Positions 1 through 64,000 of a stretch of 64,000 nucleotides of DNA are shown one piece after another. How positions within the stretch are numbered: the stretch's first letter is position 1; each line of letters starts with the position of its first letter. The stretch lies in contig JBQTGT010000007.1 in the NCBI GenBank assembly GCA_052390615.1, positions 73,614 to 137,613 on the forward strand. The letters are read 5' to 3'. This DNA comes from Actinomycetota bacterium. GTDB taxonomy: Bacteria; Actinomycetota; Acidimicrobiia; IMCC26256; PALSA-610. The position numbers were made by a program, and so were the translations under genes. The notes under the pieces were generated by a model. The model had not been told where the DNA came from. It did not search any database and saw only the letters and a program-made list of their open reading frames with translations.

Positions 1-200
1 AGTCGTCGGGTCCGGGCGCGTCGTCCGCCATCGGCAAAGCGTACGCACGCCGCGCGCCTGGCTTCGCCTCGACGCAGAAGCGGCGACCGCGCGGTGAGCG
101 GAGCCGAGTGGCGTAGCGAACTCGCCGGGAGCAGGCGAGCGGCCCGCAGGGCGGTGCCGGGTACCCCGGCGCCGAGCGAGCGCGACCCAGAAACAAAGCG

Positions 201-228
201 AAGCGCCGCCCGGGGCAGGGCGGCGCTT
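201..228 (-). terminator. Intrinsic-terminator-like GC hairpin, oriented for the minus strand
   Basis: AAGCGCCGCCC (201-211) and GGGCGGCGCTT (218-228) form a perfect 11-bp stem around a 6-nt loop. An A-run (CAGAAACAAAGCG) lies on the plus-strand 5' side, so a U-rich tail exists only in the minus-strand reading. No minus-strand CDS is evident to its right. Confidence 0.3.
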
Positions 229-508
229 GCACAACTCGGGCGACCGATCTGCCGGCTGGGTGGTTCCGGCACCTCGGTGCATCCCGTATGTGGGGCGTTT
301 CGGCGAGCAGGAGGACCGTCGAAACATTGACCGCAGGAGCGCTGTCGGTATCTCTATCGGTGCCGGCCGGGGGCACCTTGAACGGGAATCTGAGGAAATG
401 CCCGAGTCCCCGTGCCCATCTCCAGCAATTCCCTCTTGCCCCGGAGTCGCCGAGGATACACTATGCAAGACAATGTGACGTGATTTCAGACATCGTTAGG
501 AGCTGCCG

Positions 509-1111
509 ATGCCGGCAACCGTTCGCTGCACACCCTGGCCGGATCCGGTGGTCGACATCCTCGGACACGATCCTCGCTCCCTGTACGCGGAGACGTTCTG
601 GCTCCCGACCCTGGGCCCGACCGCACTCCTTCTCTTGCGCCACCTCGCCGACCGGTTCGAGCGCCAACCCAACGGCGTCGCCCTCCCGATCGCCGACACC
701 GCCGCCGCACTCGGGCTCGGCCCGCGCCAGGGTGAGAACTCGCCCCTGCTGCGTACGCTCGCGCGGCTCGTGCAGTTCGAGCTTGCACATCGGGCATCAC
801 CCGAGGCGTTCGCCGTACGCCGCGCGCTCCCGCCGGTGCACCGCCGTCATGTGCGCCGGCTGCCGGCCGCGCTCCAAGCCCGCCACGCCGAGTGGATTGC
901 CGACCAGACGCCGAACGGACCGGTCGACCTCGCCCGGCGTCGGGCGCGCCGCGTCGCATTGACGTTGTTCGCGCAGGGCGAGCCGATCGACGCGGTCGAG
1001 CGCGCGCTGCACACGGCCGGATTCCATCCCGCGCTCGCGCACGAGGGCGTGCGATGGGCGAAGGCCCGCTATCAGGAGATCACCGCAGCCGACGGCGCCG
1101 CCGCGGGGTGA
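509..1111 (+). CDS. Conserved hypothetical protein (possible helix-turn-helix fold, function unknown)
   Basis: ATG at 509 has AGGAG 6 nt upstream. The 200-aa ORF has G/C-rich third positions. I recognise no catalytic motif. Confidence 0.7.
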   Translation: MPATVRCTPWPDPVVDILGHDPRSLYAETFWLPTLGPTALLLLRHLADRFERQPNGVALPIADTAAALGLGPRQGENSPLLRTLARLVQFELAHRASPEAFAVRRALPPVHRRHVRRLPAALQARHAEWIADQTPNGPVDLARRRARRVALTLFAQGEPIDAVERALHTAGFHPALAHEGVRWAKARYQEITAADGAAAG

Positions 1112-1185
1112 ACCGGGTCCGTCGTCGCCTCGCGCTCCCCCCGCCCGCGGCGACGGAACCCGGTCTCCCGGCGCGCACTCCCCGA

Positions 1186-1971
1186 ATGCCGGTGATCGGT
1201 AGCCTCCCCGAACGCATGACCGCCGATGTCGACGTCGTCATCTCGTGGCTGCGCGACGCGCGCTACGTCGTCGTGCTCACCGGCGCCGGCATCTCGACCG
1301 AGTCGGGCATCGCCGACTTCCGCGGCCCGAACGGCGTGTGGACGAAGAATCCCGCCGCGGAGAAGACCGCGACGCTGGAGTACTACATGGGTGACTCCGA
1401 GGTACGCCGCCGCGCGTGGCAGAACCGGCTCGGCAGCGAGGTGTGGAAGGCGGAACCGAACGCCGCGCACCACGCGCTGGTCGAGCTCGAGCGCAAGGGC
1501 CGGCTGCACACGCTCGTCACCCAGAACATCGACGGCCTGCACCACGCGGCCGGCCAGTCGCCGGAGATCGTTGTCGAGATTCACGGCAACGTGCGCGAAT
1601 GCAAGTGCATGTCGTGCGGGCGGCGCGGCCCAATGGCGGACACGCTCAAGCGGGTCGAAGCGGGCGAGGAAGACCCACGCTGCGTCCACTGCGACGGCAT
1701 CCTGAAATCAGCCACGATCAGCTTCGGCGAGAACCTCGTCCCCGAAGATCTTCAGCGCAGCGAGCGCGCCGCCGCGCGCGCGGACGTGTTCCTCGCGCTC
1801 GGCACGTCGCTCGGCGTGTACCCCGCGGCCGGACTGCCCGAGATCGCGCGGCGCGCCGGTGCGCGTCTCGTCGTCGCCAACGCGCAGCAAACGCCCTTCG
1901 ACACCGTCGCCGACGCCGTTTTCCGCGACCAGCTCGGAGCGCTGCTCCCCGAGCTGGCGCACCGCATCTGA
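1186..1971 (+). CDS. cobB: NAD-dependent protein deacylase, Sir2/CobB family
   Basis: Motifs [16 protein letters not shown] and QNIDGLH, plus Zn-ribbon cysteine pairs CKCMSCG...CVHCDG. The track ORF 892-1971 carries an Arg-rich N-terminal extension that overlaps the upstream gene. Alternative ATG at 1216. Confidence 0.9.
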
Positions 1972-2081
1972 TGTGCTCCTCGCACGGGACCGCGGGTGCG
2001 GGAAGACTCATGACCAGCGGGCGTTGGGGAAACCCGACTGATCTAGTAGCATTTACGCACTCCCGCCGTTCGGAGGGCTCG

Positions 2082-3260
2082 ATGCCCAGTTTTCGCGACC
2101 TGCTGAAGCAAACGAAGGCCGAGATCCGCGAGATCGATGTCGCGGACGCCGAAACGCGTCTCGCCACGTCGACGTTCCTCGACGTGCGCGAGCAGGACGA
2201 GTTCGAGCAGGGGACGATCCCCGGCGCGGTGTTCATCCCGCGCGGTCACCTCGAAAGCAAGGTCGAGAACCAGATCACCGATCGTTCTACACCGGTCGTC
2301 GTCTACTGCGCGGGTGGCACGCGTTCGGCGTTCGCTGCCAAGACGCTGCAAGACCTCGGCTACACCGACATCGTGTCGATGGCCGGCGGCTTCGGCCGGT
2401 GGAAGGACGAAGGCCGACCCTGGATCACACCCGCGGTGCTCGACGCGGAACAGCGCAACCGCTACCACCGGCACATCCTCTTGCCGGAGGTCGGTGAAGA
2501 GGGCCAGCAGAAGCTGCTCGGCGCCAAGGTGTTGTTGCTCGGCGCGGGCGGGCTCGGTTCGCCCGCCGCGCTGTACCTCGCGGCGGCGGGTGTCGGCACG
2601 CTCGGCATCGTCGATATGGACGTCGTCGACCACTCGAACTTGCAGCGCCAGATCCTGCACAACATCGAACGCATCGGCGAACGCAAGGTCGACTCCGCCA
2701 AGAAAACGCTGACCGCGCTCAATCCCGACGTCGACGTCGTCACCTACGACGTGCGGTTCGGCGCAGACAACATCATGGAGATCCTCGACGGCTACGACGT
2801 CGTCGTCGACGGCACCGACAACTTCCCAACGCGCTACCTGCTCAACGACGCCTCGCTACTCGAGCGGATCCCCGTCGTGCACGGGTCTATCTTCCGGTTC
2901 GAGGGCCAGGTCACCGTCTTCGATCCCTACAACGGGCCGTGCTACCGGTGCCTGCTGCCCGAGCCGCCGCCACCCGAGCTGGCGCCGTCGTGCGCCGAGG
3001 CGGGCGTGCTCGGCGTGCTGCCCGGCATCATCGGATCGATCCAGGCACTCGAAGCGATCAAGATCATCCTGGGTCTCGGCGACCCGCTGCGCGGCCGGCT
3101 CCTCGCGTACGACGCGCTGGAGCAGAGTTTCCGAGCGTTCAAGGTCCGCCGCGACCCGAACTGCCCATCGTGCGGCAAGAACGCGAACATCGTGATCGCC
3201 GAGTACGACGACTTGTGCCTCCCGCACGCAGTGCTGGCCGACGGGACCACCACGCACTGA
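2082..3260 (+). CDS. Rhodanese-MoeB/ThiF fusion: sulfur-carrier-protein adenylyltransferase/sulfurtransferase with the rhodanese domain at the N-terminus
   Basis: N-terminal rhodanese domain with active-site loop YCAGGTRS, then a ThiF domain (LLLGAGGLGSPAALYLAAAGVG, NLQRQ) and Zn cysteine pairs CYRC...CPSCG. The track ORF start at 1416 is an extension lying inside cobB. Confidence 0.85.
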   Translation: MPSFRDLLKQTKAEIREIDVADAETRLATSTFLDVREQDEFEQGTIPGAVFIPRGHLESKVENQITDRSTPVVVYCAGGTRSAFAAKTLQDLGYTDIVSMAGGFGRWKDEGRPWITPAVLDAEQRNRYHRHILLPEVGEEGQQKLLGAKVLLLGAGGLGSPAALYLAAAGVGTLGIVDMDVVDHSNLQRQILHNIERIGERKVDSAKKTLTALNPDVDVVTYDVRFGADNIMEILDGYDVVVDGTDNFPTRYLLNDASLLERIPVVHGSIFRFEGQVTVFDPYNGPCYRCLLPEPPPPELAPSCAEAGVLGVLPGIIGSIQALEAIKIILGLGDPLRGRLLAYDALEQSFRAFKVRRDPNCPSCGKNANIVIAEYDDLCLPHAVLADGTTTH

Positions 3261-3274
3261 GCCAATCCCCCGAT

Positions 3275-3312
3275 GCGTCGATAGACCCTAGATTCTGACG
3301 GTCTATCGACGC
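3275..3312 (+). terminator. Perfect 13-bp inverted repeat just after the rhodanese-MoeB stop codon
   Basis: GCGTCGATAGACC (3275-3287) and GGTCTATCGACGC (3300-3312) flank a 12-nt loop. There is no U-tract, so it could instead be an operator for the downstream gene. Confidence 0.35.
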
Positions 3313-3335
3313 CCGAGAAATACCGGTGGGGTGAC

Positions 3336-4604
3336 GTGCAAGTCCCCTGCGCCGTCGCCGATGATGTCTGCGTGCCCCGCCTGACGGTCGTCGTCGCGCT
3401 CCTCGTCTCGGCCCTGTTCGGTCCCACGAGCCCGGCCGCGGCCGGTCCGAGCGTCGACGTGCGCGCGTTCGGTTCGGCGCCCGCGCTCGGCGCGCCCGAA
3501 ATGGCGCTGGCGTCCCGAACCGTTGACATCGCCGCGCATCCGACCCGCGATGGTTACTGGCTCCTCGGCCGCGACGGCGGCGTATTCGCGTACGGCGCCG
3601 ACTTCTTCGGCTCGACGGGTGGCACCGCGTTGAACCGCCCCGTCATCGCGATGGCTCCGACTGCCACGGGGAACGGCTACTGGTTCGTCGCCGAGGACGG
3701 CGGCGTCTTCTCATTCGGCGATGCCCGCTACCACGGCTCGACCGGTGCGCTCGAGTTGAACGCGCGCATCGTCGGAATGGCGGCGACACCGACGGGCAAT
3801 GGTTATTGGTTGGTTTCCGAGGACGGTGGGGTGTTCGCGTTCGGCGATGCCGCGTTCCATGGCTCGACGCCGTCCGCGTTCGGTGGTGTGCGCGCAGTCG
3901 CGATCGCGAGCTCACCGAGCGGCCGCGGGTATGTCTTGCTGCGCGCCGACGGTGCGCTTTTTTCGTACGGAGATGCGATGTCGTTCACAACGACGCCGAT
4001 GCTCGGCGCGTCCGACTTCGCGTTGAACGCCAGTGGCGCGGGCGCGTGGGTCGTCGGTGTCGACGGTGGCGTGTACGCGTACGGCGACGCACCCTTCGTG
4101 GGCGCCGCGACGGGCAGCGGCCGCGACGGCACCGCGATCGCCCGCAACGCGACCGGCAGCGGCTACTGGATCGTGCTCGTCCCGCGTTCGGCTGACGGAC
4201 CCGCGGTTCCGATGAGCGCGGGCGCGGGCCGCCGCGTCGTGTACTCGAACTCGATGCAACGGGTGTGGTTGATCGAAGCCGACGAGCGGATCGCCCACAC
4301 GTTCCTCGTTTCCGGCCGGGCCGGGGTGCCGCGCCCGGGCACCCATCGCGTGTTCTCCAAGACCGTGATGTCGTCCGCGCATGGCGGCGATCTGCGGCTC
4401 CCATACATGACGCGCTTCGCGCACGGACGGTCGCTCGCGATCGGCTTCCACGGCATCCCGCTGCGCGGCAACGGGACGCCGATCCAGAGCGACGCCGAGC
4501 TCGGCCAGTACCGCAGTGCCGGCTGCGTCCGCATGAACCAGCAGCAGGCGCGGGTGCTGTGGGACTTCGCGCCGGTCGGCACTCCCGTCATCGTGCTCGC
4601 ATAG
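3336..4604 (+). CDS. Secreted L,D-transpeptidase (YkuD domain) with an N-terminal tandem-repeat (propeller-like) domain
   Basis: GTG start. Hydrophobic signal-like N-terminus (LTVVVALLVSALFGPTSPAAAG). About six GYW/DGGVF repeats. The C-terminal YkuD catalytic motif reads HGIP...SAGCVRM. Confidence 0.85.
   Translation: MQVPCAVADDVCVPRLTVVVALLVSALFGPTSPAAAGPSVDVRAFGSAPALGAPEMALASRTVDIAAHPTRDGYWLLGRDGGVFAYGADFFGSTGGTALNRPVIAMAPTATGNGYWFVAEDGGVFSFGDARYHGSTGALELNARIVGMAATPTGNGYWLVSEDGGVFAFGDAAFHGSTPSAFGGVRAVAIASSPSGRGYVLLRADGALFSYGDAMSFTTTPMLGASDFALNASGAGAWVVGVDGGVYAYGDAPFVGAATGSGRDGTAIARNATGSGYWIVLVPRSADGPAVPMSAGAGRRVVYSNSMQRVWLIEADERIAHTFLVSGRAGVPRPGTHRVFSKTVMSSAHGGDLRLPYMTRFAHGRSLAIGFHGIPLRGNGTPIQSDAELGQYRSAGCVRMNQQQARVLWDFAPVGTPVIVLA
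3525..4181 (+). repeat. Coding tandem repeat, about six copies of a ~40-aa unit (GYWLV..DGGVF.FGDA.F.GS...LN.P..gMA.TptG)
   Basis: Periodic recurrence is read directly in the translation. The same unit recurs in the proteins at 22226-23833 and 60780-63050. Confidence 0.8.
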
Positions 4605-4608
4605 CAGC

Positions 4609-4648
4609 CCCGCGGGAGGGCAACGGCACCAAGGTCGACTCCCGCGGG
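4609..4648. terminator. Hairpin between convergent genes (L,D-transpeptidase and pepA)
   Basis: CCCGCGGGAG (4609-4618) and CTCCCGCGGG (4639-4648) form a 10-bp stem with a 20-nt loop in the 111-nt convergent spacer. Confidence 0.35.
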
Positions 4649-4715
4649 TCGTCGTCATCGCCTCGGCACGCGCCGACCAGCAGCGCGAGCGCCCAAACTG
4701 CCGGCAATGCTCGGT

Positions 4716-6209
4716 TCACGGGCGCGGAGTCTTGAACGCCCGGGCGACCTCGACGAGCGTGCGGACACCGAAGCCTGTGCCGCCCTTGGTGAGATAGCCG
4801 TCGTCGCTGCCCGCGCGTGCGGGTCCGGCGATGTCGAGGTGAGCCCAGGGACGGTCGTCGACGAACTCCTTGAGGAACAAACCCGCGGTGAGCGCGCCCG
4901 CGTGCGGGGCGCTGCCGGTGTTGCGGATGTCGGCGACCTCGGCATCGATCAAGCGGCGGTACTCGTCGGGCAGCGGGAGGTGCCAGACCAGCTCACCCGC
5001 GCGCGCGGCCGCGTCGCGCACCTGCCCGATCCACGCGTCGTGATTGCCCATCAACCCCGCGACCTTGTCGCCGAGTGCGACCACGCACGCGCCGGTCAGG
5101 GTGGCGAGGTCGATGATCGCGTCGGGCTCGTCGTCGGACGCGTACGACAGCGCGTCGGCGAGGATCAGGCGGCCTTCGGCGTCGGTGTTCAGTACTTCGA
5201 CGGTCTTGCCGTTGCGGATCCTCAACACATCACCGGGCCGGATCGCCCGGCCGCTCGGCATGTTCTCGACGAGCGGCACATAGCCGATCACGCGCGCGCG
5301 GACGCCGGCCTCGCCGAGCACGGACATCGCGGCGAGCACCGCCGCGCCCCCGGCCATGTCGGTCTTCATCGTCTCCATGCCAGCGGCGGTCTTGAGTGAC
5401 AGCCCGCCGGAATCGAACACGACGCCTTTGCCGACGAACGCGATCGTGGCACGCGCGCTTTTCGGTGCGTACTCCATGCGAACGAAGCGAGGCGGACGGT
5501 CCGAGCCCTGGCCGACGCCGAGCACGCCCCCCATGCGCTCGCGTTCGAGCTGTTCGGGACCGAGGATCGTGACCTTCACGCCCGCCTCGCGTCCGAGCTT
5601 GCGCGCGGCCTTGGCAATGTCGTCGGGCGATTTCTCGAGCGCGGGCTCGTTGACGAGGTCGCGTGCCCAGATGACGGCGTCGGCGACGCGGTCACCACGT
5701 TCAAGCGCGGCCTTCACGCGCGCGCCGCCGCGGCCGAGCACAACGACCCGTGCAAGCTGCGACGGCTTCGCGTCCTTCTTGTACCGCAGGAACTGGTACG
5801 CGCCCAGGCGAACGCCTTCGGCGAGCGCTTGCGCGGCGTCCGTCTTGTCGACGGTGTCGGGAACGGCGTCGAGCAGCGTCGTCGCCGCCGACGAGACGTT
5901 CGACGCGCGCCGCGCGAGCGCCGCGCCCGCGCGCCGGACCGCGTCGGCGTCGAGCTTGTCCTGCTCGCCGACGCCGACCAGGATCACCGCCTTGGCGCCG
6001 AGCCGCCCTTGGGTGGGCACCGCGAGGGTCTCGCCGCGCTTACCCTCGAAGCCGGTCTCGGCCATGAAGTCGGCGAGCGTGCCATCGACGGCGCGATCCA
6101 CGGCGTGGGCACCAGGTCCGAGCTGCCGGTCGGCGTAGACGGGGACGGCGAGCAGGTCGACGACGACGCGGTCGACGGGCGTGGATTCGAGTTCCAGCGT
6201 GACGGGCAC
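4716..6209 (-). CDS. pepA: Leucyl aminopeptidase (M17 family)
   Basis: M17 signatures NTDAEGRLILADAL and VGKGVVFDSGG. GTG start at 6209. Confidence 0.9.
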   Translation of the reverse strand: MPVTLELESTPVDRVVVDLLAVPVYADRQLGPGAHAVDRAVDGTLADFMAETGFEGKRGETLAVPTQGRLGAKAVILVGVGEQDKLDADAVRRAGAALARRASNVSSAATTLLDAVPDTVDKTDAAQALAEGVRLGAYQFLRYKKDAKPSQLARVVVLGRGGARVKAALERGDRVADAVIWARDLVNEPALEKSPDDIAKAARKLGREAGVKVTILGPEQLERERMGGVLGVGQGSDRPPRFVRMEYAPKSARATIAFVGKGVVFDSGGLSLKTAAGMETMKTDMAGGAAVLAAMSVLGEAGVRARVIGYVPLVENMPSGRAIRPGDVLRIRNGKTVEVLNTDAEGRLILADALSYASDDEPDAIIDLATLTGACVVALGDKVAGLMGNHDAWIGQVRDAAARAGELVWHLPLPDEYRRLIDAEVADIRNTGSAPHAGALTAGLFLKEFVDDRPWAHLDIAGPARAGSDDGYLTKGGTGFGVRTLVEVARAFKTPRP

Positions 6210-6274
6210 GACGCGGGAGTCTACGAGAGGTTCCCAAAGCTTCGTGACCGACAGGCGCTGCGACGTAGCCTGTT

Positions 6275-9200
6275 GTGATGGTCGATCCCCGAGGAACCGC
6301 GTCTCCCGTCGCGAGCGGCGCGCAGCACCCGTTCCTGGACGCCCTCCGTGAACGCGTCCTCGTGTTGGACGGCGGGTTTGGAACGTGGATGCAGGGCCAG
6401 GACCTCGGCCCCGACGATTTCGGTGGTTTGGCGCTCGAGGGCTGCAACGAGATGTTGGTGCTAACCCGTCCCGATCTCGTCGCGCAGATGCACTCGGAGT
6501 ATTTCGAGGCCGGTTCCGATGGCGTGGAGACCGCGACGTTCGGCGCGTTCGCGCTCGTGCTGAACGAGTACCAGATTCCTGAGAAGACGTTCGAGATCAA
6601 CAAGCGCGCAGCTGAGATCGCCAACGAGGTCGCGACCAGCTTCGCAACGCCCGACCGCCCGCGGTTCGTGATCGGCTCCATTGGCCCGGGCACGAGGCTG
6701 CCGTCGCTCGGCCACATCACGTACGAACAACTGCGCGCCGACTTCGAGGAGCAGGTAGGCGGGCTGCTCGCCGGTGGCGCCGACGTGTTGCTGATCGAGA
6801 CGGTGTACGACCTGCTCCAGGCGAAGGCCGCGATCAACGGCGCCCGGCGCGCGATGACCAAGGCGGGTGTGCTGCTCCCGATCATGTGCCAGGTCACGGT
6901 CGAGACGACCGGGCGCATGTTGGTCGGTACCGAGATCGGCGCCGCACTGACCGCAATCGAGGCGATGCAGGTCGACGTGATCGGCATGAACTGCGCGACC
7001 GGTCCGGCCGAGATGACCGAGCACCTACGCTACTTGTCGCAGCACGCGCGCACCTTCTTGTCGTGCCTGCCAAACGCGGGGTTGCCGTCGGTGGTTGACG
7101 GCCGAACACACTACGACCTCACGCCTGAGCTCCTCGGCGACGCGCACGAACGATTCGTGCACGAGTTCGGTGTGAACATCGTCGGTGGCTGCTGCGGTAC
7201 AACGCCCGCGCACCTGCGCAATGTGATCGAACGGCTCGGTGACGCGCGCCCGCCGATTGTCCGCACGCCGGAGTTCGAACCGGGTTGTTCGTCGATCTAT
7301 TCGCACGTCCCGTTCCGTCAGGAGCTCGCGTACCTCGCGGTCGGCGAGCGTACGAACGCGAATGGTTCCAAGAAATTTAAGCAAGCGATGCTCGACTCCG
7401 ACTGGGATACGTGCGTGCAGATGGCACGCGAGCAAGTGAAGGAAGGCGCGCACGTGCTCGACGTGTGCGTCGACTACGTCGGCCGGGATGGCAATGTCGA
7501 CATGCACGAGATCGCGGGCCGGTTCGCCACGCAGGCGAGCCTGCCCCTCGTGTTCGACTCCACCGAGCCCGACGTCGTCGAGGTCGGGCTTCGCCACCAC
7601 GGCGGCAAGGCAATCCTGAACTCGGCCAACCTCGAAGAGGGCGAGGACGAAGACAAGCGGATGGACCGCGTGTTCAAGTTGGCACGCGAGTACGGCGCTG
7701 CGGTCATCTGCCTGACGATCGACGAGGTGGGTCAGGCACGCGACGCCGACTGGAAGCTGCGCGTCGCACGCCGCCTCTACGACCTCGCGACCCAGAAGTA
7801 CGGACTCGAGCCGACCGACCTGATCTTCGACTACTTGACGTTCCCGCTGTCGACCGGTGACGAGGATCTCCGTCGCGATGCGATGGAGACGATCGACGCG
7901 ATCCGACGCAGCAAGGATGAGGTTCCTGGCGCGGCGACGATTCTCGGCTTGTCGAACGTGAGCTTCGGGCTAAAGCCCGCGGCGCGCCACGTGCTCAACA
8001 GCGTGTTCTTGCACGAGTGTCGCGAGGCTGGTCTCGACGCCGCGATCGTGCACGCGGCGCGCATCCTGCCGCTACACAAGATCGACGAACGCCAGCGCGA
8101 GGTCGCGCTCGACCTCATCTACGACCGTCGCAAAGACGGCTACGACCCGCTGCAAGAGTTCATGGCGCTCTTCGAGGGTGTCGAAGCGGGGGCGGTCGAG
8201 CGCGAGGACCGCTCGGGCTGGTCGGTCGAGGAGCGGTTGAAGCACCGCATCATCGACGGTGACCGCGACGGTCTCGAAGCCGACCTCGACGAACAACTCC
8301 GAACGATTCCCGCACTCGCGGTAATCAACGACGTGTTGCTGTCGGGCATGAAGGTCGTGGGCGAGCTGTTCGCCACCGGAGAGATGCAGCTCCCGTTCGT
8401 GTTGCAGTCGGCGGAGACGATGAAAACGGCGGTCGCGTATCTCGAGCCGCACATGGAGAAGGCCGACAGCGGCGGCAAGGGCACGGTCGTGCTCGCGACC
8501 GTAAAGGGCGATGTCCACGACATCGGCAAGAACCTCGTCGACATCATTCTCACGAACAACGGCTACATGGTTTACAACTTGGGCATCAAGGTCGCGATCA
8601 CCGAGATGATCGACAAGGCGTTGGAAGTGGACGCCGACGCGCTCGGTATGAGCGGGCTGCTCGTGAAAAGCACGCTCATCATGCGCGACAACCTCGAAGA
8701 GTTGAATGAGCGCGGTCTCGCCGAGCGCGTCCCTGTCCTTTTGGGCGGCGCCGCGCTCACGCGCACCTACGTCGAGGTCGACCTGCGCGACAAGTATCAA
8801 GGCCGCGTGTTCTACGGCAAGGACGCATTCGAAGGCCTGCGCACGATGGACACGCTCATGGAGGGCAAGAAGTCCGGTGCGCTCGACCCGGCCTTTGGCC
8901 GCGAGCCCGGCACCCGCAAGATCGGCACCCGCCGCAGCGAACAGCCCGTTGACGAGAGCATCGAGATTCCCGTGCGCTCCGACGTCGCGCTTGACGCACC
9001 TGTCTTCGCCCCGCCCTTCCTCGGTGCAAGAGTCGCGAAGGGAATTTCTCTCGACGAGATCGCCACGTTCGTCAACGAGACGGCGCTGTTCCGCAACCAG
9101 TGGCAGTTCCGTCCCGACAAGACGCAAGATGAGACGGACGACGAGTTCAAGCTCCGCGTGCGCGCGACGTTTCGCGAACAGCTCGACACCGCGAAGCAAG

Positions 9201-9784
9201 AAGGGTTGCTTGTTCCCGCGGTCGCCTGGGGCTACTTCGCGGTCAACGCCGTAGGGGACGATCTTGTGGTGTGGAAGGACGACACGCGCACGCAGGAGTG
9301 GCTCCGCTTCGTCTACCCGCGCCAGCGCAAGGCCCCGTTTCACTGCATCAGCGACTTCTTCCGCGGCAGCGACCCCGACTACGCCGCGTTCCACGTCGTG
9401 ACCGTCGGCGCCCGCGCGAGCGAACGCGAGAAAGAGTTGTTCGCCGCGAACCACTACCAGGACTATCTGCTACTGCATGGTGTCTCGGTGGAGATGACCG
9501 AAGCGTTAGCCGAACTCTGGCACCGCCGCATCCGCGAAGAATGGGGCTTCGCCGACGAAGACGGCCCCTCGATCGCGGGCTTGTTCCGCCAGCAGTACCG
9601 CGGGTCGCGCTACTCGTGGGGCTACCCCGCGTGTCCCGACCTTGAGGAGCAAACGAAGGTGGCGGAGCTATTGGAAGTCGACCGCATCGGCGTGTCGTTG
9701 ACCGAGGAATGCCACCTCGTGCCCGAACAGTCGACGTCCGCAATCATCGTCCCGCACCCGGAGGCCAAGTATTTCGTGGTGTAA
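6275..9784 (+). CDS. metH: Cobalamin-dependent methionine synthase
   Basis: The 1169-aa protein has all modules in order: Hcy-binding, pterin-binding, B12-binding (DVHDIGKN, the DxHxxG motif) and a C-terminal AdoMet-activation domain. Confidence 0.95.
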   Translation: MMVDPRGTASPVASGAQHPFLDALRERVLVLDGGFGTWMQGQDLGPDDFGGLALEGCNEMLVLTRPDLVAQMHSEYFEAGSDGVETATFGAFALVLNEYQIPEKTFEINKRAAEIANEVATSFATPDRPRFVIGSIGPGTRLPSLGHITYEQLRADFEEQVGGLLAGGADVLLIETVYDLLQAKAAINGARRAMTKAGVLLPIMCQVTVETTGRMLVGTEIGAALTAIEAMQVDVIGMNCATGPAEMTEHLRYLSQHARTFLSCLPNAGLPSVVDGRTHYDLTPELLGDAHERFVHEFGVNIVGGCCGTTPAHLRNVIERLGDARPPIVRTPEFEPGCSSIYSHVPFRQELAYLAVGERTNANGSKKFKQAMLDSDWDTCVQMAREQVKEGAHVLDVCVDYVGRDGNVDMHEIAGRFATQASLPLVFDSTEPDVVEVGLRHHGGKAILNSANLEEGEDEDKRMDRVFKLAREYGAAVICLTIDEVGQARDADWKLRVARRLYDLATQKYGLEPTDLIFDYLTFPLSTGDEDLRRDAMETIDAIRRSKDEVPGAATILGLSNVSFGLKPAARHVLNSVFLHECREAGLDAAIVHAARILPLHKIDERQREVALDLIYDRRKDGYDPLQEFMALFEGVEAGAVEREDRSGWSVEERLKHRIIDGDRDGLEADLDEQLRTIPALAVINDVLLSGMKVVGELFATGEMQLPFVLQSAETMKTAVAYLEPHMEKADSGGKGTVVLATVKGDVHDIGKNLVDIILTNNGYMVYNLGIKVAITEMIDKALEVDADALGMSGLLVKSTLIMRDNLEELNERGLAERVPVLLGGAALTRTYVEVDLRDKYQGRVFYGKDAFEGLRTMDTLMEGKKSGALDPAFGREPGTRKIGTRRSEQPVDESIEIPVRSDVALDAPVFAPPFLGARVAKGISLDEIATFVNETALFRNQWQFRPDKTQDETDDEFKLRVRATFREQLDTAKQEGLLVPAVAWGYFAVNAVGDDLVVWKDDTRTQEWLRFVYPRQRKAPFHCISDFFRGSDPDYAAFHVVTVGARASEREKELFAANHYQDYLLLHGVSVEMTEALAELWHRRIREEWGFADEDGPSIAGLFRQQYRGSRYSWGYPACPDLEEQTKVAELLEVDRIGVSLTEECHLVPEQSTSAIIVPHPEAKYFVV

Positions 9785-9874
9785 GCAGGGCTTCGAGGGC
9801 TGACGGCGCGACATCGACTCTGTGGAGAAATTCGGACGACGAGGATTCGCGCGAACGCGCAGTTCGCCATCGCT

Positions 9875-10246
9875 CTATTCCGGGGAGTGGCAGCACGCTT
9901 CGACGTTGTTGCCGTCGGGATCGCGAACGAACGCGCCGTAGTAGTCCGGGTGGTACTCGGGCCACACCCGCGGCTCGTGCAACACTTCGGCGTCCGCGCC
10001 AACCGCGGCATCGAAGAAGGCTCGCACTGTCGCGCGATCAGACGCCGCGAAACATATGTGCGACTCGCGAAAGCCGTCGCCGGAACTGAAGGTGCCGATC
10101 CAGAAGTCGGGTTTCGGGGCGATGCCATATCCGATCGCGACACCGAAGTCCATCAGGCGCTTGCCGCCGAGCGGTGCGAGCACCGTGTCGTAGAACGCGG
10201 CGCTGGCGTCCATGTCGGCACACTGGATCCCAAGGTGATCGATCAC
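9875..10246 (-). CDS. VOC/glyoxalase-family protein
   Basis: The sequence VIDHLGIQCADMDASAAFY...GAFVRDPDGNNVE is typical of the glyoxalase/bleomycin-resistance fold. GTG at 10246 has GGAGG 9 nt upstream. The longer track ORF extending to 10351 is Arg/Ser-rich. Confidence 0.8.
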   Translation of the reverse strand: MIDHLGIQCADMDASAAFYDTVLAPLGGKRLMDFGVAIGYGIAPKPDFWIGTFSSGDGFRESHICFAASDRATVRAFFDAAVGADAEVLHEPRVWPEYHPDYYGAFVRDPDGNNVEACCHSPE

Positions 10247-10292
10247 GACCTTCCACCTCCCCTTTCGTCCGTTCGAGCGTCGTGCACGAATG

Positions 10293-11147
10293 CTACGGCG
10301 CGAGTACCGCGCGCGCGATGAGGTCGACGCCGAAGGCGGTGAGGATCGCAAGGTACAGCAAGCCCGTCGCGGCCATCACCGCCGAGTAGTACCGCTCTCG
10401 GAGCGCGAACCACGTGAGGATCACGAGCCCGATCGTCGTGATCGCACACACAATCCAGATCCAGCCGAGCAGACCGCCGTAGCCATCGTCGATCGTGCCG
10501 TTCAGCGCCTGGATCATTCCCGTGGGCCACAAGAACACGGCGATCTCGAATGGCCACATGAGCCCCGTCGCGAGGACGAGCTCGTTCACCGGCTCGCGCC
10601 GCAGTCCCGGCTGCACGAGGTACCAGTGGCCGAGCAGCATCGCGTCGGACACTGCGCCGAGGAAGGCGGCGCCGACAACGAGGCGCGCGGCGGCCAGCAG
10701 GTACGGCCCGCCCGCGAACTCGGCGGCGACCAACAGCGCCACGAACGCGACCAGCGCGGCGACGAGGTCGAGCCCGGGTGGGAACTCCGGTCCGTCGGCG
10801 TGTGATTCGGGCGCGGCGCGGTTCAACATCGCGGCGACGCGCGCGCGACGGGATGCACGCTGCTCCTCTCGACCTCGGGCACCGACTCGGCGGCGCTGTA
10901 CCGAGACGACGAGCGCGACCGCGGTAACCACCGCAGCGAAATACGCGGCACCAAACGCAACCATGCGCGCCGCGGTCATGTCGTCCGTCAACCACAACGA
11001 GCCACCGAGAACCACCATCACTCCGAACACGCTGCGGATCAGCCACCCGTAGCCGAGACTCACCTCGCGGCGGCGGCTCGTCACCCATCCGAACAGCAGA
11101 CCGCCCGCGGCCCACTGCGCGAGGAACGTTCCCGCGTCGAGATCCAT
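10293..11147 (-). CDS. Integral membrane protein, function unknown
   Basis: About 8 hydrophobic segments. The ATG at 11147 lies 6 nt after the upstream stop. The track ORF extension to 11588 overlaps the M24 peptidase gene. Confidence 0.7.
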   Translation of the reverse strand: MDLDAGTFLAQWAAGGLLFGWVTSRRREVSLGYGWLIRSVFGVMVVLGGSLWLTDDMTAARMVAFGAAYFAAVVTAVALVVSVQRRRVGARGREEQRASRRARVAAMLNRAAPESHADGPEFPPGLDLVAALVAFVALLVAAEFAGGPYLLAAARLVVGAAFLGAVSDAMLLGHWYLVQPGLRREPVNELVLATGLMWPFEIAVFLWPTGMIQALNGTIDDGYGGLLGWIWIVCAITTIGLVILTWFALRERYYSAVMAATGLLYLAILTAFGVDLIARAVLAP

Positions 11148-11152
11148 CGGTG

Positions 11153-12241
11153 CTAGCCGACAACCGCGAGGTCGCGCGCCGCGGCATTGAGGCGGCGCGG
11201 CCCGTCGCCAGTCGCGACGACGATGTCCTCGAGCCGCATACCGAACCGGCCGGGGAAGTAGATGCCCGGCTCGACGCTGAACGCGTGCCCGACGGCGAGC
11301 GGCGTCGCGTTGCCGGCGACCATGTACGGGTCCTCGTGTGCCTCCTGGCCGATGCCGTGACCGACGCGGTGAACGAAGTAGTCGCCATACCCAGACGCGG
11401 CGATCACGGCGCGCGCGGCCGCGTCGACGTCTTCGCACGGCGTCCCGATGGTCGCGGCGCGCACGCCCGCCTCCTGCGCCTCCGAGAGCACGGCGTAGAC
11501 ATCGCGCACTTCGGTCGAGGGTTCGCCGACATGGAACATGCGCGTGATGTCGGAGCAGTAGCCGCGCATCGTGCCGCCGAAGTCGCACAGCACGATCTCG
11601 CCGTCTTGGATGGTTCGATCGGACGACGGCTCGTGGTGCGGGCTGGCCGCGTGCTCGCCGGCGGCGACGATTGCGAAGTTCGAGCGCTCGTGGCCGAGCG
11701 CGAGCATGCGCTCGACGAGCTCGCGCTGCACGTCCAGCTCGGTGCGGCCCGCGAACGGGCGCTGCCGCATCTCGGCCGCGACGGCATCGACCGCGTCGGC
11801 GGCCCGGGCGAGCGCGTCGATCTCAGCCGTGTCCTTCACCATTCGCAGCGGCGCGAGGACGAGCGACGCCTTCGAGAACGCGGTTGTCGGGAGTGCGCGC
11901 TGGAGGTCGAGCACGAAGCGGGCCGACGTGTGGTCGCCGATAGCGGCAGTGCGGGCCGCGCCGACCACGCGGGCGACCAGCGCGACGGGGTCGTCGGTCT
12001 CCTCCCACGCCACGATCTCGAAGAGGTCCGGGTGCGGGTCGACGCGGGGCGCTTCGAGACGGGGAACGACGAGGTACGCATCGCCCGCGCGCGGGAGCAC
12101 CAGCATCGTCAACCGTTCGAGCGGCATCGCCTCGTAGCCGGTGAGGTAGGGCAGGTCGGCGCCGACCGACAGCAACAGCACGTCGACGTCGAGCTCCGTC
12201 ATGCGCTCACGGGCGCGGCGGACGCGATCGGCGGAGCTCAT
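11153..12241 (-). CDS. M24-family Xaa-Pro aminopeptidase/dipeptidase
   Basis: Pita-bread metal ligand motifs: DFGGTMRGYCSD, HGIGQEAHEDP, SVEPGIY and RLEDIV. Confidence 0.85.
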   Translation of the reverse strand: MSSADRVRRARERMTELDVDVLLLSVGADLPYLTGYEAMPLERLTMLVLPRAGDAYLVVPRLEAPRVDPHPDLFEIVAWEETDDPVALVARVVGAARTAAIGDHTSARFVLDLQRALPTTAFSKASLVLAPLRMVKDTAEIDALARAADAVDAVAAEMRQRPFAGRTELDVQRELVERMLALGHERSNFAIVAAGEHAASPHHEPSSDRTIQDGEIVLCDFGGTMRGYCSDITRMFHVGEPSTEVRDVYAVLSEAQEAGVRAATIGTPCEDVDAAARAVIAASGYGDYFVHRVGHGIGQEAHEDPYMVAGNATPLAVGHAFSVEPGIYFPGRFGMRLEDIVVATGDGPRRLNAAARDLAVVG

Positions 12242-12353
12242 CGCGGCGTCATCGGATTCACGAAATGGCTTTTGATGGCAATACCCGCGCGTATAGCGCG
12301 CCTACGGGCTTTTGATGACAGTTGGTGGGATGTGGATACGCGAGCGGGAGCAG

Positions 12354-13952
12354 TCACGACACTGCGACGGACGCGCCTTCGATCGCGGCGCGGGCGTGAT
12401 AGCTGGAGCGCACGAGCGGGCCCGCTTCGACGTGACGGAACCCGAGGGACTCCGCGTACTCGCGCAGCGCGTCGAACTCCTCCGGCCGCCACCAGCGAAC
12501 AACCGGCAGGTGCTGCGCCGACGGCCGCAAGTACTGACCGACGGTGAGCACTTCGACGCCGACGCCGCGCAGGTCGACGAACGCGGCGCGCACTTCGTCG
12601 AGCTCTTCGCCCATGCCGAGGATGATCCCCGACTTGGTGACGAGTCCGGCGTGCTTCGCGCGTGCCAGCACGGTGAGCGAGCGGGCGTAGCCGGCCGACG
12701 GTCGCGCCGCGCGCTGCAAGCGCGCCACCGTCTCGAGGTTGTGGTTGAGGATGTCGGGTCTCGACGCGAAGATCGTCGCCAGTGCGTCGGCGTCGCCTTT
12801 GCAGTCCGCAATCAACAGCTCGACGGCGGTATCGGGACTCGCCGCGCGAATTGCGTCGACCGTGCGCGCGAACACATGCGCGCCGCCGTCGGCGAGATCG
12901 TCACGCGCGACGCACGTCACGACCGCGTGCGCGAGTCCCATCGCGACAACGGCATCGGCGACGCGCGCGGGCTCGTCGTCATCGACGGCGAGCGGCTTGC
13001 GGGTGTCGACGAGACAGAAGCCGCACGCGCGCGTGCACCGGTCGCCGAGGATCATGAACGTCGCGGTGCGATCGGACCAGCACTCGTAGATGTTCGGGCA
13101 GCCCGCTTCTTCACAGACCGTGTGCAGATCTCGGTCGCGCATCAGCTGCTTCAGCTCGAGGTAGCCGTCGTCGAACCGGGCGCGCACCTTCATCCACTCG
13201 GGGCGCTCGCGCGCGAGGTCGACCGACATCGGCACGCCGGCCTCGGCCAGGCGGCCCAGCAGCCTGACCGGCTGGGACGCGACCGCGTCGGGATCACGCC
13301 ACGCGACGTCCTGGCGCTCAATGGAGTGATGGCCGAACGCCGCCGCGAACCGCGCCACGACCTGTTCGACAACCGCGCGCATGGCGGGTGCCGCACCAAG
13401 GAGGCGCGCCATGGACGTCACGCCGCGATCGCGGATACCGCACGGGACGATGTGGTCGAACATTGTGAGGTCGGGGTCGACGTTCAGCGCGAAACCGTGG
13501 CGGGTGCGACCGAGGGCGACACGCACGCCGATCGCGGCGACCTTTTCGTCGCCAACCCAGACGCCGGTGTAGCCCGGCGCCGGCGCGGCGCCGATCCCGA
13601 AGTCCGCGAGCACACCGACCAACACGGACTCGAGACGGCGCACGTAGGCCACGACGTCGCGTTGCCCCGCACGCCACTCCGCGAGCGAGATGATCGGGTA
13701 GCCGACGAGCTGACCGGGACCGTGGTACGTGACGTCGCCCCCGCGATCGGCCTCGACCAGCTCGGCACCGACCGAACCGGGATCGGCGAGGACGTGCTCG
13801 AGCTTGGCGCTCGACCCGAGCGTGTAGACGTGCGGGTGCTCTTGGAGGAGCAGGTAGTCGTCGTGGGAGTGCTCGTGCAGCGCGCGCTGCAACACTTCGG
13901 CTTCCTGGTAGGGCACGCCGCCCAACCAGCGCGCGCGCAGCAGAGTCGTCAC
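12354..13952 (-). CDS. lipB/lipA: Fused octanoyltransferase LipB / lipoyl synthase LipA (single reading frame)
   Basis: LipB motifs: RGGDVTYHGPGQLVGYPI, KVAAIGVRV, PCG. After about 30 linker residues come the LipA motifs: CEEAGCPNIYECW and radical-SAM CTRACGFC. No stop codon separates them. The GTG start overlaps the E2 stop (GTGA at 13949-13952). Confidence 0.85.
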   Translation of the reverse strand: MTTLLRARWLGGVPYQEAEVLQRALHEHSHDDYLLLQEHPHVYTLGSSAKLEHVLADPGSVGAELVEADRGGDVTYHGPGQLVGYPIISLAEWRAGQRDVVAYVRRLESVLVGVLADFGIGAAPAPGYTGVWVGDEKVAAIGVRVALGRTRHGFALNVDPDLTMFDHIVPCGIRDRGVTSMARLLGAAPAMRAVVEQVVARFAAAFGHHSIERQDVAWRDPDAVASQPVRLLGRLAEAGVPMSVDLARERPEWMKVRARFDDGYLELKQLMRDRDLHTVCEEAGCPNIYECWSDRTATFMILGDRCTRACGFCLVDTRKPLAVDDDEPARVADAVVAMGLAHAVVTCVARDDLADGGAHVFARTVDAIRAASPDTAVELLIADCKGDADALATIFASRPDILNHNLETVARLQRAARPSAGYARSLTVLARAKHAGLVTKSGIILGMGEELDEVRAAFVDLRGVGVEVLTVGQYLRPSAQHLPVVRWWRPEEFDALREYAESLGFRHVEAGPLVRSSYHARAAIEGASVAVS

Positions 13953-15277
13953 GCGAGCTCGGTGTCCCAGTCCCGCGTGTCGAGCACTTTGCGGATCTCG
14001 CTCAAGAACGATGCCGCGTACGCACCGTCGAACGCGCGGTGGTCCCACGCGAGCGCGAGGTGGCCGACGTGGTGAATCGCGATGGTGTCCTCACCGTCGG
14101 GGCCTTCGACGACAACTGGATCCTTGCGGATCCCGTCCGAAGCGAGGATCGCAACTTGGGGTTGGTTGATGATCGGCAGCGTGATCTCGGTACCGAACGG
14201 GCCCATGTTGGTGATCGTGAACGTGCCGCCGACGACATCGTCGGGGCCGAGCTGCTTGGTCTTAGCTCGCGCCGCGAGGTCACGGATCTCCCGCGCGATG
14301 AGTCGCAAGCGCTTGCCGTCGGCGTTCTTGATCACCGGCGCGACGAGTCCCTTGAAGTCGAGATCGACCGCAATGCCGAGGTGGACGTCGCGGTGCACGA
14401 CGAGGCTGTCGCCGTCGACCGTCGCGTTGACGTGCGGGTAGTCGTGCACGACGTCGCAAAACGCGCGCACGATGAACGGCAGATACGTGAGGCCGAATCC
14501 TTCGGTCGCGCGCCACTCGCTCTGATGGGCAGCTCGCGCCCGCTCGATCCGTTCGAAGTCGACGCGGACCGAGGTATACACGTGCGCACTCGTCGCCTTG
14601 GACCGGACCATGTGCTCGGCCGTGCGCCGTCGGATGTTGTCGAACGCTATGACTTCGTCGCCAGTGCCGCGCGCGACTGGGGCGGCGGCGGGCGCCGCCG
14701 GTGCGGACGCCGGCGCCGGCGCGGACGCAGGCGCGCGCGCCGCGCCCCCACCGTTGGCGCGCGCGGCGGCCATCACGTCGTTGCGGGTGATGCGCCCGCC
14801 CTCACCCGTCGGAGTGATCAGTGCGGGGTCGAGGCCGTGCTCGGCAATCAAGCGGCGCACGATCGGTGACGCGACCACGCCCGCCGGCGCCGGCGCGGCG
14901 GCCGCGGGTGCGGGGGCCGGCGCCGGCGCGGGCGCGGGTGGTGGCGGTGCCGCGGCCGCGAGTGGCGGTGCGGGCACCGCCTCGGGTGCGGGTGTCGGTG
15001 CGGGCGTGGATTGCGCGGCGGGCCCGGGAGCACTCGCGCCGCCCGCGGCATCCGAGATCACCGCAAGGCGCGCGCCGACCGGGACGGTCTCGCCTTCGGG
15101 CACGAGGATCTCCGAGACCACACCTGCGGTCGGCGCGGGCACCTCGGAATCGACCTTGTCGGTCGAAACCTCGAAGAACGGCTCGTCGACCGCGATCTGC
15201 TCGCCGACCTGCTTGAACCAGCGGGTGATCGTGCCCTCCGTGACCGTTTCTCCGAGCTGCGGCATCGTCACATCCAC
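13949..15277 (-). CDS. Dihydrolipoamide acyltransferase (E2 of a 2-oxoacid dehydrogenase complex)
   Basis: Lipoyl domain (VSTDKVDSEVPAP), Ala/Pro linkers, a peripheral-subunit-binding domain (PIVRRLIAEHGLD) and a catalytic domain (DHRAFDG). GTG at 15277 follows AAGGA. The ORF portion upstream of that is likely non-coding. Confidence 0.9.
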   Translation of the reverse strand: MDVTMPQLGETVTEGTITRWFKQVGEQIAVDEPFFEVSTDKVDSEVPAPTAGVVSEILVPEGETVPVGARLAVISDAAGGASAPGPAAQSTPAPTPAPEAVPAPPLAAAAPPPPAPAPAPAPAPAAAAPAPAGVVASPIVRRLIAEHGLDPALITPTGEGGRITRNDVMAAARANGGGAARAPASAPAPASAPAAPAAAPVARGTGDEVIAFDNIRRRTAEHMVRSKATSAHVYTSVRVDFERIERARAAHQSEWRATEGFGLTYLPFIVRAFCDVVHDYPHVNATVDGDSLVVHRDVHLGIAVDLDFKGLVAPVIKNADGKRLRLIAREIRDLAARAKTKQLGPDDVVGGTFTITNMGPFGTEITLPIINQPQVAILASDGIRKDPVVVEGPDGEDTIAIHHVGHLALAWDHRAFDGAYAASFLSEIRKVLDTRDWDTELA

Positions 15278-15398
15278 TCTGCATCCTTTGTCGCTCGTCG
15301 GGCGGACCGGGATACCCGGCCCGCTGATCCTTCTCGCTCCGGCCAGTGCGCTCGCTGCTCTCGCGCACGGCGCGGTTGGCGGTTGTCGGCGGAACTCA

Positions 15399-16793
15399 TC
15401 ATGCGTGCAGGCTGCGGCCGGTGAGGGCGAGCGCGGATTCACCGAACAACTCCGACAACGTCGGGTGCGCGTGGATCAACAGCCCGAGATCGGCCGGCGT
15501 CGCTTCCCAATTCACCGACAGGTAACCCTCGGTCACCAGCTCGGTCGCCCACGGCCCGGCGATGTGTACACCGAGGATGGGACCGTCGCGCTCCGCCACG
15601 ATCTTCACCATGCCGTCGCTCTCGCCGACGATCAGCGCCCGGCCGTTGCCGACGAACTTGTGCACCGAGGTGACGACGTCGTACCCCCGCTCACGCGCCT
15701 GCTCCTCGGTCAGCCCACAGAACCCCACCTCGGGGTGACAGTAGATGCCCCACGGCACCTTCTCGTAGTCGACCGGCAGCACGTGCTCGCCGAGAATCGT
15801 CTTGATCGCGACGATCGCCTCCGCAAACGCAACGTGCGCCAGTTGTGGTGTCGCGACCAGATCGCCGACGGCGTACACACGGTCGGCCGCGGTGCGCAAG
15901 TTGCCGTCGACCGCGACGAACCCTCGCTCGTCGATCTTCACCCCGGCTTCCTCGAAGCCGACTCCGTCGCTGCGCGGACGGCGGCCGACGCTCACGACGA
16001 CCTGATCGACTTCGAGGCGCGCTTGGCCGTCCTTGCCTTCGAACCGCACCGCTGCGCCCGCTTTCTTGCCGAGATCGAGCGTCACGACCTTCACGCCGGT
16101 CTGCACCTGCATGCCGCGCTTCGCGAACGCGCGCGCGACGGTTTGCGCCACCTGCTTGTCGACCCCGGTGAGGATCTGGGGCAGGACTTCGAGCACGGTG
16201 ACTTCGGCACCCACATCGACGAGGAACGACGCGAACTCACACCCGATGGCGCCACCTCCGACAACCGCGACCCGCTGCGGAACCCGGTCGATCGTGAGCA
16301 CGTGATCGGATGACAGGACGCGCTCGCCGTCATAGTCGAACCCCGGCAGCGGCAACGCGCGCGGCGTCGAGCCGGTCGCGAGCACGACGCTCCGGCCGCT
16401 CACTTCGGTCCCGTCGGACACGCGCACCGTCCGCGCGTCCGGCGCGAGCATCCCTGTTCCGGGCACGACGGTCACCTTGCGGTGCTTCAGCAACGATTCG
16501 AGTCCGCCCGTGAGCGTGTCGATCACTTGCTGCTTGCGCGTCTGGGTGATTGACATGTCGAGCGACGGCGCCGATGACTGCACGCCGAATGTCGCCGCGT
16601 CGCCGACAGTGCGGTATACCTCCGCGGTCTGCAGCAGTTCCTTCGCGGGGATGCAGCCGCGGTGAAGACACGTGCCCCCGACCCGTTGTTCCTCGACCAT
16701 CGCAACGTTGAGACCGGCCGAGGCGCCATAGAGCGCCGCGGCATAACCGCCCGGGCCGCCCCCAAGCACCACTACATCGAACTCGTCCGCCAC
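15399..16793 (-). CDS. lpd: Dihydrolipoyl dehydrogenase (E3)
   Basis: GGGPGGY FAD motif, redox disulfide GGTCLHRGCIPAK, and a C-terminal HAHPT interface motif. GTG start is preceded by AGAGGTGA. Confidence 0.9.
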   Translation of the reverse strand: MADEFDVVVLGGGPGGYAAALYGASAGLNVAMVEEQRVGGTCLHRGCIPAKELLQTAEVYRTVGDAATFGVQSSAPSLDMSITQTRKQQVIDTLTGGLESLLKHRKVTVVPGTGMLAPDARTVRVSDGTEVSGRSVVLATGSTPRALPLPGFDYDGERVLSSDHVLTIDRVPQRVAVVGGGAIGCEFASFLVDVGAEVTVLEVLPQILTGVDKQVAQTVARAFAKRGMQVQTGVKVVTLDLGKKAGAAVRFEGKDGQARLEVDQVVVSVGRRPRSDGVGFEEAGVKIDERGFVAVDGNLRTAADRVYAVGDLVATPQLAHVAFAEAIVAIKTILGEHVLPVDYEKVPWGIYCHPEVGFCGLTEEQARERGYDVVTSVHKFVGNGRALIVGESDGMVKIVAERDGPILGVHIAGPWATELVTEGYLSVNWEATPADLGLLIHAHPTLSELFGESALALTGRSLHA

Positions 16794-17071
16794 GCGATCA
16801 CCTCTATCGTCGACAGCGCAGATTCATTGATCGGCGAGCACGGTCACTTGCAGCGCAAATGCCACCAAGATCGCGAGACCGGTGACGGCTGCGAGGATCA
16901 GCAACATCCGCGTGCTCACGTACCGAACGGTACAGCGGTCCAACCCCGCGAGGGCCGTTCGGGCGGCGGTGTCCCGTTGTACGGCCGTCGCGCCGTACAA
17001 TTCGCACCTTGTCAGCCGCGCGTGAGCGAGGAGCCCCGGCGCGTGAGCACTCCGAGCGCGATGTGTAGATC

Positions 17072-18427
17072 ATGACGCCCTCCGACCGCGACGATCGACC
17101 GGCCAGCTCGCGCGCCAGCCGCCTCGTCGAGGCGCTGCCGGAAGGCACCTACGCGATCGGTGCGGGTTTGCTCGTCGCGGGCCTGACCGCGTACGGGTTC
17201 CAGATCCTCGCCGCCCGCCAGCTCACCGGAACGGAGTACGCGGCGCTCAATGGGCTGTGGGTGATCGTGTTCATCGTCGCGCCGGGCTTCTTCCAGCCCA
17301 TCGAGCAGGAGGTCAGCCGGGCACTCGCCCATCGCCGCGCCCAAGGGATCGGCGGCGGGCCGTTGGTCAAGCGGGCGGCGTTCCTCGGCGGGCTCCTCGC
17401 GGCCGCGGTCATGCTAATCGGACTGGCCGGGTCGCCGAAGCTGATCGACGAGGTGTTCCACGACGAGTCGTTGCTCGTCTTCGCGCTGCTCGTCGGTGTG
17501 TTCTCCTTCTATCTGGCGCACACCAGCCGCGGCGTGCTGTCCGGCAACGGCCGCTTCGGTGCCTACGGGATGATGCACGCGTCCGAGGGACTGCTGCGCA
17601 TCACTTTCTGTCTCGCGCTGTTCGTATCCGATGTCGGAACGCCATGGCTGTACGGCCTCGCGCTCGTGCTGCCGCCGCTCGGTGCGATCGGGATATCGCT
17701 GCGGGGACAGCGCGACCTTGTCACCCCCGGGCCCGAGGCACCGTACTCGGAGCTGTCGAGCGCGCTCGGCCTGTTGCTCGTCGGTTCGGTGCTGGCCCAG
17801 GCGCTGTCGTACGCGCCGTTCCTCGGCGCCAACCTGCTCGCGTCGGGGAGTGAGAAGGACATCGTCGGCAAATTCATCACCGGCTTGTTCCTCGCGCGCA
17901 TTCCGATCTTGCTGTTCCTGGCCGTGCAAGCCGCGCTCTTGCCCAAGCTCGCCGCGTTCGCGAGCGCCGGGCGTCACGACGATTTCCGCATCGGCATGCG
18001 TCGACTCGTGCTCGTCGTGGTGGGACTGGGCGTCATAGGGGTCATCGGGGGCGGCACGCTCGGACCGTGGGGAGGCGAGCTGTTGTTCGGCGAGGAGAAG
18101 TTCATCCTCGGGCGCCGCGACCTCGCATTGCTCGCGGCCGGGAGCGGCGGCTTCATCCTGGCGCTCACCCTCGCGCAGGGACTCATCGCGTTGCGGGCGT
18201 ACGGCGCGGCGATGGTCGCGTGGATGGTGGGCATCCTCGGCTTCGTGGCGGTGACCGCGCTCGGCGACGACCTGTTCCTGCGGGTCGAGCTCGGGTCGGT
18301 CGCCGGAGCCGCGCTCGCATCGGCCGTGATGGCCACGATGCTCGCGCTCCGGATGCGCCATGGCATCCCGAGCGGGGCGCTCGAAGAGCTGGTCGACACG
18401 ATCGGCCACGAACCGCCCGAGATATAG
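17072..18427 (+). CDS. Polytopic membrane protein, MOP/Wzx-like polysaccharide flippase candidate
   Basis: 451 aa with about 12-14 hydrophobic helices. It sits immediately upstream of ubiA-dprE1-dprE2. The family assignment rests on topology and context only. Confidence 0.55.
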   Translation: MTPSDRDDRPASSRASRLVEALPEGTYAIGAGLLVAGLTAYGFQILAARQLTGTEYAALNGLWVIVFIVAPGFFQPIEQEVSRALAHRRAQGIGGGPLVKRAAFLGGLLAAAVMLIGLAGSPKLIDEVFHDESLLVFALLVGVFSFYLAHTSRGVLSGNGRFGAYGMMHASEGLLRITFCLALFVSDVGTPWLYGLALVLPPLGAIGISLRGQRDLVTPGPEAPYSELSSALGLLLVGSVLAQALSYAPFLGANLLASGSEKDIVGKFITGLFLARIPILLFLAVQAALLPKLAAFASAGRHDDFRIGMRRLVLVVVGLGVIGVIGGGTLGPWGGELLFGEEKFILGRRDLALLAAGSGGFILALTLAQGLIALRAYGAAMVAWMVGILGFVAVTALGDDLFLRVELGSVAGAALASAVMATMLALRMRHGIPSGALEELVDTIGHEPPEI

Positions 18428-18450
18428 CGCCTTCGTAGACTGGAACACGC

Positions 18451-19416
18451 GTGAAGGCCCGTCGACCCATCGAATCCGCCAATGTCACCCAGTCGGCGCG
18501 CGACGAGATCGTCGTAATGGGGACAGCGACGCCTGCGTCCAACCCGTCGAAGGTCCGCGCGCTCGTGCGACTCGCGCGCCCGAAGCAGTGGGTCAAGAAC
18601 GTACTCGTGGTCGCCGCGCCCGGCGCCGCCGGCGTGCTTACCGAAGCCGAACCCGCACTCGACACCGCGATCGCGTTCGTGTGCTTTTGCCTCGCGGCCA
18701 GCGGTACCTACTACCTGAACGACGCGCTCGACGCCGACGCCGACCGAATGCATCCGACCAAACGGACCCGCCCGGTCGCGTCCTCGCAGGTTTCGGTTCA
18801 CACCGCGGTCGTAGGTGGCGTGCTCCTGCTGCTCGCCGCGGTCGCGCTCTCGTTCGTGGCGCGCGCCGAGCTGGCCCTGGTCGTCGTCGGCTATCTCGGG
18901 CTCACCATTTCGTACAGCGTGTGGCTGAAGCACGAAGCTGTGCTCGACCTCGCCGCGATTGCCGCCGGCTTCGTGTTGCGCACGATCGCGGGCGGCGTCG
19001 CCGTCGGCGTCACCATCTCGCCGTGGTTCCTCATCGTCGCGGGCGCCGGCTCGCTGTTCATGGTGACGGGAAAGCGGCACGCCGAGCTCGTCGAGCTGGG
19101 CGACGACGCGTCGACGCACCGGCCCGCGCTCGAGATGTACTCGCGGGCGTATCTGGGTTACGTGCGCGCGGTGGCGTCGAGCGTCGCGATCCTCGCGTAC
19201 TGTCTGTGGGCGTTCGAAAAAAGCGACGCGGTCGGCGAGGAGATCTGGTTCGAGCTGTCGATCGTCCCGTTCGTCCTCGGCATCTTGCGGTACGCACTGC
19301 TGCTCGAACAGGGCCGCGGCGGCGCACCCGAAGAACTGGTGCTCTCGGACCGAACGCTGTTCTTGATCGGCGTCGCGTGGGCCGCATTGTTCGCGGTCGC
19401 CGTGCACTATGGCTAA
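18451..19416 (+). CDS. ubiA: Decaprenyl-phosphate phosphoribosyltransferase (UbiA prenyltransferase superfamily, Rv3806c-like)
   Basis: ARPKQWVKN and [22 protein letters not shown] (NDxxDxxxD) motifs in a multi-TM protein. The start is uncertain (GTG 18451 or ATG 18517). Confidence 0.85.
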
Positions 19417-20821
19417 GTCGAGCCGCCACGGGCCCGGTATCCCGGGGAGCAGCGAGACGGGCGCCGACGAGCTGCTGGCCGGCTGGGGTCGCACCGCCCC
19501 GACGCGCGCGCACGTCCGCGAACCGCGACGTCTCGACGAGGTCGTCGCGCGCGTCACCGACGCCGGTCCGCGCGGCGTGATCGCGCGGGGGCTCGGTCGT
19601 AGCTACGGCGACGCCGCACAGAACGCCGGCGGCGACGTTCTGCGGCTCACCGAGATGGACCGCGTCCTCGAGCTCGACGTCGGCAAGGGGACGTGCACCG
19701 TGGAAGCGGGGGTCAGCCTCGACACACTCATGCGCGCGCTCCTGCCGCTCGGCTGGTTCCCGATGGTCGTGCCCGGCACCCGATTCGTCACCGTGGGCGG
19801 CGCGATCGCGTCCGACATCCACGGGAAGTTCCGTCACGGATCGTTTTGCGACTACGTCGAGCGCGCCCAGCTCGTGACCCCGGCGCGCGGCGTCGTCACG
19901 ATCGGTCCCGGCAGCGAACCGGACGCCTTCTGGGCAACCGCGGGCGGCATGGGCATGACCGGCGTCGTCACCGAGGCAACATTGCGGCTCCAGCCCGTCG
20001 AAGGTTCGCTCATCACCGTCGACACCGAACGGGCCAGCGACGTCGACGACTGCATGGCGCGCATGCTCGCCGACGACGACCGCTACCGCTATTCCGTCGC
20101 GTGGATCGATTGCCTCGCGCGCGGTTCCGATCTCGGCCGCTCCATCCTGACCCGCGGCAATCACGCGCCGGTTGCGGCGCTCTCTCCGAAGGAGCGCGAC
20201 CGAGCCCGCGTGTTCGCGCCCCGCAACGTCGTCAAGGCCCCGCGATGGGTTCCGGGCGGCCTCCTCAATCCGTTGACGATCGCCGCGTTCAACGAGGCGT
20301 GGTTCCGGCGCGCACCTCGTCACCGCCACGACGAGATTCAGACGCTGACACGCTTTTTCCATCCGCTCGACGGCGTGACCGGATGGAACCATGTGTACGG
20401 CCCACGCGGGTTCTTGCAGTACCAGTTCGTGGTGCCCTACGGCGCCGAGCAGGTCGTCCGTACCACGCTGGAACGCCTGAGCGACGCCCGCTGTGCGTCG
20501 TTCCTCGCCGTGCTCAAGCGCTTCGAGCACGCCGCGAACGGGATGCTCGGGTTCCCGATCGAGGGATGGACGCTCGCGCTCGACATCCCGCTGGGCGGAG
20601 ACGCGCTGGCCGCGCTGCTCGACGAGCTCGACGAGCTCGTGGTCGCGGCGGGCGGACGTGTCTACCTCACCAAGGACTCACGCCTGCGGCCCGAGCTTCT
20701 GCGCGCGATGTATCCAAGACTGGATCAGTGGCGGGACGCGCGGACCGCCCTCGACCCCCGACACCACCTGCGTTCCGACATGGACCGCCGGCTCGACCTC
20801 ACAGGGCAGGGACAACGATGA
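19409..20821 (+). CDS. dprE1: Decaprenylphosphoryl-beta-D-ribose 2'-oxidase (FAD-dependent), DprE1-like
   Basis: GWGRTAP and [18 protein letters not shown]-binding N-terminus. The C-terminus ([11 protein letters not shown]...MYPRLDQW) is colinear with my recollection of M. tuberculosis DprE1. The start overlaps the ubiA stop by 8 nt. Confidence 0.9.
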
Positions 20822-21576
20822 AAGACGCGCTCGGATCCGTGCAGTCGGTGCTGGTGCTCGGCGGAGGTTCCGACATCGCGCTCGCGACGTGCCGCGAGCT
20901 CGCGCGCCGGCGAAGCATTCGCATCGTGCTGGCCGGCCGCAAGCCGGAGGCGCTCGATGCCGCGGCCGCGGCGCTGCGGGCGGCGAGCGCGGAGGTCGAC
21001 TTGGTCGAGTTCGACGCGACCGACTTCGGGTCGCACGAATCGTTCGTCGAGAAGACGTTCGACCGGTACGGTGACTTCGACGTCGTGCTCGTCGCGTTCG
21101 GCGTCCTCGGCGATCAAGACCGAGCGGAGACCGACGCCGCCGCCGCGCTGGAGATCGTGCAAACCAACTTCACCGGCGCAGTCTCGGTCGCGGTCTCGCT
21201 CGCGCAGCGGCTGCGTACGCAGGGACACGGCACGCTCGTATTGCTGTCATCGGTCGCCGGCGAGCGCGCGCGGCGGTCCAACTTCGTGTACGGGTCGTCC
21301 AAGGCCGGCGTGGACGCCTTCTTCCAAGGGCTCGGCGACAGCCTGGCCGGGAGCGGCGCCCGGGTGATGATCGTGCGGCCTGGGTTCGTGCACACCAAGA
21401 TGACGACTGGTCTGGCGGCGGCGCCGCTGTCGACGACATCCGAACGCGTGGCGACCGCGATCGCACATGGCCTGGCGCGCGGCCGCGAGACTGTGTGGGT
21501 GCCCATGCCACTGCGATTCGTCATGTCCGTCTTGCGCCACCTTCCTCGATCCGTCTTCCGCCGGCTTCCGATCTGA
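20818..21576 (+). CDS. dprE2: Decaprenylphosphoryl-2-keto-ribose reductase (SDR), DprE2-like
   Basis: ATGA overlap with dprE1. Rossmann motif VLGGGSDIA, catalytic YGSSKAG (YxxxK). Confidence 0.85.
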
Positions 21577-21578
21577 CG

Positions 21579-22151
21579 GTGCCGCGCACGGTCGCCGCCT
21601 TCGATTTCGACGGCACACTCTCGCGTCGCGACACGCTCCTCCCGTTCCTTGCCTGGGTGGCGGGTTGGCGGCGTGTCGGCACCGCCGCGATCGCCGAGGC
21701 GCCGCGCCTCCGCCGGTCGGATCGGGACACGGCCAAGGAGCGGCTCCTCGTCCGCGTCCTAGGCGGGCTGCGTCACGACGTCGTCGCCCGCGAAGGGCAC
21801 GCCTACGCGACCCAGGTGTTCGAGCACAGGCTGCGGCCGAGCGTCGTCGCCAAACTCGAACGGCACCGAGCGCAGGGCCACGAGGTCGTCATCGTGTCGG
21901 CGTCGCTCGACGTCTACCTCACGGAGATCGGACGTGATCTCGGCGTCGCGGCCGTGCTGTGCACGCGCTTGGAGGTCGACGAACGCGGTCGTTGCACCGG
22001 CCGCATGGTCGGCGGCAACTGCCGCGGCGAGGCGAAGGCAGAACGCTTGCGCGCGTACCTCGGTGACGAGGAAGTCATGCTGTACGCGTACGGCAACAGC
22101 GCCGGCGACGATGCAATGCTCGCGCTCGCCGACTTCCCAACGCGCGTCTAA
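21579..22151 (+). CDS. HAD-superfamily (subfamily IB-like) phosphatase
   Basis: FDFDGTLS (DxDGT), VSASLD and GNSAGDDAML motifs. GTG start lies 3 nt after the dprE2 stop. Confidence 0.75.
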   Translation: MPRTVAAFDFDGTLSRRDTLLPFLAWVAGWRRVGTAAIAEAPRLRRSDRDTAKERLLVRVLGGLRHDVVAREGHAYATQVFEHRLRPSVVAKLERHRAQGHEVVIVSASLDVYLTEIGRDLGVAAVLCTRLEVDERGRCTGRMVGGNCRGEAKAERLRAYLGDEEVMLYAYGNSAGDDAMLALADFPTRV

Positions 22152-22164
22152 CGCACGACCACCG

Positions 22165-22211
22165 AACTGGCGTGACAGAAGCGCGCCACACGCGCCTGTG
22201 TCACGCCAGTT
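22165..22211. terminator. Perfect 13-bp inverted repeat between convergent genes (HAD phosphatase and amidase)
   Basis: AACTGGCGTGACA (22165-22177) and TGTCACGCCAGTT (22199-22211). Confidence 0.4.
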
Positions 22212-22225
22212 CGCAGGGCGGTGCA

Positions 22226-23833
22226 CTACCTCGGGACCAACTTGCCGGCGAGGCCGACGGCTTCGAATGTGCGACCGGCGGCGCTGCCGAGGAACGGCGC
22301 ATCGCCAAACGAGAGCAAGCCGCCGTCGCGCACGAGCAGCGCGTAACCGGCGCCGGTCGTCGTCGGGATCATGCCGACGACGGGACCGCGCAACGTGTAG
22401 TCGGCACCCGAACCGTAGAAGCCGGCGTTGCCGAACGCGAACACGCCGCCGTCTTCGGCAACCAGCCAATAGCCGTCGGCCTGCGGCCGCGCCGCCATCG
22501 CGACGATGGGCCGGTTCAAACGAATGCCGCCGGTCGAACCGAAGAACCGCGCGTCGCCGTAACTGAAGATGCCGCCGTCGAGCGCGTAGAGCCAGTAGCC
22601 GCCGCCCGTAGGTGTCGGACACATTCCGAGCACCGGCGCGTTCAGACGCAAGCCGCCGGTCGAACCGAAGAACCGCGCGTCGCCGAACGAGAACACGCCG
22701 CCGTCCCGGGCAACCAGCCAGTACCCGCTGCCCGTCGGCGCCGCGGCCATGCCGATCATGGGCGCGTTGAGACGCATGCCGCCGGTCGAGCCGTGGAAGT
22801 GGGCGGCACCGAACGTGAACACACCGCCGTCGCGCGCGAACAGCCAGTATCCGAGCCCGGACGGGTGGGCGGTGACCCCCGAGAGCTGCACCGGCAACCC
22901 CAACCGCCGAGTGTCGCCCTGGTCGGGGAGGTTGCCGAACGCGAACAGCCGCCCTTCGCGCGACGCGATCCAATAGCCAGTGCTGCCGTCGCGCAGACGG
23001 TCGGCGACCCGGTTCCGGATGTCAGGAAGCATCGACCACAGGGGTGCGCCCGGGCACGTGGTCGCCTTCGTGTCGCGATGACCGCAAATGTTGGGGATGA
23101 CGACGGTGTTGCCGTCGCCGTTGACGTAGGGCGTGGCCCCGAGCGGATCGATCCCCCACCGCGCGCACTTCCACGTGAGGAATGTGATCAACGACTCGAT
23201 CGCGGGCCCGGGCGGGGCCACGTCGGTGTAGGTCCCCATGAACGCAACACCGATGGTGCGCGAGTTGTGCGCGAGCGCGTGACCACCGCGCACGTTCGCG
23301 CCGTTGCGCTCACCGGTGTGCGCGACACCGGACGGATAGTCGGTTGCCCAACGGCCCTCGTACAAGCGGCCGTTGTGGTCGATCATCCAGTTGTACTGGA
23401 GGTCGATGTACTCACCGGCGACCGCGTGTTCGTAGATGCTGCGCAGGACGCCCGCGGGGTCGCCGGGATTGTTGGGCGTGACCGTGTGGTGGATCACGAG
23501 CTTCTCGACCCCGCCGTCGAATTCCTGACCTCCTTCGCGGATCGCCTCGTTGGCGCCCCACTCGCCTCGGGTGACGATCGCCGGCGCGGGCCAGTCGGGA
23601 CGGGGCGAGAGCACCGGGCGGGCGCCGGCGATATCGACCGGTCGCGCACCCGAGGTGCGCAACACCGGGGTGATCGCGAGCGCGACCGATGCACCGCCCG
23701 CGAGCCGCAAGGCCCCGCGTCGGTTGATCGTTACGCCGGTGTTCTGATGCTCCGGCTGTGCTCGGCACGCCGGACAGTCGTCGTGCCCGTCGGGCTCGCG
23801 ACCTTCGCTTTCGCTCACGGGTTCCCCCAGCAC
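22226..23833 (-). CDS. Secreted N-acetylmuramoyl-L-alanine amidase (amidase_2/PGRP-type) with a C-terminal tandem-repeat domain
   Basis: Tat-like NRRGALRLAGG leader. Amidase_2 features VIHHTVTPN...GHRD..TTCPG. About seven GYW/DGGVF repeats follow. The exact start is uncertain (GTG 23833 or 23818). Confidence 0.85.
   Translation of the reverse strand: MLGEPVSESEGREPDGHDDCPACRAQPEHQNTGVTINRRGALRLAGGASVALAITPVLRTSGARPVDIAGARPVLSPRPDWPAPAIVTRGEWGANEAIREGGQEFDGGVEKLVIHHTVTPNNPGDPAGVLRSIYEHAVAGEYIDLQYNWMIDHNGRLYEGRWATDYPSGVAHTGERNGANVRGGHALAHNSRTIGVAFMGTYTDVAPPGPAIESLITFLTWKCARWGIDPLGATPYVNGDGNTVVIPNICGHRDTKATTCPGAPLWSMLPDIRNRVADRLRDGSTGYWIASREGRLFAFGNLPDQGDTRRLGLPVQLSGVTAHPSGLGYWLFARDGGVFTFGAAHFHGSTGGMRLNAPMIGMAAAPTGSGYWLVARDGGVFSFGDARFFGSTGGLRLNAPVLGMCPTPTGGGYWLYALDGGIFSYGDARFFGSTGGIRLNRPIVAMAARPQADGYWLVAEDGGVFAFGNAGFYGSGADYTLRGPVVGMIPTTTGAGYALLVRDGGLLSFGDAPFLGSAAGRTFEAVGLAGKLVPR
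22229..22984 (-). repeat. Coding tandem repeat, about seven copies of the ~40-aa GYW/DGGVF unit
   Basis: Read directly in the translation of the last 252 residues of the amidase. Confidence 0.8.
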
Positions 23834-23972
23834 GTCCGCGAACTCGATCGGCAGGGCCCCTCCGCTTTGCAGGCAAGAGGCTTACATACGCGAGGCCCAC
23901 CTCCAAACCTCGAGCGCAATATCCGGCTCCGAGTGCGAACAAATCGTGCACTGTGTGTGGTACGAACGAGCG

Positions 23973-25112
23973 ATGCCGGGCACCGCGCGACCCACGGTGG
24001 CGATCGACGTCACGCCGCTGATCGGTCTGCGGACCGGAATCGGCAACGCGGTCGCCGAGGTAATGACGGCGCTGGCGGAACTGGACGCGGCGCCCGATCT
24101 GGTGCCGTATACGCTCAGCTTGCGCGCCCGGCAGTCTTCTGACGACGTTCCCGAGGGCACGCGTTTCGTCCCGCTCCCGGCCCGGGCGCTGCTCGCGGCG
24201 TGGGGCCGCTCGAACACACCGCGCATCGACCGGTGGATCCGTCCGGCGCGCGTGCTGCACGCGACTAACTATCTCTGCCCGCCGAGCGCGCTCCCGTCGG
24301 TCGTCAGCGTCTACGACTGTTCGTTCGTGCGCTATGCCGAACTGTGCACGCCCGAGGTGCGGGCGGTCGGTCCGATCGTGCGCCGCGCGATCGCGCGCGG
24401 CGTGACCGTTCACACGACTTCGCAGTTCGTGGCCGACGAGATCGAGGACGCTTTCGCGCCGGGTTTGCGGGCGGCCGGACGACTCGTCGTCGTTCCGCTG
24501 GGCATTCCGCCGATCGGGAGCGTGGCCGAGATGCCGACCGGGCTCGACGCGCGGATCGCCGGGGCGCCGTTCGTATTGGCGATTGGCACGATCGAGCCGC
24601 GGAAGAACTACGCGCACCTCGTGGGCGCGTTCGTGAAGATCGCGACCCAACATCCCGACTTGCGTCTTGTCATCGCGGGGCAGGACGGACCCGCCCGTTC
24701 CGACGTCGACGCGGCCATCGAGCGGCTTCCACCGGATGTCCGCGCGCGCGTCGTGCTCCCGGGGTCGGTGAGTGATCCCACGCGCCGCGCGCTACTCGAC
24801 CGTGCCGCGTTGCTCGCCTACCCGTCGATCTACGAAGGCTTCGGCTTTCCCGCGCTCGAAGCGATGACCGCGGGCGTACCGGTCGTCGCTGCGCGCGCGG
24901 GCGCGATCCCCGAGATCGCGGGCGACGCCGCGCTACTCGTCGAGCCGACTGACGAGAACCAGATCGCCGACGCGATGCACCGCGTGCTCGCCGACGCCGA
25001 CACCCGCCGCGAGCTGGTCGCCCGCGGCCGCGACCGCGTCCGCGAGTTCTCGTGGCAAGACACCGCGCGCGGCCTCGCGGCCTGCTACCGACGCCTCGCC
25101 GCCTCGCCATGA
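23973..25112 (+). CDS. Glycosyltransferase, GT4 (GT-B fold)
   Basis: C-terminal GT4 signature (PSIYEGFGFPALEAMTAGVPVV). ATG at 23973 gives the typical short N-terminus. Confidence 0.85.
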   Translation: MPGTARPTVAIDVTPLIGLRTGIGNAVAEVMTALAELDAAPDLVPYTLSLRARQSSDDVPEGTRFVPLPARALLAAWGRSNTPRIDRWIRPARVLHATNYLCPPSALPSVVSVYDCSFVRYAELCTPEVRAVGPIVRRAIARGVTVHTTSQFVADEIEDAFAPGLRAAGRLVVVPLGIPPIGSVAEMPTGLDARIAGAPFVLAIGTIEPRKNYAHLVGAFVKIATQHPDLRLVIAGQDGPARSDVDAAIERLPPDVRARVVLPGSVSDPTRRALLDRAALLAYPSIYEGFGFPALEAMTAGVPVVAARAGAIPEIAGDAALLVEPTDENQIADAMHRVLADADTRRELVARGRDRVREFSWQDTARGLAACYRRLAASP

Positions 25113-25122
25113 GGCGCCCTGC

Positions 25123-26214
25123 ATGAGGGTCGCGTGCCACGCCGGGCAGCTGCTGCAGCCGGTCCCGGGCGGGATCGGCCTCTACACGACCGCGCTGCTG
25201 GCCCGACTGCGTGTGATGGGCGTCGACCCGGTGGCGTTCGCAGCCGGCCCTCGCCCCCGCACGATGCCGGCCCACGTTCCGTGGATCGACCTCGGTTGGC
25301 CGCATGGGAGCGTGCGCTACGAGTTGTGGCACCAGCTGCGGCGTCCGCGCGTGCACATCGACGCCGACGTCGTCCATGCGCCCAGCCTGGCCATTCCTCC
25401 GGTCGTCGGCGTTCCGCTCGTCGTGACGGTGCACGACATCGCGTTTCTGCGCATCCCGGGAGTCACGACTCGACGCGGGACGTCGTTCCATACGCGTGCC
25501 CTCGAAATCGCACGACGCGATGCAACGCTGGTGCTGGCGCCGTCGGCATTCACGCGCCTCGAACTCATCCGCGAGGGATTCGCAAGTGAGGACGTCCTGC
25601 TCACGCCCTTGGGTGTGAATCCTCCACTCCGTCGTGGACCTGAAGAGATCGACGCGACGGTCGAGCGCGCCGGCTTGGTCGGTCCGTACATCTTGACGGT
25701 CGGCACGATCGAACCGCGCAAGGACCTGCCGACGATCGTGGCAGCAGCCGAACGCCTCCGTCGGACGCGCACCGACCTCATGCTGGCCATCGTGGGTCCG
25801 CACGGTTGGGGGTCGGTACCGGGACTCGATCGCGCGGGCGTCAAGGTGCTGGGCGAGTTGCCGTGGCGCATCGTCGACGCGCTGTACCGTCGCGCCGCCG
25901 CCGTGTGCGTCGCGTCGCGCTACGAGGGATTCGGTTTGCCGGCGCTGGAAGCACTGGTGCGAGGCGCGCCACTTGTCGCCGCCGACAATTCGGCGCTCGC
26001 CGAGGTGGTCGGCGGCTCGGGCTTGCTGTTCCCGACGAGTGACGTCGACGCGCTGACGAACGCGCTCGATCGCGTCCTCGATGACCACGCACTCCGTACC
26101 GACCTCGCCCGACGCGGGCGCGCTCGGGCCGCCGAGATGACGTGGGAAGCATCGGCCGAGGCCCATGCCCGCGCGTTCGAGCTCGCGGCGGCCCGGCATC
26201 TCGAACGCGCCTGA
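25123..26214 (+). CDS. Glycosyltransferase, GT4
   Basis: SRYEGFGLPALEALVRGAPLV signature. Confidence 0.85.
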   Translation: MRVACHAGQLLQPVPGGIGLYTTALLARLRVMGVDPVAFAAGPRPRTMPAHVPWIDLGWPHGSVRYELWHQLRRPRVHIDADVVHAPSLAIPPVVGVPLVVTVHDIAFLRIPGVTTRRGTSFHTRALEIARRDATLVLAPSAFTRLELIREGFASEDVLLTPLGVNPPLRRGPEEIDATVERAGLVGPYILTVGTIEPRKDLPTIVAAAERLRRTRTDLMLAIVGPHGWGSVPGLDRAGVKVLGELPWRIVDALYRRAAAVCVASRYEGFGLPALEALVRGAPLVAADNSALAEVVGGSGLLFPTSDVDALTNALDRVLDDHALRTDLARRGRARAAEMTWEASAEAHARAFELAAARHLERA

Positions 26215-26244
26215 GCGGCAACCCCGATTTTGTATGGTGGCGCG

Positions 26245-27372
26245 GTGCGCGTGCTGCTCGACGTATCCGCGGTACCCGCGCATCCCGTCGGCGCCGGTGT
26301 CTACACGATTGCGTTGACGGCGGGGCTGGGTGGTCGTGACGGAATCGACCTGCACTTGCTGACCCGGCACGACGACGCCGACCGGTGGATCACGTTGGCA
26401 CCGCGCGCCACGGTGCACGCGGCCTCGCCCGCGAGTCGGCCCCTGCGGCTGGCATGGGAGCAGACCGGCGCCGCTCGTTTGGCGCGTCGCGTCCGGCCCG
26501 ACGTGTGGCACGGCCCGCACTACACACTGCCGCTCGCGGTCGGCGTGCCGACCGTGGTGACCGTGCACGATCTGACGTTTTTCGACCATCCCGAATGGCA
26601 CCAGCGAGCCAAGGTCACGTTCTTCCGTCGCATGATCCGAATGAGCGTCCGCCGCGCGGCCGCGGTTGTCTGCGTGAGCGAACACACTGGGGGGCGTCTC
26701 CGTGCGATCGCACCGCCGACCGGCGAGATCGTCATTGCGCACCACGGCGTCGACCGGCTGCGCTTCCACCCCGACGGAGACGACGATGCCGACCGCACAG
26801 TTCTGCTCCGACACGGGGCAACACCGCCGTATGTCGCCTTCGTCGGGACACTCGAACCACGCAAGGACGTGCCGACACTCGTGAGCGCGTTCGCTCGAGT
26901 GGCGCGTCGAGATCCCGATCTACGGCTGGTTCTCGCCGGGAACGACGGCTGGGGAGTCAACGCGGTGCGGGATGCGATTGCGACGAGCGGCGTCGCGACG
27001 CGGATCGTCCGCACCGGCTACCTCCCGGATGCCGTGCTCCCACCGCTGTACCGCCACGCCGCAGCCGTCGCGTACGCATCGCAGGAGGAGGGCTTCGGCG
27101 TCCCGGCCCTCGAGGCCTTGGCGTGTGGCGCGCCGCTCGTGACCACGACGGGCTCGGCGCTGCAGGAGGTCGTCGGCGACGCTGCCCTCACCGTGGCACC
27201 CGGCGACACCGACACGCTCGCGGACGCACTCGATTCCCTGCTGACAGACGACGAGCTCGCGCGCCGTCTCCGAAAGGCCGGACCTGAGCGCGCCGCCGAC
27301 TTCACATGGACGCGCACCGTCGACATCCACGTCGAGTGCTACCAGCGCGTCGTCGCGAGCGCCCGCCGATGA
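26245..27372 (+). CDS. Glycosyltransferase, GT4
   Basis: SQEEGFGVPALEALACGAPLV signature. GTG at 26245 gives an (M)RVLLDVS N-terminus. The track ORF starts at TTG 26230. Confidence 0.85.
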   Translation: MRVLLDVSAVPAHPVGAGVYTIALTAGLGGRDGIDLHLLTRHDDADRWITLAPRATVHAASPASRPLRLAWEQTGAARLARRVRPDVWHGPHYTLPLAVGVPTVVTVHDLTFFDHPEWHQRAKVTFFRRMIRMSVRRAAAVVCVSEHTGGRLRAIAPPTGEIVIAHHGVDRLRFHPDGDDDADRTVLLRHGATPPYVAFVGTLEPRKDVPTLVSAFARVARRDPDLRLVLAGNDGWGVNAVRDAIATSGVATRIVRTGYLPDAVLPPLYRHAAAVAYASQEEGFGVPALEALACGAPLVTTTGSALQEVVGDAALTVAPGDTDTLADALDSLLTDDELARRLRKAGPERAADFTWTRTVDIHVECYQRVVASARR

Positions 27373-28280
27373 AGGCGCTCGTCACCGGCGCGAGCGGATT
27401 CGTCGGACAACATCTGTGCGCGCACTTGCGCCAAACCGGCGACGATGTCGTCGCGTGCGACCGAGATGGACCACACTCGTTCGACATCACCGATCGTGAA
27501 GCGGTGCATGACGCGTTCACCCGCCACCGTCCCGATGTCGTATTCCACCTCGCCGCGTTCACGCACGTCGGCAAGTCGTGGCAGCGTCCGCGAGAAGTGC
27601 TGCGCGTCAACGTCGAAGGTACGGCCAACGTGCTGGACGCCGCGGGCGCGTCGGACGTCGCACGGATCTTGTACGTCGGCAGCGCCGAGGAGTACGGCAA
27701 GGTCGACGGGAACGACGGACCGCCGCTCGCGGAGACGGCGCCGCTACGTCCTTCGACCCCGTACGGCGCGAGCAAGGTTGCGGCGTCGTTCCTCGCGTTG
27801 CAGGCGTGGATCGGATCGGAGCTGGCGGTTGTGCGGGTGCGGCCGTTCGGCCACACGGGGCCGGGGCAGCCGGACCAGTTCGTGGTGCCCGGTTTGGCGC
27901 ACCGCATCGCGCGGGCCGAGGCCGACGGCGGCGAGCAGATCACGGTGGGGGCTCTCGATCCCGTTCGCGATATCGGCGACGTCCGCGACTTCGTCGTCGC
28001 GTACCGCCTGGCGGCGCTCCGGGGTGAGCCGGGCGAGGTCTACAACGTGTGCACCGGCACGGGGGTTTCGATCGCGGAGATCGCCGACAAGCTTCTCGCG
28101 CGCGCGCATCGCCCGCTGCGGATCGCGCAGGATCCTGTGCTCATGCGGCCCGTCGAGGTGCCCCGTCTCGTCGGCGATCCAACCAAGCTGCAGGCCGCGA
28201 CCGGATGGGCGCCGCGGTTCACGCTCGACGACACCCTTACCGCCGTGCTCGACGAGGCGCGGCAGAGTTACGGACCCTGA
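27369..28280 (+). CDS. NAD(P)-dependent epimerase/dehydratase-family reductase (GDP-4-keto-6-deoxy-D-mannose reductase/Rmd-like)
   Basis: ATGA overlap with the preceding GT4. VTGASGFVGQHL Rossmann motif and YGASKVA (YxxxK). Substrate assignment is tentative. Confidence 0.8.
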   Translation: MKALVTGASGFVGQHLCAHLRQTGDDVVACDRDGPHSFDITDREAVHDAFTRHRPDVVFHLAAFTHVGKSWQRPREVLRVNVEGTANVLDAAGASDVARILYVGSAEEYGKVDGNDGPPLAETAPLRPSTPYGASKVAASFLALQAWIGSELAVVRVRPFGHTGPGQPDQFVVPGLAHRIARAEADGGEQITVGALDPVRDIGDVRDFVVAYRLAALRGEPGEVYNVCTGTGVSIAEIADKLLARAHRPLRIAQDPVLMRPVEVPRLVGDPTKLQAATGWAPRFTLDDTLTAVLDEARQSYGP

Positions 28281-29047
28281 CGCTCCAGCCAACCGAGGAG
28301 CGCGGCGATCGCACGAGGATCGTGACGCAATCGGTGCGGGCCGTTCGGAACGACCCGCAGCTCGACATCCCCACCCGCGTCGGCGAGCTGGGAGGCGTCA
28401 TCGACTGGCACGACGTCATCCGCCGAGCCGTGTATCAGGAGCCACGGTCGAGGCGCGATCTCTCGCGCGGCCGCGATGACGTCGAGGTTGGCGATCGCGC
28501 GGATCCACGCGTCGGGATTGCTCGGAAACCCGACGGTGCGCAGCACGCCGGTGCGCCGCGCGTACTCGAGGAACCACGCGGGGTCTCGCACCCACGCGCG
28601 CAGCGATGCCGGCGCGGCAAAGGTGGCGATGCCGCGCACGCGCGAATCCTGTGCGGCGGTGACGATCCCGAGCGTTCCGCCGAGTCGGAAGCCGGCGATC
28701 CACACGCCACTCACGTCGGTGCGCGCGTGCAGCGCGTCGATGGCGGCGCGGATGTCGGCCAGCCAGCCTTCGATGGAGAAGTCGCCTTCGGACGGCCCTG
28801 TGCCGCGGTACGTGAACGTCAGCCCGGCCCACCCTGCTTCGCGCGCGACCCGGTCGACGAGACCCGGATCGGTGTTGCCAACCGTCGCGGCTCCGCCCGG
28901 ACCGCGCGGGAAGCCCGTGAGCACGAGCAACGCCGGCACGCGCGTCAACCCGGGCGGGCGCGCGAAGTGCGCGCCGAGGCGTAGACCCTCCGAGACGATT
29001 TCCTCCACGAACTCGTTATCCTGACCGCCGTGAGCGCTTCGTCTCAT
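28268..29047 (-). CDS. Alpha/beta-hydrolase-fold protein with a non-canonical nucleophile elbow (G-F-R-L-G-G)
   Basis: Fold-typical order: HG-like turn, elbow VWIAGFRLGGTLG, then IHGSADDVVP (Asp) and NGPHRL (His). The elbow residue is Arg (codon at 28685-28687), not Ser. ATG at 29047. The longer track ORF is antisense to the neighbouring gene. Confidence 0.7.
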   Translation of the reverse strand: MRRSAHGGQDNEFVEEIVSEGLRLGAHFARPPGLTRVPALLVLTGFPRGPGGAATVGNTDPGLVDRVAREAGWAGLTFTYRGTGPSEGDFSIEGWLADIRAAIDALHARTDVSGVWIAGFRLGGTLGIVTAAQDSRVRGIATFAAPASLRAWVRDPAWFLEYARRTGVLRTVGFPSNPDAWIRAIANLDVIAAAREIAPRPWLLIHGSADDVVPVDDASQLADAGGDVELRVVPNGPHRLRHDPRAIAALLGWLERQGP

Positions 29048-29635
29048 ATCGGCACCCCACCGGCACTCAAGGAGTGGGCGGTCGTCGTCCACGCGCTCCT
29101 CGCGGGCGAGCAGGTCATCGATCTGCGCAAGGGCGGACTGCGCGAGGACGGGCGGCACTTCGATCTACCGGACCGGCGCTTCTGGCTGTATCCGACGGCC
29201 GAGCACCAGCGGCCGGAACTGTTGAAGGACGCGTACCGGCACTGGACGGATCTCGCGACCGCCGCGCCCGTCGGCGAACCGATCCCGATCCTCGGCTACG
29301 CCGACGTCGTCGACGTCGCGACGATCTCTGAACCCGAACACCTCGATGCGATCGAGGGCAAGACCGTCTGGTCGAGCGAGTACGCCGCGTCGCGACTGAA
29401 GTGGAAGCCGCGCGATCCGCTGTGGGTGCTCGTGCTGCGCGTGCACCGCCTCGTCGAACCGATCAATGTCGCCTGGAACGACCGCTACGGCGGCTGCACC
29501 TCGTGGGTCACGCTCGACGGACTCGCGGACGATCCGACGACGCTCGCGTCCGAGCCGGCGCTGCTCGATGCCGCGTTCGACGCGCGCCGCAAGAGCACGC
29601 GTGACGCGCTCCCGGCGGGGTGCTGGGACGGCTGA
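29030..29635 (+). CDS. DUF1802-like protein, function unknown
   Basis: The N-terminus ALKEWAVVVHALLAGEQVIDLRKGGLRE resembles my recollection of the DUF1802 family. GTG start overlaps the divergent hydrolase start by 18 nt. Confidence 0.65.
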   Translation: MSASSHIGTPPALKEWAVVVHALLAGEQVIDLRKGGLREDGRHFDLPDRRFWLYPTAEHQRPELLKDAYRHWTDLATAAPVGEPIPILGYADVVDVATISEPEHLDAIEGKTVWSSEYAASRLKWKPRDPLWVLVLRVHRLVEPINVAWNDRYGGCTSWVTLDGLADDPTTLASEPALLDAAFDARRKSTRDALPAGCWDG

Positions 29636-29653
29636 GGAACGCGCACGCGCGAC

Positions 29654-30388
29654 TCAGCCGGCCGCGCGCGCGATCGAGCGGTGCGGACGGAAGCAGCGAT
29701 TGCGCGCTTCCGCCAGCGTGTCGGGACCGAAGGCGAGAAATGTCTCGGCCGCCATGATGTCGTCGACGGCCGCCGCGACTTCAGTGTCGGCGTCGATCAG
29801 GTCGAGGTCGTACACCATCTGCGTGCGCTTGTCGCCGAGGTAGCGGTTGTGCTCGAAGCAGATCGGGCGCGCCACGGGCCGAAATCTAACCGGTCTGGGC
29901 CGGCCCGGCCGCGCTGCGTCGACACCCCATCCTAGTGTCGCCGCGAACGCGAGCGCCGCGAAACAGTCGAGCACACTTTTCGTTGCGAGGAGGTCGATGT
30001 CCTCGCCGAGGCCGTCTTGGATCGAACCGAGGATCGTGAGCGGCCCGACGCAGAATACGAGCGAGGCGACGAGGAACCCTTCGACGAAACGTGACCGATC
30101 ATCCGGGTCCGAATTCACGCGGCGCTCTATGCGGGCACCAACCGCCGCCAGCCGTTCTTCGATGCCGAGCAGCTCACCGAGCAGGCCACCGCCGAGCAAC
30201 GCACCGAGCAGCAACAGCGCGTTGTGCGTGTTCGTCGCCTCGCGAACACCGAGAAAGAGTGTGAACAGGCCGAGGCCCTGCATGACCGTGGCGCGAATCT
30301 GCAGCGGGAGCCGGCCGCCGAGGACCACGCCCGCGGTGGTGCCGAGCGCCACGGTGGCGATGTTGAGCAGCGTCCCGAGCCCGCGCAC
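29654..30388 (-). CDS. DUF554-type membrane protein, C-terminally truncated and fused in frame to an unrelated ~75-aa soluble segment (possible pseudogene or fusion)
   Basis: The first ~150 aa (GTLLNIATVALGTTAGVVLG...LDCFAALAFAATLGWGV) match the N-terminal two-thirds of YqgA/DUF554 proteins as I recall them. The expected C-terminal TM helices are replaced by DAARPGRPRPVRF...ICFEHNRYLGD...CFRPHRS. Confidence 0.6.
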   Translation of the reverse strand: MRGLGTLLNIATVALGTTAGVVLGGRLPLQIRATVMQGLGLFTLFLGVREATNTHNALLLLGALLGGGLLGELLGIEERLAAVGARIERRVNSDPDDRSRFVEGFLVASLVFCVGPLTILGSIQDGLGEDIDLLATKSVLDCFAALAFAATLGWGVDAARPGRPRPVRFRPVARPICFEHNRYLGDKRTQMVYDLDLIDADTEVAAAVDDIMAAETFLAFGPDTLAEARNRCFRPHRSIARAAG

Positions 30389-30453
30389 GCCGTCGTTCTA
30401 ATGGCGATGGAAGCGCACCTGCGTGAGTTGGCGGGGCGAAGACGGCGGAACGA

Positions 30454-30485
30454 GGGTCGGGGGCCGCAGCTGCGACCCCCGACCC
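30454..30485. terminator. 32-nt near-perfect GC palindrome in a 330-nt intergenic region
   Basis: GGGTCGGGGG-C-CGCAG|CTGCG-A-CCCCCGACCC. It lies about 235 nt downstream of the stop of the minus-strand gene 30721-31161 and 66 nt upstream of the DUF554 start. Confidence 0.35.
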
Positions 30486-30720
30486 GGTTCGACTGTCTTT
30501 CGCAATTCACTTTCGGAATTCGCCTGCGCCCCTGTTCATCAGTGGGACCAAGGCTGACGGCGCCGACGACGGTGCAGCGGTTGGATTCCGCTGAGGCGGT
30601 CCAGTCGGTGCTTGAAATGCTGGCCTCTAACGGCCGCGCACCTCCGGGGTCCCAGATTTATCATGCATGTGCTGGACCACCTCCCTTCTCCGGTAGGGAA
30701 AGTTGTACCAGATTCCGCGG

Positions 30721-31161
30721 CTACTCCGAACCCGTTTCTGGCGCCGGGGCGCCGACGGCACCGATCGCGCGCAAGTACGCCAGCTGCGTCTCGACGACGG
30801 CGTGCACCTGCTCGGGCAAGTACTCCTCTCCCGTCTCGCGGGCGCGATCGAGGATGTACGCGACGGTCTCGGAGCCACCCACGACCACGTCGCCGGGCGC
30901 GGTGGCGCTCGACCCGTTCCCCGTCACCCCCTTGCGGCGAAAGAATTCGAGCTGGAAGTCGAGGATCCGGCGCACATCGTCGGGCGTGAGCGTCGCCGCG
31001 ACAATGTCCGATACGTGCTCGACGACCCACTCGTACGCCTCGTCTAGGTCGAAGACCGGTAGGGGCGGTTCGACGGAGAGGCGGGCCGCTTCCCGGGTGA
31101 CGAACCACGCGGCGACGGCGCACGCCGCGCCGAACACGAGAAGCGCGCCTACCCACAGCAC
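30721..31161 (-). CDS. Hypothetical protein with a single N-terminal membrane anchor
   Basis: GTG start, hydrophobic N-terminus LWVGALLVFGAACAVAAWFV, then an acidic soluble domain. Coding-like third-position GC. Confidence 0.65.
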   Translation of the reverse strand: MLWVGALLVFGAACAVAAWFVTREAARLSVEPPLPVFDLDEAYEWVVEHVSDIVAATLTPDDVRRILDFQLEFFRRKGVTGNGSSATAPGDVVVGGSETVAYILDRARETGEEYLPEQVHAVVETQLAYLRAIGAVGAPAPETGSE

Positions 31162-31209
31162 ATGCGCACGCTACCTCCCTCATTCTCGACGCCACGGTAG
31201 GGTCGGCCG

Positions 31210-32973
31210 GTGGCGGAGCGACGCGTCAACACGATCGTCGCCTTCGTGTACGCAGTGCTCACGTACGCGCTGCTGTTTCCCACCTGGCCCAATCGACTGC
31301 GCACGCACATCCCCGGCGACGCGGGCGACGCGCTACTGAATCTTTGGATTCTCGACTGGGTCGGCCACCACATCGACGACGGGTGGGGCTCGTTGTGGGA
31401 CACGACGATCTTCTTTCCGTACGAGAACACGTTGGCGTACAGCGAGTCGCTCTTGCCGGTCGCGATCGTGCACCGCGCGGTCGCCGTCGTCCTCCGATCC
31501 GACGTCATGGCGTTCAACCTGATCCATCTCGCCGCGTGGTTCGCGTCGATGTGGTTCACATACCTGCTCGCTCGCCGGCTGACGGGAAGCGTTGCCGGCG
31601 CGTTCGTGGCGGGCCTCGTGTACACGCTGGCGACGCCGCGCCTCGCGCATTACTGGCACTTCCAACTCGCGTTCGGGTTCCTGGTCCCCGTCGTGATCTA
31701 TGCGATCTTGCGGTTCTTCGAGCAGCCGACACGGCGTCGCGCGCTGGCACTCGGATTCGCGGCGGGCGGGATCGTGTTGTCGACGAGCTACTACGGCCTG
31801 ATGACGGCCATCGCCGCCGCGATCATCGTCGGCGGGCTGTTGGTGTGGGGTCGTGGTGAGGGTTGGCGCGCGCCCGTCAAGGGCTTGGCGGTGGCCGGCA
31901 CCGTCGCCGCCCTACTCGTTGCGCCGGTCGCGTATCAATACGCGCAGCTGCAACGCGACGACCACTTCCAACGCGGCTACGAGGCGGGCGGGTCGGCGCA
32001 CGTCGGCGACTTCACCCGCGTGACGCACGACCACTATGTGCTCGGTGAGTACGGGCCGCTGGCGGCGCGTTCGCAGCCTGCGGACGGCTCGTTGGAACGA
32101 CGGCTGTTCCCCGGTGGCGTCGCGCTGGGACTCGGCGGAGTCGGCGTGATGATCGTCGCACGCGATCTGTGGCGCCGTCGGCGCCCGCGCGACCGCGACC
32201 TTGCACAACGACTCCTGGCGCTGATCGTCCTCGCGGGTGCGGTGTTGTTCGTGCTGTCGTTCGGCGACAAGACCACGATCGGCTCGCGCACGATCTGGAT
32301 GCCCTACGCCCTGCTGCGCGAGCTTCCGGGGTTCGCGGGCATCCGCGCGCCCGCCCGCTTCGTCGCGTTCTCGATCCTGGCGCTGGCGCTGCTCGCCGCG
32401 ATCGGGTTCGCGCGGGTGACCGGACGACGATCAGTGCGCGTCACGATCACTGCGCTCGTCCTCTGTTCGGGGTTGCTCGTCGCGGAGTCGGCGTTGCAAG
32501 TGCAGTTCCTGCGCGTTCCCGACCGGAACAGAGCGCGTGCGGTCAACGAAGAACTCGCGACGCGGCCCGACGGCACGGTCGTCGAGCTGCCGATCACGAG
32601 CCCGGCGGACGGCGCGACCTGGGCGTTCGTCGAGACGCCGCGCCAATGGTTGGCGCGGATCGACGGGAACGAACGCGTCGGCGGCTACAGCGGGTTCGAC
32701 CCGCCTGGTTTCGTCGAGCTCGTGGCCGCGCTCGACACCTTCCCGGCCGCCGACGGGCTCGCGACTGCCGACCGGCTCGACGTTCGCTACGTCGTCGTGC
32801 GCACCGCGTTGCCGGGTCCGCTCCCCGAGTTCTTGGCGCGTGTCGTCGATCGAGACGGCGTCGGTTGGTACTCCGACGCCTACGCCGCGGAGCTCGTCGG
32901 CGACATCCCACCCGAACGGGTCGCGAACGCCCGCCGCTACGGCGACGCCTGGCTGGTCGAGCTGCAGGACTGA
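31210..32973 (+). CDS. Large polytopic membrane protein with a C-terminal extracytoplasmic domain; GT-C-fold glycosyltransferase candidate
   Basis: 587 aa. N-terminal loop HIPGDAGDALLNLWILDW, followed by about 10-12 TM helices and a ~170-aa soluble tail. The GT-C call rests on architecture and context only. Confidence 0.6.
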   Translation: MAERRVNTIVAFVYAVLTYALLFPTWPNRLRTHIPGDAGDALLNLWILDWVGHHIDDGWGSLWDTTIFFPYENTLAYSESLLPVAIVHRAVAVVLRSDVMAFNLIHLAAWFASMWFTYLLARRLTGSVAGAFVAGLVYTLATPRLAHYWHFQLAFGFLVPVVIYAILRFFEQPTRRRALALGFAAGGIVLSTSYYGLMTAIAAAIIVGGLLVWGRGEGWRAPVKGLAVAGTVAALLVAPVAYQYAQLQRDDHFQRGYEAGGSAHVGDFTRVTHDHYVLGEYGPLAARSQPADGSLERRLFPGGVALGLGGVGVMIVARDLWRRRRPRDRDLAQRLLALIVLAGAVLFVLSFGDKTTIGSRTIWMPYALLRELPGFAGIRAPARFVAFSILALALLAAIGFARVTGRRSVRVTITALVLCSGLLVAESALQVQFLRVPDRNRARAVNEELATRPDGTVVELPITSPADGATWAFVETPRQWLARIDGNERVGGYSGFDPPGFVELVAALDTFPAADGLATADRLDVRYVVVRTALPGPLPEFLARVVDRDGVGWYSDAYAAELVGDIPPERVANARRYGDAWLVELQD

Positions 32974-33043
32974 TCCCGGCACGCACCCGCGAGCAGGCAC
33001 GGGACCCGGTTCGCGGCAGCCACCCGCCTACACTTCGGGGGCC

Positions 33044-33817
33044 ATGAAAGCTGTGCTGCTCGCAGGCGGCCTCGGTACCCGCTTGCGGGAGGAGACCGAG
33101 TTTCGCCCGAAACCGATGGTCGAGGTCGGGGGCAAACCGATCCTCTGGCACATCATGAAGGGCTTCGCGCACCATGGCATCCGTGAGTTCGTGCTCGCCA
33201 TCGGCTACCGGGGCGACGTCATCAAGGACTACTTCCTCAACTACGAGGCGCGCACCAACGACTTCACCGTCCACCTGGGCGACAGCAAGCAGCTCACCTA
33301 CCACGGCGCCCACGACGAGCACGACTGGACCGTGACCGTCGTCGAGACTGGCGCCACCACTCAGACCGGCGGTCGGGTGAAGCGGGTGGAGCCGTTCGTC
33401 GACGGCCGCTGCATCGTCACCTACGGCGACGGCCTCGCCGACGTCGACCTCGGGTTGCTGCTCGACTTCCACTCCGCGCACGGCAAGCTAGCGACGGTCA
33501 CGACCGTCCGGCCGTTGTCGCGTTTCGGCGTCATGGACCTCGCCCGCGACGGCACGGTCGAGCGGTTCCGGGAGAAGCCGCTCACCGAGGACTACGTGAA
33601 CGCCGGGTTCTTCGTGTTCGAGCCCGAGGTCTTCGAATACCTCGACGGCGACTGTGTGCTCGAACAAGCGCCGCTCGAAGCGCTCGCGCGCGACGGGCAG
33701 CTGGTCGCGTACCGCCACGAGGGTTTCTGGCAGCCGATGGACACATACCGCGAATCGGTGATGCTCAACGAGATGTGGGATCGGGGCGACGCGCCGTGGA
33801 AGGTGTGGAAGCCGTGA
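33044..33817 (+). CDS. rfbF: Glucose-1-phosphate cytidylyltransferase
   Basis: LAGGLGTRLREETEFRPKPMVEVGGKPILWHIM and the C-terminus FWQPMDTYRE...W are characteristic of RfbF/DdhA. Confidence 0.9.
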   Translation: MKAVLLAGGLGTRLREETEFRPKPMVEVGGKPILWHIMKGFAHHGIREFVLAIGYRGDVIKDYFLNYEARTNDFTVHLGDSKQLTYHGAHDEHDWTVTVVETGATTQTGGRVKRVEPFVDGRCIVTYGDGLADVDLGLLLDFHSAHGKLATVTTVRPLSRFGVMDLARDGTVERFREKPLTEDYVNAGFFVFEPEVFEYLDGDCVLEQAPLEALARDGQLVAYRHEGFWQPMDTYRESVMLNEMWDRGDAPWKVWKP

Positions 33818-34809
33818 CGACACCCGATCGCGAGTTTTGGTCGCAACGGCGCGTGCTCGTCACGGGCGCGACCGGCATGGTCGGCTCGTGGCTGACGCGC
33901 TGGCTCGTCGAGTCGGGCGCGTACGTGGCCGCGCTCGTATGCGACTGGGATCCGCAGAGCGAGCTGATTCGCAGCAGCAGCATCACCCGTGTTGCGGTCG
34001 TCAGCGGGCGGCTCGAAGACTTCGACGCCGTCGAGCGCGCCGTTAACGACAACGAGGTCGACAGCGTGTTCCACCTAGGCGCGCAGGCGATCGTCGGCGT
34101 CGCGCACCGCTCACCCCGCCAGACGTTCGAGAGCAACATCCAGGGCACATGGAACGTGCTCGACGCGTGCCGGCTGCATTCGAGCCTCGTACAACGCGTC
34201 GTCGTCGCATCGAGCGACAAGGCCTACGGCACGCAGACGGCGTTGCCATACACCGAAGACATGGCGCTGCAAGGCGACCACCCCTACGAGGTGTCGAAGA
34301 GCTGCACTGATCTCATCACGACGACGTACGCGCAGACCTACGGCCTACCGGCTACGATCGCGCGCTGCGGCAACATCTACGGTGGCGGCGATCTCAATTG
34401 GAACCGCATCGTGCCGGGCACGTTCCGGTCGCTGATTCGGGGCGAGACGCCGATCATTCGCAGTGACGGAACGTTCGTGCGCGACTACTTGCACGTCGAT
34501 GACATCGTGCACGCGTACTTGGTGCTCGGTGAGCAATCTCACGAGCCCGAGCTCGCCGGGCAGGGTTTCAACTTCAGCGACCAGTCGCCGTTGAGCGTGA
34601 TGGAGATCTACGAGGCCGTGTGTGTCGCCGCCGGCAAGTCGGGCACGGAACCGCGCGTGCTCGACGTCGCCGCGGGTGAGATCAAGGACCAGTACCTTGA
34701 CGCGACCAAAGCCGCGAAGGTGCTGGGATGGCAGGCGTCGACCTCGCTGACCGCCGGGCTGGCCAACACGTACCGGTGGTACGCGGATCTGCTCGAGCGC
34801 GATCGATGA
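33814..34809 (+). CDS. rfbG: CDP-glucose 4,6-dehydratase
   Basis: GTGA overlap with rfb[21 protein letters not shown] and YEVSKSC (YxxxK). Confidence 0.9.
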
Positions 34810-36137
34810 GCGACCAGGACCGGCTGCGCAAGGAGATCCTCGACCTCGTCGAGCAGTACTACGAGGCTGCCTTTCCTCCCAAGCCGTTTCTCGGTGGCAT
34901 CTCGGCCGTGCCGGTGTCGGGCAAGGTCTTCGACGCCGACGAGTTGAAGCTGCTCGTCGACTCGTCGCTCGATTTCTGGCTCACGACCGGGCGTTACGCC
35001 GAACTGTTCGAGAAGCGCTTCGCCAAGGTGATGGGCGTCCGCCACGCGATGCTGTGCAACTCGGGGTCGTCGGCCAACCTGCTCGCCGTCAGCGCGCTGA
35101 CGTCGCCCCGCTTGGGCAAGCGCCAGCTCAAAGAAGGCGACGAAGTGCTGACGGTGGCGGCTGGCTTCCCGACCACGATCGCGCCGATTCTCCAGAACCG
35201 GCTCGTGCCGGTGTTCGTCGACGCACAGCTCGGCACGTACGACGCCGACATGGATCGTCTCGCGGACGCGATCGGCCCAAAGACGCGTGCAATCGTCATG
35301 GCGCACACGCTTGGCAACCCGTTCGACCTTGGCGCGGTGATGGCGCTCGCCAAGGAGCACAACTTGTGGGTGGTCGAAGACACCTGCGACGCGGTCGGCG
35401 CCCGCTACGACGGCAAGCCCGTCGGCTCGTTCGGCGACCTCGCCACGACGAGCTTCTATCCTGCACATCACATCACGATGGGCGAAGGCGGCTGCGTGCT
35501 GACGCGCAAAGGTGCGCTCAAGAAGATCGTCGAGTCGTTTCGCGATTGGGGCCGCGACTGCTGGTGTGCCCCCGGCAACGACAACACGTGCGGGCGGCGC
35601 TTCGACTGGCAGCTCGGCGAACTGCCGTACGGCTACGACCATAAGTACACGTACTCCCACGTCGGTTACAACCTGAAGGCCACCGACATGCAGGCCGCGG
35701 TCGGTGTGGCGCAGCTCGACAAGCTCGACGGCTTCATCGACGCCCGCCGCACGAACTGGCAACACCTGCATGACGGCCTCACCGATCTCGAGGAGCACTT
35801 GATCCTCCCCGAGGCCACGCCGAACTCCGAGCCGAGCTGGTTCGGGTTCGCGATCACCGTGCGGCCGGACGCGCCGTTTACTCGATTCGAGCTGGTGCAG
35901 CACCTCGAGAGTCGAGGGATTGCGACGCGCCAGCTGTTCGGCGGCAACATGATGCGTCAGCCCGCGTACCTGGACCTGCCGCACCGCGTCGTCGGCCCGT
36001 TGACCAATGCCGACATCATCACCGAGGGCACGTTCTGGATCGGGGTGTTTCCCGGCCTGTCCAAGAAGATGATCGACTTCACCCTCGAAACGTTCCACGA
36101 GTTCGTGACGCCCACCGCACCAGGGAGCAAACGATGA
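34806..36137 (+). CDS. rfbH: CDP-6-deoxy-L-threo-D-glycero-4-hexulose 3-dehydrase (E1; RfbH/DdhC/AscC type, PMP and [2Fe-2S])
   Basis: ATGA overlap with rfbG. DegT-fold protein in which the PLP lysine position reads His ([14 protein letters not shown]), unlike SFYPGKNLGAYGDGG in the DegT paralog at 48970. Cys cluster [11 protein letters not shown] (C-x-C-x7-C). Confidence 0.9.
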
Positions 36138-37228
36138 GCATCCGCCGCGACGTCTTCGAAGACCTCTTCGTCTTGGAGCTGGCGAACAACCACCTGGGAA
36201 GTGTCGACCGCGGCCGTCGGATCATCTCCGACTTCGCCAAGGTCGTCCGCTACAACAACGTGCGTGCGGCAATCAAACTGCAGTTCCGCGACGTCGACTC
36301 GTTCGTGCACCCTTCACACCGCGACCGCACAGACATTCGCTACATCAAGAAGACGCTCGACACCAAGATGACATTCGACGACTTCGCCGAACTGACGCAG
36401 CTCATCGTGAAGAGTGGCTGCATTCCGATGGCGACGCCCTTCGATGAACAGTCGGTCGATATGTGCGTCGAGCTGAAGATGCCGCTCCTCAAGCTCGCGA
36501 GCTCCGATCTCAACGACTGGGTGCTCATCGAGAAGATGGCGACAACTCGCCTACCAGTGATCGCGTCGACCGGCGGGTCATCGTTGAAGGACATCGACGA
36601 CCTCGTGACGTTCTTCGAGAACCGCAGCATCCCGCTCGCACTGAACCACTGCGTCTCGCTGTATCCGAGCGAGGATTCCGAACTGGAGCTCAACCAGATC
36701 GACTTCCTCAAGCACCGCTACCCCACCGTCACGATCGGCTTCTCGACGCACGAGTACCACGACTGGAGCGCGTCGATCATGATGGCGTACGCGAAGGGTG
36801 CGCGCACGTTCGAGCGTCACGTCGACATCGAAGCCGACGATGTCACCGTTTCGCCGTATTGCAGCCAGCCCCATCAGATCGACGAATGGGTCCGCGCGTT
36901 CAAGAAGGCGAAGGAGATGTGCGGCACCCCCGGCACGTACAAGCGCATCCCGTCGCAAAAGGAAGTCGACTACCTCGACGCGCTCGTGCGCGGCGTGTAC
37001 GCCAAGCGCGACCTATCGGTCGGGCACCGCATCTCCGACGGCGACTTCTTCCTGGCGATCCCGCTACTCAAGGGCCAGCTGTCGTGCCGCGAGCTGATCG
37101 CAGGCGAGGAGCTGGCGCGCGAAGTGACGGCGGGCGCGCCGGTGACGATCGACGACCTCGACAACCCGTACTCGCGTACCGACTCGCTGCGCGAAACGAT
37201 CGCGCAGCGAGGCCTCGAACCCGCGTGA
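36134..37228 (+). CDS. NeuB-family (sialic-acid-synthase-like) PEP-dependent aldolase with a C-terminal SAF domain
   Basis: ATGA overlap with rfbH. N-terminus [13 protein letters not shown]...[20 protein letters not shown] and ASTGGSS resemble my recollection of the NeuB TIM barrel. C-terminal SAF-like segment ([18 protein letters not shown]). Third-position A/T is visibly higher than in the neighbours. Confidence 0.8.
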
Positions 37229-39021
37229 GCCAACCTTCCTCGCCGCAGAAATACGCGGACCTGGTGATGGCCTGGCTCGCAGAACTGGGCTACACGCACT
37301 GCTTCTTCGTCGCCGGCGGAAACATCATGCATCTGCTCGATGGCGCCCGAAAGACGATGACCTGCGTGCCGGTGGTCCACGAAGTCGCGGGCGGCATCGC
37401 GGCCGAGTACTTCAACGAGTCCGGTGGCGAGGGCCGCGCGTTCCTCTTGGTCACGGCCGGGCCGGGCATCACGAACGCGACGACCGCCATGGCGGGCGCG
37501 TGGCTCGAGAGCCGTGAGCTGCTCGTCGTCGGCGGTCAGGTGAAGTCGACCGACCTCGCCACCGGTGGCGTGCGCCAGCGGGGCATCCAGGAAATCGACG
37601 GTGTCGCGATCGCGGCGCCGCTGTGCGTGGAGGCCGTACGCATCGAGGAACCGTGGCACCGCAAGCAGTTCGCCGACGCGGTGTTGGCCGGGCGCCGCGG
37701 CCGACCCGGTCCGGTGTTCATCGAGATGTGCCTCGACGCGCAGGGCGCGCCTGTCGACGCGACCGCGCAGGGGACGGCGGACGCCAGCGACGCGCATATC
37801 GGCCCCCCGGCGAAGGCTGTCACCGCCGCGGCCGTCGCGGCCGACGAGATCTACGCGCGCATGCGCGACGCGCGACGCCCGCTGTGGCTGATCGGCGGCG
37901 GCGTCACGCGCGCGACCGCGGCCGCGGCCCTCGACCGGCTCGTCGCGACCGGCGTCCCGGTGATGACCACCTGGAACGGAACCGACCGCGTCCCCCACGG
38001 CACGCCGACATACCTCGGCCGCCCGAATACGTGGGGCCAGCGATCCGCGAACGTGCTGGTCGCGCAATCCGACCTCGTCGTCGCGTTCGGGACTCGGCTC
38101 GGCTTGCAGCAAACGGGTTTCAACTGGCAGGAGTTCGGCCGAGGCGGCACCGTGGTGCAGGTCGACATCGACGCCGCCGAGTTGGAGAAGGGCCACCCGC
38201 GCGTCGACCTTGCGTTCGAGGCCGACGCCAACGCGCTGCTCGCAGATCTCGTCGGGCGTGACTATCCCGACTACTCGGAATGGCTCGCGTTCGGCCGTGA
38301 AGTGCGCGAACTGCTGCCCGTCAACGAACCGTGCAACCTCACTGGTGACGGGTTCGTGTGTCCGTACGAGTTCTATCTCGACCTGTCGGCGCTCGCGACG
38401 TCCGCCGACGTATTGATCCCGTGTTCGAGCGGCGCCGCCAACTCGGTGGCGATGCAGACGATCGTGCAGAAGCGCGGCCAGGTGATCGTGACCGACAAGG
38501 GCCTCGCCAGCATGGGCTACGGCCTCGCGGGCGCGATCGGCGCCGCGCTCGCCCACCCGAATCAGCGCACGATCCTCGTCGAGGGTGACGGGGGGTTCGC
38601 GCAGAACCTCCAGGAGTTGGCGACGGTCGCCGTGAACGACCTCGACCTGAAGATTTTCATCCATGCCAACGAGGGCTACGGGTCGATCCGCACCACGCAG
38701 AAGAACTACTTCGGTGGCGCCTACCTCGGCTGCGACACGCAGACTGGCCTCGGCTTCCCCGACTGGCTGCAACTGTTCGCTGCGTACGGCGTACCCGCGA
38801 TGAATCTCGCGCCCGGTTGGAACACGGACCCGGCCTTCCGCACCGAGTTCGACGCACGCGGGCCGCGTGGCTTCATCGTACCGATCGACACCGAGCAGAC
38901 CTACTGGCCCAAGATCACGAGCCGGGTCACCGAGACCGGCAGCATGGAATCGCAGCCACTGCACCTCATGTCGCCCGATCTCCCCGAAGACCTCGCGGCC
39001 CGCGTGTTCAAATACCTCTGA
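37225..39021 (+). CDS. Thiamine-diphosphate-dependent enzyme, acetolactate-synthase large-subunit fold (YerE-like candidate)
   Basis: GTGA overlap with the NeuB-like gene. N-terminal Pyr domain (VHEVAGGIAAEY, TAGPGITNA) and ThDP motif GDGGFAQNLQEL...IHANEGYG. The track ORF start at 36463 is an out-of-frame-derived extension. Confidence 0.85.
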   Translation: MSQPSSPQKYADLVMAWLAELGYTHCFFVAGGNIMHLLDGARKTMTCVPVVHEVAGGIAAEYFNESGGEGRAFLLVTAGPGITNATTAMAGAWLESRELLVVGGQVKSTDLATGGVRQRGIQEIDGVAIAAPLCVEAVRIEEPWHRKQFADAVLAGRRGRPGPVFIEMCLDAQGAPVDATAQGTADASDAHIGPPAKAVTAAAVAADEIYARMRDARRPLWLIGGGVTRATAAAALDRLVATGVPVMTTWNGTDRVPHGTPTYLGRPNTWGQRSANVLVAQSDLVVAFGTRLGLQQTGFNWQEFGRGGTVVQVDIDAAELEKGHPRVDLAFEADANALLADLVGRDYPDYSEWLAFGREVRELLPVNEPCNLTGDGFVCPYEFYLDLSALATSADVLIPCSSGAANSVAMQTIVQKRGQVIVTDKGLASMGYGLAGAIGAALAHPNQRTILVEGDGGFAQNLQELATVAVNDLDLKIFIHANEGYGSIRTTQKNYFGGAYLGCDTQTGLGFPDWLQLFAAYGVPAMNLAPGWNTDPAFRTEFDARGPRGFIVPIDTEQTYWPKITSRVTETGSMESQPLHLMSPDLPEDLAARVFKYL

Positions 39022-39974
39022 TGTCCGACCGTGCGCTCGTCTCCGTGGCGATTCCTGCCTACAACGAGTCGGACAATCTCGACGAGCTGGCTTCGCGGCT
39101 CCAAGCGGTGTTCGCAACCCTGGCCGAGAAGTACGACTTCGAGGTGGTGATCTGCGAGAACGGTTCGCAGGACGACACGTACGACAAGCTGTTGAAGATC
39201 CGCGAGAAGGATCCGCGGTTCAAGATCGTGCAGCTCGTGCGGAACTTCCACATGGAGGGTGGCATGGGCGCCGCGCTCGCGCACGTATCTGGTGACGCGT
39301 GCCTGATCATGAGCGCCGACCTCCAAGATCCACCGGAGATGATCCCGACGTTGATCGAGCAGTGGGAACAGGGCTACGAGAACGTGTACACGGTCATCAC
39401 GAAACGCCACGGTGAGGGCCGGTTCCGACGCGGGATGGCCCAACTCTTCTACTGGGTGATCAACAAGGTGAGCGACACGCCCGTGCCCCGGAACGCGAGC
39501 GACTTCCGGCTGGTCAGCAAGCCCGCGTACGAAGCGTTCAACGCGCTGCCGGAACGAAACCGGATGGTGCGCGCGCTTTGGGGCTGGCTCGGGTTCCGAT
39601 CGATCGGTGTCGAATACGAACGGCTGCCGCGCAGCGGCGGAAACTCGAAGTTCAAGCCGTTCGCGACCGCCGGGTTCGCGGTCCGCGGCATCCTCTCGAG
39701 TTCGTACACGCCGCTGAAGGCGATCCCGTTGCTCGGCGCCGGGCTCTCGATGCTGTCGTTCGTGGCACTGGGGGGCATGGTCGTGCGCGCGTTCGTGTGG
39801 GGCGTCCCGTTCCCCGGCTTCGGTACGATCGTGTCGCTCATGCTCTTGCTGTTCGGATTCTTGTTCTTGCTGCTCGGGGTCGTGAGCGAGTACATCGGCA
39901 TGATCTTCGAAGAGTCCCGCCAGCGCCCCGGCTATCTCATCCGTCAGCGCCACGGCATCGATTCCGACACGTGA
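39021..39974 (+). CDS. GT2 polyprenyl-phosphate glycosyltransferase (ArnC/GtrB/Ppm1-like) with two C-terminal TM helices
   Basis: The start shares one nucleotide with the upstream stop (TGATG). SVAIPAYNESDNL, SADLQDPPE, and a C-terminal hydrophobic pair ending VSEYIGMIFEE. Confidence 0.85.
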   Translation: MSDRALVSVAIPAYNESDNLDELASRLQAVFATLAEKYDFEVVICENGSQDDTYDKLLKIREKDPRFKIVQLVRNFHMEGGMGAALAHVSGDACLIMSADLQDPPEMIPTLIEQWEQGYENVYTVITKRHGEGRFRRGMAQLFYWVINKVSDTPVPRNASDFRLVSKPAYEAFNALPERNRMVRALWGWLGFRSIGVEYERLPRSGGNSKFKPFATAGFAVRGILSSSYTPLKAIPLLGAGLSMLSFVALGGMVVRAFVWGVPFPGFGTIVSLMLLLFGFLFLLLGVVSEYIGMIFEESRQRPGYLIRQRHGIDSDT

Positions 39975-39996
39975 TTCCGCATCTCGAAGGAGCAGC

Positions 39997-40935
39997 GTGA
40001 GACCGGTGAGCGCGCGAATCAGGGCGACGCTGTTGCGTCACCCGCGCCTGCTGGCGTTGGTCGTGACGGCCGTCGGGTTGCGGCACGGCGTGCGCGTGCG
40101 CTGGCTCGCAGATCACTGTTGTTTCGCAGTTCTCAAAGGCGACACCGACGTACTGGTCGCTCGTCATCACGGCGCGTATCTTCCCGACCTGGTCAACAAC
40201 TTCGTGATGATGACCGAGCGCATCCTCCCCGACGTGCGCGACGGCCGCAGGGTGTACGACTTCACGACGCCAGTGCCGCATCGGTTCGTCGATGGTTCGT
40301 CGTGGTCGTTCCCCGGCTTGCCCGAGGTCGACGCCACCAGTGACCACTACATCGAAACGCTGGGCGTCAAGCCGGGCGACGTCGTGTGGGACATCGGCGC
40401 GTACTCCGGTCTGTCGACCAAGGCATTCGCCCAGGCAGTCGGGACCGCGGGCACGGTCGTCGCCGTCGAGGCCGACCCGACCTGTTTCGGTTGCGTCGCT
40501 TCGAATCTCCCGCGCGATTCCTTCCCCACGGTCCACCTCGTCCAAGCCGCACTGTGGGACGACGACGGCACCGTCGAGTTCCAAGCCGAAGCCAATCAGG
40601 GCTCGACGATCGCCACCGCGGGCACGCGCGCGACGAACGTGATCGACGTGCGCGCGCTGACACCCGAAACGCTGTTCAAACAGGTAGGCACCGATCGAGT
40701 CGACGCGGTGAAGCTCGATATCGAGGGCGCGGAGTACCGCGTGGTCCCGGCGTTTGCGGCGCTGTTCGCGACAGTTCGGCCGAAGTTCCTCATCGAGGTC
40801 CACAAGAACGGCGACGAGAAGGTGGACGCCGGCGCGCTGATCCAGTTCTTCGCGCAACACGACTACGAGGCAACCGCGATCTCCCAGCCGGAGAAGAGCC
40901 CGTTCCCGCTCGTGTTCGCGCATCCGCGCGCCTGA
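39997..40935 (+). CDS. FkbM-family SAM-dependent methyltransferase
   Basis: VVWDIGAYSGLST, VVAVEADP and VDAVKLDIEGAEY are FkbM hallmarks. Confidence 0.8.
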   Translation: MRPVSARIRATLLRHPRLLALVVTAVGLRHGVRVRWLADHCCFAVLKGDTDVLVARHHGAYLPDLVNNFVMMTERILPDVRDGRRVYDFTTPVPHRFVDGSSWSFPGLPEVDATSDHYIETLGVKPGDVVWDIGAYSGLSTKAFAQAVGTAGTVVAVEADPTCFGCVASNLPRDSFPTVHLVQAALWDDDGTVEFQAEANQGSTIATAGTRATNVIDVRALTPETLFKQVGTDRVDAVKLDIEGAEYRVVPAFAALFATVRPKFLIEVHKNGDEKVDAGALIQFFAQHDYEATAISQPEKSPFPLVFAHPRA

Positions 40936-40966
40936 CTCGCCGGCGCGCCCGCGCGCCGCGAAACGA

Positions 40967-42202
40967 CTACGCGCGGGGGATCTTCACGAGGCGATTGCTG
41001 CCACCAAGGGCGGCGCACGCCTTCAGGATCGACGCCTCGTGGTGCACGGACGTGACGACGATCGGTTCCGATGACCCGACGATCTTCTCCGGTGCAACAA
41101 TCGGAACGCCGCGCAGATGGAGTCCGTGCTTCTGCGGCGAGCCGTCGACGATGGCGACGACCGGCACGCGCGCGAGAACGGTCGAGGTGAGCAGCTTCAT
41201 CGCGAGCTGACCCGCCCCCCAGACGATGACCCCGTCGGCACGGCCGATCTCGGCGGTCAGATGATCGTCGATCGTGTGCATCAACTGATTCGACGCATCG
41301 ATGTAGCGCGCGATCCCGGCGGCGAGCGCCTCGTCGAATCCGAGCTCGTCGGTGGTCGGCCCGCCGTCGACGCGTCGCCACAAGCCGTAGATCGCCGGAT
41401 ACGGGTCGACCGCCGAGCACCGGACGATCTTGTGATCGCTCGTGACCTTCTCGAATCCCTGTGCGGCCATGAATCGTTCGAGCAGTCCGAGCGAAAAATG
41501 GTTGATGTGTTCGGTGTTGAAGTCGTGGAACGGCGCAACGAGGTGATCGGCATAGTGCTCGGCGTCCGGCACCTCGAGGTACACCACGCCCCCAGGCTTC
41601 GTGAGCGCGCGCATGGACGACACGGCCGCGCGCACGTCGCCGAGGTGTTCGAGGACATGCGAGAGCGCGACCACATCGAACTGGCCGACATCCGGCGGCG
41701 GTGTGATGAACGATCCCGTGACCGCTTCGACACCGTGCACACGGCGCGCGGTGTTCGTGGCGACCGGCGACGGATCGAGCCCGACAAGATTGTCCCAGCC
41801 GCGCGCCTTGAGAAACCCGAGCAACGATCCGGTTGCACAGCCCGCGTCGAGCAGCCGAGCGTCGGCAGGGAGTTGCTCGTCGAGCCACGCGGCAACGCCG
41901 TCGAGGCGTTCCAAGTCCCACGGCGCCTCGGGCGGCGGCGGCGGCTCGTCGGCGGCGGCCTCGCCGCCGTACAGCGACGTATCCGCATACTTCGAATGTT
42001 CTTCATAGGACTTGTCGAGGTCCTCTTGCGCGGTCGGGATATCGCTGAACACGAAGCCGCAGCGCCCGCACGACACGATGTCGACCTGGTCTTCGACACC
42101 CAGCTCATCCACCGACGCGAACGATTGCGCGTGCAAGACGCGTCCTGCCGTTCCCAGGCAGAGCGGGCAAGGACGCACAAGCGTCTTCGAGGGCATGCGC
42201 AC
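40967..42202 (-). CDS. Three-domain SAM-dependent methyltransferase with an N-terminal Zn-ribbon (NDP-hexose C-methyltransferase/TylC3-like architecture)
   Basis: CPLC...CGRCG Zn ribbon, SAM motif I LLDAGCATGSLL, and a C-terminal Rossmann-like domain (VIVWGAGQLAMKLL). At 411 aa the length is typical of sugar C-methyltransferases. Confidence 0.75.
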   Translation of the reverse strand: MRMPSKTLVRPCPLCLGTAGRVLHAQSFASVDELGVEDQVDIVSCGRCGFVFSDIPTAQEDLDKSYEEHSKYADTSLYGGEAAADEPPPPPEAPWDLERLDGVAAWLDEQLPADARLLDAGCATGSLLGFLKARGWDNLVGLDPSPVATNTARRVHGVEAVTGSFITPPPDVGQFDVVALSHVLEHLGDVRAAVSSMRALTKPGGVVYLEVPDAEHYADHLVAPFHDFNTEHINHFSLGLLERFMAAQGFEKVTSDHKIVRCSAVDPYPAIYGLWRRVDGGPTTDELGFDEALAAGIARYIDASNQLMHTIDDHLTAEIGRADGVIVWGAGQLAMKLLTSTVLARVPVVAIVDGSPQKHGLHLRGVPIVAPEKIVGSSEPIVVTSVHHEASILKACAALGGSNRLVKIPRA

Positions 42203-42211
42203 GTTCCTCAG

Positions 42212-43240
42212 CTAGCGAGCGATGTGGTGCGCGAGCGTACGACGGATGCCCTCGTCGAGACCGACTCGGTTGGAAAGACCCAGCTCTTTCTGGGCTCGGG
42301 CGATGCTCGGCACGTACCGTTCGGGAATCCGACGCGGGTCGGCGGTCCCGCGCTGCTCGACCACGACGCCGGGCGCCGCCGCCGCGATCCGATCAGCCAG
42401 TTCCCGGATGGACACCGCGTCGTCGGCACCGACGTTGTACGCCCGGCCGGCTTCACCGCGCACCAACAGTGCGAGCAGCCAGACGACCAGGTCGGCCGGA
42501 TACTGGTAGGAGCGGCGCGGCGTCCCATCACCACCGATCACGATCGGACCGCTCGCGAGCGCGTCGCGCACGAAGTTCCCGGCCGCGAAGTGCGCATCGA
42601 GTGGAAGATGCGGCCCGAGAAATGCGAAGAGACGGCCGATGACGACGTCGAGGGCACCCGCGGCCGTCGCGACGGCGGCCAACAACTCCGCCATGCGCTT
42701 GGCCTCGTGATACGCGTTTTCGGGCGCCAACGGATCGGGCGCGCCGCCGTACTCTTCGGAGACGTTGTCGAGATCCAGGGGCTGGCGGCCGTACACCGCG
42801 CCCGAGCTGGTGAACAGCACTCGGATGCGCCCCCATTCTTCCGCCCGTTCGAGAAAGTGGCGCATGCCCTCGACCACGGTGTCGATCATCGTGTGCGGCG
42901 AGTCGCGGTTGAGCGCAGCGCTGGCGGCCGTCGCGGCGTGGATTGCCGCGTCAGCACGAGGAAGCGCGGGAAACGGTACCAAGACGTCGCCGCGATGGAA
43001 CGTGATCTTCTCGTGCGCGGCGACGATCGGCAGCCTCGTCGCGGCTGCTTTCGGATCCCGCGTCAGCACATCGACGTGCACACCCAAGTTGAGACTCGTG
43101 TTCGCCCACGCGACCGTGTGCAACAGCCACGTGCCGACGAAGCCGGTTCCGCCGGTGACGAACAGCCGCGTCCCGCGGAGCTGTTCGAGGTCGTCGCGGG
43201 CGGCCTCGCCGATCTCGATGAGATCCTCGGGACTCGTCAC
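42212..43240 (-). CDS. NAD(P)-dependent epimerase/dehydratase-family (extended SDR) sugar-nucleotide reductase/epimerase
   Basis: GTGA overlap with the upstream membrane-protein gene. VTGGTGFVGTWL and YHEAKRM (YxxxK). The track ORF extension to 43555 is spurious. Confidence 0.8.
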   Translation of the reverse strand: MTSPEDLIEIGEAARDDLEQLRGTRLFVTGGTGFVGTWLLHTVAWANTSLNLGVHVDVLTRDPKAAATRLPIVAAHEKITFHRGDVLVPFPALPRADAAIHAATAASAALNRDSPHTMIDTVVEGMRHFLERAEEWGRIRVLFTSSGAVYGRQPLDLDNVSEEYGGAPDPLAPENAYHEAKRMAELLAAVATAAGALDVVIGRLFAFLGPHLPLDAHFAAGNFVRDALASGPIVIGGDGTPRRSYQYPADLVVWLLALLVRGEAGRAYNVGADDAVSIRELADRIAAAAPGVVVEQRGTADPRRIPERYVPSIARAQKELGLSNRVGLDEGIRRTLAHHIAR

Positions 43241-45561
43241 GGGTCGACCAGCGCCGCGGTCGGCTCGTAGACCCGGAAGCGCAAGTCGCGCGGGTCGCGC
43301 GGGTCGCTCGGCTCGTCGAGCCGCGGCGCGTCGGTCCACAACTCGATTTCGACGCCGTCGTCCGGCACCGAGATCTCGAACTCGACGACCGTCCCGTCGG
43401 TCGTGATCGGGTACGACGCCTCGATCCCCGGCGCGCGAACTATGAGCCGGTGCTGCCCCGCGACGGCGCTGCCCGCCGAGAAACGGACGCGCGCCGGCGC
43501 ACCAGACGCGTCGAACGACTCGACCCGCAGCTCGGCACGGTCGCCTTCGGCCCACGCGAACGTCCCGTCGGGCGCGGTCTCGACTCCCGAGAAACCGTCG
43601 CCGTACTCGATGCGAGTCCGATCGGTGATCGCGGCGGCGCGCTCCTCGAGCTCAGCTTCGCTGAGACGCGCGTCGAGCTCGGCGCGCCGGCCCGCGGTGT
43701 CGTACAGCGCCAGGCGGCTGAAGTGGTCGACGAGAACGGGCCGCCCGAACGCGTCGGTGAGTGCCGCTTCGATCGCAACGCGGTCGGGCTCGAGGTACCC
43801 GGCACGATCGAGCCACACACCGTCGAACCCCGCGAGCACGATCGCGTCGGGTTGTTCGTCGAGCGGCAGATCGGCCAGTCTCTGTTGCCACGCGTCCTCG
43901 CGTCCCTTCACGCCGCCGTAGCTCCACGACAGCGAATCGGAATGCAGGTAGCCGCGCAGGTGGTCGTAGTCGGTCATGTGGTTGACCGGCGGGTTCTCCG
44001 GATAGGGCACGACCGGCAGCTGGAACACGCTGGCGTCGCCGCCGAGGGCGCGCTCGACGCCGCCGACGAAGTCACGATCGACGCCCCAACGATTCGCGGT
44101 GACGTCATAGTTGGGCATCACGTGGGTTGGGGTCATGTCGGCGACGCCGATGGTGACGATCGCCGCTGCCGCGAGCACCGCAACCAGCGCGCGGCGCGCG
44201 AAGCGGGCTCGCAGCACGTCGAACGCCATGCCCGCGGCGACGAGGGCACAGAACGCGATCACGACGGAGATGCGGCTCCAGGCGCGCAGCTCGGTGAGGT
44301 CGCCGACGACGCCGATGATCATCGAGATGCCGCCCGTAGTTCCCAGCAAGAACGCGATCGTGGCCACGACCGCGAGCGGACCAAGCCGGCCGGCCGGGTC
44401 GCCGCGCAACGCGCGTATCAGCACCGTGCCGAAGAGCGCCAGCAATCCCAGCGCGCCGACGAACCCCAGCGCTTCGGTGCGCTCACCGATCAGCAAGACC
44501 TGCTGTGCGTCGGCCTGCCACTGCGACAACGCGTCGATGCGGTGACCTCGTACCGGCAGCAACATATCCGAGAGCTTCAACGAGTAGAACTCGATGCTGT
44601 TCACACCACGGGCGACGATGTCGTTGCTGCCGTGTCGCTCGTGGTACGCCGCGACCGGGAGGTACTGCGCGGCAAGCACGAGAAATCCCCCACCGATGAA
44701 CGGCGCCATCGTGAGACCGCGGCGCCAGGACTTCGCCGTGGCCGCGAGGATGACGGCGACGAGCCCGCCGATGAGAACGAAGAACACGCCGTAGTAGAGG
44801 CCGGTCGTCGTCGCGAGAATGCTGATCACGGCGGCACCGACGACGGCGGGAGTTCGCAGCCACGCCCACCATTCGCGCCACGCGCGCGTCGCGGCGAGCG
44901 GCGGAATGACCGGATGTTCGCCGAGCTGGCGCGCGAAAAGAGCAACCCAGAGCGGTACGGCGAAGTACGAGGACAAGAAGAGGTGACCGGGGCCGTGCTG
45001 CCAGTGGTACGGCAGGAATGCGTAGAGGACGGCGATGACGACGGCCGCGATCCGGCTGACCATGAGCATGCGCGCGCCGATGTAGGCGCCGAGAAAGACC
45101 GACATGAACGACCCGAAGAAGAACACGTTCAACACCAGGCCCGGCGAGTCGAACAGCGAACCGAGCGCCGTCAGCTCGAGCACGTGCGCCGCGTCACCGA
45201 CCGGCGGGTAGTCGTGAAGGTCCTGACCGTACGGGGCGCCAAGCTGCGGAGTTTCGACGAACCAGCCATGGAGCTGGATGTTGCGGATAGCGCCCATCGC
45301 GAGGTTGGTGTCGCCTGAATAGACGATTGGGACGCGTGGGTGAACACCACCGAGGTCGTACACGACGAAGAGCGCGAGTAACACCACCGCGAGCCCGATG
45401 ACGATCGCACCAAGATCGGGCCGCAATCTCCGCCACGTCGTCGAGAATCGACGACGATGCGCAATTGCAACGCGCGCGTCCTCTCCTTCGCTGGACGCCG
45501 GGTCGTGATCCGCGGCATCGGACGCGCGAAGCTGTTTGTCTGCGGCCACGACGTCGCTCAC
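43237..45561 (-). CDS. Large polytopic membrane protein (774 aa) with a C-terminal soluble domain; GT-C-like glycosyltransferase candidate
   Basis: GTG start. About 13 TM helices, then a ~270-aa extracytoplasmic tail. Family assignment is by architecture and context only. Confidence 0.6.
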   Translation of the reverse strand: MSDVVAADKQLRASDAADHDPASSEGEDARVAIAHRRRFSTTWRRLRPDLGAIVIGLAVVLLALFVVYDLGGVHPRVPIVYSGDTNLAMGAIRNIQLHGWFVETPQLGAPYGQDLHDYPPVGDAAHVLELTALGSLFDSPGLVLNVFFFGSFMSVFLGAYIGARMLMVSRIAAVVIAVLYAFLPYHWQHGPGHLFLSSYFAVPLWVALFARQLGEHPVIPPLAATRAWREWWAWLRTPAVVGAAVISILATTTGLYYGVFFVLIGGLVAVILAATAKSWRRGLTMAPFIGGGFLVLAAQYLPVAAYHERHGSNDIVARGVNSIEFYSLKLSDMLLPVRGHRIDALSQWQADAQQVLLIGERTEALGFVGALGLLALFGTVLIRALRGDPAGRLGPLAVVATIAFLLGTTGGISMIIGVVGDLTELRAWSRISVVIAFCALVAAGMAFDVLRARFARRALVAVLAAAAIVTIGVADMTPTHVMPNYDVTANRWGVDRDFVGGVERALGGDASVFQLPVVPYPENPPVNHMTDYDHLRGYLHSDSLSWSYGGVKGREDAWQQRLADLPLDEQPDAIVLAGFDGVWLDRAGYLEPDRVAIEAALTDAFGRPVLVDHFSRLALYDTAGRRAELDARLSEAELEERAAAITDRTRIEYGDGFSGVETAPDGTFAWAEGDRAELRVESFDASGAPARVRFSAGSAVAGQHRLIVRAPGIEASYPITTDGTVVEFEISVPDDGVEIELWTDAPRLDEPSDPRDPRDLRFRVYEPTAALVDP

Positions 45562-45629
45562 GCGGGGCCCATCGTATGCGCACCGTGACGCATCTTCCGA
45601 TCAGGTCGTCAGTTTCCCCAGGGGAAGGG

Positions 45630-47138
45630 TCATGCGATCGCCGGTTGTACTCCCTTGTCGGCGTCCGACCGATCAGCTGAGTGCAGCCGCGCGACGACCT
45701 GGATCGCGAACAGCGTTACTCCCATGACGATCACGACGCCTCGGAACGAACGCAGCTGGTCCCACCCGTACCACGACTGCGGCGGCAGTTTCTTCCACGA
45801 ACCCTGCAACAGGCAGTGGTAGTAGTAGTCGGGATCGGCCTGGTAGATCGCGGGGTCGGGGCAGCTCGCGTCGGGCAGGAAGAACGCCGCGAGGGAACCG
45901 GGTGACAATGCGTACCCGAACGACGCGGCGGCAGAGACGACGCAGGCGAGAACGAACAGCCCCGTCATCATCCAATGTCGTCGCGCGAGATCCAACCACC
46001 ACGACAGCGCATCGGCGCAGAGCGCCACCGCAAGGCAGGCACCGAGCGCGACCGTCGGGATCATGAGCCGTGGACCCCACGCGGCCCAGCCGTACGGCGC
46101 GAACCACGACGCCAGGCCGGCCGTCTGCACCGCGCTCGCCAGGAGCAAGAGCGCCGGCGCGAGTTGCGCGACGCGGTTCCGCCGCCGGAGCAAGAGAGCA
46201 GTCAGCGGCACGCCGAGGCAGATGACGCCGCCGAGCAACCAGAACACCAGCACGCCGCCGCCGGGAGCGGTCCAGACTCCGGCCGCGAGGTTGGCTCGCA
46301 CGACGTTGTTCTTGACCCGGAAGATCGGGTCGCCTTGGACGAGGTTGCGCCAGGTGTCGTAGCGCCAGTAGTTGAACGCGATCGCGCCCAGGGCGCCCAT
46401 GACCAATCCGCCTCCAGCCACGGCGCCGGCGCGGATGGTGCGCGCGCGATCTCTGACGAAGTCGTCGACGAGCCCGGCCGCGGCGAAGCACAACAGCGGG
46501 AAGATCGCCGGTTCGCGTGAAACTGCCGCCAAGGCGCCCAATACGAACAACGGCAGCAGGTGACGGCCGACCAACGCGGCACCGAAGCCGACGAAGACGA
46601 ATGTCGTGAACATCTCACCTAGCGTCGACACCGCGTAGGCCACAAGCGGTCCCAACACCATCGTGGCGACGAGCAAGATGCGACGGCGTGGCCCGCACGT
46701 CGGGAACCGTGCTGCGATCGCGAGCATGCCGACGTACGAGAGCGCGCTAATGATCGCCAACGCGACGAGGATTCCCTGGGCGTCGACACCCTTCGACGCG
46801 AGGAACGCGGCCGGGCCGTGCTGGAGTACGCCGTACTGCGCAACCCCGGGGCAGCCGTGCCATTGGTCATTGCGGGCGCATTCGACGAGGGCTTGGGCGC
46901 TCCCGGTGAGCACCGTCGAGTCGCCGTTGACGATCGGCAACTGCTCTTCGAGCGTGATCCCGAGCACCAGGATCGCGACACCGATCACGGCCAGCGATAC
47001 GACGTTCACACCCGTGCGTACGGACGCACGCGTTGTGCTCCCCGCCGCGGGCGCGTTCGCCGCGACGGTCGGGTCGTCGCCCGGAAAAACGTCCGCCAAT
47101 CCGTCGGAGGTCGACGACTCGTTGGTTATCGGCACCAC
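45630..47138 (-). CDS. Polytopic membrane protein (~500 aa); GT-C-like (PMT_2/GT87-like) candidate
   Basis: GTG at 47138 follows GGGAGG by 6 nt. Hydrophobic throughout. The track ORF part above 47138 is antisense to the GT2 gene. Confidence 0.6.
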   Translation of the reverse strand: MVPITNESSTSDGLADVFPGDDPTVAANAPAAGSTTRASVRTGVNVVSLAVIGVAILVLGITLEEQLPIVNGDSTVLTGSAQALVECARNDQWHGCPGVAQYGVLQHGPAAFLASKGVDAQGILVALAIISALSYVGMLAIAARFPTCGPRRRILLVATMVLGPLVAYAVSTLGEMFTTFVFVGFGAALVGRHLLPLFVLGALAAVSREPAIFPLLCFAAAGLVDDFVRDRARTIRAGAVAGGGLVMGALGAIAFNYWRYDTWRNLVQGDPIFRVKNNVVRANLAAGVWTAPGGGVLVFWLLGGVICLGVPLTALLLRRRNRVAQLAPALLLLASAVQTAGLASWFAPYGWAAWGPRLMIPTVALGACLAVALCADALSWWLDLARRHWMMTGLFVLACVVSAAASFGYALSPGSLAAFFLPDASCPDPAIYQADPDYYYHCLLQGSWKKLPPQSWYGWDQLRSFRGVVIVMGVTLFAIQVVARLHSADRSDADKGVQPAIA

Positions 47139-47234
47139 CGCTTGCCTCCCGGGGGGACAGTACCGCCAGTCGTGGCCCCGGAGCCGCCTCACAGTCAGGG
47201 AGCCCGGCGCTCGACCAGCTAAGTTCAACGGACG

Positions 47235-47957
47235 ATGTATCAGGGGTTGTCCATCGCGGCAGTGATTCCGGTCTTGGACGAGGAAAGCAAGATCGGCACC
47301 GTGCTGTCGCGCATTCCACGCGACATCGTCGACGAAATCGTCGTCGTCGACGACGGATCGACCGATTCCTCGCCGAAGATCGCGGTCGAGAGTGGGGCAA
47401 CGCTGATCACGATGCCGCGGACCGTCGGCGTCGGCGCCGCGCTCCGCCGCGGGTTCGAACACGTCTGCGAGAAGGGTCACGATGTCACGGTGGTGATCGC
47501 GGGAAACAACAAGGACAGTCCCGAAGAGATCCCACTGTTGCTGGACCCCATCGTCCGCGGTGACGCAGATTTCGTTCAGGGTTCGCGCTGGCTCACGCGG
47601 AACGCCCAGCTCGGACCGATGCCTCTGTACCGGCGCATCGCAACCCGCATTCATCCCTTGATCTTCTCGCTCGCGGCGCGCCGGCGAACGACAGATTCGA
47701 CGAACGGGTTCCGAGCCTTCTCGAACCGGATCCTTGCGGACGAAACGATCTCGCTCGATCAGGCGTGGCTCGATGGTTACGAGCTGGAGCCGTACCTGTA
47801 CCTGCGCGTCGCTCGCAGCAGCTACAAGACCATCGAGGTTCCAGTGACGAAGACGTACCCGCCGAAGCACCTCGGCCAGACGAAGATGCCACCCGTCGTG
47901 GGCTGGTGGGAGATACTGCGCCCCGTGGTACTGGTCGGACTCGGTCTGAAGCGATGA
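47235..47957 (+). CDS. GT2 glycosyltransferase with a C-terminal membrane anchor (polyprenyl-phosphate sugar synthase candidate)
   Basis: AAVIPVLDEESKIG, VVVDDGSTDSS, and a C-terminal hydrophobic segment PPVVGWWEILRPVVLVGLGL. Divergent from the GT-C-like gene. Confidence 0.85.
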   Translation: MYQGLSIAAVIPVLDEESKIGTVLSRIPRDIVDEIVVVDDGSTDSSPKIAVESGATLITMPRTVGVGAALRRGFEHVCEKGHDVTVVIAGNNKDSPEEIPLLLDPIVRGDADFVQGSRWLTRNAQLGPMPLYRRIATRIHPLIFSLAARRRTTDSTNGFRAFSNRILADETISLDQAWLDGYELEPYLYLRVARSSYKTIEVPVTKTYPPKHLGQTKMPPVVGWWEILRPVVLVGLGLKR

Positions 47958-48970
47958 TCGGAATCGCCGTCATCGGAGTGGGCCATTGGGGTCCGAACCT
48001 GGTCCGCAACTTCCAGGAAGATTCGCGCACGTCTGTTCGCTGGGTGATCGACCACGATCCCGCTCGCCTGAACGAAGTCGGTACCCGCTACCCCGACGTT
48101 CACCTCGGGAAAGATCCTTCCGACGCGTTGCGCGATCCGACCGTCGACGCCGTCGTGATCGCCACGCCCACATCGACCCATCACGATCTCGCGATCATGG
48201 CGCTCGAAGCAGGGCGCCATGTCCTCATCGAGAAACCCCTCGCCGCATCGCTCGCCCAGGCCCGGCACCTGCAGGAAATTGCCCATGCCACCGACGTCGT
48301 GGTCATGGTCGGTCACGTGTTTCTGTTCAATGCCGCGATCGAACGTGCGAAGACGCTCATCGACGAATCTATCGGCCGTCTCTACTACGCGACGATGCAA
48401 AGGACGAACCTCGGTCCGATCCGCACCGATGTCAACGCGGCATGGGATCTCGCGGCGCACGACATATCGATCGCTCAGCACTGGCTCGGCGTCGCACCCG
48501 AAGCCGTCTCGGCAGTCGGGCAATCCTGGATCAACCCGGATGTCGAGGATGCAGTGTTTGCGACGATGCGCTACCCCGGTGACGTCCTCGTCGCGAGTTC
48601 GGTGTCATGGCTGAACCCGCAGAAGGTGCGGAGCATTGCCGTGGTCGGCGAGCGACAGATGCTGACGATCGACGACATGGACCTGACCCATCCGTTGCGG
48701 GTCTACAACTCACGTGTCGACGGGCCGGCTGAGCAGGCAGGCTTCGTCAATACGATGATCGACTTCCGCAAGAGCATCCGGCAAGGTGACGTGACGATCC
48801 CGCGGATCGCACATTCGGAACCGCTCCGCTCCGAATGCGAGCATTTCGTCGACTGCATCGAACACAGCCGTCCGCCTCGATGCGGCGTCGACCTGGGTTT
48901 CGAAGTCGTTCGCGTCCTCGACGCGATCGAACGTTCGCTCCGTTCGGATGGCCGCGAGGTAATACTCTGA
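47954..48970 (+). CDS. Gfo/Idh/MocA-family NAD-dependent sugar-nucleotide oxidoreductase (WbpB-like)
   Basis: ATGA overlap with the GT2 gene. N-terminal IGIAVIGVGHWGPN Rossmann motif and the EKPLA motif. Confidence 0.85.
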   Translation: MIGIAVIGVGHWGPNLVRNFQEDSRTSVRWVIDHDPARLNEVGTRYPDVHLGKDPSDALRDPTVDAVVIATPTSTHHDLAIMALEAGRHVLIEKPLAASLAQARHLQEIAHATDVVVMVGHVFLFNAAIERAKTLIDESIGRLYYATMQRTNLGPIRTDVNAAWDLAAHDISIAQHWLGVAPEAVSAVGQSWINPDVEDAVFATMRYPGDVLVASSVSWLNPQKVRSIAVVGERQMLTIDDMDLTHPLRVYNSRVDGPAEQAGFVNTMIDFRKSIRQGDVTIPRIAHSEPLRSECEHFVDCIEHSRPPRCGVDLGFEVVRVLDAIERSLRSDGREVIL

Positions 48971-50097
48971 TGATCCCGCTCGTCGATCTGAGTCTGCAAC
49001 ATCGCGAAATCGCCGCCGAGGTGAACGACGGTTGGCAGCGTGTCCTCGCGGCGACCAACTTCATCCTGGGCGAGGATGTCGCGCGCTTCGAGGAGGAATA
49101 CGCTCGATTCTGCGGCGTCGCGCACTGCATCGGTGTCGGTTCGGGGACCGACGCGCTCGAATTCGCACTTCGCAGTGCAGGGGTCGAGCCTGGTGACGAA
49201 GTCTTGCTGCCGGCGAATTCCTTCGTCGCGTCCGCACTGGCGCCGATGCGCATGGGCGCGCGCCCGGTTCTCATCGACATCGATCCCGCAACCCAGCTCA
49301 TCGACCAGCGCGCCGCGGAAGCAGCGATCGGCCCTCGTACCCGAGCAATCATGCCGGTGCATCTGTATGGGCAGGTCGCGCCGCTCGACGACATCGCGCC
49401 CATGCTTGGAGAGCGCGGGATCCCCGTTGTCGAGGATGCGGCGCAAGCCCACGGCGCAATACGGCACGGCATTCCCGCGGGAGGGCTCGGGCTCGTCGCC
49501 GCAACGAGTTTCTATCCCGGAAAGAACCTCGGCGCATACGGCGACGGTGGCGCCGTATTGACGAACGACGACGGTATCAATTTGGCGGTTCGACGCCTCC
49601 GCAATTGGGGAGGCAACGAGAAGTATCGGCACGAGATACTCGGATTCAACTCGCGGCTCGACACGATTCAGGCAGTCGTACTGCGAGCCAAGCTTCGGCG
49701 CTTGCACACGTGGAACGAGGATCGACGTTCTGCCGCTGCGCACTACGACCACATGCTCAAGGCTCTCGACGAAGTCCAGCGTCCATCCGTCGTCGACGGC
49801 AACGAACACGTCTGGCACTTGTACGTCGTGCAGGTGCCGAACCGCGACGCGGTACTCGAACACCTGCAGCGCTCCGGCATCGGTGCCGGCGTACACTACC
49901 CGGTGCCGATACACCGCCAACCCGCGCTGGCACACCTCGGGTACGCCGAGGGCGACTTCCCCCGCGCCGAGGCCGCGGCCGGTCGTCTACTTTCACTGCC
50001 GTTGTTCCCAGGCATAACGATCGAGCAGCAGGACAAGGTGGTCGAGACACTGGCCGCCGCGCTCGAAGTGGGCGTCAAGGCCACGCGTGGCGCCTGA
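48970..50097 (+). CDS. DegT/DnrJ/EryC1/StrS-family PLP-dependent sugar aminotransferase (WbpE-like)
   Basis: One-nucleotide overlap with the upstream stop (TGATG). SFYPGKNLGAYGDGG carries the PLP lysine. Confidence 0.9.
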   Translation: MIPLVDLSLQHREIAAEVNDGWQRVLAATNFILGEDVARFEEEYARFCGVAHCIGVGSGTDALEFALRSAGVEPGDEVLLPANSFVASALAPMRMGARPVLIDIDPATQLIDQRAAEAAIGPRTRAIMPVHLYGQVAPLDDIAPMLGERGIPVVEDAAQAHGAIRHGIPAGGLGLVAATSFYPGKNLGAYGDGGAVLTNDDGINLAVRRLRNWGGNEKYRHEILGFNSRLDTIQAVVLRAKLRRLHTWNEDRRSAAAHYDHMLKALDEVQRPSVVDGNEHVWHLYVVQVPNRDAVLEHLQRSGIGAGVHYPVPIHRQPALAHLGYAEGDFPRAEAAAGRLLSLPLFPGITIEQQDKVVETLAAALEVGVKATRGA

Positions 50098-50662
50098 CGG
50101 CGTCTTCGTGCACGCGCTCGCGCTGTGCGAGTCTGCGCAGGTCGGCGCCGGCACCCGAGTCTGGCCGTTTGCGCACATCATGGAGGGCGCTGTCGTCGGC
50201 GAGTCATGCAACATCGGCGAGCAGGTGTTCGTGGAGTCGGGCGCCGTCGTCGGTGATCGGGTCGTCCTGAAGAACGGCGTCGCAGTCTGGGACCGCGTCG
50301 TGCTGGGCGACGACGTCTTCATCGGTCCGTATGTCGTGTTCACGAACGACCGACTGCCGCGGGCGGCATTCAAGAAGCTCGCGTCCGACTTCGAGACCTC
50401 GATCGTCGAGAAGTACGCATCGATCGGAGCGAACGCGACGATCCGCTGCGGGGTGCGCGTCGGCGAAGGAGCCTTCGTCGGCGCCGGGGCTGTCGTCGTG
50501 ATGGACGTCCCGCCCTACGCACTGGTCGTGGGGAATCCCGGCCGCCCCGTCGGCTGGGTCTGTGCGTGCGGGCTACGACTCGCGGCGAGCCTCTCGTGTA
50601 GCTGCGAGCGCAGCTATGTCGATACCGGAAGGGGCTTGCGGCTCCGACGAGACGACACCTGA
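50087..50662 (+). CDS. Left-handed beta-helix (hexapeptide) N-acetyltransferase (WbpD-like)
   Basis: GTG start overlaps the DegT end. Hexapeptide repeats, and a VVGNPGRPVGW tail followed by a Cys-rich end. Confidence 0.8.
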   Translation: MAPDGVFVHALALCESAQVGAGTRVWPFAHIMEGAVVGESCNIGEQVFVESGAVVGDRVVLKNGVAVWDRVVLGDDVFIGPYVVFTNDRLPRAAFKKLASDFETSIVEKYASIGANATIRCGVRVGEGAFVGAGAVVVMDVPPYALVVGNPGRPVGWVCACGLRLAASLSCSCERSYVDTGRGLRLRRDDT

Positions 50663-50682
50663 TCTCCGGTAGCGTCTCAGCA

Positions 50683-51159
50683 GTGACAGACGACGCCGAC
50701 GCCGATCCGATCGACCTCGCGCTCCGCGAAATCGAGGCGAGCGCGAGCGCGAAGCTCGCCAGCGGCGAGATCTCGACCGAGCTCGAAGCGACCCTCGACG
50801 CCGAGTTCCGCGATATTGCGGGCCATCACGGGCCGCGTCTCGACGAGGTCGCGCGGCGCATAAAGCAGCTGCGGGAACTCACGTTCGAGGTGCCCGATCC
50901 CGCGAGCACGTCCTCGATGCCCGGTGGCGCGCTCGTGCACCGGGTCGTGTCCACGACGGTACGCCGGCACAATCAATACCAAGCCGACCAGATGAAGGTG
51001 CTGCGCAATCTGACGATCGAGGCGATCGAGGCGCTCGACCGGCGACTGACCGAGGGACTCGACGATCTCGAACGGCGGCGTCGCCGCGCCGTGAACGACC
51101 TGCGCGCGGAACTCGCAGCGTTGTGGCACGCCGTCGGGGCGGCCGACGGAGCACCCTGA
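50683..51159 (+). CDS. Small coiled-coil protein, paralog of the N-terminal domain of the methyltransferase at 56458-57621
   Basis: 158 aa. The shared motif SSMPGGALVHRVVSTTVRRHNQYQ is followed by heptad-like helices. The stop is immediately followed by the GT4 GTG start (TGA-GTG at 51157-51162). Confidence 0.65.
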   Translation: MTDDADADPIDLALREIEASASAKLASGEISTELEATLDAEFRDIAGHHGPRLDEVARRIKQLRELTFEVPDPASTSSMPGGALVHRVVSTTVRRHNQYQADQMKVLRNLTIEAIEALDRRLTEGLDDLERRRRRAVNDLRAELAALWHAVGAADGAP

Positions 51160-52368
51160 GTGCGCCTGCTCTACGTCGTCCACCGCTATCACTCGGAGAT
51201 ACCCGGCGGGGCCGAGATCGCGTGCCGGCTCTTCGCCACCCAAATGGCCGGGCGCGGACACGACGTCGCAGTGGTCACCAGCTGCGCTCGCGACTACGTC
51301 GACTGGGCCGATGTCTATCCGGCCGGCACCACCAACGAGGACGGCGTCCTGGTGCACCGCTTGCCGGTTTCGGCGCCGCGTGACATTCAACGCTTCAACC
51401 GGATGTGCGGCTCGGTGCGACCGGACGCCGAGATAGTGCCGTGGGACCGGCAGCAGCAGTGGCTCGTCGAGCAGGGCCCGCACCTTCCCGACCTGGCGCG
51501 CTGGCTCGACGCCAACTACGGCCGCTTCGACGCGGTCGTCGTGTTCACCTACCTGTACTACCCGGCGTCCGTCGCGCTCCGGACACTCGCGGGGCGCGTG
51601 CCGATCGTCTTCCACCCGTGCGCCCACGAAGAATGGCCGCTCCATCTCTCGTTGTACGACACGCCGTTCCGCATAGCCGACGCGTTCGCCTACTTCACAC
51701 CAGAAGAGGAACAGCTCGTGCGCGAGCGCTTCGACGATCGCGTTCTGGGCGAGGTGCTGGGTATCGGGCTCGACATCGGAGCCGCGACGCAGTTCGACGA
51801 CGGCGGGGCGCGCTTCCGAGCCGAAACCAGGATCGGCGATCGTCCCTACATCACCTATGTCGGGCGCCTCGACCGGAGCAAAGGCGTCGCCGAGCTCGCA
51901 CAATGGTTCCGCATCTTTCGAGAACGCACCGGACGCGACCTCGTGTTGACGTTGCTGGGCGACGAGGTGCACCCGATCGAACGTGCGGACGACGTTGTGG
52001 TCACCGGCCCCGTGTCGGAGGAGCTACGACAGTCCGCGGTTTCGGGCGCGGCCTGCCTCGTGCACCCCTCGTACTTCGAAAGCTTCTCGATGGTGCTGAC
52101 CGAGACCTGGGCTCTCGCCCGGCCGGTGCTCGTGCAGGGACGGTGCGACGTGCTCGCGGGTCAGGCGCGACGCGCGGGTGGGGGTGTTGCGTACCGCGGC
52201 TACGCCGAATTCGAAGCAGCCCTCGAACGCGTTCTCGACGACGAAGCACTCGCCACGATGTTCGGACAACGCGGCCACGACTATGTTCGCCGCAACTACG
52301 ACTGGGACGTGTTGGCGCCCCGTTACGAGCGGTTGCTCGAGAAGGCGTGCTCCGCTAACGGTACGTGA
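51160..52368 (+). CDS. Glycosyltransferase GT4, type-a paralog 1
   Basis: N-terminus RLLYVVHRYHSEIPGGAEIACRLFA..RGHDVAVVTSCARDYVDWA, shared with the genes at 54195 and 59086. C-terminal PSYFESFSMVLTE. Confidence 0.85.
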   Translation: MRLLYVVHRYHSEIPGGAEIACRLFATQMAGRGHDVAVVTSCARDYVDWADVYPAGTTNEDGVLVHRLPVSAPRDIQRFNRMCGSVRPDAEIVPWDRQQQWLVEQGPHLPDLARWLDANYGRFDAVVVFTYLYYPASVALRTLAGRVPIVFHPCAHEEWPLHLSLYDTPFRIADAFAYFTPEEEQLVRERFDDRVLGEVLGIGLDIGAATQFDDGGARFRAETRIGDRPYITYVGRLDRSKGVAELAQWFRIFRERTGRDLVLTLLGDEVHPIERADDVVVTGPVSEELRQSAVSGAACLVHPSYFESFSMVLTETWALARPVLVQGRCDVLAGQARRAGGGVAYRGYAEFEAALERVLDDEALATMFGQRGHDYVRRNYDWDVLAPRYERLLEKACSANGT

Positions 52369-54205
52369 GCGACGCCGCGTCGATCAGCGACGAGGACAGG
52401 CAGAGGTCGACGATGACACCGTCGCCGGCGCGTACGGTCTCCACCACCGCGCCGCCGGGCAGCACCTCCAGGGGCGCATCCAGTGCGTCGAGAAACGCGC
52501 GGGCGGAGAACTCGGGGATCGCTTCGCGATCGGGCACGAGGACGCGCAGCCGGGCCGAACCGACGATGGGCGGCGCGGGGGCGGGATCGACCGGTGGCGC
52601 GACCCCGTCGGGACGTGCCAACACGACGAAACCGCCGCGCTCGAGGTCGAGTGGCGGTTGGTAGGTCGACGACGACAGCTCGCAGCGACCAGCACCGGCG
52701 ATCGGCCCTGTCAACGTCGCAGGATCGGCGACGGTCGTGACGGTCGTCGCGCCGTTGGCGCGCAGGTACAACGGGATGAGCCACGCCCGATAGTCGGCCG
52801 CCACGAGCGTGCTGCCGTCGGGCAGCGCGTCGTAGAGTCCGTCGCGGGCTGCGCGTTCGACCGCCTCTTGGCGTATCCCTTCGGGCCGGCCGTAGGCGTT
52901 CACGACCCATTGGTTGTTGCGGGCGGTGGTCGCAACCAAACCGCCGGCCGTAAGACCGACGACGACTGCGAACGCGACGCGCGACGGACGTACGTACCGA
53001 GTCTGGAGGCGCGAGAACGCGGTCACCGCGGTCAACAGCAGTGCGATACCGACAAGCGCGAATCCGAACGACTGGAAGTAGACCCCGAGGTACGCCAACC
53101 CGAAGCCCAACTCGTCCTGCCAACGTTGAGCGATCGCGACGGTGACGACTGGCGCGATCCACAAGGTCAGACCGAACAGTGCGAGCACCAACCGGTCGCG
53201 CGCGGCCGCCGACCGACAGCGCGTCACCGCGACGGCGACCGCCGCTCCGACAACGAGCGCCAAGAAGAGTGATCCCAGCTCGTGACCCGAGAACAAGTCG
53301 CCGAGCGACGGCTCGGAGCGAAAAGCCGGCACATTGCCCGGAACGGCGCCGACGAACTGATAGATGGACGCCGGCAACATCTCCGACAGGTGAAAACGGG
53401 TCGTGTACGCCGGCTCCAATGCTTCCGCTTCGTCGCGCAACGACAACACGACGCCGAACAGCACCACGGTCGGCACGACAACGATCGCAGTGCTGACGAC
53501 CCGGCGCCGCACGTCGCCGGCCACGAGCCAGAAGCTCAGAACTGCGGCCGGCGCGACGAAGAACGCGATTTCGTACGAGGTCAATGCGAAAAACCACAGC
53601 AGCGCCGCGATCGGAAGCAACCACCAATCGCCTCGCACCTGCCAGCAGTTGAGCGCGAGCACCATGCCGAGCACCGCCGCGAGGACGACGGGCAGAAGTC
53701 CGCTGAGCGACAGCACCGCGTCGTGGAACAACCGGAACTGGATCGAGCTGAGCGCGAGGGCCACGGCGATGAATGCGGGCGGCCACTGTCGGGACACCTG
53801 ACGGATCAGTAGTGCGAGTAACGCGAGATCCAAGGCGACGACGAGGATCTGGAACGCCTCGTAGTGCGCGCGATCGTCGAGGAACCACCACACCGCGGAG
53901 CCTTCGGCGATGGCGCCCGGGAAGAACCGCCCCTGCTTCTCCATCCAATCACGCGTGTAGAAGCGCATGTGTTCCCACACCGACGAGTCCGTCTCTCGCA
54001 GGCTGTCCCGGAACAGCACGTTGATCGCGTCGTCACCGATGAAGCCGCCGTGGCGGAGTGGCCCAATCACCGCCATGAGTGCGATCACCAGGACGACGAC
54101 GCCGATGACCGGCGGGAGCCAACGCACGAGGTCGGGGAAACCCGGGCGCGCCGTCGTGACCTCGAGCTCGTCGGTCTCGGGCGTGGCTTCGTCCTCAATC
54201 AGCAT
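52355..54205 (-). CDS. Large polytopic membrane protein (~616 aa) with a C-terminal soluble domain; GT-C-like candidate
   Basis: ATG at 54205 overlaps the upstream GT4 stop by 11 nt. About 12 TM helices plus a ~170-aa tail. Confidence 0.6.
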   Translation of the reverse strand: MLIEDEATPETDELEVTTARPGFPDLVRWLPPVIGVVVLVIALMAVIGPLRHGGFIGDDAINVLFRDSLRETDSSVWEHMRFYTRDWMEKQGRFFPGAIAEGSAVWWFLDDRAHYEAFQILVVALDLALLALLIRQVSRQWPPAFIAVALALSSIQFRLFHDAVLSLSGLLPVVLAAVLGMVLALNCWQVRGDWWLLPIAALLWFFALTSYEIAFFVAPAAVLSFWLVAGDVRRRVVSTAIVVVPTVVLFGVVLSLRDEAEALEPAYTTRFHLSEMLPASIYQFVGAVPGNVPAFRSEPSLGDLFSGHELGSLFLALVVGAAVAVAVTRCRSAAARDRLVLALFGLTLWIAPVVTVAIAQRWQDELGFGLAYLGVYFQSFGFALVGIALLLTAVTAFSRLQTRYVRPSRVAFAVVVGLTAGGLVATTARNNQWVVNAYGRPEGIRQEAVERAARDGLYDALPDGSTLVAADYRAWLIPLYLRANGATTVTTVADPATLTGPIAGAGRCELSSSTYQPPLDLERGGFVVLARPDGVAPPVDPAPAPPIVGSARLRVLVPDREAIPEFSARAFLDALDAPLEVLPGGAVVETVRAGDGVIVDLCLSSSLIDAASLTYR

Positions 54206-55397
54206 GGCGTCGACCCGACCGCACACCGGCGAGCAACTCCTCGTACCGTTCCATCACCGCGTCCCAGCGGTAGTGCCGCTCGACGTACCGACGGCCGGCC
54301 GCACCCAGGGCGGGCCCGAGCTGTTCATCCTCTTCGAGCATCTCGAGTGCGACCTCGAAATCGGCGAACGAGGAGAACGGGATCGCACCACCCGAACGCA
54401 ATGCTTGGCCGCGCAGCACCGCGCAGTGTCCTTGCACTAGAGCGGGCTTGTGTTGCGCCCAGGCTTCAGTGAGTGCCATCGAGAAGCTCTCGAAGTATGA
54501 CGGCTGCGCCAGCGCGAGGCAGCCGTCGATCGCGTCGCGCGTGAGTTGGTCGTCGAGGAAACCGAGGATCCGGATGTCGTCGCTCTCGGGCATCGGCATG
54601 ACCGGATCACCGATGTAGACCAGCGCGAGATCAGTATTGTGACGCTTTCGGTACCAGCGAAGGAACAGGTGGAGCTCGTCCGCGCCTTTTCCGGTGTCGA
54701 GCCGGCCGAGGTACAGCAGGTACGGCCGATCACCGAGACCGAACCGGCGTCGGAACCGCTGGCCGTCACCCGTCGCGTCGAGGTCGGTGCCGATTCCGGT
54801 GATGACCGACGGACGCACGAGACCGAAGCGCTCGTGGACGAGGTCGGCCTCCTCCTCCGTCAGGAACCCGAAGGCGTCCGCGGACGCGAACACGGAATCG
54901 AACGCGCACATGTAGAGCGGCGGCTCATGGTGCGCGGTGGGGTGCAGCACGACGGGCCGGATGCGCGCCGCAACGGAGATACCGCTGGTCGTGCTGGTAT
55001 AGAGGTACGTGAAGAACACGCACAGGTCGTAGCTCGACGTGTTCTCTGTGAGCCATGGCACGAGATCGGGCATGCACGGGCCGATCATTGTCAGCCACGA
55101 ACGCTCGACGGGAGGCGCGACGGACAGACCCGAACGCAGCGCGCGTTGGTCGAGAGGCCCGAACAACCCTGGGTCGCGCGGCGCCTCGACCGACAATCGG
55201 TGCAACGTGACTCCGCCTTCGACGGTCGTTCCCGGCGGGAGCGCGTTGGCCCAGTCGACATAGCTACGCGCACAGCTGGTGAGGACGTCGACCTCGTGTC
55301 CCCGAGCGACCAGATGCTCGGCGAACTGCCGGCACATCGTCTCGGACCCACCGGAGATGTCGGTTCCGTACCGATGGACGACGAAGAGCAGCTTCAC
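54195..55397 (-). CDS. Glycosyltransferase GT4, type-a paralog 2
   Basis: GTGA overlap with the upstream GT4. N-terminus KLLFVVHRYGTDISGGSETMCRQFA..RGHEVDVLTSCARSYVDWA. Confidence 0.85.
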   Translation of the reverse strand: MKLLFVVHRYGTDISGGSETMCRQFAEHLVARGHEVDVLTSCARSYVDWANALPPGTTVEGGVTLHRLSVEAPRDPGLFGPLDQRALRSGLSVAPPVERSWLTMIGPCMPDLVPWLTENTSSYDLCVFFTYLYTSTTSGISVAARIRPVVLHPTAHHEPPLYMCAFDSVFASADAFGFLTEEEADLVHERFGLVRPSVITGIGTDLDATGDGQRFRRRFGLGDRPYLLYLGRLDTGKGADELHLFLRWYRKRHNTDLALVYIGDPVMPMPESDDIRILGFLDDQLTRDAIDGCLALAQPSYFESFSMALTEAWAQHKPALVQGHCAVLRGQALRSGGAIPFSSFADFEVALEMLEEDEQLGPALGAAGRRYVERHYRWDAVMERYEELLAGVRSGRRHAD

Positions 55398-56461
55398 GAG
55401 AGCACGGGCGCGACGGCCCGCAGGAAATCTCGGATGCACTCGGCGTCGTCGAAGTGGCGGCTCCGCTCGAGCGCGCGCTCACGCAACAATGCCTGAATGG
55501 CAGGTTCACGCAAACACAACGCGATCGCTTCGGCGAACGCCAGCGGGCCAGCGCTCTCCGGCAGCAAGAAACCACCGGTGCCGACCGTCTCCGGCAGCGC
55601 CGCGACCGCGCGCGCGATCACCGGCACGCCGAACGACATCGCCTCGATTGCGGGAACACACAAGCCTTCGTGATGGCTCATCGTCACCAACAGGTCGGCG
55701 CGCTGATACAGCGCGGCCAGCTCCGGCTCCGGCACTCGCCCCCGCACCTCGACCGCGGGTAGCACGAGTTCACGGGCGAACTCGCCGAGCGCATGCGCGT
55801 ACGCGGAGTGATGGTTCGGGCCGACGAAGAGGAACCGCACGTCGCTGCGGTGATAGGTGGTCACGATGTGCGCGGCGATGATGAGCTCGTGCAGTCCCTT
55901 GTGCGGCAACATCTGCGCGACGCAGAGCACGAGCGGGCGAGGGTCGGCCGTGAGTACCTTGGCTTCGGCCTCGACGTCAAGACGGTGGAGCCGCAGGACG
56001 CCGAGCGGCGGCGTGACGACGATCGGATCGGGGAAGCCCGCGTCGATCAGGTCCTTGGCGTTGCACGCGCTGTCAGCCATCGCGAGCGCCGTGCGACCGC
56101 GCAACACCTCGAGGTCGCGGCGGCCCATGTCGAGGAGGTACGCGAAACCTGGTTGCGACGACTCGAAGAACGCCGCGGGCGTGATGTTGTGGTACTGGAG
56201 AACGAGTTGGGCCTTGGTATCGAGCAAGAACCGCACGAGCTTCTGTTCGCCGATACTCAAGTGGTACAGCACGGTCGCGTTCCGCAACGTCGCCGGCTCG
56301 ACGTCGTCGATCAGCTCGACCCGGTCGGCGAGGTCGACGTGCCTCGCCGCCGCGAACACTCGACTCTCACCCAGGCGTCCGAGCACCTCTTGATACCGCA
56401 ACGTGATCTCGGTGATCGCGTCGCCGGGGTAGGCGTACACGATCGCCTGGTGCAAACTCAT
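55394..56461 (-). CDS. Glycosyltransferase GT4 (divergent N-terminal domain)
   Basis: ATGA overlap with the coiled-coil methyltransferase gene. C-terminal SHHEGLCVPAIEAMSFGVPVI signature. Confidence 0.8.
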   Translation of the reverse strand: MSLHQAIVYAYPGDAITEITLRYQEVLGRLGESRVFAAARHVDLADRVELIDDVEPATLRNATVLYHLSIGEQKLVRFLLDTKAQLVLQYHNITPAAFFESSQPGFAYLLDMGRRDLEVLRGRTALAMADSACNAKDLIDAGFPDPIVVTPPLGVLRLHRLDVEAEAKVLTADPRPLVLCVAQMLPHKGLHELIIAAHIVTTYHRSDVRFLFVGPNHHSAYAHALGEFARELVLPAVEVRGRVPEPELAALYQRADLLVTMSHHEGLCVPAIEAMSFGVPVIARAVAALPETVGTGGFLLPESAGPLAFAEAIALCLREPAIQALLRERALERSRHFDDAECIRDFLRAVAPVLS

Positions 56462-57621
56462 CGCACCGCGATCACTGCGTAGTCGCACGCCGCGAACACG
56501 ACCTCGTTGAGACGCAAGACATTGCGCGTCGCAAGGTTGTCATCGGGATCGGTTTCGAGCAGGGTCGGTTCGGGCAGGTGCGATCGGTACTCGATCTCGA
56601 CTTCGCCAAACCCGGCCATGTCACACACCATCGCGAGATACTCTGGATCGACGAGTCGAACATGAGTCGCGTCGAGCCAGAACGATGACGCGTGCACGAA
56701 CAGGGACCGAGGGTTCGGCGTCTCGAGCACCAGCAGCCCGCCCGGGCGGAGGACGCGGCGGACTTCGTCGATGAGGTGCAGCAGCACTTCACGTTCCATG
56801 TGCTCGATGACTTGGAGTGAGACGAATCCGCCGAGCTCGCCTGCCGGGATCGCCGCGAGCGTGTCGAAGCCGTCGCCGCAGACGACCGGCAGGCCTTCCT
56901 TTTGTGCCACGACCGCGATGTTCGGATCGAGCTCGACACCGGCTGCGACGACTTCGCGAGCAGCCAGCAGGTGCAGGAAATCGCCCCGCCCGCACCCGAA
57001 GTCGAGAACCGGATCCTTGCCGATGAGCCGATCGGCCAGCGCCTCGTACTTGTACATGATGTCGTCGCGAGCGCCGCGAAATTTTTCCAGCGCGATCGGG
57101 TCGAACCACGACGGGTCCTCGCCGAACGAATCACGGCCAAGGAACCGCAGTCGAGTTTCGACGCGACGCGTCAGCTTCTCGAGCCGCGATTGGAGCGCGT
57201 CGACACGCGCGTGCAGGTTCTCGATCGTCCGCGACAGCGAGAGATCGGTCGACGCGAGTTCGTGCACGACGCCCTTCACTGCGTCGGCGTACTCCTCGAC
57301 GAGATGAAGCGCGCCCTGGACCTGGCGAGCAGTGATACCACCGATCGCGCGATGTGCGATCTGGCCCCCCGGCACCTTGGATTCGATAGTGATCCGCGAG
57401 CGGGGAAACCAGCCGGTCGACACGAGCGGCGAGATGACCTGATCAGCCAGACGCGGGCGGGGCGTGTCGGCGGTGACACGGAATTCCTGCACCCGCTCGA
57501 AGTGCTCGGCGAGATCGCGCTCGAGGTCGGGTGGGTAGGCCGCGGTCTGTCGGCGAGCCGCCACCGCCGCTTCGATCTGCTCGAGAAGCTGCGAGATCTC
57601 GATCGACTGGGGCTGATCCAC
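56458..57621 (-). CDS. Coiled-coil domain fused to a class I SAM-dependent methyltransferase (WbdD-like glycan chain-terminator candidate)
   Basis: GTG start after GAGGGAG. The N-terminal ~170 aa carry the shared motif (SKVPGGQIAHRAIGGITARQVQG) and heptad-like helices. The C-terminal half has SAM motif I VLDFGCGRGDF. Confidence 0.8.
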   Translation of the reverse strand: MDQPQSIEISQLLEQIEAAVAARRQTAAYPPDLERDLAEHFERVQEFRVTADTPRPRLADQVISPLVSTGWFPRSRITIESKVPGGQIAHRAIGGITARQVQGALHLVEEYADAVKGVVHELASTDLSLSRTIENLHARVDALQSRLEKLTRRVETRLRFLGRDSFGEDPSWFDPIALEKFRGARDDIMYKYEALADRLIGKDPVLDFGCGRGDFLHLLAAREVVAAGVELDPNIAVVAQKEGLPVVCGDGFDTLAAIPAGELGGFVSLQVIEHMEREVLLHLIDEVRRVLRPGGLLVLETPNPRSLFVHASSFWLDATHVRLVDPEYLAMVCDMAGFGEVEIEYRSHLPEPTLLETDPDDNLATRNVLRLNEVVFAACDYAVIAVR

Positions 57622-57709
57622 GTCTCCCTCGAAAATGCCGGGAATCCGGCGAAATCTACTGGACAGGATGCACCGCTACCGGACGACGCCCCTCAGGGAG
57701 GGCGACGGC

Positions 57710-58990
57710 TCAGGCGCCGGACTCCTCGACCTGCATCTCCTTTCCGGCGAAGCGAATGTCCACGGGAAACGAGACGCTCCCGGCGGCGCGACCAGGATTC
57801 ATCACGGCGAACGACCATTGTTGTTCACGCCAGTCATAGACGGTGCCTTCGTCACGAGTTTGCGCCGCGAGCGTCACGAGATATGTGCCATCGAGCAGCG
57901 GAACACGATCGAACTCGAACGCGACCTCGCCCGCCGCGCCGCCGTCGATTGTCGGCACGCGCGTCTCAAGGATCTTGGTGTTCGTCCCGAACAGGTGATT
58001 GCCGTCTTCGTCGTGGATCGCGATGCCGAAGAGCAGATCGTCGGTGGACTCGCGCGCCGCGTACGACACGCGTATGGTCAGCGCCTCGTCGGGAAGTAGG
58101 TACGACCGTCCGACGAGGCGACCGGGATGGTCGAACGCGACGTCGGCGATGTGCACTCGACCGGTCGCCGACTGGGCCATGCGCTGGCCGTGCGACAACT
58201 CGACCCCCACTGCTGCCGACGTCGTGGCACTCGACGGGGGCGCGTCGTCGTCGTAGCTCTCGCCCATCTGGAGATGCTCTCGGAACGACCGCACGGCCTC
58301 GCCGGGCGGACCGTCGACAACCATGCGACCGTGGTCGAGGACGATCGCACGATCGCAGATGCGGCGAACGAGGTCGGCCGCGTGCGTCACGAACAGGATC
58401 GTGCGGCCCTCGCGCTGGAAACGAGCGACGCGCTCGAGGCACTTCCGCTGGAATGCTTCGTCGCCGACGGCGAGCACTTCGTCGACGAGCAAGATGTCGG
58501 GATCGACATTGACCGCCACCGCGAACCCCAAGCGGACGTACATGCCCGACGAGTAGTGACGGACCTGCATATCGATGAAGCGCTCGAGCTCGGCAAACTC
58601 GACGATCTCGTCGAAGATTCTCTCGGTCTCCTTCTTCGACAAGCCGAGAATCGACGCGTTCAAGAAGATGTTCTCGCGCCCTGTCAGTTCCGGGTGGAAG
58701 CCGGCCCCCAACTCGAGCAACGCCGCCAACCGGCCCCGGGTGACGATCTCGCCGTGCGTGGGCTGGAGGATGCCGGCGATGCACTTGAGCAGCGTCGACT
58801 TGCCCGACCCGTTGTGGCCGAGCAGCCCGACGGTTGCGCCCTCCGCGACTTCGAATTCGCAGTCGCGCAGCGCCCAGAAGTCCTCGTACGGCACGCGACC
58901 GAAGTGGATGACGCGCTCTTTCAGCGACGAGTAGCGCTCGTGCGAGAGACGAAACCGCTTCGAGACGCCCCGAACCTCGATGGCCGCCAT
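57710..58990 (-). CDS. wzt: ABC-transporter ATP-binding protein Wzt with a C-terminal glycan-terminus-binding beta-sandwich domain
   Basis: Walker A GHNGSGKST, signature YSSGMYVRLGFA, Walker B ILLVDE, then a ~170-aa extra domain (VHIADVAFDH...GTYLVTLAA). ATG at 58990. Confidence 0.9.
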   Translation of the reverse strand: MAAIEVRGVSKRFRLSHERYSSLKERVIHFGRVPYEDFWALRDCEFEVAEGATVGLLGHNGSGKSTLLKCIAGILQPTHGEIVTRGRLAALLELGAGFHPELTGRENIFLNASILGLSKKETERIFDEIVEFAELERFIDMQVRHYSSGMYVRLGFAVAVNVDPDILLVDEVLAVGDEAFQRKCLERVARFQREGRTILFVTHAADLVRRICDRAIVLDHGRMVVDGPPGEAVRSFREHLQMGESYDDDAPPSSATTSAAVGVELSHGQRMAQSATGRVHIADVAFDHPGRLVGRSYLLPDEALTIRVSYAARESTDDLLFGIAIHDEDGNHLFGTNTKILETRVPTIDGGAAGEVAFEFDRVPLLDGTYLVTLAAQTRDEGTVYDWREQQWSFAVMNPGRAAGSVSFPVDIRFAGKEMQVEESGA

Positions 58991-59016
58991 GGCGGTTACT
59001 GCTCCTGCGCGAGATT

Positions 59017-59050
59017 GGGCCCGATGGGTCGAAGATAGTCGATCGGGCCC
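59017..59050 (-). terminator. Intercistronic hairpin between GT4 (59086-60279) and wzt
   Basis: GGGCCCGAT (59017-59025) and ATCGGGCCC (59042-59050) form a 9-bp stem with a 16-nt loop. No U-tract. Confidence 0.25.
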
Positions 59051-59085
59051 GCTGTTCCGGGGTCGTGCGCGCCGGTGACGGCCCG

Positions 59086-60279
59086 TCAGCGAGCGGCGAC
59101 GACGGCGTCCAACAACTGTTCGTAGCGGTCGAGGACGACGTCCCACGAGTACGCCTGCTCCACATACCTACCGCCGGCCGCGCCCATCGCGTCAGCTCGC
59201 GCGGGGTCACGCGCCAGCGCGTCGACCGCATCGCCGAAGTCATCGGGGCTCAGGTAGGCCACTCCTCCACCGCTGCGGTCGACATGACCGAGCGTGACCT
59301 CGCACCGCCGTTGCACGAGAACTGGTCGCGCTTTCGCGAACGCCTCGGCGACGACCATCGAGAAGGACTCGAAATGCGAGGGTTGCACGAGCGCGAGCGC
59401 GCCTGCGAGCGCGCTGTCGCGTATCGTCGCGTCGACGAAGCCGGTGACCACGATGTCGTCTCGACGAGGAACGTCGAGAAGCGGCGCGCCCAAGAGCACG
59501 AGTTGCATGTCACCACCTCGCGCGGCCTTGTACTGCGTGAAGAAGTGGAGCAACTCCGCCGCGCCTTTCCCGGCGTCGACGCGACCCACATAGACCAGGT
59601 AGGGATGATGTCCCACTGCCGGGAACTCCTGCCGGAACTGTGCATCGTCGGCGTGGCGCACGTCGACACCAATACCGACGACGGACCCGACAGGCTCGAT
59701 CCGGAAGCGCCGGCGGATCAGCGCGCGTTCCTCGGGCGTCGACAACGCGAATGCGTCCGGCAACCGAAATACCTCGTCGAACGGGACAAGGTGTAGCGGC
59801 GCTTCGTCGTGCACCGTGGGATGCAGCACCGTCGGCACGAGTCCCGCGGCCGCGCGCAGGCCCGCCCACGTCGGCCAGTAGAGGTAAGTGAAGAAGATGA
59901 CGCAGTCGAACCCGCGGCCGTGAGCAGCGAGCCACGGCGGCAGATCCGGGACGACCGGACCCTGACGTTCGAACCATTCGTATTGAGCGGCGACGGACCG
60001 AGGCGCTCGGCTGTCGAGCAGCTCGTTCGTGAGCGCGTCGAACGAGGCCTTGTCCCGCTTGGCCGCGACCGGCAGGCGATGCACGGCGACACCGGCCAAG
60101 TCGGACGTGCCGGGCTGGAACTCGTTGGCCCAATCGACGTTGGAGCTCGCGCACGTGGTCGCGACCTCGACCTCGTGGCCGCGCGCCGACAATCGTTGCG
60201 CGAACTCCAAACAGTGCTGTTCCGCGCCACCGGCGACGGTCTCGCCGTACCGCTGGACGACGTAGCACAGCCGCATCAT
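59086..60279 (-). CDS. Glycosyltransferase GT4, type-a paralog 3
   Basis: ATGA overlap with the upstream coiled-coil gene. N-terminus RLCYVVQRYGETVAGGAEQHCLEFA..RGHEVEVATTCASSNVDWA. Confidence 0.85.
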   Translation of the reverse strand: MMRLCYVVQRYGETVAGGAEQHCLEFAQRLSARGHEVEVATTCASSNVDWANEFQPGTSDLAGVAVHRLPVAAKRDKASFDALTNELLDSRAPRSVAAQYEWFERQGPVVPDLPPWLAAHGRGFDCVIFFTYLYWPTWAGLRAAAGLVPTVLHPTVHDEAPLHLVPFDEVFRLPDAFALSTPEERALIRRRFRIEPVGSVVGIGVDVRHADDAQFRQEFPAVGHHPYLVYVGRVDAGKGAAELLHFFTQYKAARGGDMQLVLLGAPLLDVPRRDDIVVTGFVDATIRDSALAGALALVQPSHFESFSMVVAEAFAKARPVLVQRRCEVTLGHVDRSGGGVAYLSPDDFGDAVDALARDPARADAMGAAGGRYVEQAYSWDVVLDRYEQLLDAVVAAR

Positions 60280-60758
60280 CCGTCAGGGAGTCGGGAGCGC
60301 ACGCGTTGCTCGAGATCATCGATGCGGCCGCGCATCTCCGTGATAGTGCGCCGCTGCTCGGCGATTCGCGTCTGCAGGTCGTCGAGTTGTTCGACGACGC
60401 CAGTGCCGAACTCACGACTCCACGTGGCCATCAACTCGACGACGTTCTCGAGCACACGATGGACGCCGTGCGCGTATTCCTGGGACTGCGCGAGCACGCC
60501 TTGCACCTGGCGAACGACTGTCTTCGCCACGAGCCGATGCACGACCGAACCGACGGGACGGCTGCTGGTCAGGTCGATGCGTTGCGCGTTGTACTCGAAT
60601 CGCGACAGTGCGTCGACCGCGTCCTCGAGCGCGGCGTAGACCGCCGGCGACAGCAACGGCGGATCGTCGACGCGCGGCATACCCTCCGCGCGACGCGCCG
60701 CGACCTGCGCACCGAGCCCGCCGAGCTCGTCGACTTGCGGCGACTCCGGTCCGCCCAT
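60276..60758 (-). CDS. Small coiled-coil protein, second stand-alone paralog of the methyltransferase N-terminal domain
   Basis: 160 aa. Motif TSSRPVGSVVHRLVAKTVVRQVQG, then helical heptads (QLDDLQTRIAEQRRTITEMRGRIDDLEQRV). Confidence 0.65.
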   Translation of the reverse strand: MGGPESPQVDELGGLGAQVAARRAEGMPRVDDPPLLSPAVYAALEDAVDALSRFEYNAQRIDLTSSRPVGSVVHRLVAKTVVRQVQGVLAQSQEYAHGVHRVLENVVELMATWSREFGTGVVEQLDDLQTRIAEQRRTITEMRGRIDDLEQRVRSRLPDG

Positions 60759-60779
60759 GCGCCAAAATGTACTGGAGTC

Positions 60780-63050
60780 CTACGGCCGCACCGCCATGTC
60801 GACCGCGTGCCGACCGAGCGTCAGACCGGGCTGGCTTCCGTGGAACTTCGCGTCGCCGAACGAGAACACTCCGCCGTCGGAGGAAAGGACGTAGTAGCCG
60901 TTGCCGGTCAGCGACGGGCGCAGCTGGACGCCGGCCGGCGCGCGGCACAGACCGGTCCCGGGGATGCTCCCGAAGAAGGGGACGCCGAAGCTGAACACGC
61001 CGCCGTCGAGGCCGACGAGCCAGTAGCCGCCGGCGTTGCTAGTCCCCATCGAGATCACCGGCGCGTTCAGCTTCGTGCCACCGGTCGAACCGTAGAAGCG
61101 CGCGTCGCCGAAGCTGAACACGCCGCCGTCGGACGCGAGCATCCAGTAGCCGAGGCCGGTCGGCGTCTGCGCCATCGAGATGACCGGCGCGTTCAGACGT
61201 TGGCCACCCATCGAGCCCCAGAAGCGCGCGTCGCCGAAGCTGAAGATGCCGCCGTCGCGGCCGAGCAACCAGTACCCGCCATTGCCCGGCGTCGGCGCCA
61301 TCCCGATGATCGGCGCGTTCAGCGGCTGGCCTTCCATCGAGCCGTGCGAGCGCGCGTCTCCGAAGGTGAAGACCCGTCCCTGGCTGGTCAGGATGTAGTA
61401 GCCGTTCCCGGTCGGCGACACCTGGAGCGCGACCGCGGTCTCGCCCGGTCGCAGCGACCCGGCGACGCTGCCGAAGAACGGGGCGCCCCCGAATGAGAAC
61501 AGCCCGCCGTCCGCGCCGAGGAACCAATAACCGCGGGGCGCGGACGCGTCGGAAGCAGCGGCGGGCGGGTTGACGGCGCGACGGCACATGCCTGGTCCGA
61601 GGAGATTGCCGCCACTCTTCGGCGCGCCGTAGTGACGCGCGTCCTTGCGGAACATCGGCCACGGTGGCGTTCGTCCGGGCGGCGCGATGTTGTACGCCTG
61701 GATCGTTGTTGTGTTGTTCGGCGTGTTGAAGCCGGAAACGATCAGCTTCCAGCCGTGCGGGCCGAAATCGCCAACCGCGCCGGCCGCTTCGAAACTGGTC
61801 CACGTGTTGAGCGCGGCGATCTCTCCGCCGGTCGGTCCGTCGAGGACGAAGAATCCCCAGTTGTTTCCGACGCCCACGTCGTTGTCGCCATCGCCGTCCA
61901 TGTCGGCGATGATCGGCGACTGGACGCCACCACCGGGACCGGTGTTGAAGCGCAGCCCGGACTGCCAGAGGAGCTGGCCGTTCCCGCGAATGACGCGCAG
62001 CAAGCCGTCGTGACTGCCGGCGACCACGTCGACCACACCATCACCGTCGACGTCACCCAAGGCCGGTGCGGGCATCGTCGAGCCGCCGGTCGCGAACGGG
62101 AACCCGGGCTGGTTCGAGCCGTCCTCGATGTTGAACGCCCAGATCTTCTTGCCGTCGCCGCGGTTGTAGAAGTGGCCGGCGCCGGTGACCACTTCCATCG
62201 TCCCGTCGCCGTCGATGTCGCCGATGGCGGGGCTGGAGAAGAACGTGTCGTCGATGCGGCGCTTCCACCGCTCGGTGACTCTGCCGTCGTTCCAGTCGAG
62301 CGCGCGGAACTCACCACCGGAGTGGTCGATGTATCCCCCGATGAACTGGTCCGAGCCGATGAAGATCTCCATCCGGCCGTCGTCGTCGACGTCGTAGAGC
62401 GCCGGAGAGCTCCACGTCGAGTCCTCGACGTTGATCGGGAAGCCGGACAGCTCGTTGCAGTTGCGGTCGATCGCGTGGACGTGGAGGTCCCACGCGCCGA
62501 ACACGATGTCGGTCATGCCGTCGCCGTCGACGTCGCCGAGCGACGGTGACGAGTACACGCCGTTGTCGTTGGGCTGATAGTTCAGCGCCTCGAACCGACA
62601 CTTGACCGAACCGTCGCGGCGGAACACGATCACGCCGCCACGCTCGCGACGCCACGTCGAGCCCGCGCCGACGATCACTTCGTTGGCGCCGTCCGCGTCG
62701 ATGTCTCCGACGGCGGGCGAACCATCGATCGGAACCGCGAGCCCGGGACGCACCGACGCCGGCTGCGGCCAGCCGGGCAAGTTGTTGCCAGTGCTGGCAT
62801 CGAGCACGCGCACGTAGCCGTCCTGGTGGCCGTGCACGATGTCGTTCACACCGTCGCCATTGACGTCGGCGATCGTCGGCGACGAGCTGCGGTTCCAACC
62901 GCCGTAGGTGTGACTCCAAGCGAGCTGCGGCGCGGTGCCGGCGGCGACAGGGGTCGCGGCCACCATCGGCAGCGCGGGCGTCAGGAGTGCGATCAGGGCG
63001 GCAGCGGTACGGAAGCGCACGAAGACCTCGAGGAACGTCGGCGGGAGCAA
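60780..63050 (-). CDS. Secreted protein: seven FG-GAP/VCBS (integrin-alpha-like) repeats followed by seven GYW/DGGVF repeats
   Basis: Signal-like RTAAALIALLTPALPMVAATPVAAG. Seven Ca-binding-type loops (DVNGDGVND, DIDADGANE, DVDGDGMTD, DVDDDGRME, DIDGDGTME, DVDGDGVVD, DMDGDGDND). The C-terminal 253 aa are the repeat domain. The exact start is uncertain. Confidence 0.85.
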   Translation of the reverse strand: MLPPTFLEVFVRFRTAAALIALLTPALPMVAATPVAAGTAPQLAWSHTYGGWNRSSSPTIADVNGDGVNDIVHGHQDGYVRVLDASTGNNLPGWPQPASVRPGLAVPIDGSPAVGDIDADGANEVIVGAGSTWRRERGGVIVFRRDGSVKCRFEALNYQPNDNGVYSSPSLGDVDGDGMTDIVFGAWDLHVHAIDRNCNELSGFPINVEDSTWSSPALYDVDDDGRMEIFIGSDQFIGGYIDHSGGEFRALDWNDGRVTERWKRRIDDTFFSSPAIGDIDGDGTMEVVTGAGHFYNRGDGKKIWAFNIEDGSNQPGFPFATGGSTMPAPALGDVDGDGVVDVVAGSHDGLLRVIRGNGQLLWQSGLRFNTGPGGGVQSPIIADMDGDGDNDVGVGNNWGFFVLDGPTGGEIAALNTWTSFEAAGAVGDFGPHGWKLIVSGFNTPNNTTTIQAYNIAPPGRTPPWPMFRKDARHYGAPKSGGNLLGPGMCRRAVNPPAAASDASAPRGYWFLGADGGLFSFGGAPFFGSVAGSLRPGETAVALQVSPTGNGYYILTSQGRVFTFGDARSHGSMEGQPLNAPIIGMAPTPGNGGYWLLGRDGGIFSFGDARFWGSMGGQRLNAPVISMAQTPTGLGYWMLASDGGVFSFGDARFYGSTGGTKLNAPVISMGTSNAGGYWLVGLDGGVFSFGVPFFGSIPGTGLCRAPAGVQLRPSLTGNGYYVLSSDGGVFSFGDAKFHGSQPGLTLGRHAVDMAVRP
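60783..61541 (-). repeat. Coding tandem repeat, about seven copies of the ~40-aa GYW/DGGVF unit
   Basis: Read directly in the translation of the C-terminal 253 residues. Confidence 0.8.
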
Positions 63051-63303
63051 GTCCTGTATCGGCAGCCCAGCGGTACCGGTGTAGCAGCCGTCCCGACCCC
63101 GACCGGCGCGGTCAGACGCCCAGCCGACGCCCGGTCCGACTGTGATCGCTCTCTAGACTCCCGCCGTGTCCGCCAGAAGCTCATCGCTGCGTCACGATGT
63201 CCGCTCCGCGCTCGCCCGCGTCGCCGGACCTCGAGGCCGGGCGCTCTACCGCCGCGTGCGCGGGCGCACCCGGACGACGAACCCAGATCGGACGATCGCA
63301 CCA

Positions 63304-64000
63304 ATGGCGGCTCGCGTCCCGCCGGTCGTCGTGCACGACGAAACCGGCGCGCACATCGCCCCCGAACCGTCGCTCACCGCCCCACGATTCTTGTGGCCGA
63401 GCTATCCGCCGTCCGGTTACCTCGGCCAGCTCGACGACGGCTACCAGGCGACCCTGCGCAGCGAACGCTCGTACATCACCCGCGCCGACTGCGACTTCTA
63501 CCACACGTCAGAGCTGCGTGACGGCACCGTCGCACGCGGACCGTGGGACCTGCGCGGCCACGAAGCCGAGTATCTCGGCGGTGTCGAGGTGGGCGGACTG
63601 CGGGTCCTCGAGCTCGGACCCGCAACGGGTCACTTGAGCTTCTGGATGGAACAACAGAACGCCGATGTCGTGGCCTTCGACGTCGGGTACGACCGCATGA
63701 TCGATCTGATGGTCTACGGCCGCGAGGACCACCGCGCGCTCAAGATGGACCACGTCGGCCTCATCGGCGGCGTCCAGAACTCCTGGTGGTACCTGCACCG
63801 CGACAAGGAATCGCGCGTGCGCAAGGTGTACGGCAACATCTACGACCTTCCCGGCGACCTCGGCACGTTCGACATGAGCATCTTCTGCGCCATCTTGTTG
63901 CACCTGCGCGACCCGTTCACCGCGCTCGAACAGGCGGCGCGGCGCACCCGCGACGCCATCGTCGTCACCGAAGCGGTCGACCACAAGATGGCTTCGGATG
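63304..64000 (+). CDS. Class I SAM-dependent methyltransferase, 3'-truncated by the window end (absent from the ORF track because it has no stop in the window)
   Basis: My own translation from ATG 63304 gives MAARVPPVVVHDETGAH...WDLRGHEAEYLGGVEVGGLRVLELGPATGHLSFWME...DMSIFCAILLHLRDPF. It has a motif-I-like VLELGPATG and G/C-rich third positions, and stays open to position 64000. The antisense ORF 63508-63984 is rejected. Confidence 0.6.
   Translation, partial: MAARVPPVVVHDETGAHIAPEPSLTAPRFLWPSYPPSGYLGQLDDGYQATLRSERSYITRADCDFYHTSELRDGTVARGPWDLRGHEAEYLGGVEVGGLRVLELGPATGHLSFWMEQQNADVVAFDVGYDRMIDLMVYGREDHRALKMDHVGLIGGVQNSWWYLHRDKESRVRKVYGNIYDLPGDLGTFDMSIFCAILLHLRDPFTALEQAARRTRDAIVVTEAVDHKMASD

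Follow-up and report, generated by a model that had tools for sequence, protein, structure and literature searches.

Known routes to lipid-linked pentofuranose donors

The closest described relatives of the locus analyzed here are the three-component extracytoplasmic pentofuranose glycosylation systems of Kelly, Duong, Nothof, Lowary, and Whitfield, for which ORF12-15 of Citrobacter youngae O1/O2 is the prototype (Kelly et al., PNAS 2024, PMC11127046). That study showed biochemically the dephosphorylation of polyprenyl-P-ribose-5-P by a phosphoribose phosphatase (PRP) domain of the HAD family that is joined to a UbiA-type synthase. In C. youngae this HAD-type domain is part of ORF15 and acts on farnesyl-P-Ribf-5-P; with the D18A substitution, the phosphorylated product builds up (PMC11127046). 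The same work describes DprE1/E2-containing Araf systems, including some from Actinomycetota (Rathayibacter), and one case in which PRP and PPPRS are split (PMC11127046). Our locus resembles these systems in combining a UbiA-type polyprenyl-P phosphoribosyltransferase acting on PRPP with 5'-phosphate removal assigned to the HAD superfamily, in the optional epimerases (DprE1/E2 homologues for Araf), and in the presence, predicted for our locus, of a dedicated exporter and a GT-C transferase alongside a glycan pathway of the ABC-transporter type.

The mycobacterial and corynebacterial DPA pathway has the same predicted product, and its synthase, oxidase, and reductase are close homologues of those found here. 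It differs in using the PAP2 phosphatase Rv3807c where our locus has a HAD enzyme, and in having the GtrA-like Rv3789 where our locus has a MOP protein. The window (the whole 64-kb stretch of DNA that was analyzed) also yielded no family match to emb, aft, or glf, as the sequence-only reading had maintained, and in its DprE1 the benzothiazinone Cys position is occupied by Ala. Outside Mycobacteriales, DPPRS, DprE1, and DprE2 homologues occur in the group IV pilin D-Araf cluster of Pseudomonas aeruginosa (PsPA7_6245-6251), where they supply the GT-C enzyme TfpW; unlike our locus, it is reported to contain a homologue of Rv3807c together with a GtrA-like protein, and neither HAD nor MOP.

Two further arrangements bear on the phosphatase. 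In the HAD-UbiA fusions (NCBIfam NF006088 / PRK08238), exemplified by USU14136.1 from a Sphingomonadaceae plasmid and by WP_120670923.1 from Rhizobium sp. CCGE531 (the latter named by Kelly et al.), the same two activities reside in one polypeptide, whereas the genes are split in the window. On the Lactococcus plasmid pLLF27D, known from RefSeq annotation only, DPPRS is followed directly by a stand-alone HAD-IB gene; that locus differs from ours in having no DprE1/E2 (ribose type) and in carrying a GtrA-type small protein.

A five-gene operon with the DPA enzymes

Five forward-strand genes at 17072-22151 of the window, which comes from an uncultured actinobacterium of Acidimicrobiia type, read as one operon: MP451, ubiA, dprE1, dprE2, and HAD-IB. 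The MP451 ORF (451 aa, 17072-18427) ends 23 nt 5' of ubiA (18451..19416), whose TAA at 19414-19416 lies within an 8-nt overlap with dprE1 (19409..20821, ATG at 19409). An ATGA overlap at 20818-20821 joins dprE1 to dprE2 (20818..21576), and the HAD gene (21579..22151) starts with GTG at 21579, the third base past the dprE2 TGA at 21574-21576 (a 2-nt spacer). These coordinates bear out the junctions first claimed for the locus: the 8-nt overlap, the ATGA, and a HAD start just past the dprE2 stop. In the 74-nt convergent gap between HAD and an amidase gene, a hairpin at 22163..22213 (fold of 22145-22230, -49.5 kcal/mol, z -6.1, equally stable shuffles 0/200) is a probable bidirectional terminator closing the operon; a consensus terminator scan missed it because it has no U-tract. 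The overlaps, the 2-nt spacing, and the terminal hairpin define a single transcription unit. At the other end, the 278-bp divergent gap at 16794..17071, between the lpd start (16793, minus strand) and the MP451 ATG at 17072, is the presumed promoter region; no sigma-70 consensus was found in it.

The UbiA-family polyprenyl-phosphate 5-phosphoribosyltransferase (DPPR synthase, Rv3806c-like) scores 368.9 bits against NCBIfam NF008978 (cut-off 207) and matches Rv3806c (PDB 8j8j) at E 5.5e-65, with its NDxxDxxxD motif lined up with NDVRDVEADR of 8j8j. Similarly, the DprE1-type FAD oxidase (polyprenyl-P-ribose 2'-oxidase) reaches 560.1 bits against NF053785 (cut-off 500) and matches M. smegmatis DprE1 (4aut) at E 4.8e-104, while the DprE2-type SDR 2'-keto reductase reaches 357.9 bits against NF053786 (cut-off 250) over its full length, 1-252, and matches the DprE2 chain 21gq_C at E 2.4e-70. 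With all three proteins above equivalog cut-offs and matched to mycobacterial PDB entries, this is, as judged from sequence, a bona fide DPPRS-DprE1-DprE2 set, and the gene names originally proposed hold.

The operon would thus make, and probably export, a polyprenyl-phosphate-beta-D-arabinofuranose donor. The UbiA-type synthase would move ribose-5-P from PRPP onto polyprenyl-P (presumably C50 or C55), the soluble HAD-IB enzyme, using Asp9 as its nucleophile, would strip the 5'-phosphate, DprE1 (FAD) would oxidize C2', and DprE2 (NAD(P)H) would reduce it again, giving the arabino configuration. MP451, with 12 TM segments and a MOP fold, would be the likeliest exporter. Outside the membrane, GT-C enzymes (foremost MP587, followed by MP774 and MP623) would place Araf on a glycan of the wall or surface. 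The DPA pathway of mycobacteria follows this logic, as do the 'three-component' systems described by Kelly et al. 2024. We consider this explanation as a whole, an Araf-donor operon of five genes with a HAD phosphatase, a flippase, and GT-C users, to be probable.

A different donor, polyprenyl-P-ribose or another pentofuranose epimer made by functionally diverged DprE1/E2 homologues, has parallels in related loci with ubiA and HAD and no epimerase (ribose type), and in the Xylf produced via other epimerases in Kelly systems. This is nevertheless very improbable here: DprE1 and DprE2 exceed their equivalog cut-offs at full length, and their alignments to the solved mycobacterial pair run end to end.

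The stand-alone HAD-IB phosphatase

The HAD protein belongs to the HAD-IB type by TIGR01490 (123.5 bits, cut-off 98.3) and matches PF12710 at E 7.8e-34. Its N-terminus, MPRTVAAFDFDGT, agrees with homologue starts, and 22 homologues show no variation at D9 and D11 (DxDGT), S107, K153, D177, or the GGNCRGxxK motif. The fusion model NF006088 / PRK08238 matches the HAD protein at E 3.7e-3 and the UbiA of the window at E 3.9e-52. Compared with the Kelly systems, this is a separate gene, of a type weakly similar to fusion-type PRP domains, and the HAD halves of the fusions are distant: the window HAD family aligns to the Sphingomonad fusion with an hhalign probability of 67% (E 5e-5), a weak match that counts against the explanation given above, as does the 5% (E 0.008) obtained with the Rhizobium CCGE531 fusion. 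For the Lactococcus pLLF27D HAD-IB the probability is 97% (E 1.1e-10), with an NC(R/H)GxEK motif in common and an identity of 24%.

Genomic context was surveyed at 81 loci with a HAD relative, counting DPA-module genes within 6 kb. All of ubiA, dprE1, and dprE2 lie within that distance at 34/81 loci and at least one of them at 51/81; none is found at 19/81, and 11/81 are too short for judgement, leaving 70. Actinomycetota have the genes in the order ubiA-dprE1-dprE2-HAD; in Gallionellaceae and their relatives (Betaproteobacteria) it is dprE1-dprE2-HAD-ubiA. Loci of Polaromonas and Rhodoferax hold ubiA, two TM proteins, and HAD, with no dprE1/E2, and therefore tie the HAD enzyme to the synthase product. 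Two groups count against the association: a HAD sister clade located between uvrA and an M32 carboxypeptidase gene, where the module is absent, and Microthrixaceae-type loci with a dprE2-like gene and HAD, where ubiA and dprE1 are absent within 10 kb.

The claim that no PAP2 gene is present holds for the 64-kb window: PF01569 was absent from the Pfam results for every substantial ORF, and neither a relaxed motif scan, which did recover a Streptomyces Rv3807c-like PAP2 as control, nor tblastn of the window with a Streptomyces Rv3807c-like PAP2 found anything. No GtrA-like gene was found in the 64 kb either. Streptomyces, by contrast, shows a PAP2-DPPRS-GtrA arrangement.

It is conceivable that the HAD protein is a general or unrelated phosphatase riding in the operon, with a PAP2 or other phosphatase elsewhere acting on DPPR. 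Phosphoserine phosphatases are the solved proteins nearest to it in sequence, many homologues carry the JGI name PgpC ('phosphatidylglycerophosphatase C'), and the module is absent beside the uvrA-linked paralogous clade and Chlamydiae relatives; moreover, Rv3807c is reportedly dispensable in mycobacteria, leaving the step open to non-dedicated enzymes. But none of the SerB or PgpC NCBIfam models reaches its cut-off on the HAD protein (serB gives 25 bits, cut-off 144), a search of 10 kb around each of the 81 loci found no PAP2, and DPA-gene linkage at 51 of the 70 judgeable loci, in two phyla and in differing gene orders, is far above chance, the 6-kb surroundings of a given three-gene module being, on a rough estimate, under 1% of a genome. 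We regard a bystander role as unlikely.

The HAD gene is intact, its translation is coupled, its synteny with the module extends over two phyla, and comparative genomics makes its product a well-supported candidate for the DPPR 5'-phosphatase. The suggestion of a non-orthologous replacement for PAP2 gains from this synteny and from the intact motifs but loses its novelty: the PRK08238 fusion model already exists, and because the substitution was experimentally shown in 2024 (Kelly et al.), the HAD enzyme in place of PAP2 is a fresh example and not a new principle.

MP451 and the proposed export step

MP451 gave no Pfam, NCBIfam, or PDB sequence match, while the best Foldseek matches of its AF2 model (pLDDT 85.9, pTM 0.84) are MATE, MurJ, and WzxE, at a TM of about 0.7. 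The model supports assignment to the MOP superfamily (MATE/MurJ/Wzx flippase fold) with 12 TM segments; homologues are labelled 'O-antigen/teichoic acid export membrane protein', some with PF03023. The sequence-only reading had placed a flippase-like protein at the position of Rv3789, and the fold agrees; flipping of the Araf donor is a weaker proposition, with linkage confined to a sub-lineage. MP451 lies upstream of ubiA at several loci (L002, L006, L018, and L082/L083), and a homologue is absent from most Acidimicrobiia module loci.

MP451 may instead be a flippase of Wzx type whose substrate is an oligosaccharide linked to undecaprenyl-PP and built by the neighboring GT4 enzymes, the Araf donor crossing otherwise, perhaps via a small unlinked transporter or the GT-C enzyme. 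PP-linked oligosaccharides are the classical substrates of MOP proteins, and the fold fits WzxE and MurJ in addition to MATE. The homologue labels and the patchy pairing with the module point the same way. Small proteins (GtrA, Rv3789, ArnE/F) are the known flippase candidates for polyprenyl-P-monosaccharides, and the exporter of Kelly et al., ORF14, is likewise small, modeled as an EmrE/ArnEF-like dimer. On the other hand, MP451 heads the same operon as ubiA, comparison of match lists places MP451 and HAD relatives together on many contigs, the window yielded no initiating phosphoglycosyltransferase, and it encodes a Wzt-type ABC exporter for polymer export. An oligosaccharide substrate is thus quite possible, though we lean against it; the polyprenyl-P-Araf donor is the likeliest candidate substrate for MP451.

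Downstream glycosyltransferases and the setting of the operon

Four GT-C-like proteins had been proposed downstream. The glycosyltransferases immediately following the operon (23946-27372) are, however, GT4 enzymes of the GT-B fold; these three and an NAD-dependent epimerase/dehydratase form a forward-strand block at 23946..28280 (Pfam Glycos_transf_1 / Glyco_transf_4 and Epimerase) that also adjoins the module at L002 and L082 and possibly builds the acceptor glycan. The TM-rich candidates are 9-32 kb away, at 31210, 43237, 45630, and 52355; the proposal stands for MP587, by its modeled fold, and for MP774 and MP623, but not for MP746, in which a GT-C signal was not seen.

MP587 (31210..32973, plus strand) is a predicted GT-C-fold membrane glycosyltransferase, DUF6311/YfhO-like where the Kelly enzymes are GT136. 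It has a precomputed PF19830 assignment, and its relatives carry PF19510, PF10131, PF09586, and lectin-like domains. All 22 of 22 Foldseek matches of its AF2 model (pLDDT 87.0, pTM 0.89) at E<=1e-3 are GT-C proteins (AglB/STT3, DPY19, AftD, AftA, PglB, ArnT), and G39 and D40 are invariant in a PGDxGD motif past TM1. Homologues lie close 3' of HAD, about 120 nt away at L012 and about 2 kb away at L037, and MP587 is the best candidate for the Araf transferase.

MP774 (43237..45561, minus strand), with about 9 TM segments, had no match in Pfam and NCBIfam searches and is a GT-C-like candidate by its relation to the MP587 family profile (hhalign probability 96%, E 3.1e-9, 187 columns). MP623 (52355..54226, minus strand), another such candidate, has about 10 TM segments, 997 relatives at E<=1e-3, and an invariant or nearly invariant DD (D65/D66) past TM1; among 30 family members, PMT_2 occurs in 3, GT87 in 1, and Laminin_G_3 lectin-like domains in 4. 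GT-C (PMT_2) genes also flank the module at L004 and L048.

Among whole-cell sugars of one cultured Iamiaceae strain, arabinose is not listed (PMC12263773), which would count against the Araf reading if that strain carries the module. The operon itself adjoins the core genes lpd, sucB, and lipB/A, and related Acidimicrobiia conserve it, a setting that differs from the variable serotype island of the Kelly systems.

A five-gene operon for a predicted lipid-linked arabinofuranose donor

Five plus-strand genes at 17072-22151, all coding-like with high GC3 in a window of ~68% GC, encode a 451-aa membrane protein (MP451, 17072-18427), a UbiA-type DPPR synthase (DPPRS, 18451-19416), DprE1 (19409-20821), DprE2 (20818-21576) and a HAD-family protein (21579-22151). 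The gene set and its junctions are just as the sequence-only reading had described them: ubiA and dprE1 overlap by 8 nt (TAA at 19414-19416, ATG at 19409), dprE1 and dprE2 share an ATGA at 20818-20821, and the GTG start of the HAD gene at 21579 follows the dprE2 TGA at 21574-21576. Translation from this GTG gives the N-terminus MPRTVAAFDFDGT, in agreement with the N-termini of 21 homologues. A divergent gap of 278 bp lies 5' of the MP451 gene, and the 74-nt gap that separates the HAD gene from the convergently oriented amidase gene is filled by a hairpin (22163-22213; -49.5 kcal/mol, z -6.1) that lacks a U-tract. Together, the junctions, the upstream gap and the closing hairpin define a single five-gene operon; consensus promoter and terminator scans are uninformative at 68% GC.

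The proposed counterparts of Rv3806c, DprE1 (Rv3790) and DprE2 (Rv3791) all score above equivalog cut-offs and strongly match solved proteins. The synthase reaches 368.9 bits against NF008978 (cut-off 207), its residues 29-319 spanning positions 28-320 of the 322 in the profile, and matches the Rv3806c structure 8j8j at E 5.5e-65. Its Asp-rich NDxxDxxxD motif, the Mg2+/PRPP site in a cytoplasmic loop of these synthases, is conserved and aligns with NDVRDVEADR of Rv3806c. The weight of these residues is documented (PMC11127046). The protein thus belongs to the decaprenyl-phosphate phosphoribosyltransferase family and would carry out PRPP-dependent transfer of ribose-5-phosphate to polyprenyl phosphate.

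DprE1 scores 560.1 bits against NF053785 (cut-off 500), contains a FAD_binding_4 domain (PF01565, E 3.6e-21) and matches M. smegmatis DprE1 (4aut) at E 4.8e-104. DprE2, of SDR fold, scores 357.9 bits against NF053786 (cut-off 250; positions 1-252 of 252) and matches the solved DprE2 chain 21gq_C at E 2.4e-70. Near residue 390, DprE1 has Ala at the equivalent of Mtb C387 (GWTLALDIP against GWNVCVDFP). C387 is the benzothiazinone adduct site, a mark of drug sensitivity and not a family-defining residue, so that natural insensitivity to BTZ-type covalent inhibitors is predicted here.

A stand-alone HAD enzyme as candidate DPPR phosphatase

By its profile matches, the fifth gene product is a stand-alone HAD-IB hydrolase (TIGR01490, 123.5 bits, cut-off 98.3; TIGR01488, 100.8 bits, cut-off 45; PF12710, E 7.8e-34). 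HAD motifs I (DxDGT), II (S/T), III (K) and IV ((G)DxxxD) are intact; D9, D11, S107, K153 and D177 are invariant among homologues, as is GGNCRGxxK, a family-specific motif. Homologues labeled by JGI as phosphatidylglycerophosphatase C (PgpC) have no NCBIfam equivalog match behind that label, which we set aside.

The PAP2 signature, as in mycobacterial Rv3807c, is KX6RP / PSxH / SRX5HX3D. As the sequence-only reading had it, the window appears to hold no PAP2 gene: no scanned window ORF matches PF01569, and a relaxed motif scan together with tblastn (query, a Streptomyces PAP2 adjoining a DPPRS) found nothing in the 64-kb window or in 81 related loci; a PAP2 may be encoded elsewhere in the genome. 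The relaxed scan recovered the Streptomyces control and missed a divergent Sphingomonad PAP2, so its sensitivity is limited; a strict scan requiring PSGH was also empty, yet missed both annotated PAP2 controls and was discarded. The reported lack of glf, emb and aft orthologs likewise holds, with zero matches to the GtrA, GLF, Emb and AftA-D families among window ORFs in Pfam and NCBIfam scans. GtrA-like proteins of the Rv3789 type have ~120-150 aa and 3-4 TM helices; a search of the window for short ORFs rich in TM segments and with coding-like GC3 gave none.

Linkage across genomes bears on the function of the HAD. A scan with one genome per species gave 525 HAD relatives, from which 80 loci were kept; the encoding locus of a metagenome HAD homologue (L082) brought those counted to 81. 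Acidimicrobiia MAGs supply nearly all of the closest loci, and complete genomes with the module include Aquihabitans sp. McL0605 (NZ_CP188252.1) and Acidiferrimicrobium sp. IK. At 34 of the 81 loci, ubiA, dprE1 and dprE2 all lie within 6 kb of the HAD gene, and at 51 at least one of them does; 11 loci are too short for linkage to be judged, and 19 have none within 6 kb, including four (L010, L023, L031, L045) with ubiA and/or dprE1 at ~7-8 kb. The Actinomycetota order is ubiA-dprE1-dprE2-HAD, and that of Gallionellaceae and other Betaproteobacteria is PMT_2 GT-C, dprE1, dprE2, HAD, ubiA and an LPG_synthase_TM-type membrane protein. Loci in Polaromonas and Rhodoferax (L059, L067, L081) carry ubiA, genes for two polytopic proteins (9 and 10-11 TM helices) and HAD without dprE1 or dprE2, which ties the HAD to the product of the synthase and not to the epimerase; these are probably a ribofuranose version of the system with a stand-alone HAD.

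The association is not exclusive, since a clade of HAD relatives (~50% identity) lies between uvrA and an M32 carboxypeptidase gene, away from DPA genes (L007, L019, L025, L032, L033). The module is also mostly absent near the HAD relatives of Chlamydiae, and Microthrixaceae-type loci carry a dprE2-like gene and HAD with neither ubiA nor dprE1 within 10 kb. In L003, L041, L066, L071 and L049, a dprE2-like SDR gene and HAD adjoin lpd, and no MOP gene (the exporter superfamily considered below) lies within 10 kb either; decay, relocation or a second role may be involved at these loci.

More distant HAD-IB relatives (33-41% identity) are found on >1,600 plasmids, in tellurite-resistance (ter) clusters, as in L084 (Caballeronia plasmid) and L085 (Raoultella plasmid), where they stand beside TerD and VWA genes. 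The biosynthetic module of these clusters has been described as a pair of HAD enzyme and phosphoribosyltransferase (PMC11994780, citing Anantharaman et al.). This circumstantial pairing hints at a wider theme of phosphatases acting on phosphoribosyl products; a phosphoribosyltransferase was not confirmed in the two plasmid loci inspected.

Comparison with known systems

A HAD solution to this step has a direct precedent. In Citrobacter youngae, ORF15 combines a UbiA-type polyprenyl-phosphate phosphoribosyltransferase and a HAD-family phosphoribose phosphatase (PRP) in one fusion protein, and its D18A mutant accumulates farnesyl-P-ribose-5-P (Kelly et al., PNAS 2024, PMC11127046). The general system described there consists of synthase and PRP, an exporter and a GT-C enzyme, with DprE1/E2 homologues added for Araf; the systems listed include those of Rathayibacter (Actinomycetota), and at one phage locus PRP and synthase are encoded apart (PMC11127046). 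The window HAD shows the coupling that marks a PRP, being encoded in one operon with the PRPP-dependent synthase.

In the fusion proteins (PRK08238), HAD and UbiA form one polypeptide, whereas here the genes are separate and the HAD is only weakly similar: this model gives E 3.9e-52 for the window synthase, against E 3.7e-3 for the HAD. When the HAD halves of two plasmid-borne fusion genes were compared with the window HAD family by hhalign, alignments were full-length but weak both for a Sphingomonad (prob 67%, E 5e-5) and for Rhizobium CCGE531 (prob 5%, E 0.008). We therefore take the window HAD to have the same predicted job in the same genetic setting, and it is possible that it was recruited independently of the characterised PRP sub-lineage. 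Streptomyces retains PAP2-DPPRS-GtrA, in contrast to the window with its HAD in the place of PAP2 and no GtrA-like gene.

A parallel is found on a Lactococcus plasmid that encodes DPPRS, a stand-alone HAD-IB and GtrA; its HAD aligns with the window HAD family (hhalign prob 97%, E 1.1e-10), and the motif NC(R/H)GxEK is common to both. On this dairy plasmid (pLLF27D, L088), the stretch 3383-6715 encodes a 533-aa hypothetical protein together with these three; genes for an LCP protein and an oligosaccharide flippase lie alongside, and the locus is likely a ribofuranosylation system for a cell-wall polysaccharide.

The window HAD is accordingly a candidate DPPR 5'-phosphatase, a substrate assignment by analogy with these systems. 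The proposal that HAD stands in for PAP2 seems right in substance, given synteny and coupling, and is not new in principle; with the HAD solution demonstrated in 2024, the window operon leaves the understanding of the pathway unchanged. Differences from known systems at the level of components (a stand-alone TIGR01490-type HAD, a MOP exporter candidate and a DUF6311-type GT-C) may deserve follow-up.

Candidate exporter and arabinosyltransferases

MP451 matches nothing in Pfam or NCBIfam; a few of its homologues have a precomputed PF03023 match, and homologues carry database names such as O-antigen or teichoic acid exporter. Its AlphaFold (AF2) model (pLDDT 85.9, pTM 0.84) gives 56 Foldseek matches in the PDB (E<=1e-3), with MATE, MurJ and WzxE at the top (TM 0.63-0.78), so that the earlier description "flippase-like" is right at fold level. 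Members of the MOP superfamily have 12-14 TM helices in two 6-helix bundles, and MP451, as modeled, is a 12-TM protein of this superfamily (MATE/MurJ/Wzx) in its fold. The "MATE" exporter of Kelly et al., ORF14, was modeled as a small EmrE/ArnEF-like dimer (PMC11127046), so the 12-TM MOP protein represents another type of candidate exporter. It is no universal partner of the module, since TM proteins encoded upstream of ubiA in L009 and L076, considered as possible relatives, proved unrelated.

A further exporter candidate for the proteobacterial Araf system is LPG_synthase_TM (PF03706, an MprF flippase-type domain); the cluster PMT_2-dprE1-dprE2-HAD-ubiA-LPG_synthase_TM is conserved in L048, L050, L051, L055, L057, L065, L070 and L073, loci of Gallionellaceae and other Betaproteobacteria.

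Four GT-C-like proteins had been proposed downstream; of the four TM-rich proteins probably meant, one has a modeled GT-C fold (MP587), two are GT-C-like candidates (MP774, MP623) and the fourth (MP746) shows no GT-C signal. The three glycosyltransferases directly 3' of the operon are GT4. Best supported is MP587 (31210-32973), a member of a DUF6311/YfhO-like group, whose confident AF2 model (pLDDT 87.0, pTM 0.89) has a predicted GT-C fold: its Foldseek matches at E<=1e-3 number 22, every one a GT-C enzyme, with AftD (TMq 0.57) and AftA among them. The acidic residue that GT-C enzymes conserve in their first extracytoplasmic loop has a counterpart in the PGDxGD motif, of which G39 and D40 are invariant in the family. 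Relatives of MP587 are encoded closely downstream of the HAD gene in L012 (~120 nt) and L037 (~2 kb); a 605-aa protein at the end of L082, considered as an orthologue, showed no relation by tblastn and hhalign. MP774 matches the MP587 family profile (prob 96%). In MP623, a DD following TM1 (D65/D66) is invariant or nearly so in the family, and relatives show PMT_2 and GT87 matches and lectin-like domains. MP746 shows no relation to the MP587 and MP623 family profiles, and its family matches are all sub-threshold. Elsewhere, the module has PMT_2-type GT-C genes of the respective genome as its immediate neighbours.

Proposed pathway and implications

The observed gene identities, coupling, synteny and folds suggest a pathway with putative substrates, lipid length, topology and acceptor. 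The synthase would join PRPP and polyprenyl phosphate, the HAD would strip the 5'-phosphate, and DprE1 and DprE2 would epimerise C2'; the donor would then cross the membrane, most plausibly via MP451, for GT-C enzymes to add Araf to a glycan probably built by the GT4 enzymes nearby, with the Wzt system as its exporter.

A broader reading, which we offer tentatively and consider rather doubtful as a whole, is that many Acidimicrobiia keep an ancestral lipid-linked Araf pathway beside core metabolic genes, that a TIGR01490-type HAD was recruited independently of both PAP2 and fusion-type PRP, and that one sub-lineage added both DUF6311/YfhO-like GT-C transferases and a 12-TM MOP protein that flips a polyprenyl-monophosphate sugar. 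Were this true, an undescribed arabinan-like envelope polymer would exist in an abundant, mostly uncultured class, and a view would open on the origin of the mycobacterial arabinan machinery. We found nothing in the literature on DprE1/DprE2 in Acidimicrobiia. For whole-cell sugars of the group, one Iamiaceae description was found, listing rhamnose, ribose, mannose and galactose only; arabinose is thus not among the sugars of this one cultured strain, which is not a known carrier of the operon (PMC12263773).

With this operon, the PRPP-derived lipid-linked pentofuranose donor pathway would extend to Acidimicrobiia, an actinobacterial class that is widespread and for the most part uncultured. 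Both there and in some Betaproteobacteria, the DPPRS/DprE1/DprE2 module usually has a stand-alone HAD-IB gene as its partner. For annotation, a HAD-IB gene adjoining a ubiA-type DPPRS is likely to encode a DPPR phosphatase, not "PgpC." D-arabinofuranose is predicted in envelopes with no earlier report of it, and the HAD offers a soluble, easily expressed candidate enzyme for the step of DPA synthesis that is least well characterised.

Genomic surroundings

Upstream of the operon lie minus-strand housekeeping genes for lpd, an E2 acyltransferase, a LipB-LipA fusion, an M24 peptidase, metH and pepA. The fusion (12354-14048, minus strand) is a single ORF with LplA-B_cat (octanoyltransferase LipB), LIAS_N and Radical_SAM (lipoyl synthase LipA) domains, and occurs also in the related L082 (925-2517, minus strand).

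Downstream is a long envelope-glycan region encoding an Amidase_2 protein, the three GT4 enzymes, an epimerase, a nonulosonic-acid-like sugar pathway, GT2, methyltransferases, further GT4 enzymes and a Wzt ABC ATPase. The Amidase_2 protein (N-acetylmuramoyl-L-alanine amidase; 22226-23833, minus strand) has ~6 C-terminal repeats, GYWLVARDGGVFSFGDAxFxGS, that match no Pfam family, and its gene also adjoins the operon in L002 and L082. At 32537-38820 (plus strand), genes for a nucleotidyltransferase, a 4,6-dehydratase, a DegT-type aminotransferase, NeuB+SAF and a ThDP (acetolactate-synthase-like) enzyme stand in series, in what looks like a nonulosonic-acid or modified-sugar pathway. The Wzt-type ABC ATPase (57710-59146, minus strand) carries a Wzt_C glycan-binding domain, and no Wzm-like permease adjoins it in a TM scan. 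At the edge of the region, a gene at 60780-63050 (minus strand) encodes a secreted-looking protein of 756 aa with FG-GAP/beta-propeller repeats.

Follow-up and report, generated by a model that had tools for sequence, protein, structure and literature searches.

A probable composite cell-surface glycan locus with predicted sugar-decoration modules in an Acidimicrobiia-like actinobacterium

Does a 47-kb run of envelope-glycan genes in a non-mycolate actinobacterium encode a single wall polymer built along the lines of arabinogalactan, as a first-pass annotation had suggested? The window, meaning the whole 64,000-nucleotide stretch analysed here, comes from the metagenome-assembled genome (MAG; ACT4OX_*) of an uncultured Actinomycetota bacterium whose nearest relatives are Acidimicrobiia MAGs, in agreement with the non-mycolate lineage that had been assigned. 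Genes were identified by Pfam and NCBIfam profile searches, with the NCBIfam equivalog cut-offs as the bar. A codon-usage gene model placed 41 genes in 17072-64000 (Table 1), in an order and number that match the NCBI protein accessions of the source MAG from MGQ0823955 (17072) to MGQ0823991 (Wzt).

The annotated inventory proved real and every listed item was recovered by Pfam and NCBIfam. Seven GT4 enzymes (starts 23946, 25123, 26230, 51160, 54195, 55394 and 59086), two GT2 enzymes (39021 and 47235) and four methyltransferases (40006, 40967, 56458 and the partial 63304) were counted where at least seven, two and at least four had been claimed. The two secreted proteins are the Amidase_2 protein at 22226 and the FG-GAP protein at 60780, the three nucleotide-sugar pathways correspond to rfbF-G-H, the 3-acetamido-sugar set and the Rmd-like SDR, and both the Wzt-type exporter ATPase and GT-C enzymes are present. 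Glycan genes occur throughout, but the run is broken at 28268-31161 by four non-glycan genes, one of which encodes a 146-aa protein with 145 metagenomic relatives. The locus comprises eight or more transcription units, with some on each strand, and need not therefore give a single product. Taken as a whole, these genes make up a large locus for a polysaccharide of the cell surface. Arabinose-donor genes familiar from the tuberculosis bacillus are joined here with a predicted exporter-dependent sugar backbone and a cassette for a rare branched sugar. Each part is known and their combination is unstudied, but the system is not of a new kind. We favour, at slightly better than even odds (about 0.55), a composite locus for an exported GT4-built backbone with three modules for decoration, each consisting of a polyprenyl-phosphate sugar and a GT-C enzyme.

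Table 1. Features identified between positions 17072 and 64000 of the window
Position	Strand	Feature	Evidence
17072..18427	+	Candidate MOP-superfamily flippase, 451 aa, about 12 TM, first gene of DPA operon	Hydrophobic segments, context
18451..19416	+	UbiA-type decaprenyl-phosphate phosphoribosyltransferase	NF008978, 368.9 bits (cut-off 207); Pfam UbiA
19409..20821	+	DprE1 (decaprenylphosphoryl-ribose oxidase)	NF053785, 560 bits (cut-off 500)
20818..21576	+	DprE2 (2-keto reductase)	NF053786, 358 bits (cut-off 250)
21579..22151	+	HAD-IB phosphatase	TIGR01490, 123.5 bits (cut-off 98)
22226..23833	-	N-acetylmuramoyl-L-alanine amidase family protein, 535 aa	Pfam Amidase_2, E 5e-16
23946..27372	+	Three paralogous GT4 (group A), candidate backbone-building enzymes	Pfam Glycos_transf_1, Glyco_transf_4
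27369..28280	+	Rmd-like GDP-4-keto-6-deoxymannose reductase (SDR), 303 aa	PDB homology
28268..31161	-, +, -, -	Four non-glycan genes: alpha/beta hydrolase, DUF1802, DUF554, conserved 146-aa single-TM protein	Pfam
31210..32973	+	DUF6311 GT-C glycosyltransferase, 587 aa	Precomputed Pfam PF19830; AF2 and Foldseek
33044 (start; rfbF-rfbG-rfbH span 33044..36137)	+	rfbF, glucose-1-phosphate cytidylyltransferase	TIGR02623, 339 bits (cut-off 300)
33796 (start)	+	rfbG-type 4,6-dehydratase	Best match CDP-glucose 4,6-dehydratase TIGR02622, 192 bits (under cut-off 278)
34806 (start)	+	rfbH, E1-type 3-dehydrase	NF011936 RfbH, 721 bits (cut-off 423)
36134..37228	+	NeuB-family PEP-dependent synthase (NeuB and SAF domains)	Pfam NeuB, E 3e-37; under NeuB and PseI cut-offs
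37225..39021	+	YerE-like ThDP-dependent carboligase	Best PDB 8rph
39021..39974	+	GT2, ArnC/GtrB/PgfS type, C-terminal TM helices	Full-length alignments PgfS 3.5e-62, ArnC 7e-35, both under cut-offs
40006..40935	+	FkbM-family methyltransferase	TIGR01444, 92 bits (cut-off 37.7)
40967..43240	-	Class I SAM methyltransferase (389 aa) and SDR (342 aa)	Pfam
43237..45549	-	GT-C glycosyltransferase, remote relative of DUF6311, 729-770 aa by start codon	Profile comparison
45630..47138	-	GT-C-fold membrane protein, 502 aa, undescribed family	AF2 and Foldseek
47235..47957	+	Short GT2, polyprenyl-phosphate-sugar synthase type (AglJ/PpgS/Dol-P-hexose transferase-like)	NCBIfam
47954..50662	+	3-acetamido-sugar set: GFO/IDH/MocA 3-dehydrogenase-like, DegT aminotransferase, NeuD/PglB/VioB-type (hexapeptide) N-acetyltransferase	Pfam
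50683..52368	+	158-aa protein and group-B GT4	Pfam, self-comparison
52355..54226	-	Membrane protein, 616-623 aa, about 10 TM and C-terminal soluble domain, GT-C candidate	TM count
54195..57621	-	GT4-B, GT4, methyltransferase extended at the N-terminus by a domain of about 190 aa	Pfam
57710..58990	-	Wzt-type ABC exporter ATPase with C-terminal glycan-binding domain	Pfam ABC_tran 7e-22, Wzt_C 1e-22
59086..60758	-	160-aa protein with coiled-coil-like C-terminus, and group-B GT4	4-bp gene overlap
60780..63050	-	Secreted FG-GAP repeat protein, 756 aa	Pfam FG-GAP 1e-22; N-terminal hydrophobic segment
63304..63999	+	Methyltransferase-like gene, cut by window end	Weak Methyltransf_11/Methyltransf_25, E 4e-4; TIGR04290, E 7e-6

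A conserved core and a variable extension

The run opens with the DPA operon (17072-22151), where UbiA, DprE1 and DprE2 all exceed their equivalog cut-offs and the donor module that had been claimed is a true one. The dprE1 and dprE2 genes overlap by 4 bp and the closest genomic relatives of DprE1, at 71% identity, were found in Acidimicrobiia MAGs. Homologues of the HAD-IB phosphatase were observed in 17 of 80 DprE1 loci, immediately 3' of dprE2 in those mapped, and since a HAD-type phosphatase occurs in the system of Kelly et al. 2024 (PMC11127046), this enzyme is a candidate 5-phosphatase for polyprenyl-phosphoribose-5-phosphate. The first gene product gave no Pfam or NCBIfam hit with its own sequence and its PDB sequence search was also empty; NCBI names it 'lipopolysaccharide biosynthesis protein'. 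Its orthologues lie directly 5' of UbiA in six DprE1 loci (L002, L004-L008), its family profile matches 9 of the 80 loci, and two of seven orthologues matched MurJ weakly (E 6e-4). By its sequence the protein looks like a flippase for a lipid-linked donor and not a GT-C enzyme.

The amidase downstream belongs to the same conserved block and is syntenic in L002 and L004-L006 at 55-58% identity. The group-A GT4 genes, whose products are 31-39% identical to each other, keep their position in these loci and in L115, L117, L124-125 and L164, and the Rmd-like gene is translationally coupled to the third of them. Its product aligned full length with 2pk3, a GDP-6-deoxy-D-lyxo-4-hexulose reductase (E 1e-59), followed by 6x3b, a GDP-6-deoxy-D-mannose reductase (E 4e-52). 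Three GT4 genes conserved together with Rmd presumably resemble D-rhamnan loci. Since the NCBIfam matches of the GT4 enzymes are all generic, the backbone sugar is guessed from the Rmd homologue.

Synteny in relatives was limited to about 17-28 kb plus the flanking genes of 28-31 kb, and the 47 kb do not form one conserved cluster. The 17-31 kb part is syntenic in L002, L004-L006 and many soil contigs, with the hydrolase, DUF1802 and 146-aa genes retained, whereas the content past the 146-aa gene differs. Beyond 31 kb the content varies among genomes and related cassettes recur in other combinations. For example, L008 shows the order dprE2-HAD-Wzm-GT4-Wzt-(677-aa membrane protein)-GT4-GT4-Rmd, L086 repeats window positions 50683-57621 at 58-80% identity, and in a JGI contig of P0097 the ThDP cassette adjoins two GT4 genes and a small protein. 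The GT4/GT4/methyltransferase triad of 54195..57621 follows dprE2 in L040, adjoins DUF6311 in L084, is present in L086 at 64-80% identity and in L124-126 and L137 lies past the 146-aa gene. These patterns are best explained by a lineage-conserved core (17-28 kb) and a variable, serotype-like extension (beyond 31 kb) at a conserved chromosomal site.

The same patterns could arise if at least two independent glycans, a conserved Araf-decorated polymer (17-28 kb) and strain-specific products (31-64 kb), merely shared a hot spot. This is unlikely, though it is the strongest of the alternatives. The limited synteny, the four genes that part the halves and the several divergent and convergent transcription units would all suit it. 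Furthermore, other genomes carry the branched-sugar cassette at sites that lack DPA genes within 8-10 kb, and DUF6311 homologues were also found away from DPA genes. However, Wzt, the sole exporter component, is encoded in the variable half, whereas L008 has its Wzm/Wzt pair within the core block; in L040 the triad from the variable half is fused straight to dprE2, and in L124-126 and L137 it takes up the corresponding place on the far side. GC3 is also uniform over the halves (0.85 and 0.84), with a regional minimum of 0.755 at the 3-acetamido-sugar set. A composite locus with one exported, decorated glycan is preferred, and one point against it is that close relatives carry, next to the core block, a membrane protein of another family (about 700 aa) which has no member in the window.

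Donor cassettes, membrane transferases and exporter

The CDP-dideoxyhexose genes had been recognised as such, but they belong to a larger YerE-type acyl-branched sugar cassette, to which we assign the deoxysugar chemistry (a branched 3,6-dideoxyhexose) from sequence. RfbH carries Cys194-X57-Cys252-X-Cys254-X7-Cys262, a spacing which we take to be the E1 [2Fe-2S] motif. The ThDP enzyme, with a GDG motif at residue 454, matched the YerE-like JanthE (8rph) with 260 bits over its full length, compared with about 175 bits for acetolactate synthases; acetolactate synthase was rejected as its identity, all such NCBIfam models being far under cut-off. In the known scheme CDP-4-keto-3,6-dideoxyglucose and a keto acid are joined by a ThDP enzyme, after which a reductase and, in some cases, a methyltransferase act (PMC9306805). 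Known acyl-branched-sugar pathways have an aldolase where this cassette has a NeuB-like synthase, found directly 5' of the ThDP gene in all contexts examined. The synthase is closest to the SpsE-like 3g8r (2e-62; genuine sialic acid synthases gave 1e-19 to 1e-21) and is proposed to make the alpha-keto-acid donor. No paper connecting NeuB-type enzymes with YerE-type branching was found in the literature searched, so this donor step is one that we purely infer.

In each of the four further contexts examined, a homologue of GT2 39021 lies 3' of the ThDP gene. GT2 39021 itself has hydrophobic segments at residues 232-290 and is a candidate polyprenyl-phosphate:branched-sugar transferase. The SDR and methyltransferase of 40967..43240 are candidates for a YerF-like side-chain reductase and an O-methylase; they accompany the cassette in a JGI 3300078620 contig, L085 and L167-169. 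The set of rfbF-rfbG-rfbH-neuB-ThDP-GT2 with SDR and methyltransferase is kept at 42-75% identity in unrelated contigs.

Four GT-C-like proteins had been reported, but five polytopic membrane proteins lack a Pfam hit: two have a modelled GT-C fold, one is a profile relative of the first of these, 52355 is a GT-C candidate and the one at 17072 is flippase-like. DUF6311 is modelled with a GT-C fold (AF2 pLDDT 93): its top Foldseek PDB matches are all GT-C (AglB 6e-9, STT3, DPY19, AftD with TMq 0.61, AftA, PglB and ArnT), and Asp40 after TM1 is invariant. Protein 43237 matched the DUF6311 profile (hhalign probability 97%, E 7.6e-11, 407 columns; hmmsearch E 2.9e-20). It is homologous to a 583-aa protein encoded next to the cassette in L167/L169 (blastp 2.5e-17 over 474 aa), its gene overlaps the SDR gene by 4 bp, and it is a candidate for transfer of the branched sugar. 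Protein 45630 matches no Pfam family and has 531 relatives in a representative library, with Asp73 after TM1 invariant. Its model (pLDDT 88) retrieved ArnT (1.5e-4), EmbB, ALG3, EmbA, PIG-U and STT3 at probability >=0.98, against <0.4 for transporters, and it is a candidate for transfer of the amino sugar. Protein 52355 has a GDD motif after TM1 and one homologue was found (P0215, 58% identity, same gene context); its hhalign comparison with the two GT-C profiles was not significant. The pairing of each GT-C enzyme with its donor follows gene adjacency.

The gene for 45630 is divergent from that of GT2 47235, at a spacing of 96 bp. This GT2 aligned full length with the polyprenyl-phosphate glycosyltransferases AglJ (1e-25) and PpgS (1e-21), with Dol-P-hexose transferase next (1e-18), all under cut-offs. 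In the adjoining 3-acetamido-sugar set, NCBIfam gave UDP-GlcNAc 3-dehydrogenase (8e-45, under cut-off) and the acetyltransferase (9e-21).

The GT4 of the 50683..52368 unit is 46-47% identical to those at 54195 and 59086, and the unit is kept in L086 at 60-72% identity. Its 158-aa protein has a domain in common with the 160-aa protein at 60276 (2e-7) and the N-terminal part of methyltransferase 56458 (3e-3), which the 160-aa protein also matches (E 6e-9); weak coiled-coil family matches were observed at residues 118-156 of the 160-aa protein. The 54195..57621 triad is a candidate polymerase and terminator unit. Wzt gave TagH and galactan-export Wzt/RfbE matches under cut-off in NCBIfam and is 51% identical to the L008 Wzt, which has its Wzm two genes upstream. 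Because Wzm, an initiating phosphoglycosyltransferase, an LCP-type ligase, gmd/manB/manC and an E3 reductase were absent from the 64-kb window by gene model, Pfam and NCBIfam, these essential steps would be encoded elsewhere.

Proposed assembly and comparison with known systems

In the composite locus, cytoplasmic GT4 enzymes would assemble the polymer on a polyprenyl carrier. The conserved three GT4 enzymes and Rmd-like reductase suggest a 6-deoxyhexose (D-rhamnose-type) backbone, to which the additional GT4-B/GT4 units may append or vary domains. Methyltransferases carrying or paired with the small coiled-coil-like domain would cap the chain, and the C-terminal domain of Wzt would recognise the capped product for export with a Wzm encoded elsewhere. 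At the external face of the membrane, three polyprenyl-monophosphate sugars, each served by one GT-C enzyme, would decorate it. UbiA, the HAD phosphatase, DprE1 and DprE2 would supply decaprenyl-type phospho-arabinofuranose, which may be flipped by the 12-TM protein 17072 and used by DUF6311 31210 or 52355. A 4-C-branched 3,6-dideoxyhexose would derive from CDP-glucose via RfbF/G/H, of which the 4,6-dehydratase is under its equivalog cut-off. The YerE-like enzyme would attach a branch from a keto acid supplied by the NeuB-family PEP condensing enzyme, which would replace the pyruvate aldolase. The SDR and methyltransferases may then tailor the sugar, the ArnC/GtrB-like GT2 39021 load it on polyprenyl phosphate and GT-C 43237 transfer it. 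Similarly, GFO/DegT/acetyltransferase would make the 3-acetamido sugar, the PpgS/AglJ-like GT2 47235 load it and GT-C-fold 45630 transfer it.

An arabinogalactan-like wall heteropolysaccharide, in which DPA-fed GT-C enzymes polymerise arabinan on an exported, peptidoglycan-bound linker, is less likely again than independent glycans. It could account for the true DPA genes, the several GT-C-fold proteins (the best TM-score of DUF6311, 0.61, is to the arabinofuranosyltransferase AftD), the peptidoglycan amidase within the conserved block and the resemblance of Wzt to the mycobacterial galactan exporter ATPase among NCBIfam models, although that match reached 182 bits against a cut-off of 400. 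Against it, the annotated lack of Glf/GlfT, Emb/Aft sequence families and mycolate genes was confirmed in every Pfam and NCBIfam table (Emb/AftA/AftB/AftC up to Pfam E 5), there is no LCP ligase, and two other GT2 and GT-C pairs indicate decoration chemistry. Moreover, published UbiA/DprE1/DprE2 sets outside mycobacteria give single Araf side chains and not arabinan (PMC11127046).

Glycosylation of surface or S-layer proteins, with one GT-C enzyme acting as oligosaccharyltransferase on an exported lipid-linked glycan, is improbable: the best DUF6311 fold matches by E-value are AglB and STT3, 2pk3 presumably originates from a producer of S-layer glycans, the closest match of GT2 47235 is AglJ, which acts in archaeal S-layer N-glycosylation, and a large secreted FG-GAP protein is encoded directly upstream of the Wzt unit in the same orientation, but DUF6311 TM-scores to oligosaccharyltransferases (0.47-0.54) are below that to AftD, the WWDxG-type motif expected of such enzymes was not seen by eye in its sequence, an S-layer protein gene was not identified, and the amidase and Wzt_C logic suit a polysaccharide equally.

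As to the product of a composite locus, no characterised polymer for Acidimicrobiia was found in the literature searched, which held only whole-cell sugars of one isolate (rhamnose, ribose, mannose and galactose; PMC12263773). The term 'uncharacterised' stands, but the link to the wall is putative: the window contains no LCP ligase, initiating phosphoglycosyltransferase or Wzm. The arabinogalactan analogy holds for the DPA module and the presence of GT-C enzymes and is otherwise thin. An ABC-transporter-dependent glycan decorated after polymerisation is the better comparator. Kelly et al. 2024 describe such 'three-component' pentofuranose systems, in which a Wzm/Wzt-dependent backbone is decorated from polyprenyl-phosphate sugars (PMC11127046). 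The 17072-22151 operon encodes the corresponding parts, namely a polyprenyl-phosphoribose synthase, a HAD phosphatase, DprE1/E2 for Araf and a candidate flippase. This candidate has about 12 TM and weak MOP evidence, whereas the flippase of the published system is small, with 4 TM.

Gene content, host and composition

The run of glycan genes between 17 and 64 kb is better described as a probable ABC-transporter-dependent glycan locus with three polyprenyl-phosphate-sugar/GT-C decoration modules, and this description should replace the analogy with the arabinogalactan cluster drawn in the first-pass annotation, from which the DPA module (the decaprenyl-phosphate phosphoribosyltransferase, DprE1 and DprE2) is retained. 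Every item of the earlier inventory was recovered in Pfam and NCBIfam searches. Where four GT-C-like proteins were counted there, five polytopic membrane proteins without Pfam hits were found. The 47 kb do consist of glycan genes, though not without interruption, as four non-glycan genes lie at 28268-31161. Galactan, Emb/Aft and mycolate genes, reported as missing, were not detected by us either. The earlier annotation also holds for the DPA module, for the placement in a non-mycolate lineage and for the polymer being uncharacterised.

Features of the window and of related contigs, with positions in nucleotides and strand in brackets
Feature	Position	Evidence
Six-segment protein	10293-11147 (-)	284 aa, six hydrophobic segments; no match in Pfam/NCBIfam searches
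LipB-LipA fusion	12354-13952 (-)	532-aa ORF; LplA-B_cat, LIAS_N and Radical_SAM lipoyl synthase domains
UbiA-type decaprenyl-phosphate phosphoribosyltransferase	from 18451	368.9 bits, NCBIfam equivalog cut-off 207
DprE1	from 19409	560 bits, equivalog cut-off 500
DprE2	from 20818	358 bits, equivalog cut-off 250
HAD-IB phosphatase	from 21579	after DprE2 in the same operon; above NCBIfam cut-off; substrate presumed
GT4 (7), GT2 (2), methyltransferases (4), Amidase_2 protein, secreted FG-GAP protein		Pfam
Wzt		ABC_tran and Wzt_C (PF14524, E 1e-22, residues 275-399)
SDR, 303 aa	after three GT4s	nearest solved structure GDP-6-deoxy-D-lyxo-4-hexulose reductase (Rmd; 2pk3, E 1e-59)
3-Acetamido-sugar set		GFO-type 3-dehydrogenase-like protein, DegT aminotransferase, NeuD/PglB/VioB-type acetyltransferase
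Alpha/beta hydrolase	28268-29158 (-)	
DUF1802 protein	29030-29635 (+)	
146-aa protein	30721-31161 (-)	one N-terminal TM helix; no family in Pfam/NCBIfam searches
Amino-sugar genes 47954 and 48970	47954-50097 (+)	GC3 0.755, lowest of the window
Shared domain, free protein	50683-51159 (+)	
Shared domain, free protein	60276-60758 (-)	
Shared domain, N-terminus of methyltransferase	56458-57621 (-)	
Membrane family of about 700 aa	L124:7853-9973; L137:7895-9991; L115:5480-7798 and 7799-9901; L008:16128-18161	11-17 predicted TM segments

The window is high in GC (0.64-0.71) and holds 53 genes as called from codon usage, many of them with the 4-bp overlaps that mark operons; no tRNA gene was found in it. 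Exact protein matches assign the window to an NCBI metagenome-assembled genome labelled 'Actinomycetota bacterium' (locus tags with the prefix ACT4OX_), whose protein accessions from MGQ0823955 (gene 17072, genes being named here by their start coordinate) to MGQ0823991 (Wzt) agree in order and count with our gene model. Sequences of the window are also present in Logan assemblies (run SRR34758880). Across 185,579 species genomes, the nearest DprE1 relatives belong to Acidimicrobiia MAGs (71% identity), with which the upstream housekeeping genes (lpd, E2 component, lipB-lipA fusion and peptidase) are held in common at 72-79% identity. Together, these observations point to a non-mycolate member of the Actinomycetota as the host, most probably of the class Acidimicrobiia. 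The lipB-lipA fusion is kept at 74-75% identity in three of the compared contigs (L002, L004 and L006), and the six-segment protein 10293 is syntenic with housekeeping genes in L004, L006 and L007.

Bulk GC was observed to fall from about 0.70 to about 0.66 toward the 31-64 kb half. Recent horizontal transfer of this half is unsupported because per-gene GC3 is nearly uniform (0.86 in housekeeping genes, 0.85 in the core and 0.84 in the variable half); metH is equally low in GC. Only the amino-sugar genes 47954 and 48970 deviate, falling slightly below the value of about 0.85 seen elsewhere; this is the sole compositional sign that genes may have been acquired more recently.

The non-glycan genes at 28-31 kb include an alpha/beta hydrolase and a DUF1802 gene that lie on opposite strands with their 5' ends, as called, overlapping by about 129 bp. 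The same overlap was seen in L006 and L115, and the start codon of the hydrolase may have been called too far upstream. The 146-aa protein that follows has 145 relatives of 64-82% identity in soil metagenomes and adjoins the block of three GT4 genes and Rmd in most of the longer contigs.

Proposed backbone, export and lipid-linked donors

Two groups of GT4 enzymes were observed in the locus. Group A comprises 23946, 25123 and 26230 and, more distantly, 55394, and group B comprises 51160, 54195 and 59086, which share about 46% mutual identity. With regard to donor sugar, all were found to have only generic NCBIfam matches. We noticed that a domain of about 100 aa is common to the small proteins 50683 and 60276 and to the first 190 residues of methyltransferase 56458 (E 2e-7 to 6e-9). 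This domain carries the stretch G-x-VHR-x-V-x-x-T/I-x-RQ-x-QG and a coiled-coil-like tail, and its matches to coiled-coil families are weak. Both free proteins are located directly upstream of a group-B GT4, and 56458 is also upstream of one, with GT4 55394 in between. Coiled-coil terminators are a hallmark of ABC-transporter-dependent glycans (PMC11127046). The shared coiled-coil-like domain together with the Wzt_C domain suggests that the chain would be capped and that its export would depend on the cap, as in O9a-type systems.

No Wzm/ABC-2 permease gene was found in the 64 kb. A hidden copy was sought by tblastn with the Wzm of L008, a related locus in which Wzm is encoded two genes upstream of an orthologous Wzt (51% identity), and gave only a 46-aa match (E 0.07); the six-TM protein 10293 is unrelated to Wzm. 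The window also lacks an initiating phosphoglycosyltransferase, an LCP ligase and gmd/manB/manC.

By their best matches, the GT2 enzymes 39021 and 47235 are predicted to be of the polyprenyl-phosphate glycosyltransferase type and not polymerising enzymes. GT2 39021 can be aligned over its full length to PgfS and ArnC and has membrane helices at its C-terminus. The nearest matches of 47235 are AglJ, PpgS (the polyprenyl-phospho-GalNAc synthase of mycobacteria) and Dol-P-hexose transferases. For both enzymes, all of these matches lie below the equivalog cut-offs. With the DPA genes, the locus would thus hold three polyprenyl-monophosphate-sugar routes, each paired with a GT-C candidate. The transferase for the DPA route could be the DUF6311 protein 31210 or 52355; that for 39021 would be 43237 in the neighbouring operon, and that for 47235 would be 45630, which is divergently transcribed 96 bp away. 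By analogy, this arrangement follows the logic of extracytoplasmic post-polymerisation glycosylation, which was demonstrated for pentofuranoses in Citrobacter youngae O1/O2 (Kelly et al., PNAS 2024, PMC11127046). The components used there are a UbiA-like synthase, a HAD phosphatase, a flippase and a GT-C transferase of family GT136, with DprE1/E2 homologues when the sugar is Araf, and the system acts on a Wzm/Wzt-pathway backbone with a coiled-coil terminator (PMC11127046). Operon 17072-22151 appears to have this parts list.

The five polytopic proteins have no mutual similarity in pairwise BLAST and gave no match to the Arabinose_trans, AftA or GT87 Pfam families at E values up to 5. The idea that they are paralogues was rejected, as only 43237 could be linked to DUF6311, and this by profile comparison alone (hhalign probability 97%, E 7.6e-11; hmmsearch 2.9e-20). 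Protein 31210 (DUF6311, 587 aa) was modelled with AlphaFold from 42 homologues (pLDDT 93), and every significant PDB match of the model was a GT-C enzyme (AglB, STT3, DPY19, AftD, AftA, PglB and ArnT), with the top TM-score of 0.61 to AftD; the family has an invariant aspartate that follows the first helix. Likeness to AftD and AftA is at the level of the GT-C fold only. Protein 45630 (502 aa) belongs to a family of 531 representatives that has no Pfam model and in which Asp73 is invariant. Its model (pLDDT 88) matched ArnT, EmbB/EmbA, ALG3, PIG-U and STT3 at probabilities of at least 0.98 and transporters below 0.4; a predicted GT-C fold is moderately supported because the TM-scores to the GT-C matches are 0.4-0.47. 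Protein 52355 (623 aa, one known homologue) is a GT-C candidate only, having no detectable link to either GT-C profile (hhalign probability 8-11%).

Protein 17072 (451 aa, 12 TM) heads the DPA operon, is named 'lipopolysaccharide biosynthesis protein' at NCBI, and is a candidate MOP-type flippase. MurJ was weakly matched by two of its seven orthologues, and its profile gave no match among PDB sequences. A small 4-TM flippase-type protein was not found in the 64-kb gene model.

The NeuB-like/YerE-like cassette

The most interesting element of the locus is a widespread cassette in which a NeuB-family synthase and a ThDP enzyme sit between rfbH and GT2 39021. RfbF and RfbH scored above their NCBIfam cut-offs, and the 4,6-dehydratase, which matches CDP-glucose 4,6-dehydratase best, stayed below the cut-off. 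The cysteines of RfbH are arranged as Cys-X57-Cys-X-Cys-X7-Cys, which we take to be the spacing of the E1 iron-sulfur cluster. No E3 reductase gene was observed in the window or in four other contexts of the cassette. The ThDP enzyme lies far under every acetolactate-synthase cut-off of NCBIfam. Among solved structures it is closest to 8rph, which is JanthE, a YerE-like enzyme (PMC12188165); the full-length match reaches 260 bits, clearly more than the roughly 175 bits for acetolactate synthases, and the ThDP enzyme is predicted to be a YerE-like carboligase. The NeuB-family synthase has a SAF domain and is nearest to the uncharacterised SpsE-like protein 3g8r, not to the sialic acid synthases.

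Yersiniose, erwiniose, caryophyllose and gastriose share one route, in which a YerE-like enzyme joins CDP-4-keto-3,6-dideoxyglucose to an aldolase-supplied alpha-keto acid, followed by reduction and sometimes methylation (Steitz et al. 2022, PMC9306805). Known YerE-type clusters carry a pyruvate aldolase, for example ErwI, MMAR_2331 and MygI (PMC9306805). The cassette resembles these pathways in its predicted genes for CDP-glucose synthesis, 4,6-dehydration and E1 3-deoxygenation, in its YerE-like ThDP carboligase, and in an SDR and methyltransferases for tailoring. It differs in having a PEP-dependent NeuB-family synthase with a SAF domain where the known clusters have the pyruvate aldolase, in the ArnC/GtrB-type GT2 directly after the ThDP gene, and in the missing E3 gene. 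The cassette holds no gene of the aldolase, HpcH or citrate-lyase type, and the NeuB-family gene takes the neighbouring place both in the window and in each of the four other contexts. We infer that the NeuB-like enzyme would make the keto-acid donor in place of the aldolase. As GT2 39021 immediately follows the ThDP gene, the sugar is expected to be delivered on a polyprenyl-phosphate carrier and by way of a GT-C.

The cassette (rfbF, rfbG, rfbH, the neuB-like and ThDP genes, GT2, SDR and methyltransferase) recurs at 42-75% identity in a JGI contig (P0097), in L085 and in L167-L169, and is widespread in environmental Actinomycetota. Among the ThDP homologues listed, none of the 120 best falls below 62% identity. 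One exact ThDP protein turns up in 135 blocks of the collection, next to the actinobacterial genes fhaA-fhaB-pstP-rodA (L167-L169). These neighbours are cell-division and signalling genes, and their host is a very frequently sampled actinobacterium. A 583-aa neighbour of the cassette in L167 and L169 is homologous to 43237 (E 2.5e-17), which ties this GT-C to the cassette. The searchable literature held no mention of NeuB together with YerE.

As a tentative proposal, the cassette and its partner GT-C might produce an undescribed long-chain 4-C-branched 3,6-dideoxyhexose, with its side chain from a PEP-dependent NeuB-type condensation and with delivery outside the cytoplasm via polyprenyl phosphate; in this locus it would be joined with Araf and a 3-acetamido sugar in decorating one exported backbone. 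If true, this would be a common yet unrecognised sugar of abundant uncultured bacteria. With its pairing of NeuB-like and YerE-like enzymes, the cassette is a variant of the branched-sugar pathway that is widely distributed and uncharacterised, and it offers enzymes for new carbohydrate chemistry and tertiary-alcohol biocatalysis.

Architecture of the locus and comparison with known systems

The block comprising the MOP-type candidate, UbiA, DprE1, DprE2, HAD phosphatase, amidase, three GT4s, Rmd, hydrolase, DUF1802 and the 146-aa protein is syntenic at 53-83% identity in L002 and L004-L006, which are MAG contigs of Acidimicrobiia and Actinomycetes (L002 and L005 end inside the block). The part from the three GT4s to the 146-aa gene is also syntenic in many soil contigs. 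What comes beyond this gene in the relatives is a gene for a membrane protein of about 700 aa, followed by a group-B GT4, a GT4 and a methyltransferase related to 59086, 55394 and 56458, and no DUF6311, branched-sugar or amino-sugar genes were found there. The differing content past the 146-aa gene suggests a conserved site with variable content, so that the locus, in the manner of a serotype locus, appears to consist of a conserved core and a variable extension. In the relatives, the membrane proteins of about 700 aa are encoded between the 146-aa gene and the GT4/methyltransferase genes; in L008 the gene directly follows Wzt. No member of this family is encoded in the window, and PDB sequences gave no match to it; in those relatives it may act as the core arabinosyltransferase.

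Our preferred reading is a single glycan system in which a conserved core is combined with decoration modules that can be exchanged, and we give it a probability of roughly 0.55. The serious rival, which we regard as rather unlikely, is that independent glycans merely share a hot spot, but the modules were observed together repeatedly elsewhere. For example, Wzm-GT4-Wzt is inserted between the DPA genes and GT4-GT4-Rmd in L008, the GT4/GT4/methyltransferase triad directly follows dprE2 in L040, DUF6311 lies beside this triad in L084, the ThDP cassette lies beside two GT4s and a small protein in P0097, and L086 repeats window 50683-57621 at 58-80% identity. Furthermore, GC3 is indistinguishable between the core and variable halves. 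It is this recurrence together with the similar GC3 that favours the single system.

Acidimicrobiia are abundant in soil, freshwater and marine metagenomes, and to our knowledge nothing is known of the structure of their surface glycans. The only wall-polymer record in the searchable literature was one chemotaxonomic sugar list, in which the whole-cell sugars of one isolate were rhamnose, ribose, mannose and galactose, with no arabinose (PMC12263773). The rhamnose of this isolate fits the Rmd lead, but a list without arabinose proves little. As MAGs often contain large glycan loci that are uncharacterised, the present one is a useful lead predicted from sequence and not a surprise.

Besides the YerE-type pathways, three further kinds of known system can be compared with the locus. 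With the mycobacterial region Rv3779-Rv3809c it shares UbiA (Rv3806c), DprE1 and DprE2 at equivalog level, a Wzt-like ATPase and GT-C-fold enzymes, and the pair 47235 and 45630 is presumably similar to the mycobacterial pairing of the polyprenyl-phospho-aminosugar synthase PpgS with the GT-C Rv3779. It differs in having a HAD phosphatase in place of the PAP2-type Rv3807c, no GtrA-like Rv3789 and no mycolyltransferases, a C-terminal carbohydrate-binding domain on Wzt, and the addition of seven GT4s and two deoxy-/amino-sugar cassettes. No gene at 17-64 kb matched glf, glfT1 or glfT2 in Pfam or NCBIfam, and the Emb/AftA-D sequence families were absent from the window in Pfam.

ABC-dependent O-polysaccharides of the E. 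coli O9a type are resembled in the Wzt with its Wzt_C domain and, tentatively, in methyltransferases associated with coiled-coil-like segments, and the several GT4s with Rmd recall D-rhamnan loci such as the CPA locus of Pseudomonas aeruginosa. Unlike these systems, the window lacks Wzm, gmd and a kinase domain. Compared with the O9a type, the candidate coiled-coil element is short and would be represented by two free proteins of about 160 aa and one N-terminal domain of a methyltransferase.

The closest parallel is the pentofuranose system of Kelly et al., from which the locus differs as follows. Its HAD-IB phosphatase is a protein of its own where the Kelly system has a fused domain, its flippase candidate has 451 aa and 12 TM against the 4-TM flippase, and no GT-C adjoins the DPA operon, those present being DUF6311-type or unclassified. 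In addition, the Acidimicrobiia-like host is presumably a monoderm actinobacterium and would therefore have no lipid A-core acceptor. DprE1 is the target of the anti-tuberculosis benzothiazinones, and the locus predicts that DprE1/DprE2 arabinose donors are used outside the mycolate-containing actinobacteria, probably in side-chain decoration; if so, the 'three-component' glycosylation concept would extend to monoderm Actinomycetota. The likeness to the Kelly system would cover the UbiA-like polyprenyl-phosphoribose synthase, HAD-family phosphatase activity, DprE1/E2, a GT-C and a candidate flippase, as well as a predicted GT-built backbone containing an Rmd-derived sugar, a putative coiled-coil terminator and presumed export by Wzm/Wzt.

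Follow-up and report, generated by a model that had tools for sequence, protein, structure and literature searches.

In erwiniose-type clusters, an aldolase acts first and delivers a 4-hydroxy-2-oxo acid, which a ThDP enzyme then grafts onto CDP-4-keto-3,6-dideoxyglucose (Steitz 2022, PMC9306805). The ThDP enzyme ErwE refuses pyruvate and takes the aldolase product as its donor; YerE uses pyruvate (PMC9306805). Pyruvate is also a substrate in vitro for JanthE, a characterised YerE-like and ketone-accepting carboligase, and for MyGE. The genomic order around JanthE is of the erwiniose type (RfbF-RfbG-RfbH-ThDP-SDR-DmpF-DmpG-SDR-GT2). In M. marinum, mutants lacking the aldolase-family protein MMAR_2331, the ThDP enzyme MMAR_2332 or the glycosyltransferase MMAR_2333 each lose caryophyllose (PMC5706390), and for the DPMS-like glycosyltransferases of this LOS cluster, including MMAR_2333, a carrier-loading logic has been proposed.

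The actinobacterial operon described here most likely makes a long-branched 3,6-dideoxy sugar in CDP-activated form, according to the same "unifying scheme" as erwiniose, caryophyllose and gastriose, with a sialic-acid-synthase-like enzyme in the place of the usual aldolase. What differs is the family of the donor-forming enzyme: the three known clusters rely on pyruvate-dependent aldolases of the DmpG or HpcH type, whereas the present enzyme is of the PEP-dependent NeuB type. As each of these clusters has an aldolase, the view of a first-pass annotation that such an enzyme is foreign to dideoxyhexose pathways is not supported.

Architecture of the locus

Within the window (the whole stretch of 64,000 nucleotides analysed, GC 68%), six ORFs at 33044-39974 are all coding-like (GC3 0.86-0.91). 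Their coordinates and five overlapping junctions proved exactly as first annotated, with GTGA shared at 33814-33817, ATGA at 34806-34809 and 36134-36137, GTGA at 37225-37228 and TGATG at 39019-39023; an independent gene call places the start of the second gene at GTG 33805, which would lengthen the overlap from 4 to 13 nt. Start/stop overlaps are frequent in high-GC operons, and it is because synteny is conserved elsewhere, not because codons overlap, that we regard these genes as a functional unit. The unit probably extends beyond these six genes, with a DUF6311 gene lying 70 nt upstream of RfbF and an FkbM gene 22 nt downstream of the GT2 gene; two more genes of the conserved module, MT2 and SDR2, are found on the convergent strand. 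Profile and PDB sequence matches bear out the six families proposed earlier. The features are:

31210-32973, plus strand: DUF6311 membrane protein, 587 aa, about 8 predicted TM segments (PF19830 in annotation; hydropathy)
33044-33817, plus strand: RfbF, glucose-1-phosphate cytidylyltransferase (TIGR02623)
33814-34809, plus strand: RfbG-like CDP-glucose 4,6-dehydratase, extended SDR (TIGR02622 below cut-off; 1wvg, 1rkx); start at 33805 equally possible
34806-36137, plus strand: RfbH/E1, PMP- and [2Fe-2S]-dependent CDP-6-deoxy-4-hexulose 3-dehydrase (NF011936; motifs)
36134-37228, plus strand: NeuBL, putative NeuB-like PEP-dependent synthase (PF03102 and SAF)
37225-39021, plus strand: YerE/JanthE-like ThDP carboligase, FAD probable (three ThDP domains; JanthE 8rph)
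39021-39974, plus strand: GtrB/ArnC-like polyprenyl-phosphate GT2 with C-terminal TM segments (GtrB 5ekp)
39997-40935, plus strand: FkbM-family methyltransferase (TIGR01444), probably the last plus-strand gene
40967-42136, minus strand: MT2, class I SAM methyltransferase, 389 aa (Methyltransf_23)
42212-43240, minus strand: SDR2, extended SDR, 342 aa (Epimerase family)
43237-45549, minus strand: polytopic membrane protein, 770 aa, about 9 TM segments and a C-terminal soluble part
45630-47138, minus strand: polytopic membrane protein, 502 aa, about 11 TM segments (gene call; hydropathy)

Predicted synthesis of the acceptor

By homology, RfbF, RfbG and RfbH would together form CDP-4-keto-3,6-dideoxy-D-glucose, the route originally assigned to the first three genes and one with which the family matches agree. 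RfbF covers the whole TIGR02623 profile with 339 bits (cut-off 300), and its homologues in related loci are 48-78% identical. The RfbG-like SDR, which displays SSDK and YEVSK motifs, reaches 193 bits against the CDP-glucose 4,6-dehydratase model TIGR02622, below its cut-off of 278, and its top two solved relatives are CDP-glucose 4,6-dehydratases (1wvg and 1rkx). Regarding RfbH, the two signatures by which it had been recognised, a His at the aminotransferase Lys position (in a 14-residue segment) and a C-x-C-x7-C motif (11 residues), are both present, and NF011936 agrees with 721 bits (cut-off 423). The E3 partner of RfbH had been noted as missing from the window, and neither a motif scan nor Pfam scans of most larger ORFs outside the operon found an E3/AscD-like ORF there; across the 84 related loci checked, there is likewise no E3 reductase gene. 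Judging from sequence, the electron donor of RfbH is not locally encoded.

A probable YerE-like carboligase and a putative NeuB-like synthase

The ThDP protein contains all three ThDP domains, the catalytic Glu and the GDG motif, and it lies under every acetolactate synthase (ALS) cut-off (top ALS score 238 against a cut-off of 738). Its best PDB match and closest solved relative is JanthE (8rph; 260 bits in an end-to-end match that takes in the C-terminal tail; 32.7% global identity), with 178 bits for PpYerE (5ahk), 175 for E. coli ALS I and about 175 for acetolactate synthases. The phylogeny comprised one true ALS as outgroup, the sequences of YerE, ErwE, MMAR_2332 and MyGE lying outside the comparison. 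The designation YerE-like thus stands in so far as the enzyme is nearer to a YerE-like carboligase than to ALS, but the pyruvate-derived C2 branch attached to it is not supported. We propose that this enzyme joins a decarboxylated donor to CDP-4-keto-3,6-dideoxyglucose at C4.

The NeuB-like protein (NeuBL) combines a NeuB domain (PF03102) with a SAF domain and belongs to a subfamily in which, to our knowledge, no enzyme has been characterised. It scores 113 bits against the NeuB model (cut-off 400) and 110 bits against the PseI model (cut-off 340), and its best PDB match is 3g8r (214 bits), an entry to which no function is assigned, with just 72 bits for NmNeuB. It retains the residues aligned to E25, K53, Q55, K129, S132, S154, S213, H215, E234, H236 and Y186 of NmNeuB (residue roles in part from PMC8208679), and the positions aligned to NmNeuB active-site residues are invariant in the NeuBL alignment except for R314, replaced by I or V, and D247, replaced by S. 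The residues aligned to those binding ManNAc are absent, and R52, H59, R65, R69, K72 and K73 are invariant, family-specific basic residues. Far under all cut-offs and devoid of Arg314, NeuBL is not a canonical nonulosonate synthase, a point on which the first-pass annotation had staked its interpretation.

Source databases label the two proteins "acetolactate synthase large subunit" and "N-acetylneuraminate synthase", as would be expected if true acetolactate and nonulosonic acid synthases and an ordinary dideoxyhexose pathway were chance neighbours. This explanation is close to refuted: NeuBL and the ThDP protein are far under every equivalog cut-off, R314 is missing, synteny is kept across phyla, and Pfam scans of the surrounding ORFs found no IlvN/IlvH small subunit, NeuA, NeuC or PseB/C.

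Since the JanthE cluster carries a DmpF/DmpG aldolase, NeuBL would hold the aldolase position and role here, and its best reading is that of a provider of the keto-acid donor rather than of an enzyme for a later C3 extension. NeuBL is proposed to make a 3-deoxy-2-ulosonic (that is, 4-hydroxy-2-oxo) acid from PEP and an aldehyde or aldose, possibly phosphorylated. The ThDP enzyme would then decarboxylate this acid and transfer the acyl-anion equivalent to the ketone at C4 of the CDP-sugar, which, by analogy with homologues for which in vitro carboligase data exist, may give a tertiary alcohol bearing a long hydroxylated branch.

The order put forward originally, in which the ThDP enzyme installs an acetyl branch (C2) from pyruvate that NeuBL extends by three carbons from PEP, finds some backing in the use of pyruvate by YerE and its acceptance by JanthE and MyGE in vitro, and the position of the NeuB gene before the ThDP gene does not contradict it, gene order being silent on reaction order. 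We nevertheless hold it to be very unlikely, since known NeuB enzymes require an aldehyde and an acetyl branch presents them with a methyl ketone, since ErwE refuses pyruvate within an aldolase-first pathway, and since a HAD phosphatase adjoins NeuBL in about one third of the related loci, which suggests small-molecule sugar-phosphate chemistry rather than a CDP-sugar substrate.

It is also conceivable, if improbable, that NeuBL uses PEP to attack the CDP-keto-sugar itself at its C4 ketone, generating a 4-C-(2-oxo-2-carboxyethyl) branch whose tethered alpha-keto acid the ThDP enzyme would decarboxylate or ligate. A similar structure exists in nature in shewanellose, whose C4 bears a C3 branch derived from pyruvate; moreover, the NeuBL and ThDP genes are translationally coupled and nearly always together, and the invariant basic residues, in a protein deprived of ManNAc-binding ones, could bind an anionic nucleotide-sugar. 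Against this, we know of no NeuB-family enzyme using a ketone, the likeness of the ThDP enzyme to carboligases that accept ketones suits a sugar serving as acceptor and not as donor, a phosphorylated small aldose better explains the HAD partner, and NeuBL is 65-71% identical among loci whose sugar-nucleotide genes differ.

Conservation across related loci

Hundreds of uncultured bacteria, spread over many phyla, carry the gene cassette. A ThDP homologue lies at most 5.2 kb from NeuBL in 70 of 80 related loci, which span at least seven phyla (Actinomycetota, Acidobacteriota, Pseudomonadota, Myxococcota, Bacillota, Verrucomicrobiota and Patescibacteria); just three loci (L021, L044 and L053) lack it despite ample flanks, and in the other seven the sequence extends for less than 2 kb on one side or both. 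RfbF, RfbG, RfbH, SDR2 and GT2 co-occur with NeuBL in most complete loci, a methyltransferase is a usual and a HAD phosphatase a frequent companion of the NeuBL-ThDP pair, and the typical order is RfbF-RfbG-RfbH-SDR2-MT2-ThDP-NeuBL-GT2. Sampling in reverse, from ThDP homologues, recovered NeuB-ThDP-GT2 with nearby RfbFGH in four of five loci. The exception-like cases are L089, which encodes a close ThDP homologue (63% identity) without NeuBL or RfbH, and several Rhodocyclales loci, where NeuBL and ThDP stand beside sugar genes other than RfbFGH; the acceptor is therefore not always a 3,6-dideoxy keto-sugar.

That NeuBL-ThDP-GT2 occurs in several loci without RfbFGH within 10 kb would also suit a self-contained NeuBL-ThDP pair, the ThDP enzyme being a simple decarboxylase that releases a small product such as a free 2-deoxy-aldose, and RfbFGH separately making a plain 3,6-dideoxyhexose with SDR2 as a 4-ketoreductase of the paratose/abequose synthase type. 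Such a division is unlikely given the six overlapping genes forming one unit, the presence of RfbH in 28 of 46 fully flanked loci, the origin of the nearest characterised ThDP relatives, which are carboligases from RfbFGH clusters, and the lack in the operon of a kinase or nucleotidyltransferase for a second sugar.

Proposed tailoring and transfer to a lipid carrier

In the favoured pathway, in which the NeuBL product serves as donor, the convergently encoded SDR and the methyltransferases may next reduce or epimerise and methylate the branched sugar. SDR2, whose best PDB match is a UDP-glucuronate decarboxylase (90 bits), has homologues in most complete loci (40-56% identity) and might act on the side chain as a ketoreductase or epimerase. 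With the second SDR of the JanthE cluster it shares 31% identity, and it is not the counterpart of the reductase at the ErwF position there, so that side-chain reduction is hypothetical. About 20 related loci encode MT2 homologues of 39-56% identity (50% in L085-L087). The FkbM methyltransferase (92 bits against TIGR01444, cut-off 38) has homologues in few related loci only, and we read it as a lineage-specific decoration.

The GT2 follows directly after the NeuBL/ThDP pair, an arrangement conserved in related loci, and would move the sugar from CDP to polyprenyl phosphate, a role akin to that proposed for MMAR_2333. Among solved structures it comes closest to GtrB, a polyprenyl-phosphate glucosyltransferase (5ekp; 224 bits over residues 7-313), ahead of ArnC (114 bits); this full-length match, the sub-cut-off matches to the NCBIfam PgfS and ArnC models and the hydrophobic C-terminal segments seen by hydropathy uphold the ArnC/GtrB type given to it at the outset. 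We know of no documented use of a CDP-sugar by a GtrB-like enzyme.

Hydropathy indicates that the membrane proteins near the operon, which the first-pass annotation took for GT-C enzymes, are polytopic, and these may use the polyprenyl-linked sugar outside the membrane. The DUF6311 protein, possibly encoded by the first gene of the transcription unit, is a candidate extracytoplasmic glycosyltransferase; it had no match in our Pfam scan or among PDB sequences, and its single-sequence AF2 model is too uncertain to interpret (pLDDT 42). The stop of the gene for the 770-aa protein and the start of SDR2 share 4 nt; the protein is a candidate extracytoplasmic transferase with no Pfam or PDB match, and in L089 a homologue with 32% identity over 561 aa is encoded after the GT2, adjoining GT87 and GtrA genes. 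Upstream in the same minus-strand unit lies the gene of the 502-aa protein, for which Pfam and profile scans gave no family match.

Concluding remarks

The initial interpretation thus survives for RfbFGH, the YerE-like ThDP enzyme, the non-canonical NeuB, the GT2 and the absence of E3, and is revised for the reaction order and the supposed foreignness of the aldolase. Taken as a whole, the locus probably directs the synthesis and lipid-carrier loading of a 3,6-dideoxyhexose with a 4-C-acyl or hydroxyalkyl branch. This type of pathway is already known; what would be new is the recruitment of the NeuB-type enzyme family at the donor-forming step.

Organization of the operon and its sugar nucleotide genes

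The six coding sequences at 33044-39974 and their closest neighbours are the following:

31210-32973, +, DUF6311 membrane protein
33044-33817, +, RfbF
33814-34809, +, RfbG-like SDR
34806-36137, +, RfbH (E1 3-dehydrase)
36134-37228, +, NeuBL, a NeuB-like candidate PEP-dependent synthase
37225-39021, +, ThDP enzyme, a YerE/JanthE-like candidate carboligase
39021-39974, +, GT2, GtrB/ArnC-like
39997-40935, +, FkbM methyltransferase
40967-42136, -, methyltransferase MT2
42212-43240, -, short-chain dehydrogenase SDR2
43237-45549, -, 770-aa protein
45630-47138, -, 502-aa protein

Third-position GC amounts to 0.86-0.91 in all six ORFs, in a window of about 68% GC. The first-pass annotation had quoted five junction strings between these genes and assigned their products to six families; all five strings were found exactly as quoted in the sequence, and each family call was upheld by Pfam and NCBIfam. 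By themselves, overlaps between start and stop codons are ordinary in high-GC operons, and the second gene possesses an alternative start at 33805. The transcription unit probably also takes in the upstream DUF6311 membrane protein and the downstream FkbM methyltransferase; a promoter and terminator scan of 30400-43800 gave no signal above shuffled expectation.

Regarding the sugar nucleotide genes, RfbF scores above its NCBIfam equivalog cut-off and RfbH reaches 721 bits against an equivalog cut-off of 423, with both the His in place of the PLP Lys and the C-x-C-x7-C cysteine motif of the [2Fe-2S] cluster visible in its sequence. The second-gene SDR falls below the CDP-glucose 4,6-dehydratase cut-off; nonetheless, its two best PDB relatives are CDP-glucose 4,6-dehydratases. 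The operon holds the gene set that leads to CDP-4-keto-3,6-dideoxy-D-glucose in the scheme of Steitz et al. 2022, namely a cytidylyltransferase, a 4,6-dehydratase and an E1 3-dehydrase.

A putative YerE-like carboligase in an erwiniose-type setting

The ThDP enzyme is built of three ThDP domains. It was considered as a genuine acetolactate synthase (IlvB/IlvG/IlvI), a function rejected as its best acetolactate synthase score is 238 bits against an NCBIfam cut-off of 738, no small-subunit gene is present and its neighbours are NeuBL and GT2. Among solved structures, 5ahk (178 bits), which we take to be PpYerE (a review mentions that structures of PpYerE and JanthE exist), and E. coli ALS I (175 bits) come after 8rph, which aligns with 260 bits over residues 7-591 including the C-terminal tail. 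This best relative is JanthE, a YerE-like enzyme that joins keto acids to ketones (PMC12188165). The window protein shares 32.7% global identity with it, keeps the catalytic Glu and has the canonical GDG where JanthE has CDG. By its likeness to JanthE, the protein is a candidate YerE-like ThDP carboligase. In a neighbour-joining tree, it falls in an Actinomycetota clade sister to JanthE and the other NeuBL-linked enzymes, the outgroup of one true acetolactate synthase making this tree no real test of YerE versus acetolactate synthase ancestry.

A unifying scheme for acyl-branched sugars has been proposed and partly demonstrated (Steitz et al. 2022, PMC9306805). According to this scheme, an aldolase joins pyruvate and an aldehyde to give a 4-hydroxy-2-oxo acid, which a YerE-like ThDP enzyme decarboxylates and adds to CDP-4-keto-3,6-dideoxyglucose before a reductase finishes the side chain (PMC9306805). 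ErwE of the erwiniose cluster does not accept pyruvate (PMC9306805), implying that the aldolase must act first. In Mycobacterium marinum, caryophyllose is no longer added when MMAR_2331 (aldolase/citrate-lyase family), MMAR_2332 (ThDP) or MMAR_2333 (GT) is lost (PMC9306805, PMC5706390).

JanthE was recovered from the protein collection and its genomic context was read in Janthinobacterium sp. HH01 (L084; AMWD01000002.1 4131597-4153429). The order of the cluster is RfbF, RfbG, RfbH, JanthE, SDR, DmpF-like dehydrogenase, DmpG/BphI-like aldolase, SDR and GT2. This cluster is of the erwiniose type, and the window presents the same backbone with a NeuB-like gene in place of the aldolase pair. JanthE was published with its physiological substrates still to be identified; its erwiniose-type gene context suggests what they are, 4-hydroxy-2-oxovalerate and CDP-4-keto-3,6-dideoxyglucose being predicted as the natural ones.

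Like the window, erwiniose-type clusters (ErwE/ErwF/ErwJ/ErwI of Pectobacterium atrosepticum, PMC9306805, and the JanthE cluster) combine RfbF-G-H, a YerE-like ThDP enzyme, extended SDRs, a keto-acid-forming enzyme and a GT2. They differ from it by their donor-forming enzymes, which are a DmpG/BphI-type pyruvate aldolase and a DmpF-type acetaldehyde dehydrogenase instead of a NeuB-family, presumably PEP-dependent synthase, by ThDP enzymes only about 31-33% identical to that of the window, and by a GT2 fused to a hexapeptide transferase domain whereas the GT2 of the window is GtrB-like. SDR2, a conserved extended SDR whose best PDB match is UDP-glucuronate decarboxylase, resembles the JanthE cluster's second SDR (31% identity) rather than the ErwF-position SDR, which is without counterpart in the window. 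The actinobacterial caryophyllose system shows, by its published description, the same triad of aldolase, ThDP carboligase and GT with a product used on the envelope; however, MMAR_2331 is reported as a pyruvate-using aldolase/citrate-lyase-family enzyme and, unlike M. marinum with its LOS, the organism of the window is an uncultured Actinomycetota MAG without known glycolipid. As for the yersiniose pathway of Yersinia pseudotuberculosis (AscA-D, YerE and YerF), it shares with the window the keto-sugar acceptor and the ThDP-type branching at C4, but YerE takes pyruvate directly, without aldolase, to install a C2 branch.

A further point concerns E3, the DdhD/AscD-type reductase partner of RfbH. 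Its absence from the window had been pointed out previously, and motif and Pfam scans covering most of the larger ORFs likewise disclosed no E3/AscD-type gene there. In Y. pseudotuberculosis, the corresponding AscD is encoded within the asc cluster, contrary to the window. The erwiniose cluster of P. atrosepticum has no E3 nearby either. No E3-like ORF was found in the 84 related loci checked or in the JanthE cluster, and its absence is thus typical of the cluster type rather than peculiar to the window. The reductant of RfbH must therefore be generic or encoded elsewhere.

A NeuB-family enzyme in the place of the aldolase

Pfam scans of the window ORFs revealed no pyruvate aldolase of the DmpG/BphI or HpcH/citrate-lyase type; the slot that the scheme of Steitz et al. 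gives to the aldolase is held by NeuBL. This protein consists of a Pfam NeuB domain (129 bits) and a SAF domain, and hence shares the TIM-barrel and SAF architecture of NeuB, PseI and LegI. It was accordingly considered as a synthase of nonulosonic, sialic-acid-type acids, and this candidate was rejected. Its scores lie well below the equivalog cut-offs (113 vs 400 bits for NeuB, 110 vs 340 for PseI), and the best PDB relative is 3g8r with 214 bits, N. meningitidis NeuB (NmNeuB) reaching only 72; 3g8r itself carries no assigned function and is annotated just as "probable SpsE". Contrary to NeuB, PseI and LegI, NeuBL has no CMP-sugar synthetase or hexosamine-modifying genes nearby, and no NeuA, NeuC or PseB/C-type gene appeared in Pfam scans of the window or in typical related operons.

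A further argument comes from an alignment of 30 family members with 3g8r and NmNeuB. The roles given to the NmNeuB active-site residues other than R314 are in part presumed. The positions aligned to E25, K53, Q55, K129, S132, S154, S213, H215, E234, H236 and Y186 of NmNeuB are invariant in all 30 members, while that of R314 is Ile in 21 and Val in nine of them, and Phe in 3g8r. In nonulosonate synthases, R314 is reported to be the only catalytic residue of the SAF domain that is conserved (PMC8208679). Other replacements relative to NmNeuB are D247 by Ser, F288 by Ala or Gly and E134 by Asp. The family is unusually conserved, with 179 of 364 positions near-invariant, and it possesses invariant basic residues of its own (R52, H59, R65, R69, K72 and K73), in common with 3g8r.

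With the positions aligned to the catalytic residues of NmNeuB conserved, the expected chemistry is a PEP-dependent condensation with an aldehyde to a 3-deoxy-2-ulosonic acid. Such a product would fall squarely among the 4-hydroxy-2-oxo acids, the donors of ErwE-type enzymes. NeuBL is presumably a functional analogue of the aldolase, from another family and with another C3 donor (PEP), and its product is proposed to be consumed as the ThDP donor, whereas those of NeuB, PseI and LegI are activated as CMP-sugars. The first-pass annotation had proposed another order, with a C2 unit from pyruvate added first and a C3 unit from PEP afterwards, which on chemical and comparative grounds is less likely than the synthase acting first and the ThDP enzyme second. 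It was right about the pathway class, about the YerE-like enzyme, with JanthE as best relative and scores below all acetolactate synthase cut-offs, and about GT2.

We found no paper joining a NeuB-family enzyme to a YerE-like enzyme; the association may have been recognized earlier in the in silico survey by Krug et al. in 2024, which reportedly covers more than 200 YerE-like clusters.

Conservation of the cassette in other genomes

A pattern-limited scan with one genome per species brought up NeuBL relatives in 353 species-level genomes. The best 80 (L001-L080) are all from MAGs and belong to Actinomycetota, Acidobacteriota, Rhodocyclaceae and other Pseudomonadota, Myxococcota, Desulfosporosinus, Spartobacteria and Patescibacteria; a tblastn search of the plasmid collection with NeuBL returned no match. 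In 70 of these 80 loci, NeuBL has a ThDP homologue no more than 5.2 kb away. Only L021, L044 and L053 are devoid of one despite ample flanks, the other seven having less than 2 kb on at least one side. For the remaining genes, co-occurrence was counted in the 46 loci where NeuBL is flanked by 9 kb or more in each direction.

Number of these 46 loci with a homologue of each window gene
GT2: 44
RfbG-like: 31
RfbF: 29
SDR2: 29
RfbH: 28
MT2: 11

The typical acidobacterial operon, RfbF-RfbG-RfbH-SDR2-MT2-ThDP-NeuBL-GT2, has the same gene set as the window, which differs by SDR2 and MT2 being on the convergent strand. Sampling was also begun from the ThDP side, against ascertainment bias, with five homologues of 62-67% identity. 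Four of them show the order NeuB, ThDP and GT2, with a 4-nt overlap after NeuB and with RfbFGH, SDR2 and MT2 nearby. In the fifth (L089; GCA_038233375.1, JBBSMC010000003.1 5493-16845), where the ThDP enzyme is 63% identical to that of the window, RfbG, RfbH and NeuB are replaced by a DHQ-synthase-like (sugar-phosphate cyclase) gene, which lies upstream of the ThDP gene together with a nucleotidyltransferase and a short-chain dehydrogenase. This locus may serve to make a branched carbocyclic sugar.

Between phyla, NeuBL is 65-71% identical to that of the window, its ThDP partner 29-38% and GT2 25-36% (L001-L080). Moreover, gene order is inverted, NeuBL preceding the ThDP gene in Actinomycetota and following it elsewhere, and the two genes seem to have come together, or to have been exchanged, on more than one occasion. 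In some Rhodocyclales loci, the pair is accompanied by a TylC3-like C-methyltransferase and another kind of 4,6-dehydratase, not by RfbFGH, indicating that the cassette is not bound to one acceptor sugar.

Two further observations were made during this survey. The loci of a gammaproteobacterial MAG (L038) and a Patescibacteria MAG (L080) are nearly collinear, each with two paralogous JanthE-like ThDP genes near a NeuB-like gene. In addition, CAMCZG010000007.1 (L006) is labelled "MAG: Bifidobacterium breve", yet its GC content is 44% and a window-like operon is there in full (RfbF-G-H-NeuBL-ThDP-GT2-SDR), and its taxonomic label looks wrong.

A phosphoglycolate-phosphatase-like HAD-IA hydrolase is encoded between or beside the ThDP and NeuBL genes in at least 26 loci, about one-third of the related loci, from several phyla (L012 9321-9998; L008 about 13826-14500; L086 13866-14531; L088 11956-12498; at least 22 more). 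This pairing recalls the synthase/phosphatase pairs NANS/NANP and KdsA/KdsC and hints at a phosphorylated substrate, intermediate or product. No HAD phosphatase adjoins the operon of the window; the only HAD gene found, at 21495-22151, was rejected as its partner, being of another subfamily and sitting with UbiA and DprE1-like genes.

The predicted polyprenyl-phosphate glycosyltransferase and the surrounding glycan locus

GT2 matches GtrB (5ekp) with 224 bits over residues 7-313, and ArnC with 114 bits. With a GT-A domain, hydrophobic C-terminal segments at residues 232-297 and a full-length match to a solved member, it has the architecture of GtrB/ArnC/DPMS-type enzymes, as the first-pass annotation had called it. 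DPMS-like GT2 enzymes of M. marinum LOS biosynthesis have been proposed to load sugars on polyprenyl phosphate for extracellular transfer (PMC12507525). The window resembles GtrB/GtrA/GtrC, ArnC/ArnT and PgfS systems by this GT2 with its C-terminal membrane anchor and by large polytopic neighbours (587, 770, 502 and 632 aa); while GtrB-type systems use UDP- or GDP-sugars, its donor would be a CDP-sugar. Our Pfam, NCBIfam and PDB scans gave no match for any of the four polytopic proteins, PDB sequence searches with the DUF6311 and 770-aa proteins matched nothing, and a single-sequence AF2 model of the DUF6311 protein, made as a test of the GT-C fold, had a pLDDT of 42, too low to read. No flippase of the GtrA type turned up in the window; in L089, a homologue of the 770-aa protein follows GT2 beside GT87 and GtrA genes. 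The start of SDR2 overlaps the stop of the 770-aa polytopic protein by 4 nt on the convergent strand (43237-43240), which couples the translation of a cytoplasmic enzyme of sugar modification to that of a putative extracytoplasmic transferase.

The operon is surrounded by a large glycan locus (23748-28280 and 50018-60282) with seven or so GT4, a hexapeptide acyltransferase, more methyltransferases, an extra SDR and a Wzt-type ABC ATPase. The coordinates of this ATPase and of a second group of genes in the window are:

57710-59167, Wzt-type ABC ATPase with Wzt_C carbohydrate-binding domain
17069-18427, 12-TM protein without family match
18439-19416, UbiA prenyltransferase
19409-20821, DprE1-like FAD oxidase
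21495-22151, HAD-IB hydrolase

The glycan locus with its Wzt-type ATPase points to an ABC-transporter-dependent polymer. The four genes at 17069-22151 resemble the decaprenyl-phosphoryl-arabinose route, and the organism may also make a polyprenyl-phosphate pentofuranose donor. Elsewhere in the window, one open frame (12354-14090, -) comprises a LipB-type octanoyltransferase domain at residues 62-248 as well as a radical-SAM domain of lipoyl synthase at 296-503, being either a lipB-lipA fusion or an assembly frameshift.

Concluding remarks

The locus fits the known type of acyl-branched sugar cluster in its RfbF-G-H genes and its YerE-like ThDP enzyme, has in SDR2 a possible side-chain reductase, and departs from that type in the family of its donor-forming enzyme. 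Its most likely function, which we consider reasonably probable, is to make a CDP-4-C-branched 3,6-dideoxyhexose, whose branch would derive from a NeuB-type, PEP-derived ulosonic acid and which, once methylated and/or reduced, would be handed on to polyprenyl phosphate. More speculatively, and with distinctly lower confidence, the NeuBL family could be a new class of PEP-dependent 3-deoxy-2-ulosonate synthase that condenses PEP with a sugar or a sugar phosphate, its product serving as ThDP acyl donor and not as glycan building block. A C5-C8 polyol chain would then be grafted on a keto-sugar to give undescribed C11-C14 branched monosaccharides, made by hundreds of uncultured species spread over at least seven phyla and delivered to the envelope by a CDP-sugar-using GtrB-type enzyme. 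Condensation with a sugar or sugar phosphate would account for the HAD phosphatase so often encoded alongside, and for the basic residues specific to the family.

Among envelope components, long-branched sugars (caryophyllose, erwiniose and gastriose, for instance) are rare, and those of M. marinum affect macrophage uptake. The logic of their biosynthesis was proposed only in 2022, from few clusters with pyruvate aldolases (PMC9306805). The present locus suggests that the donor can also be formed in a third manner, by a PEP-dependent enzyme of NeuB type, in a cassette that, with 353 species-level genomes in a pattern-limited scan, is far more widespread than the characterised examples. [quoted passage not shown]
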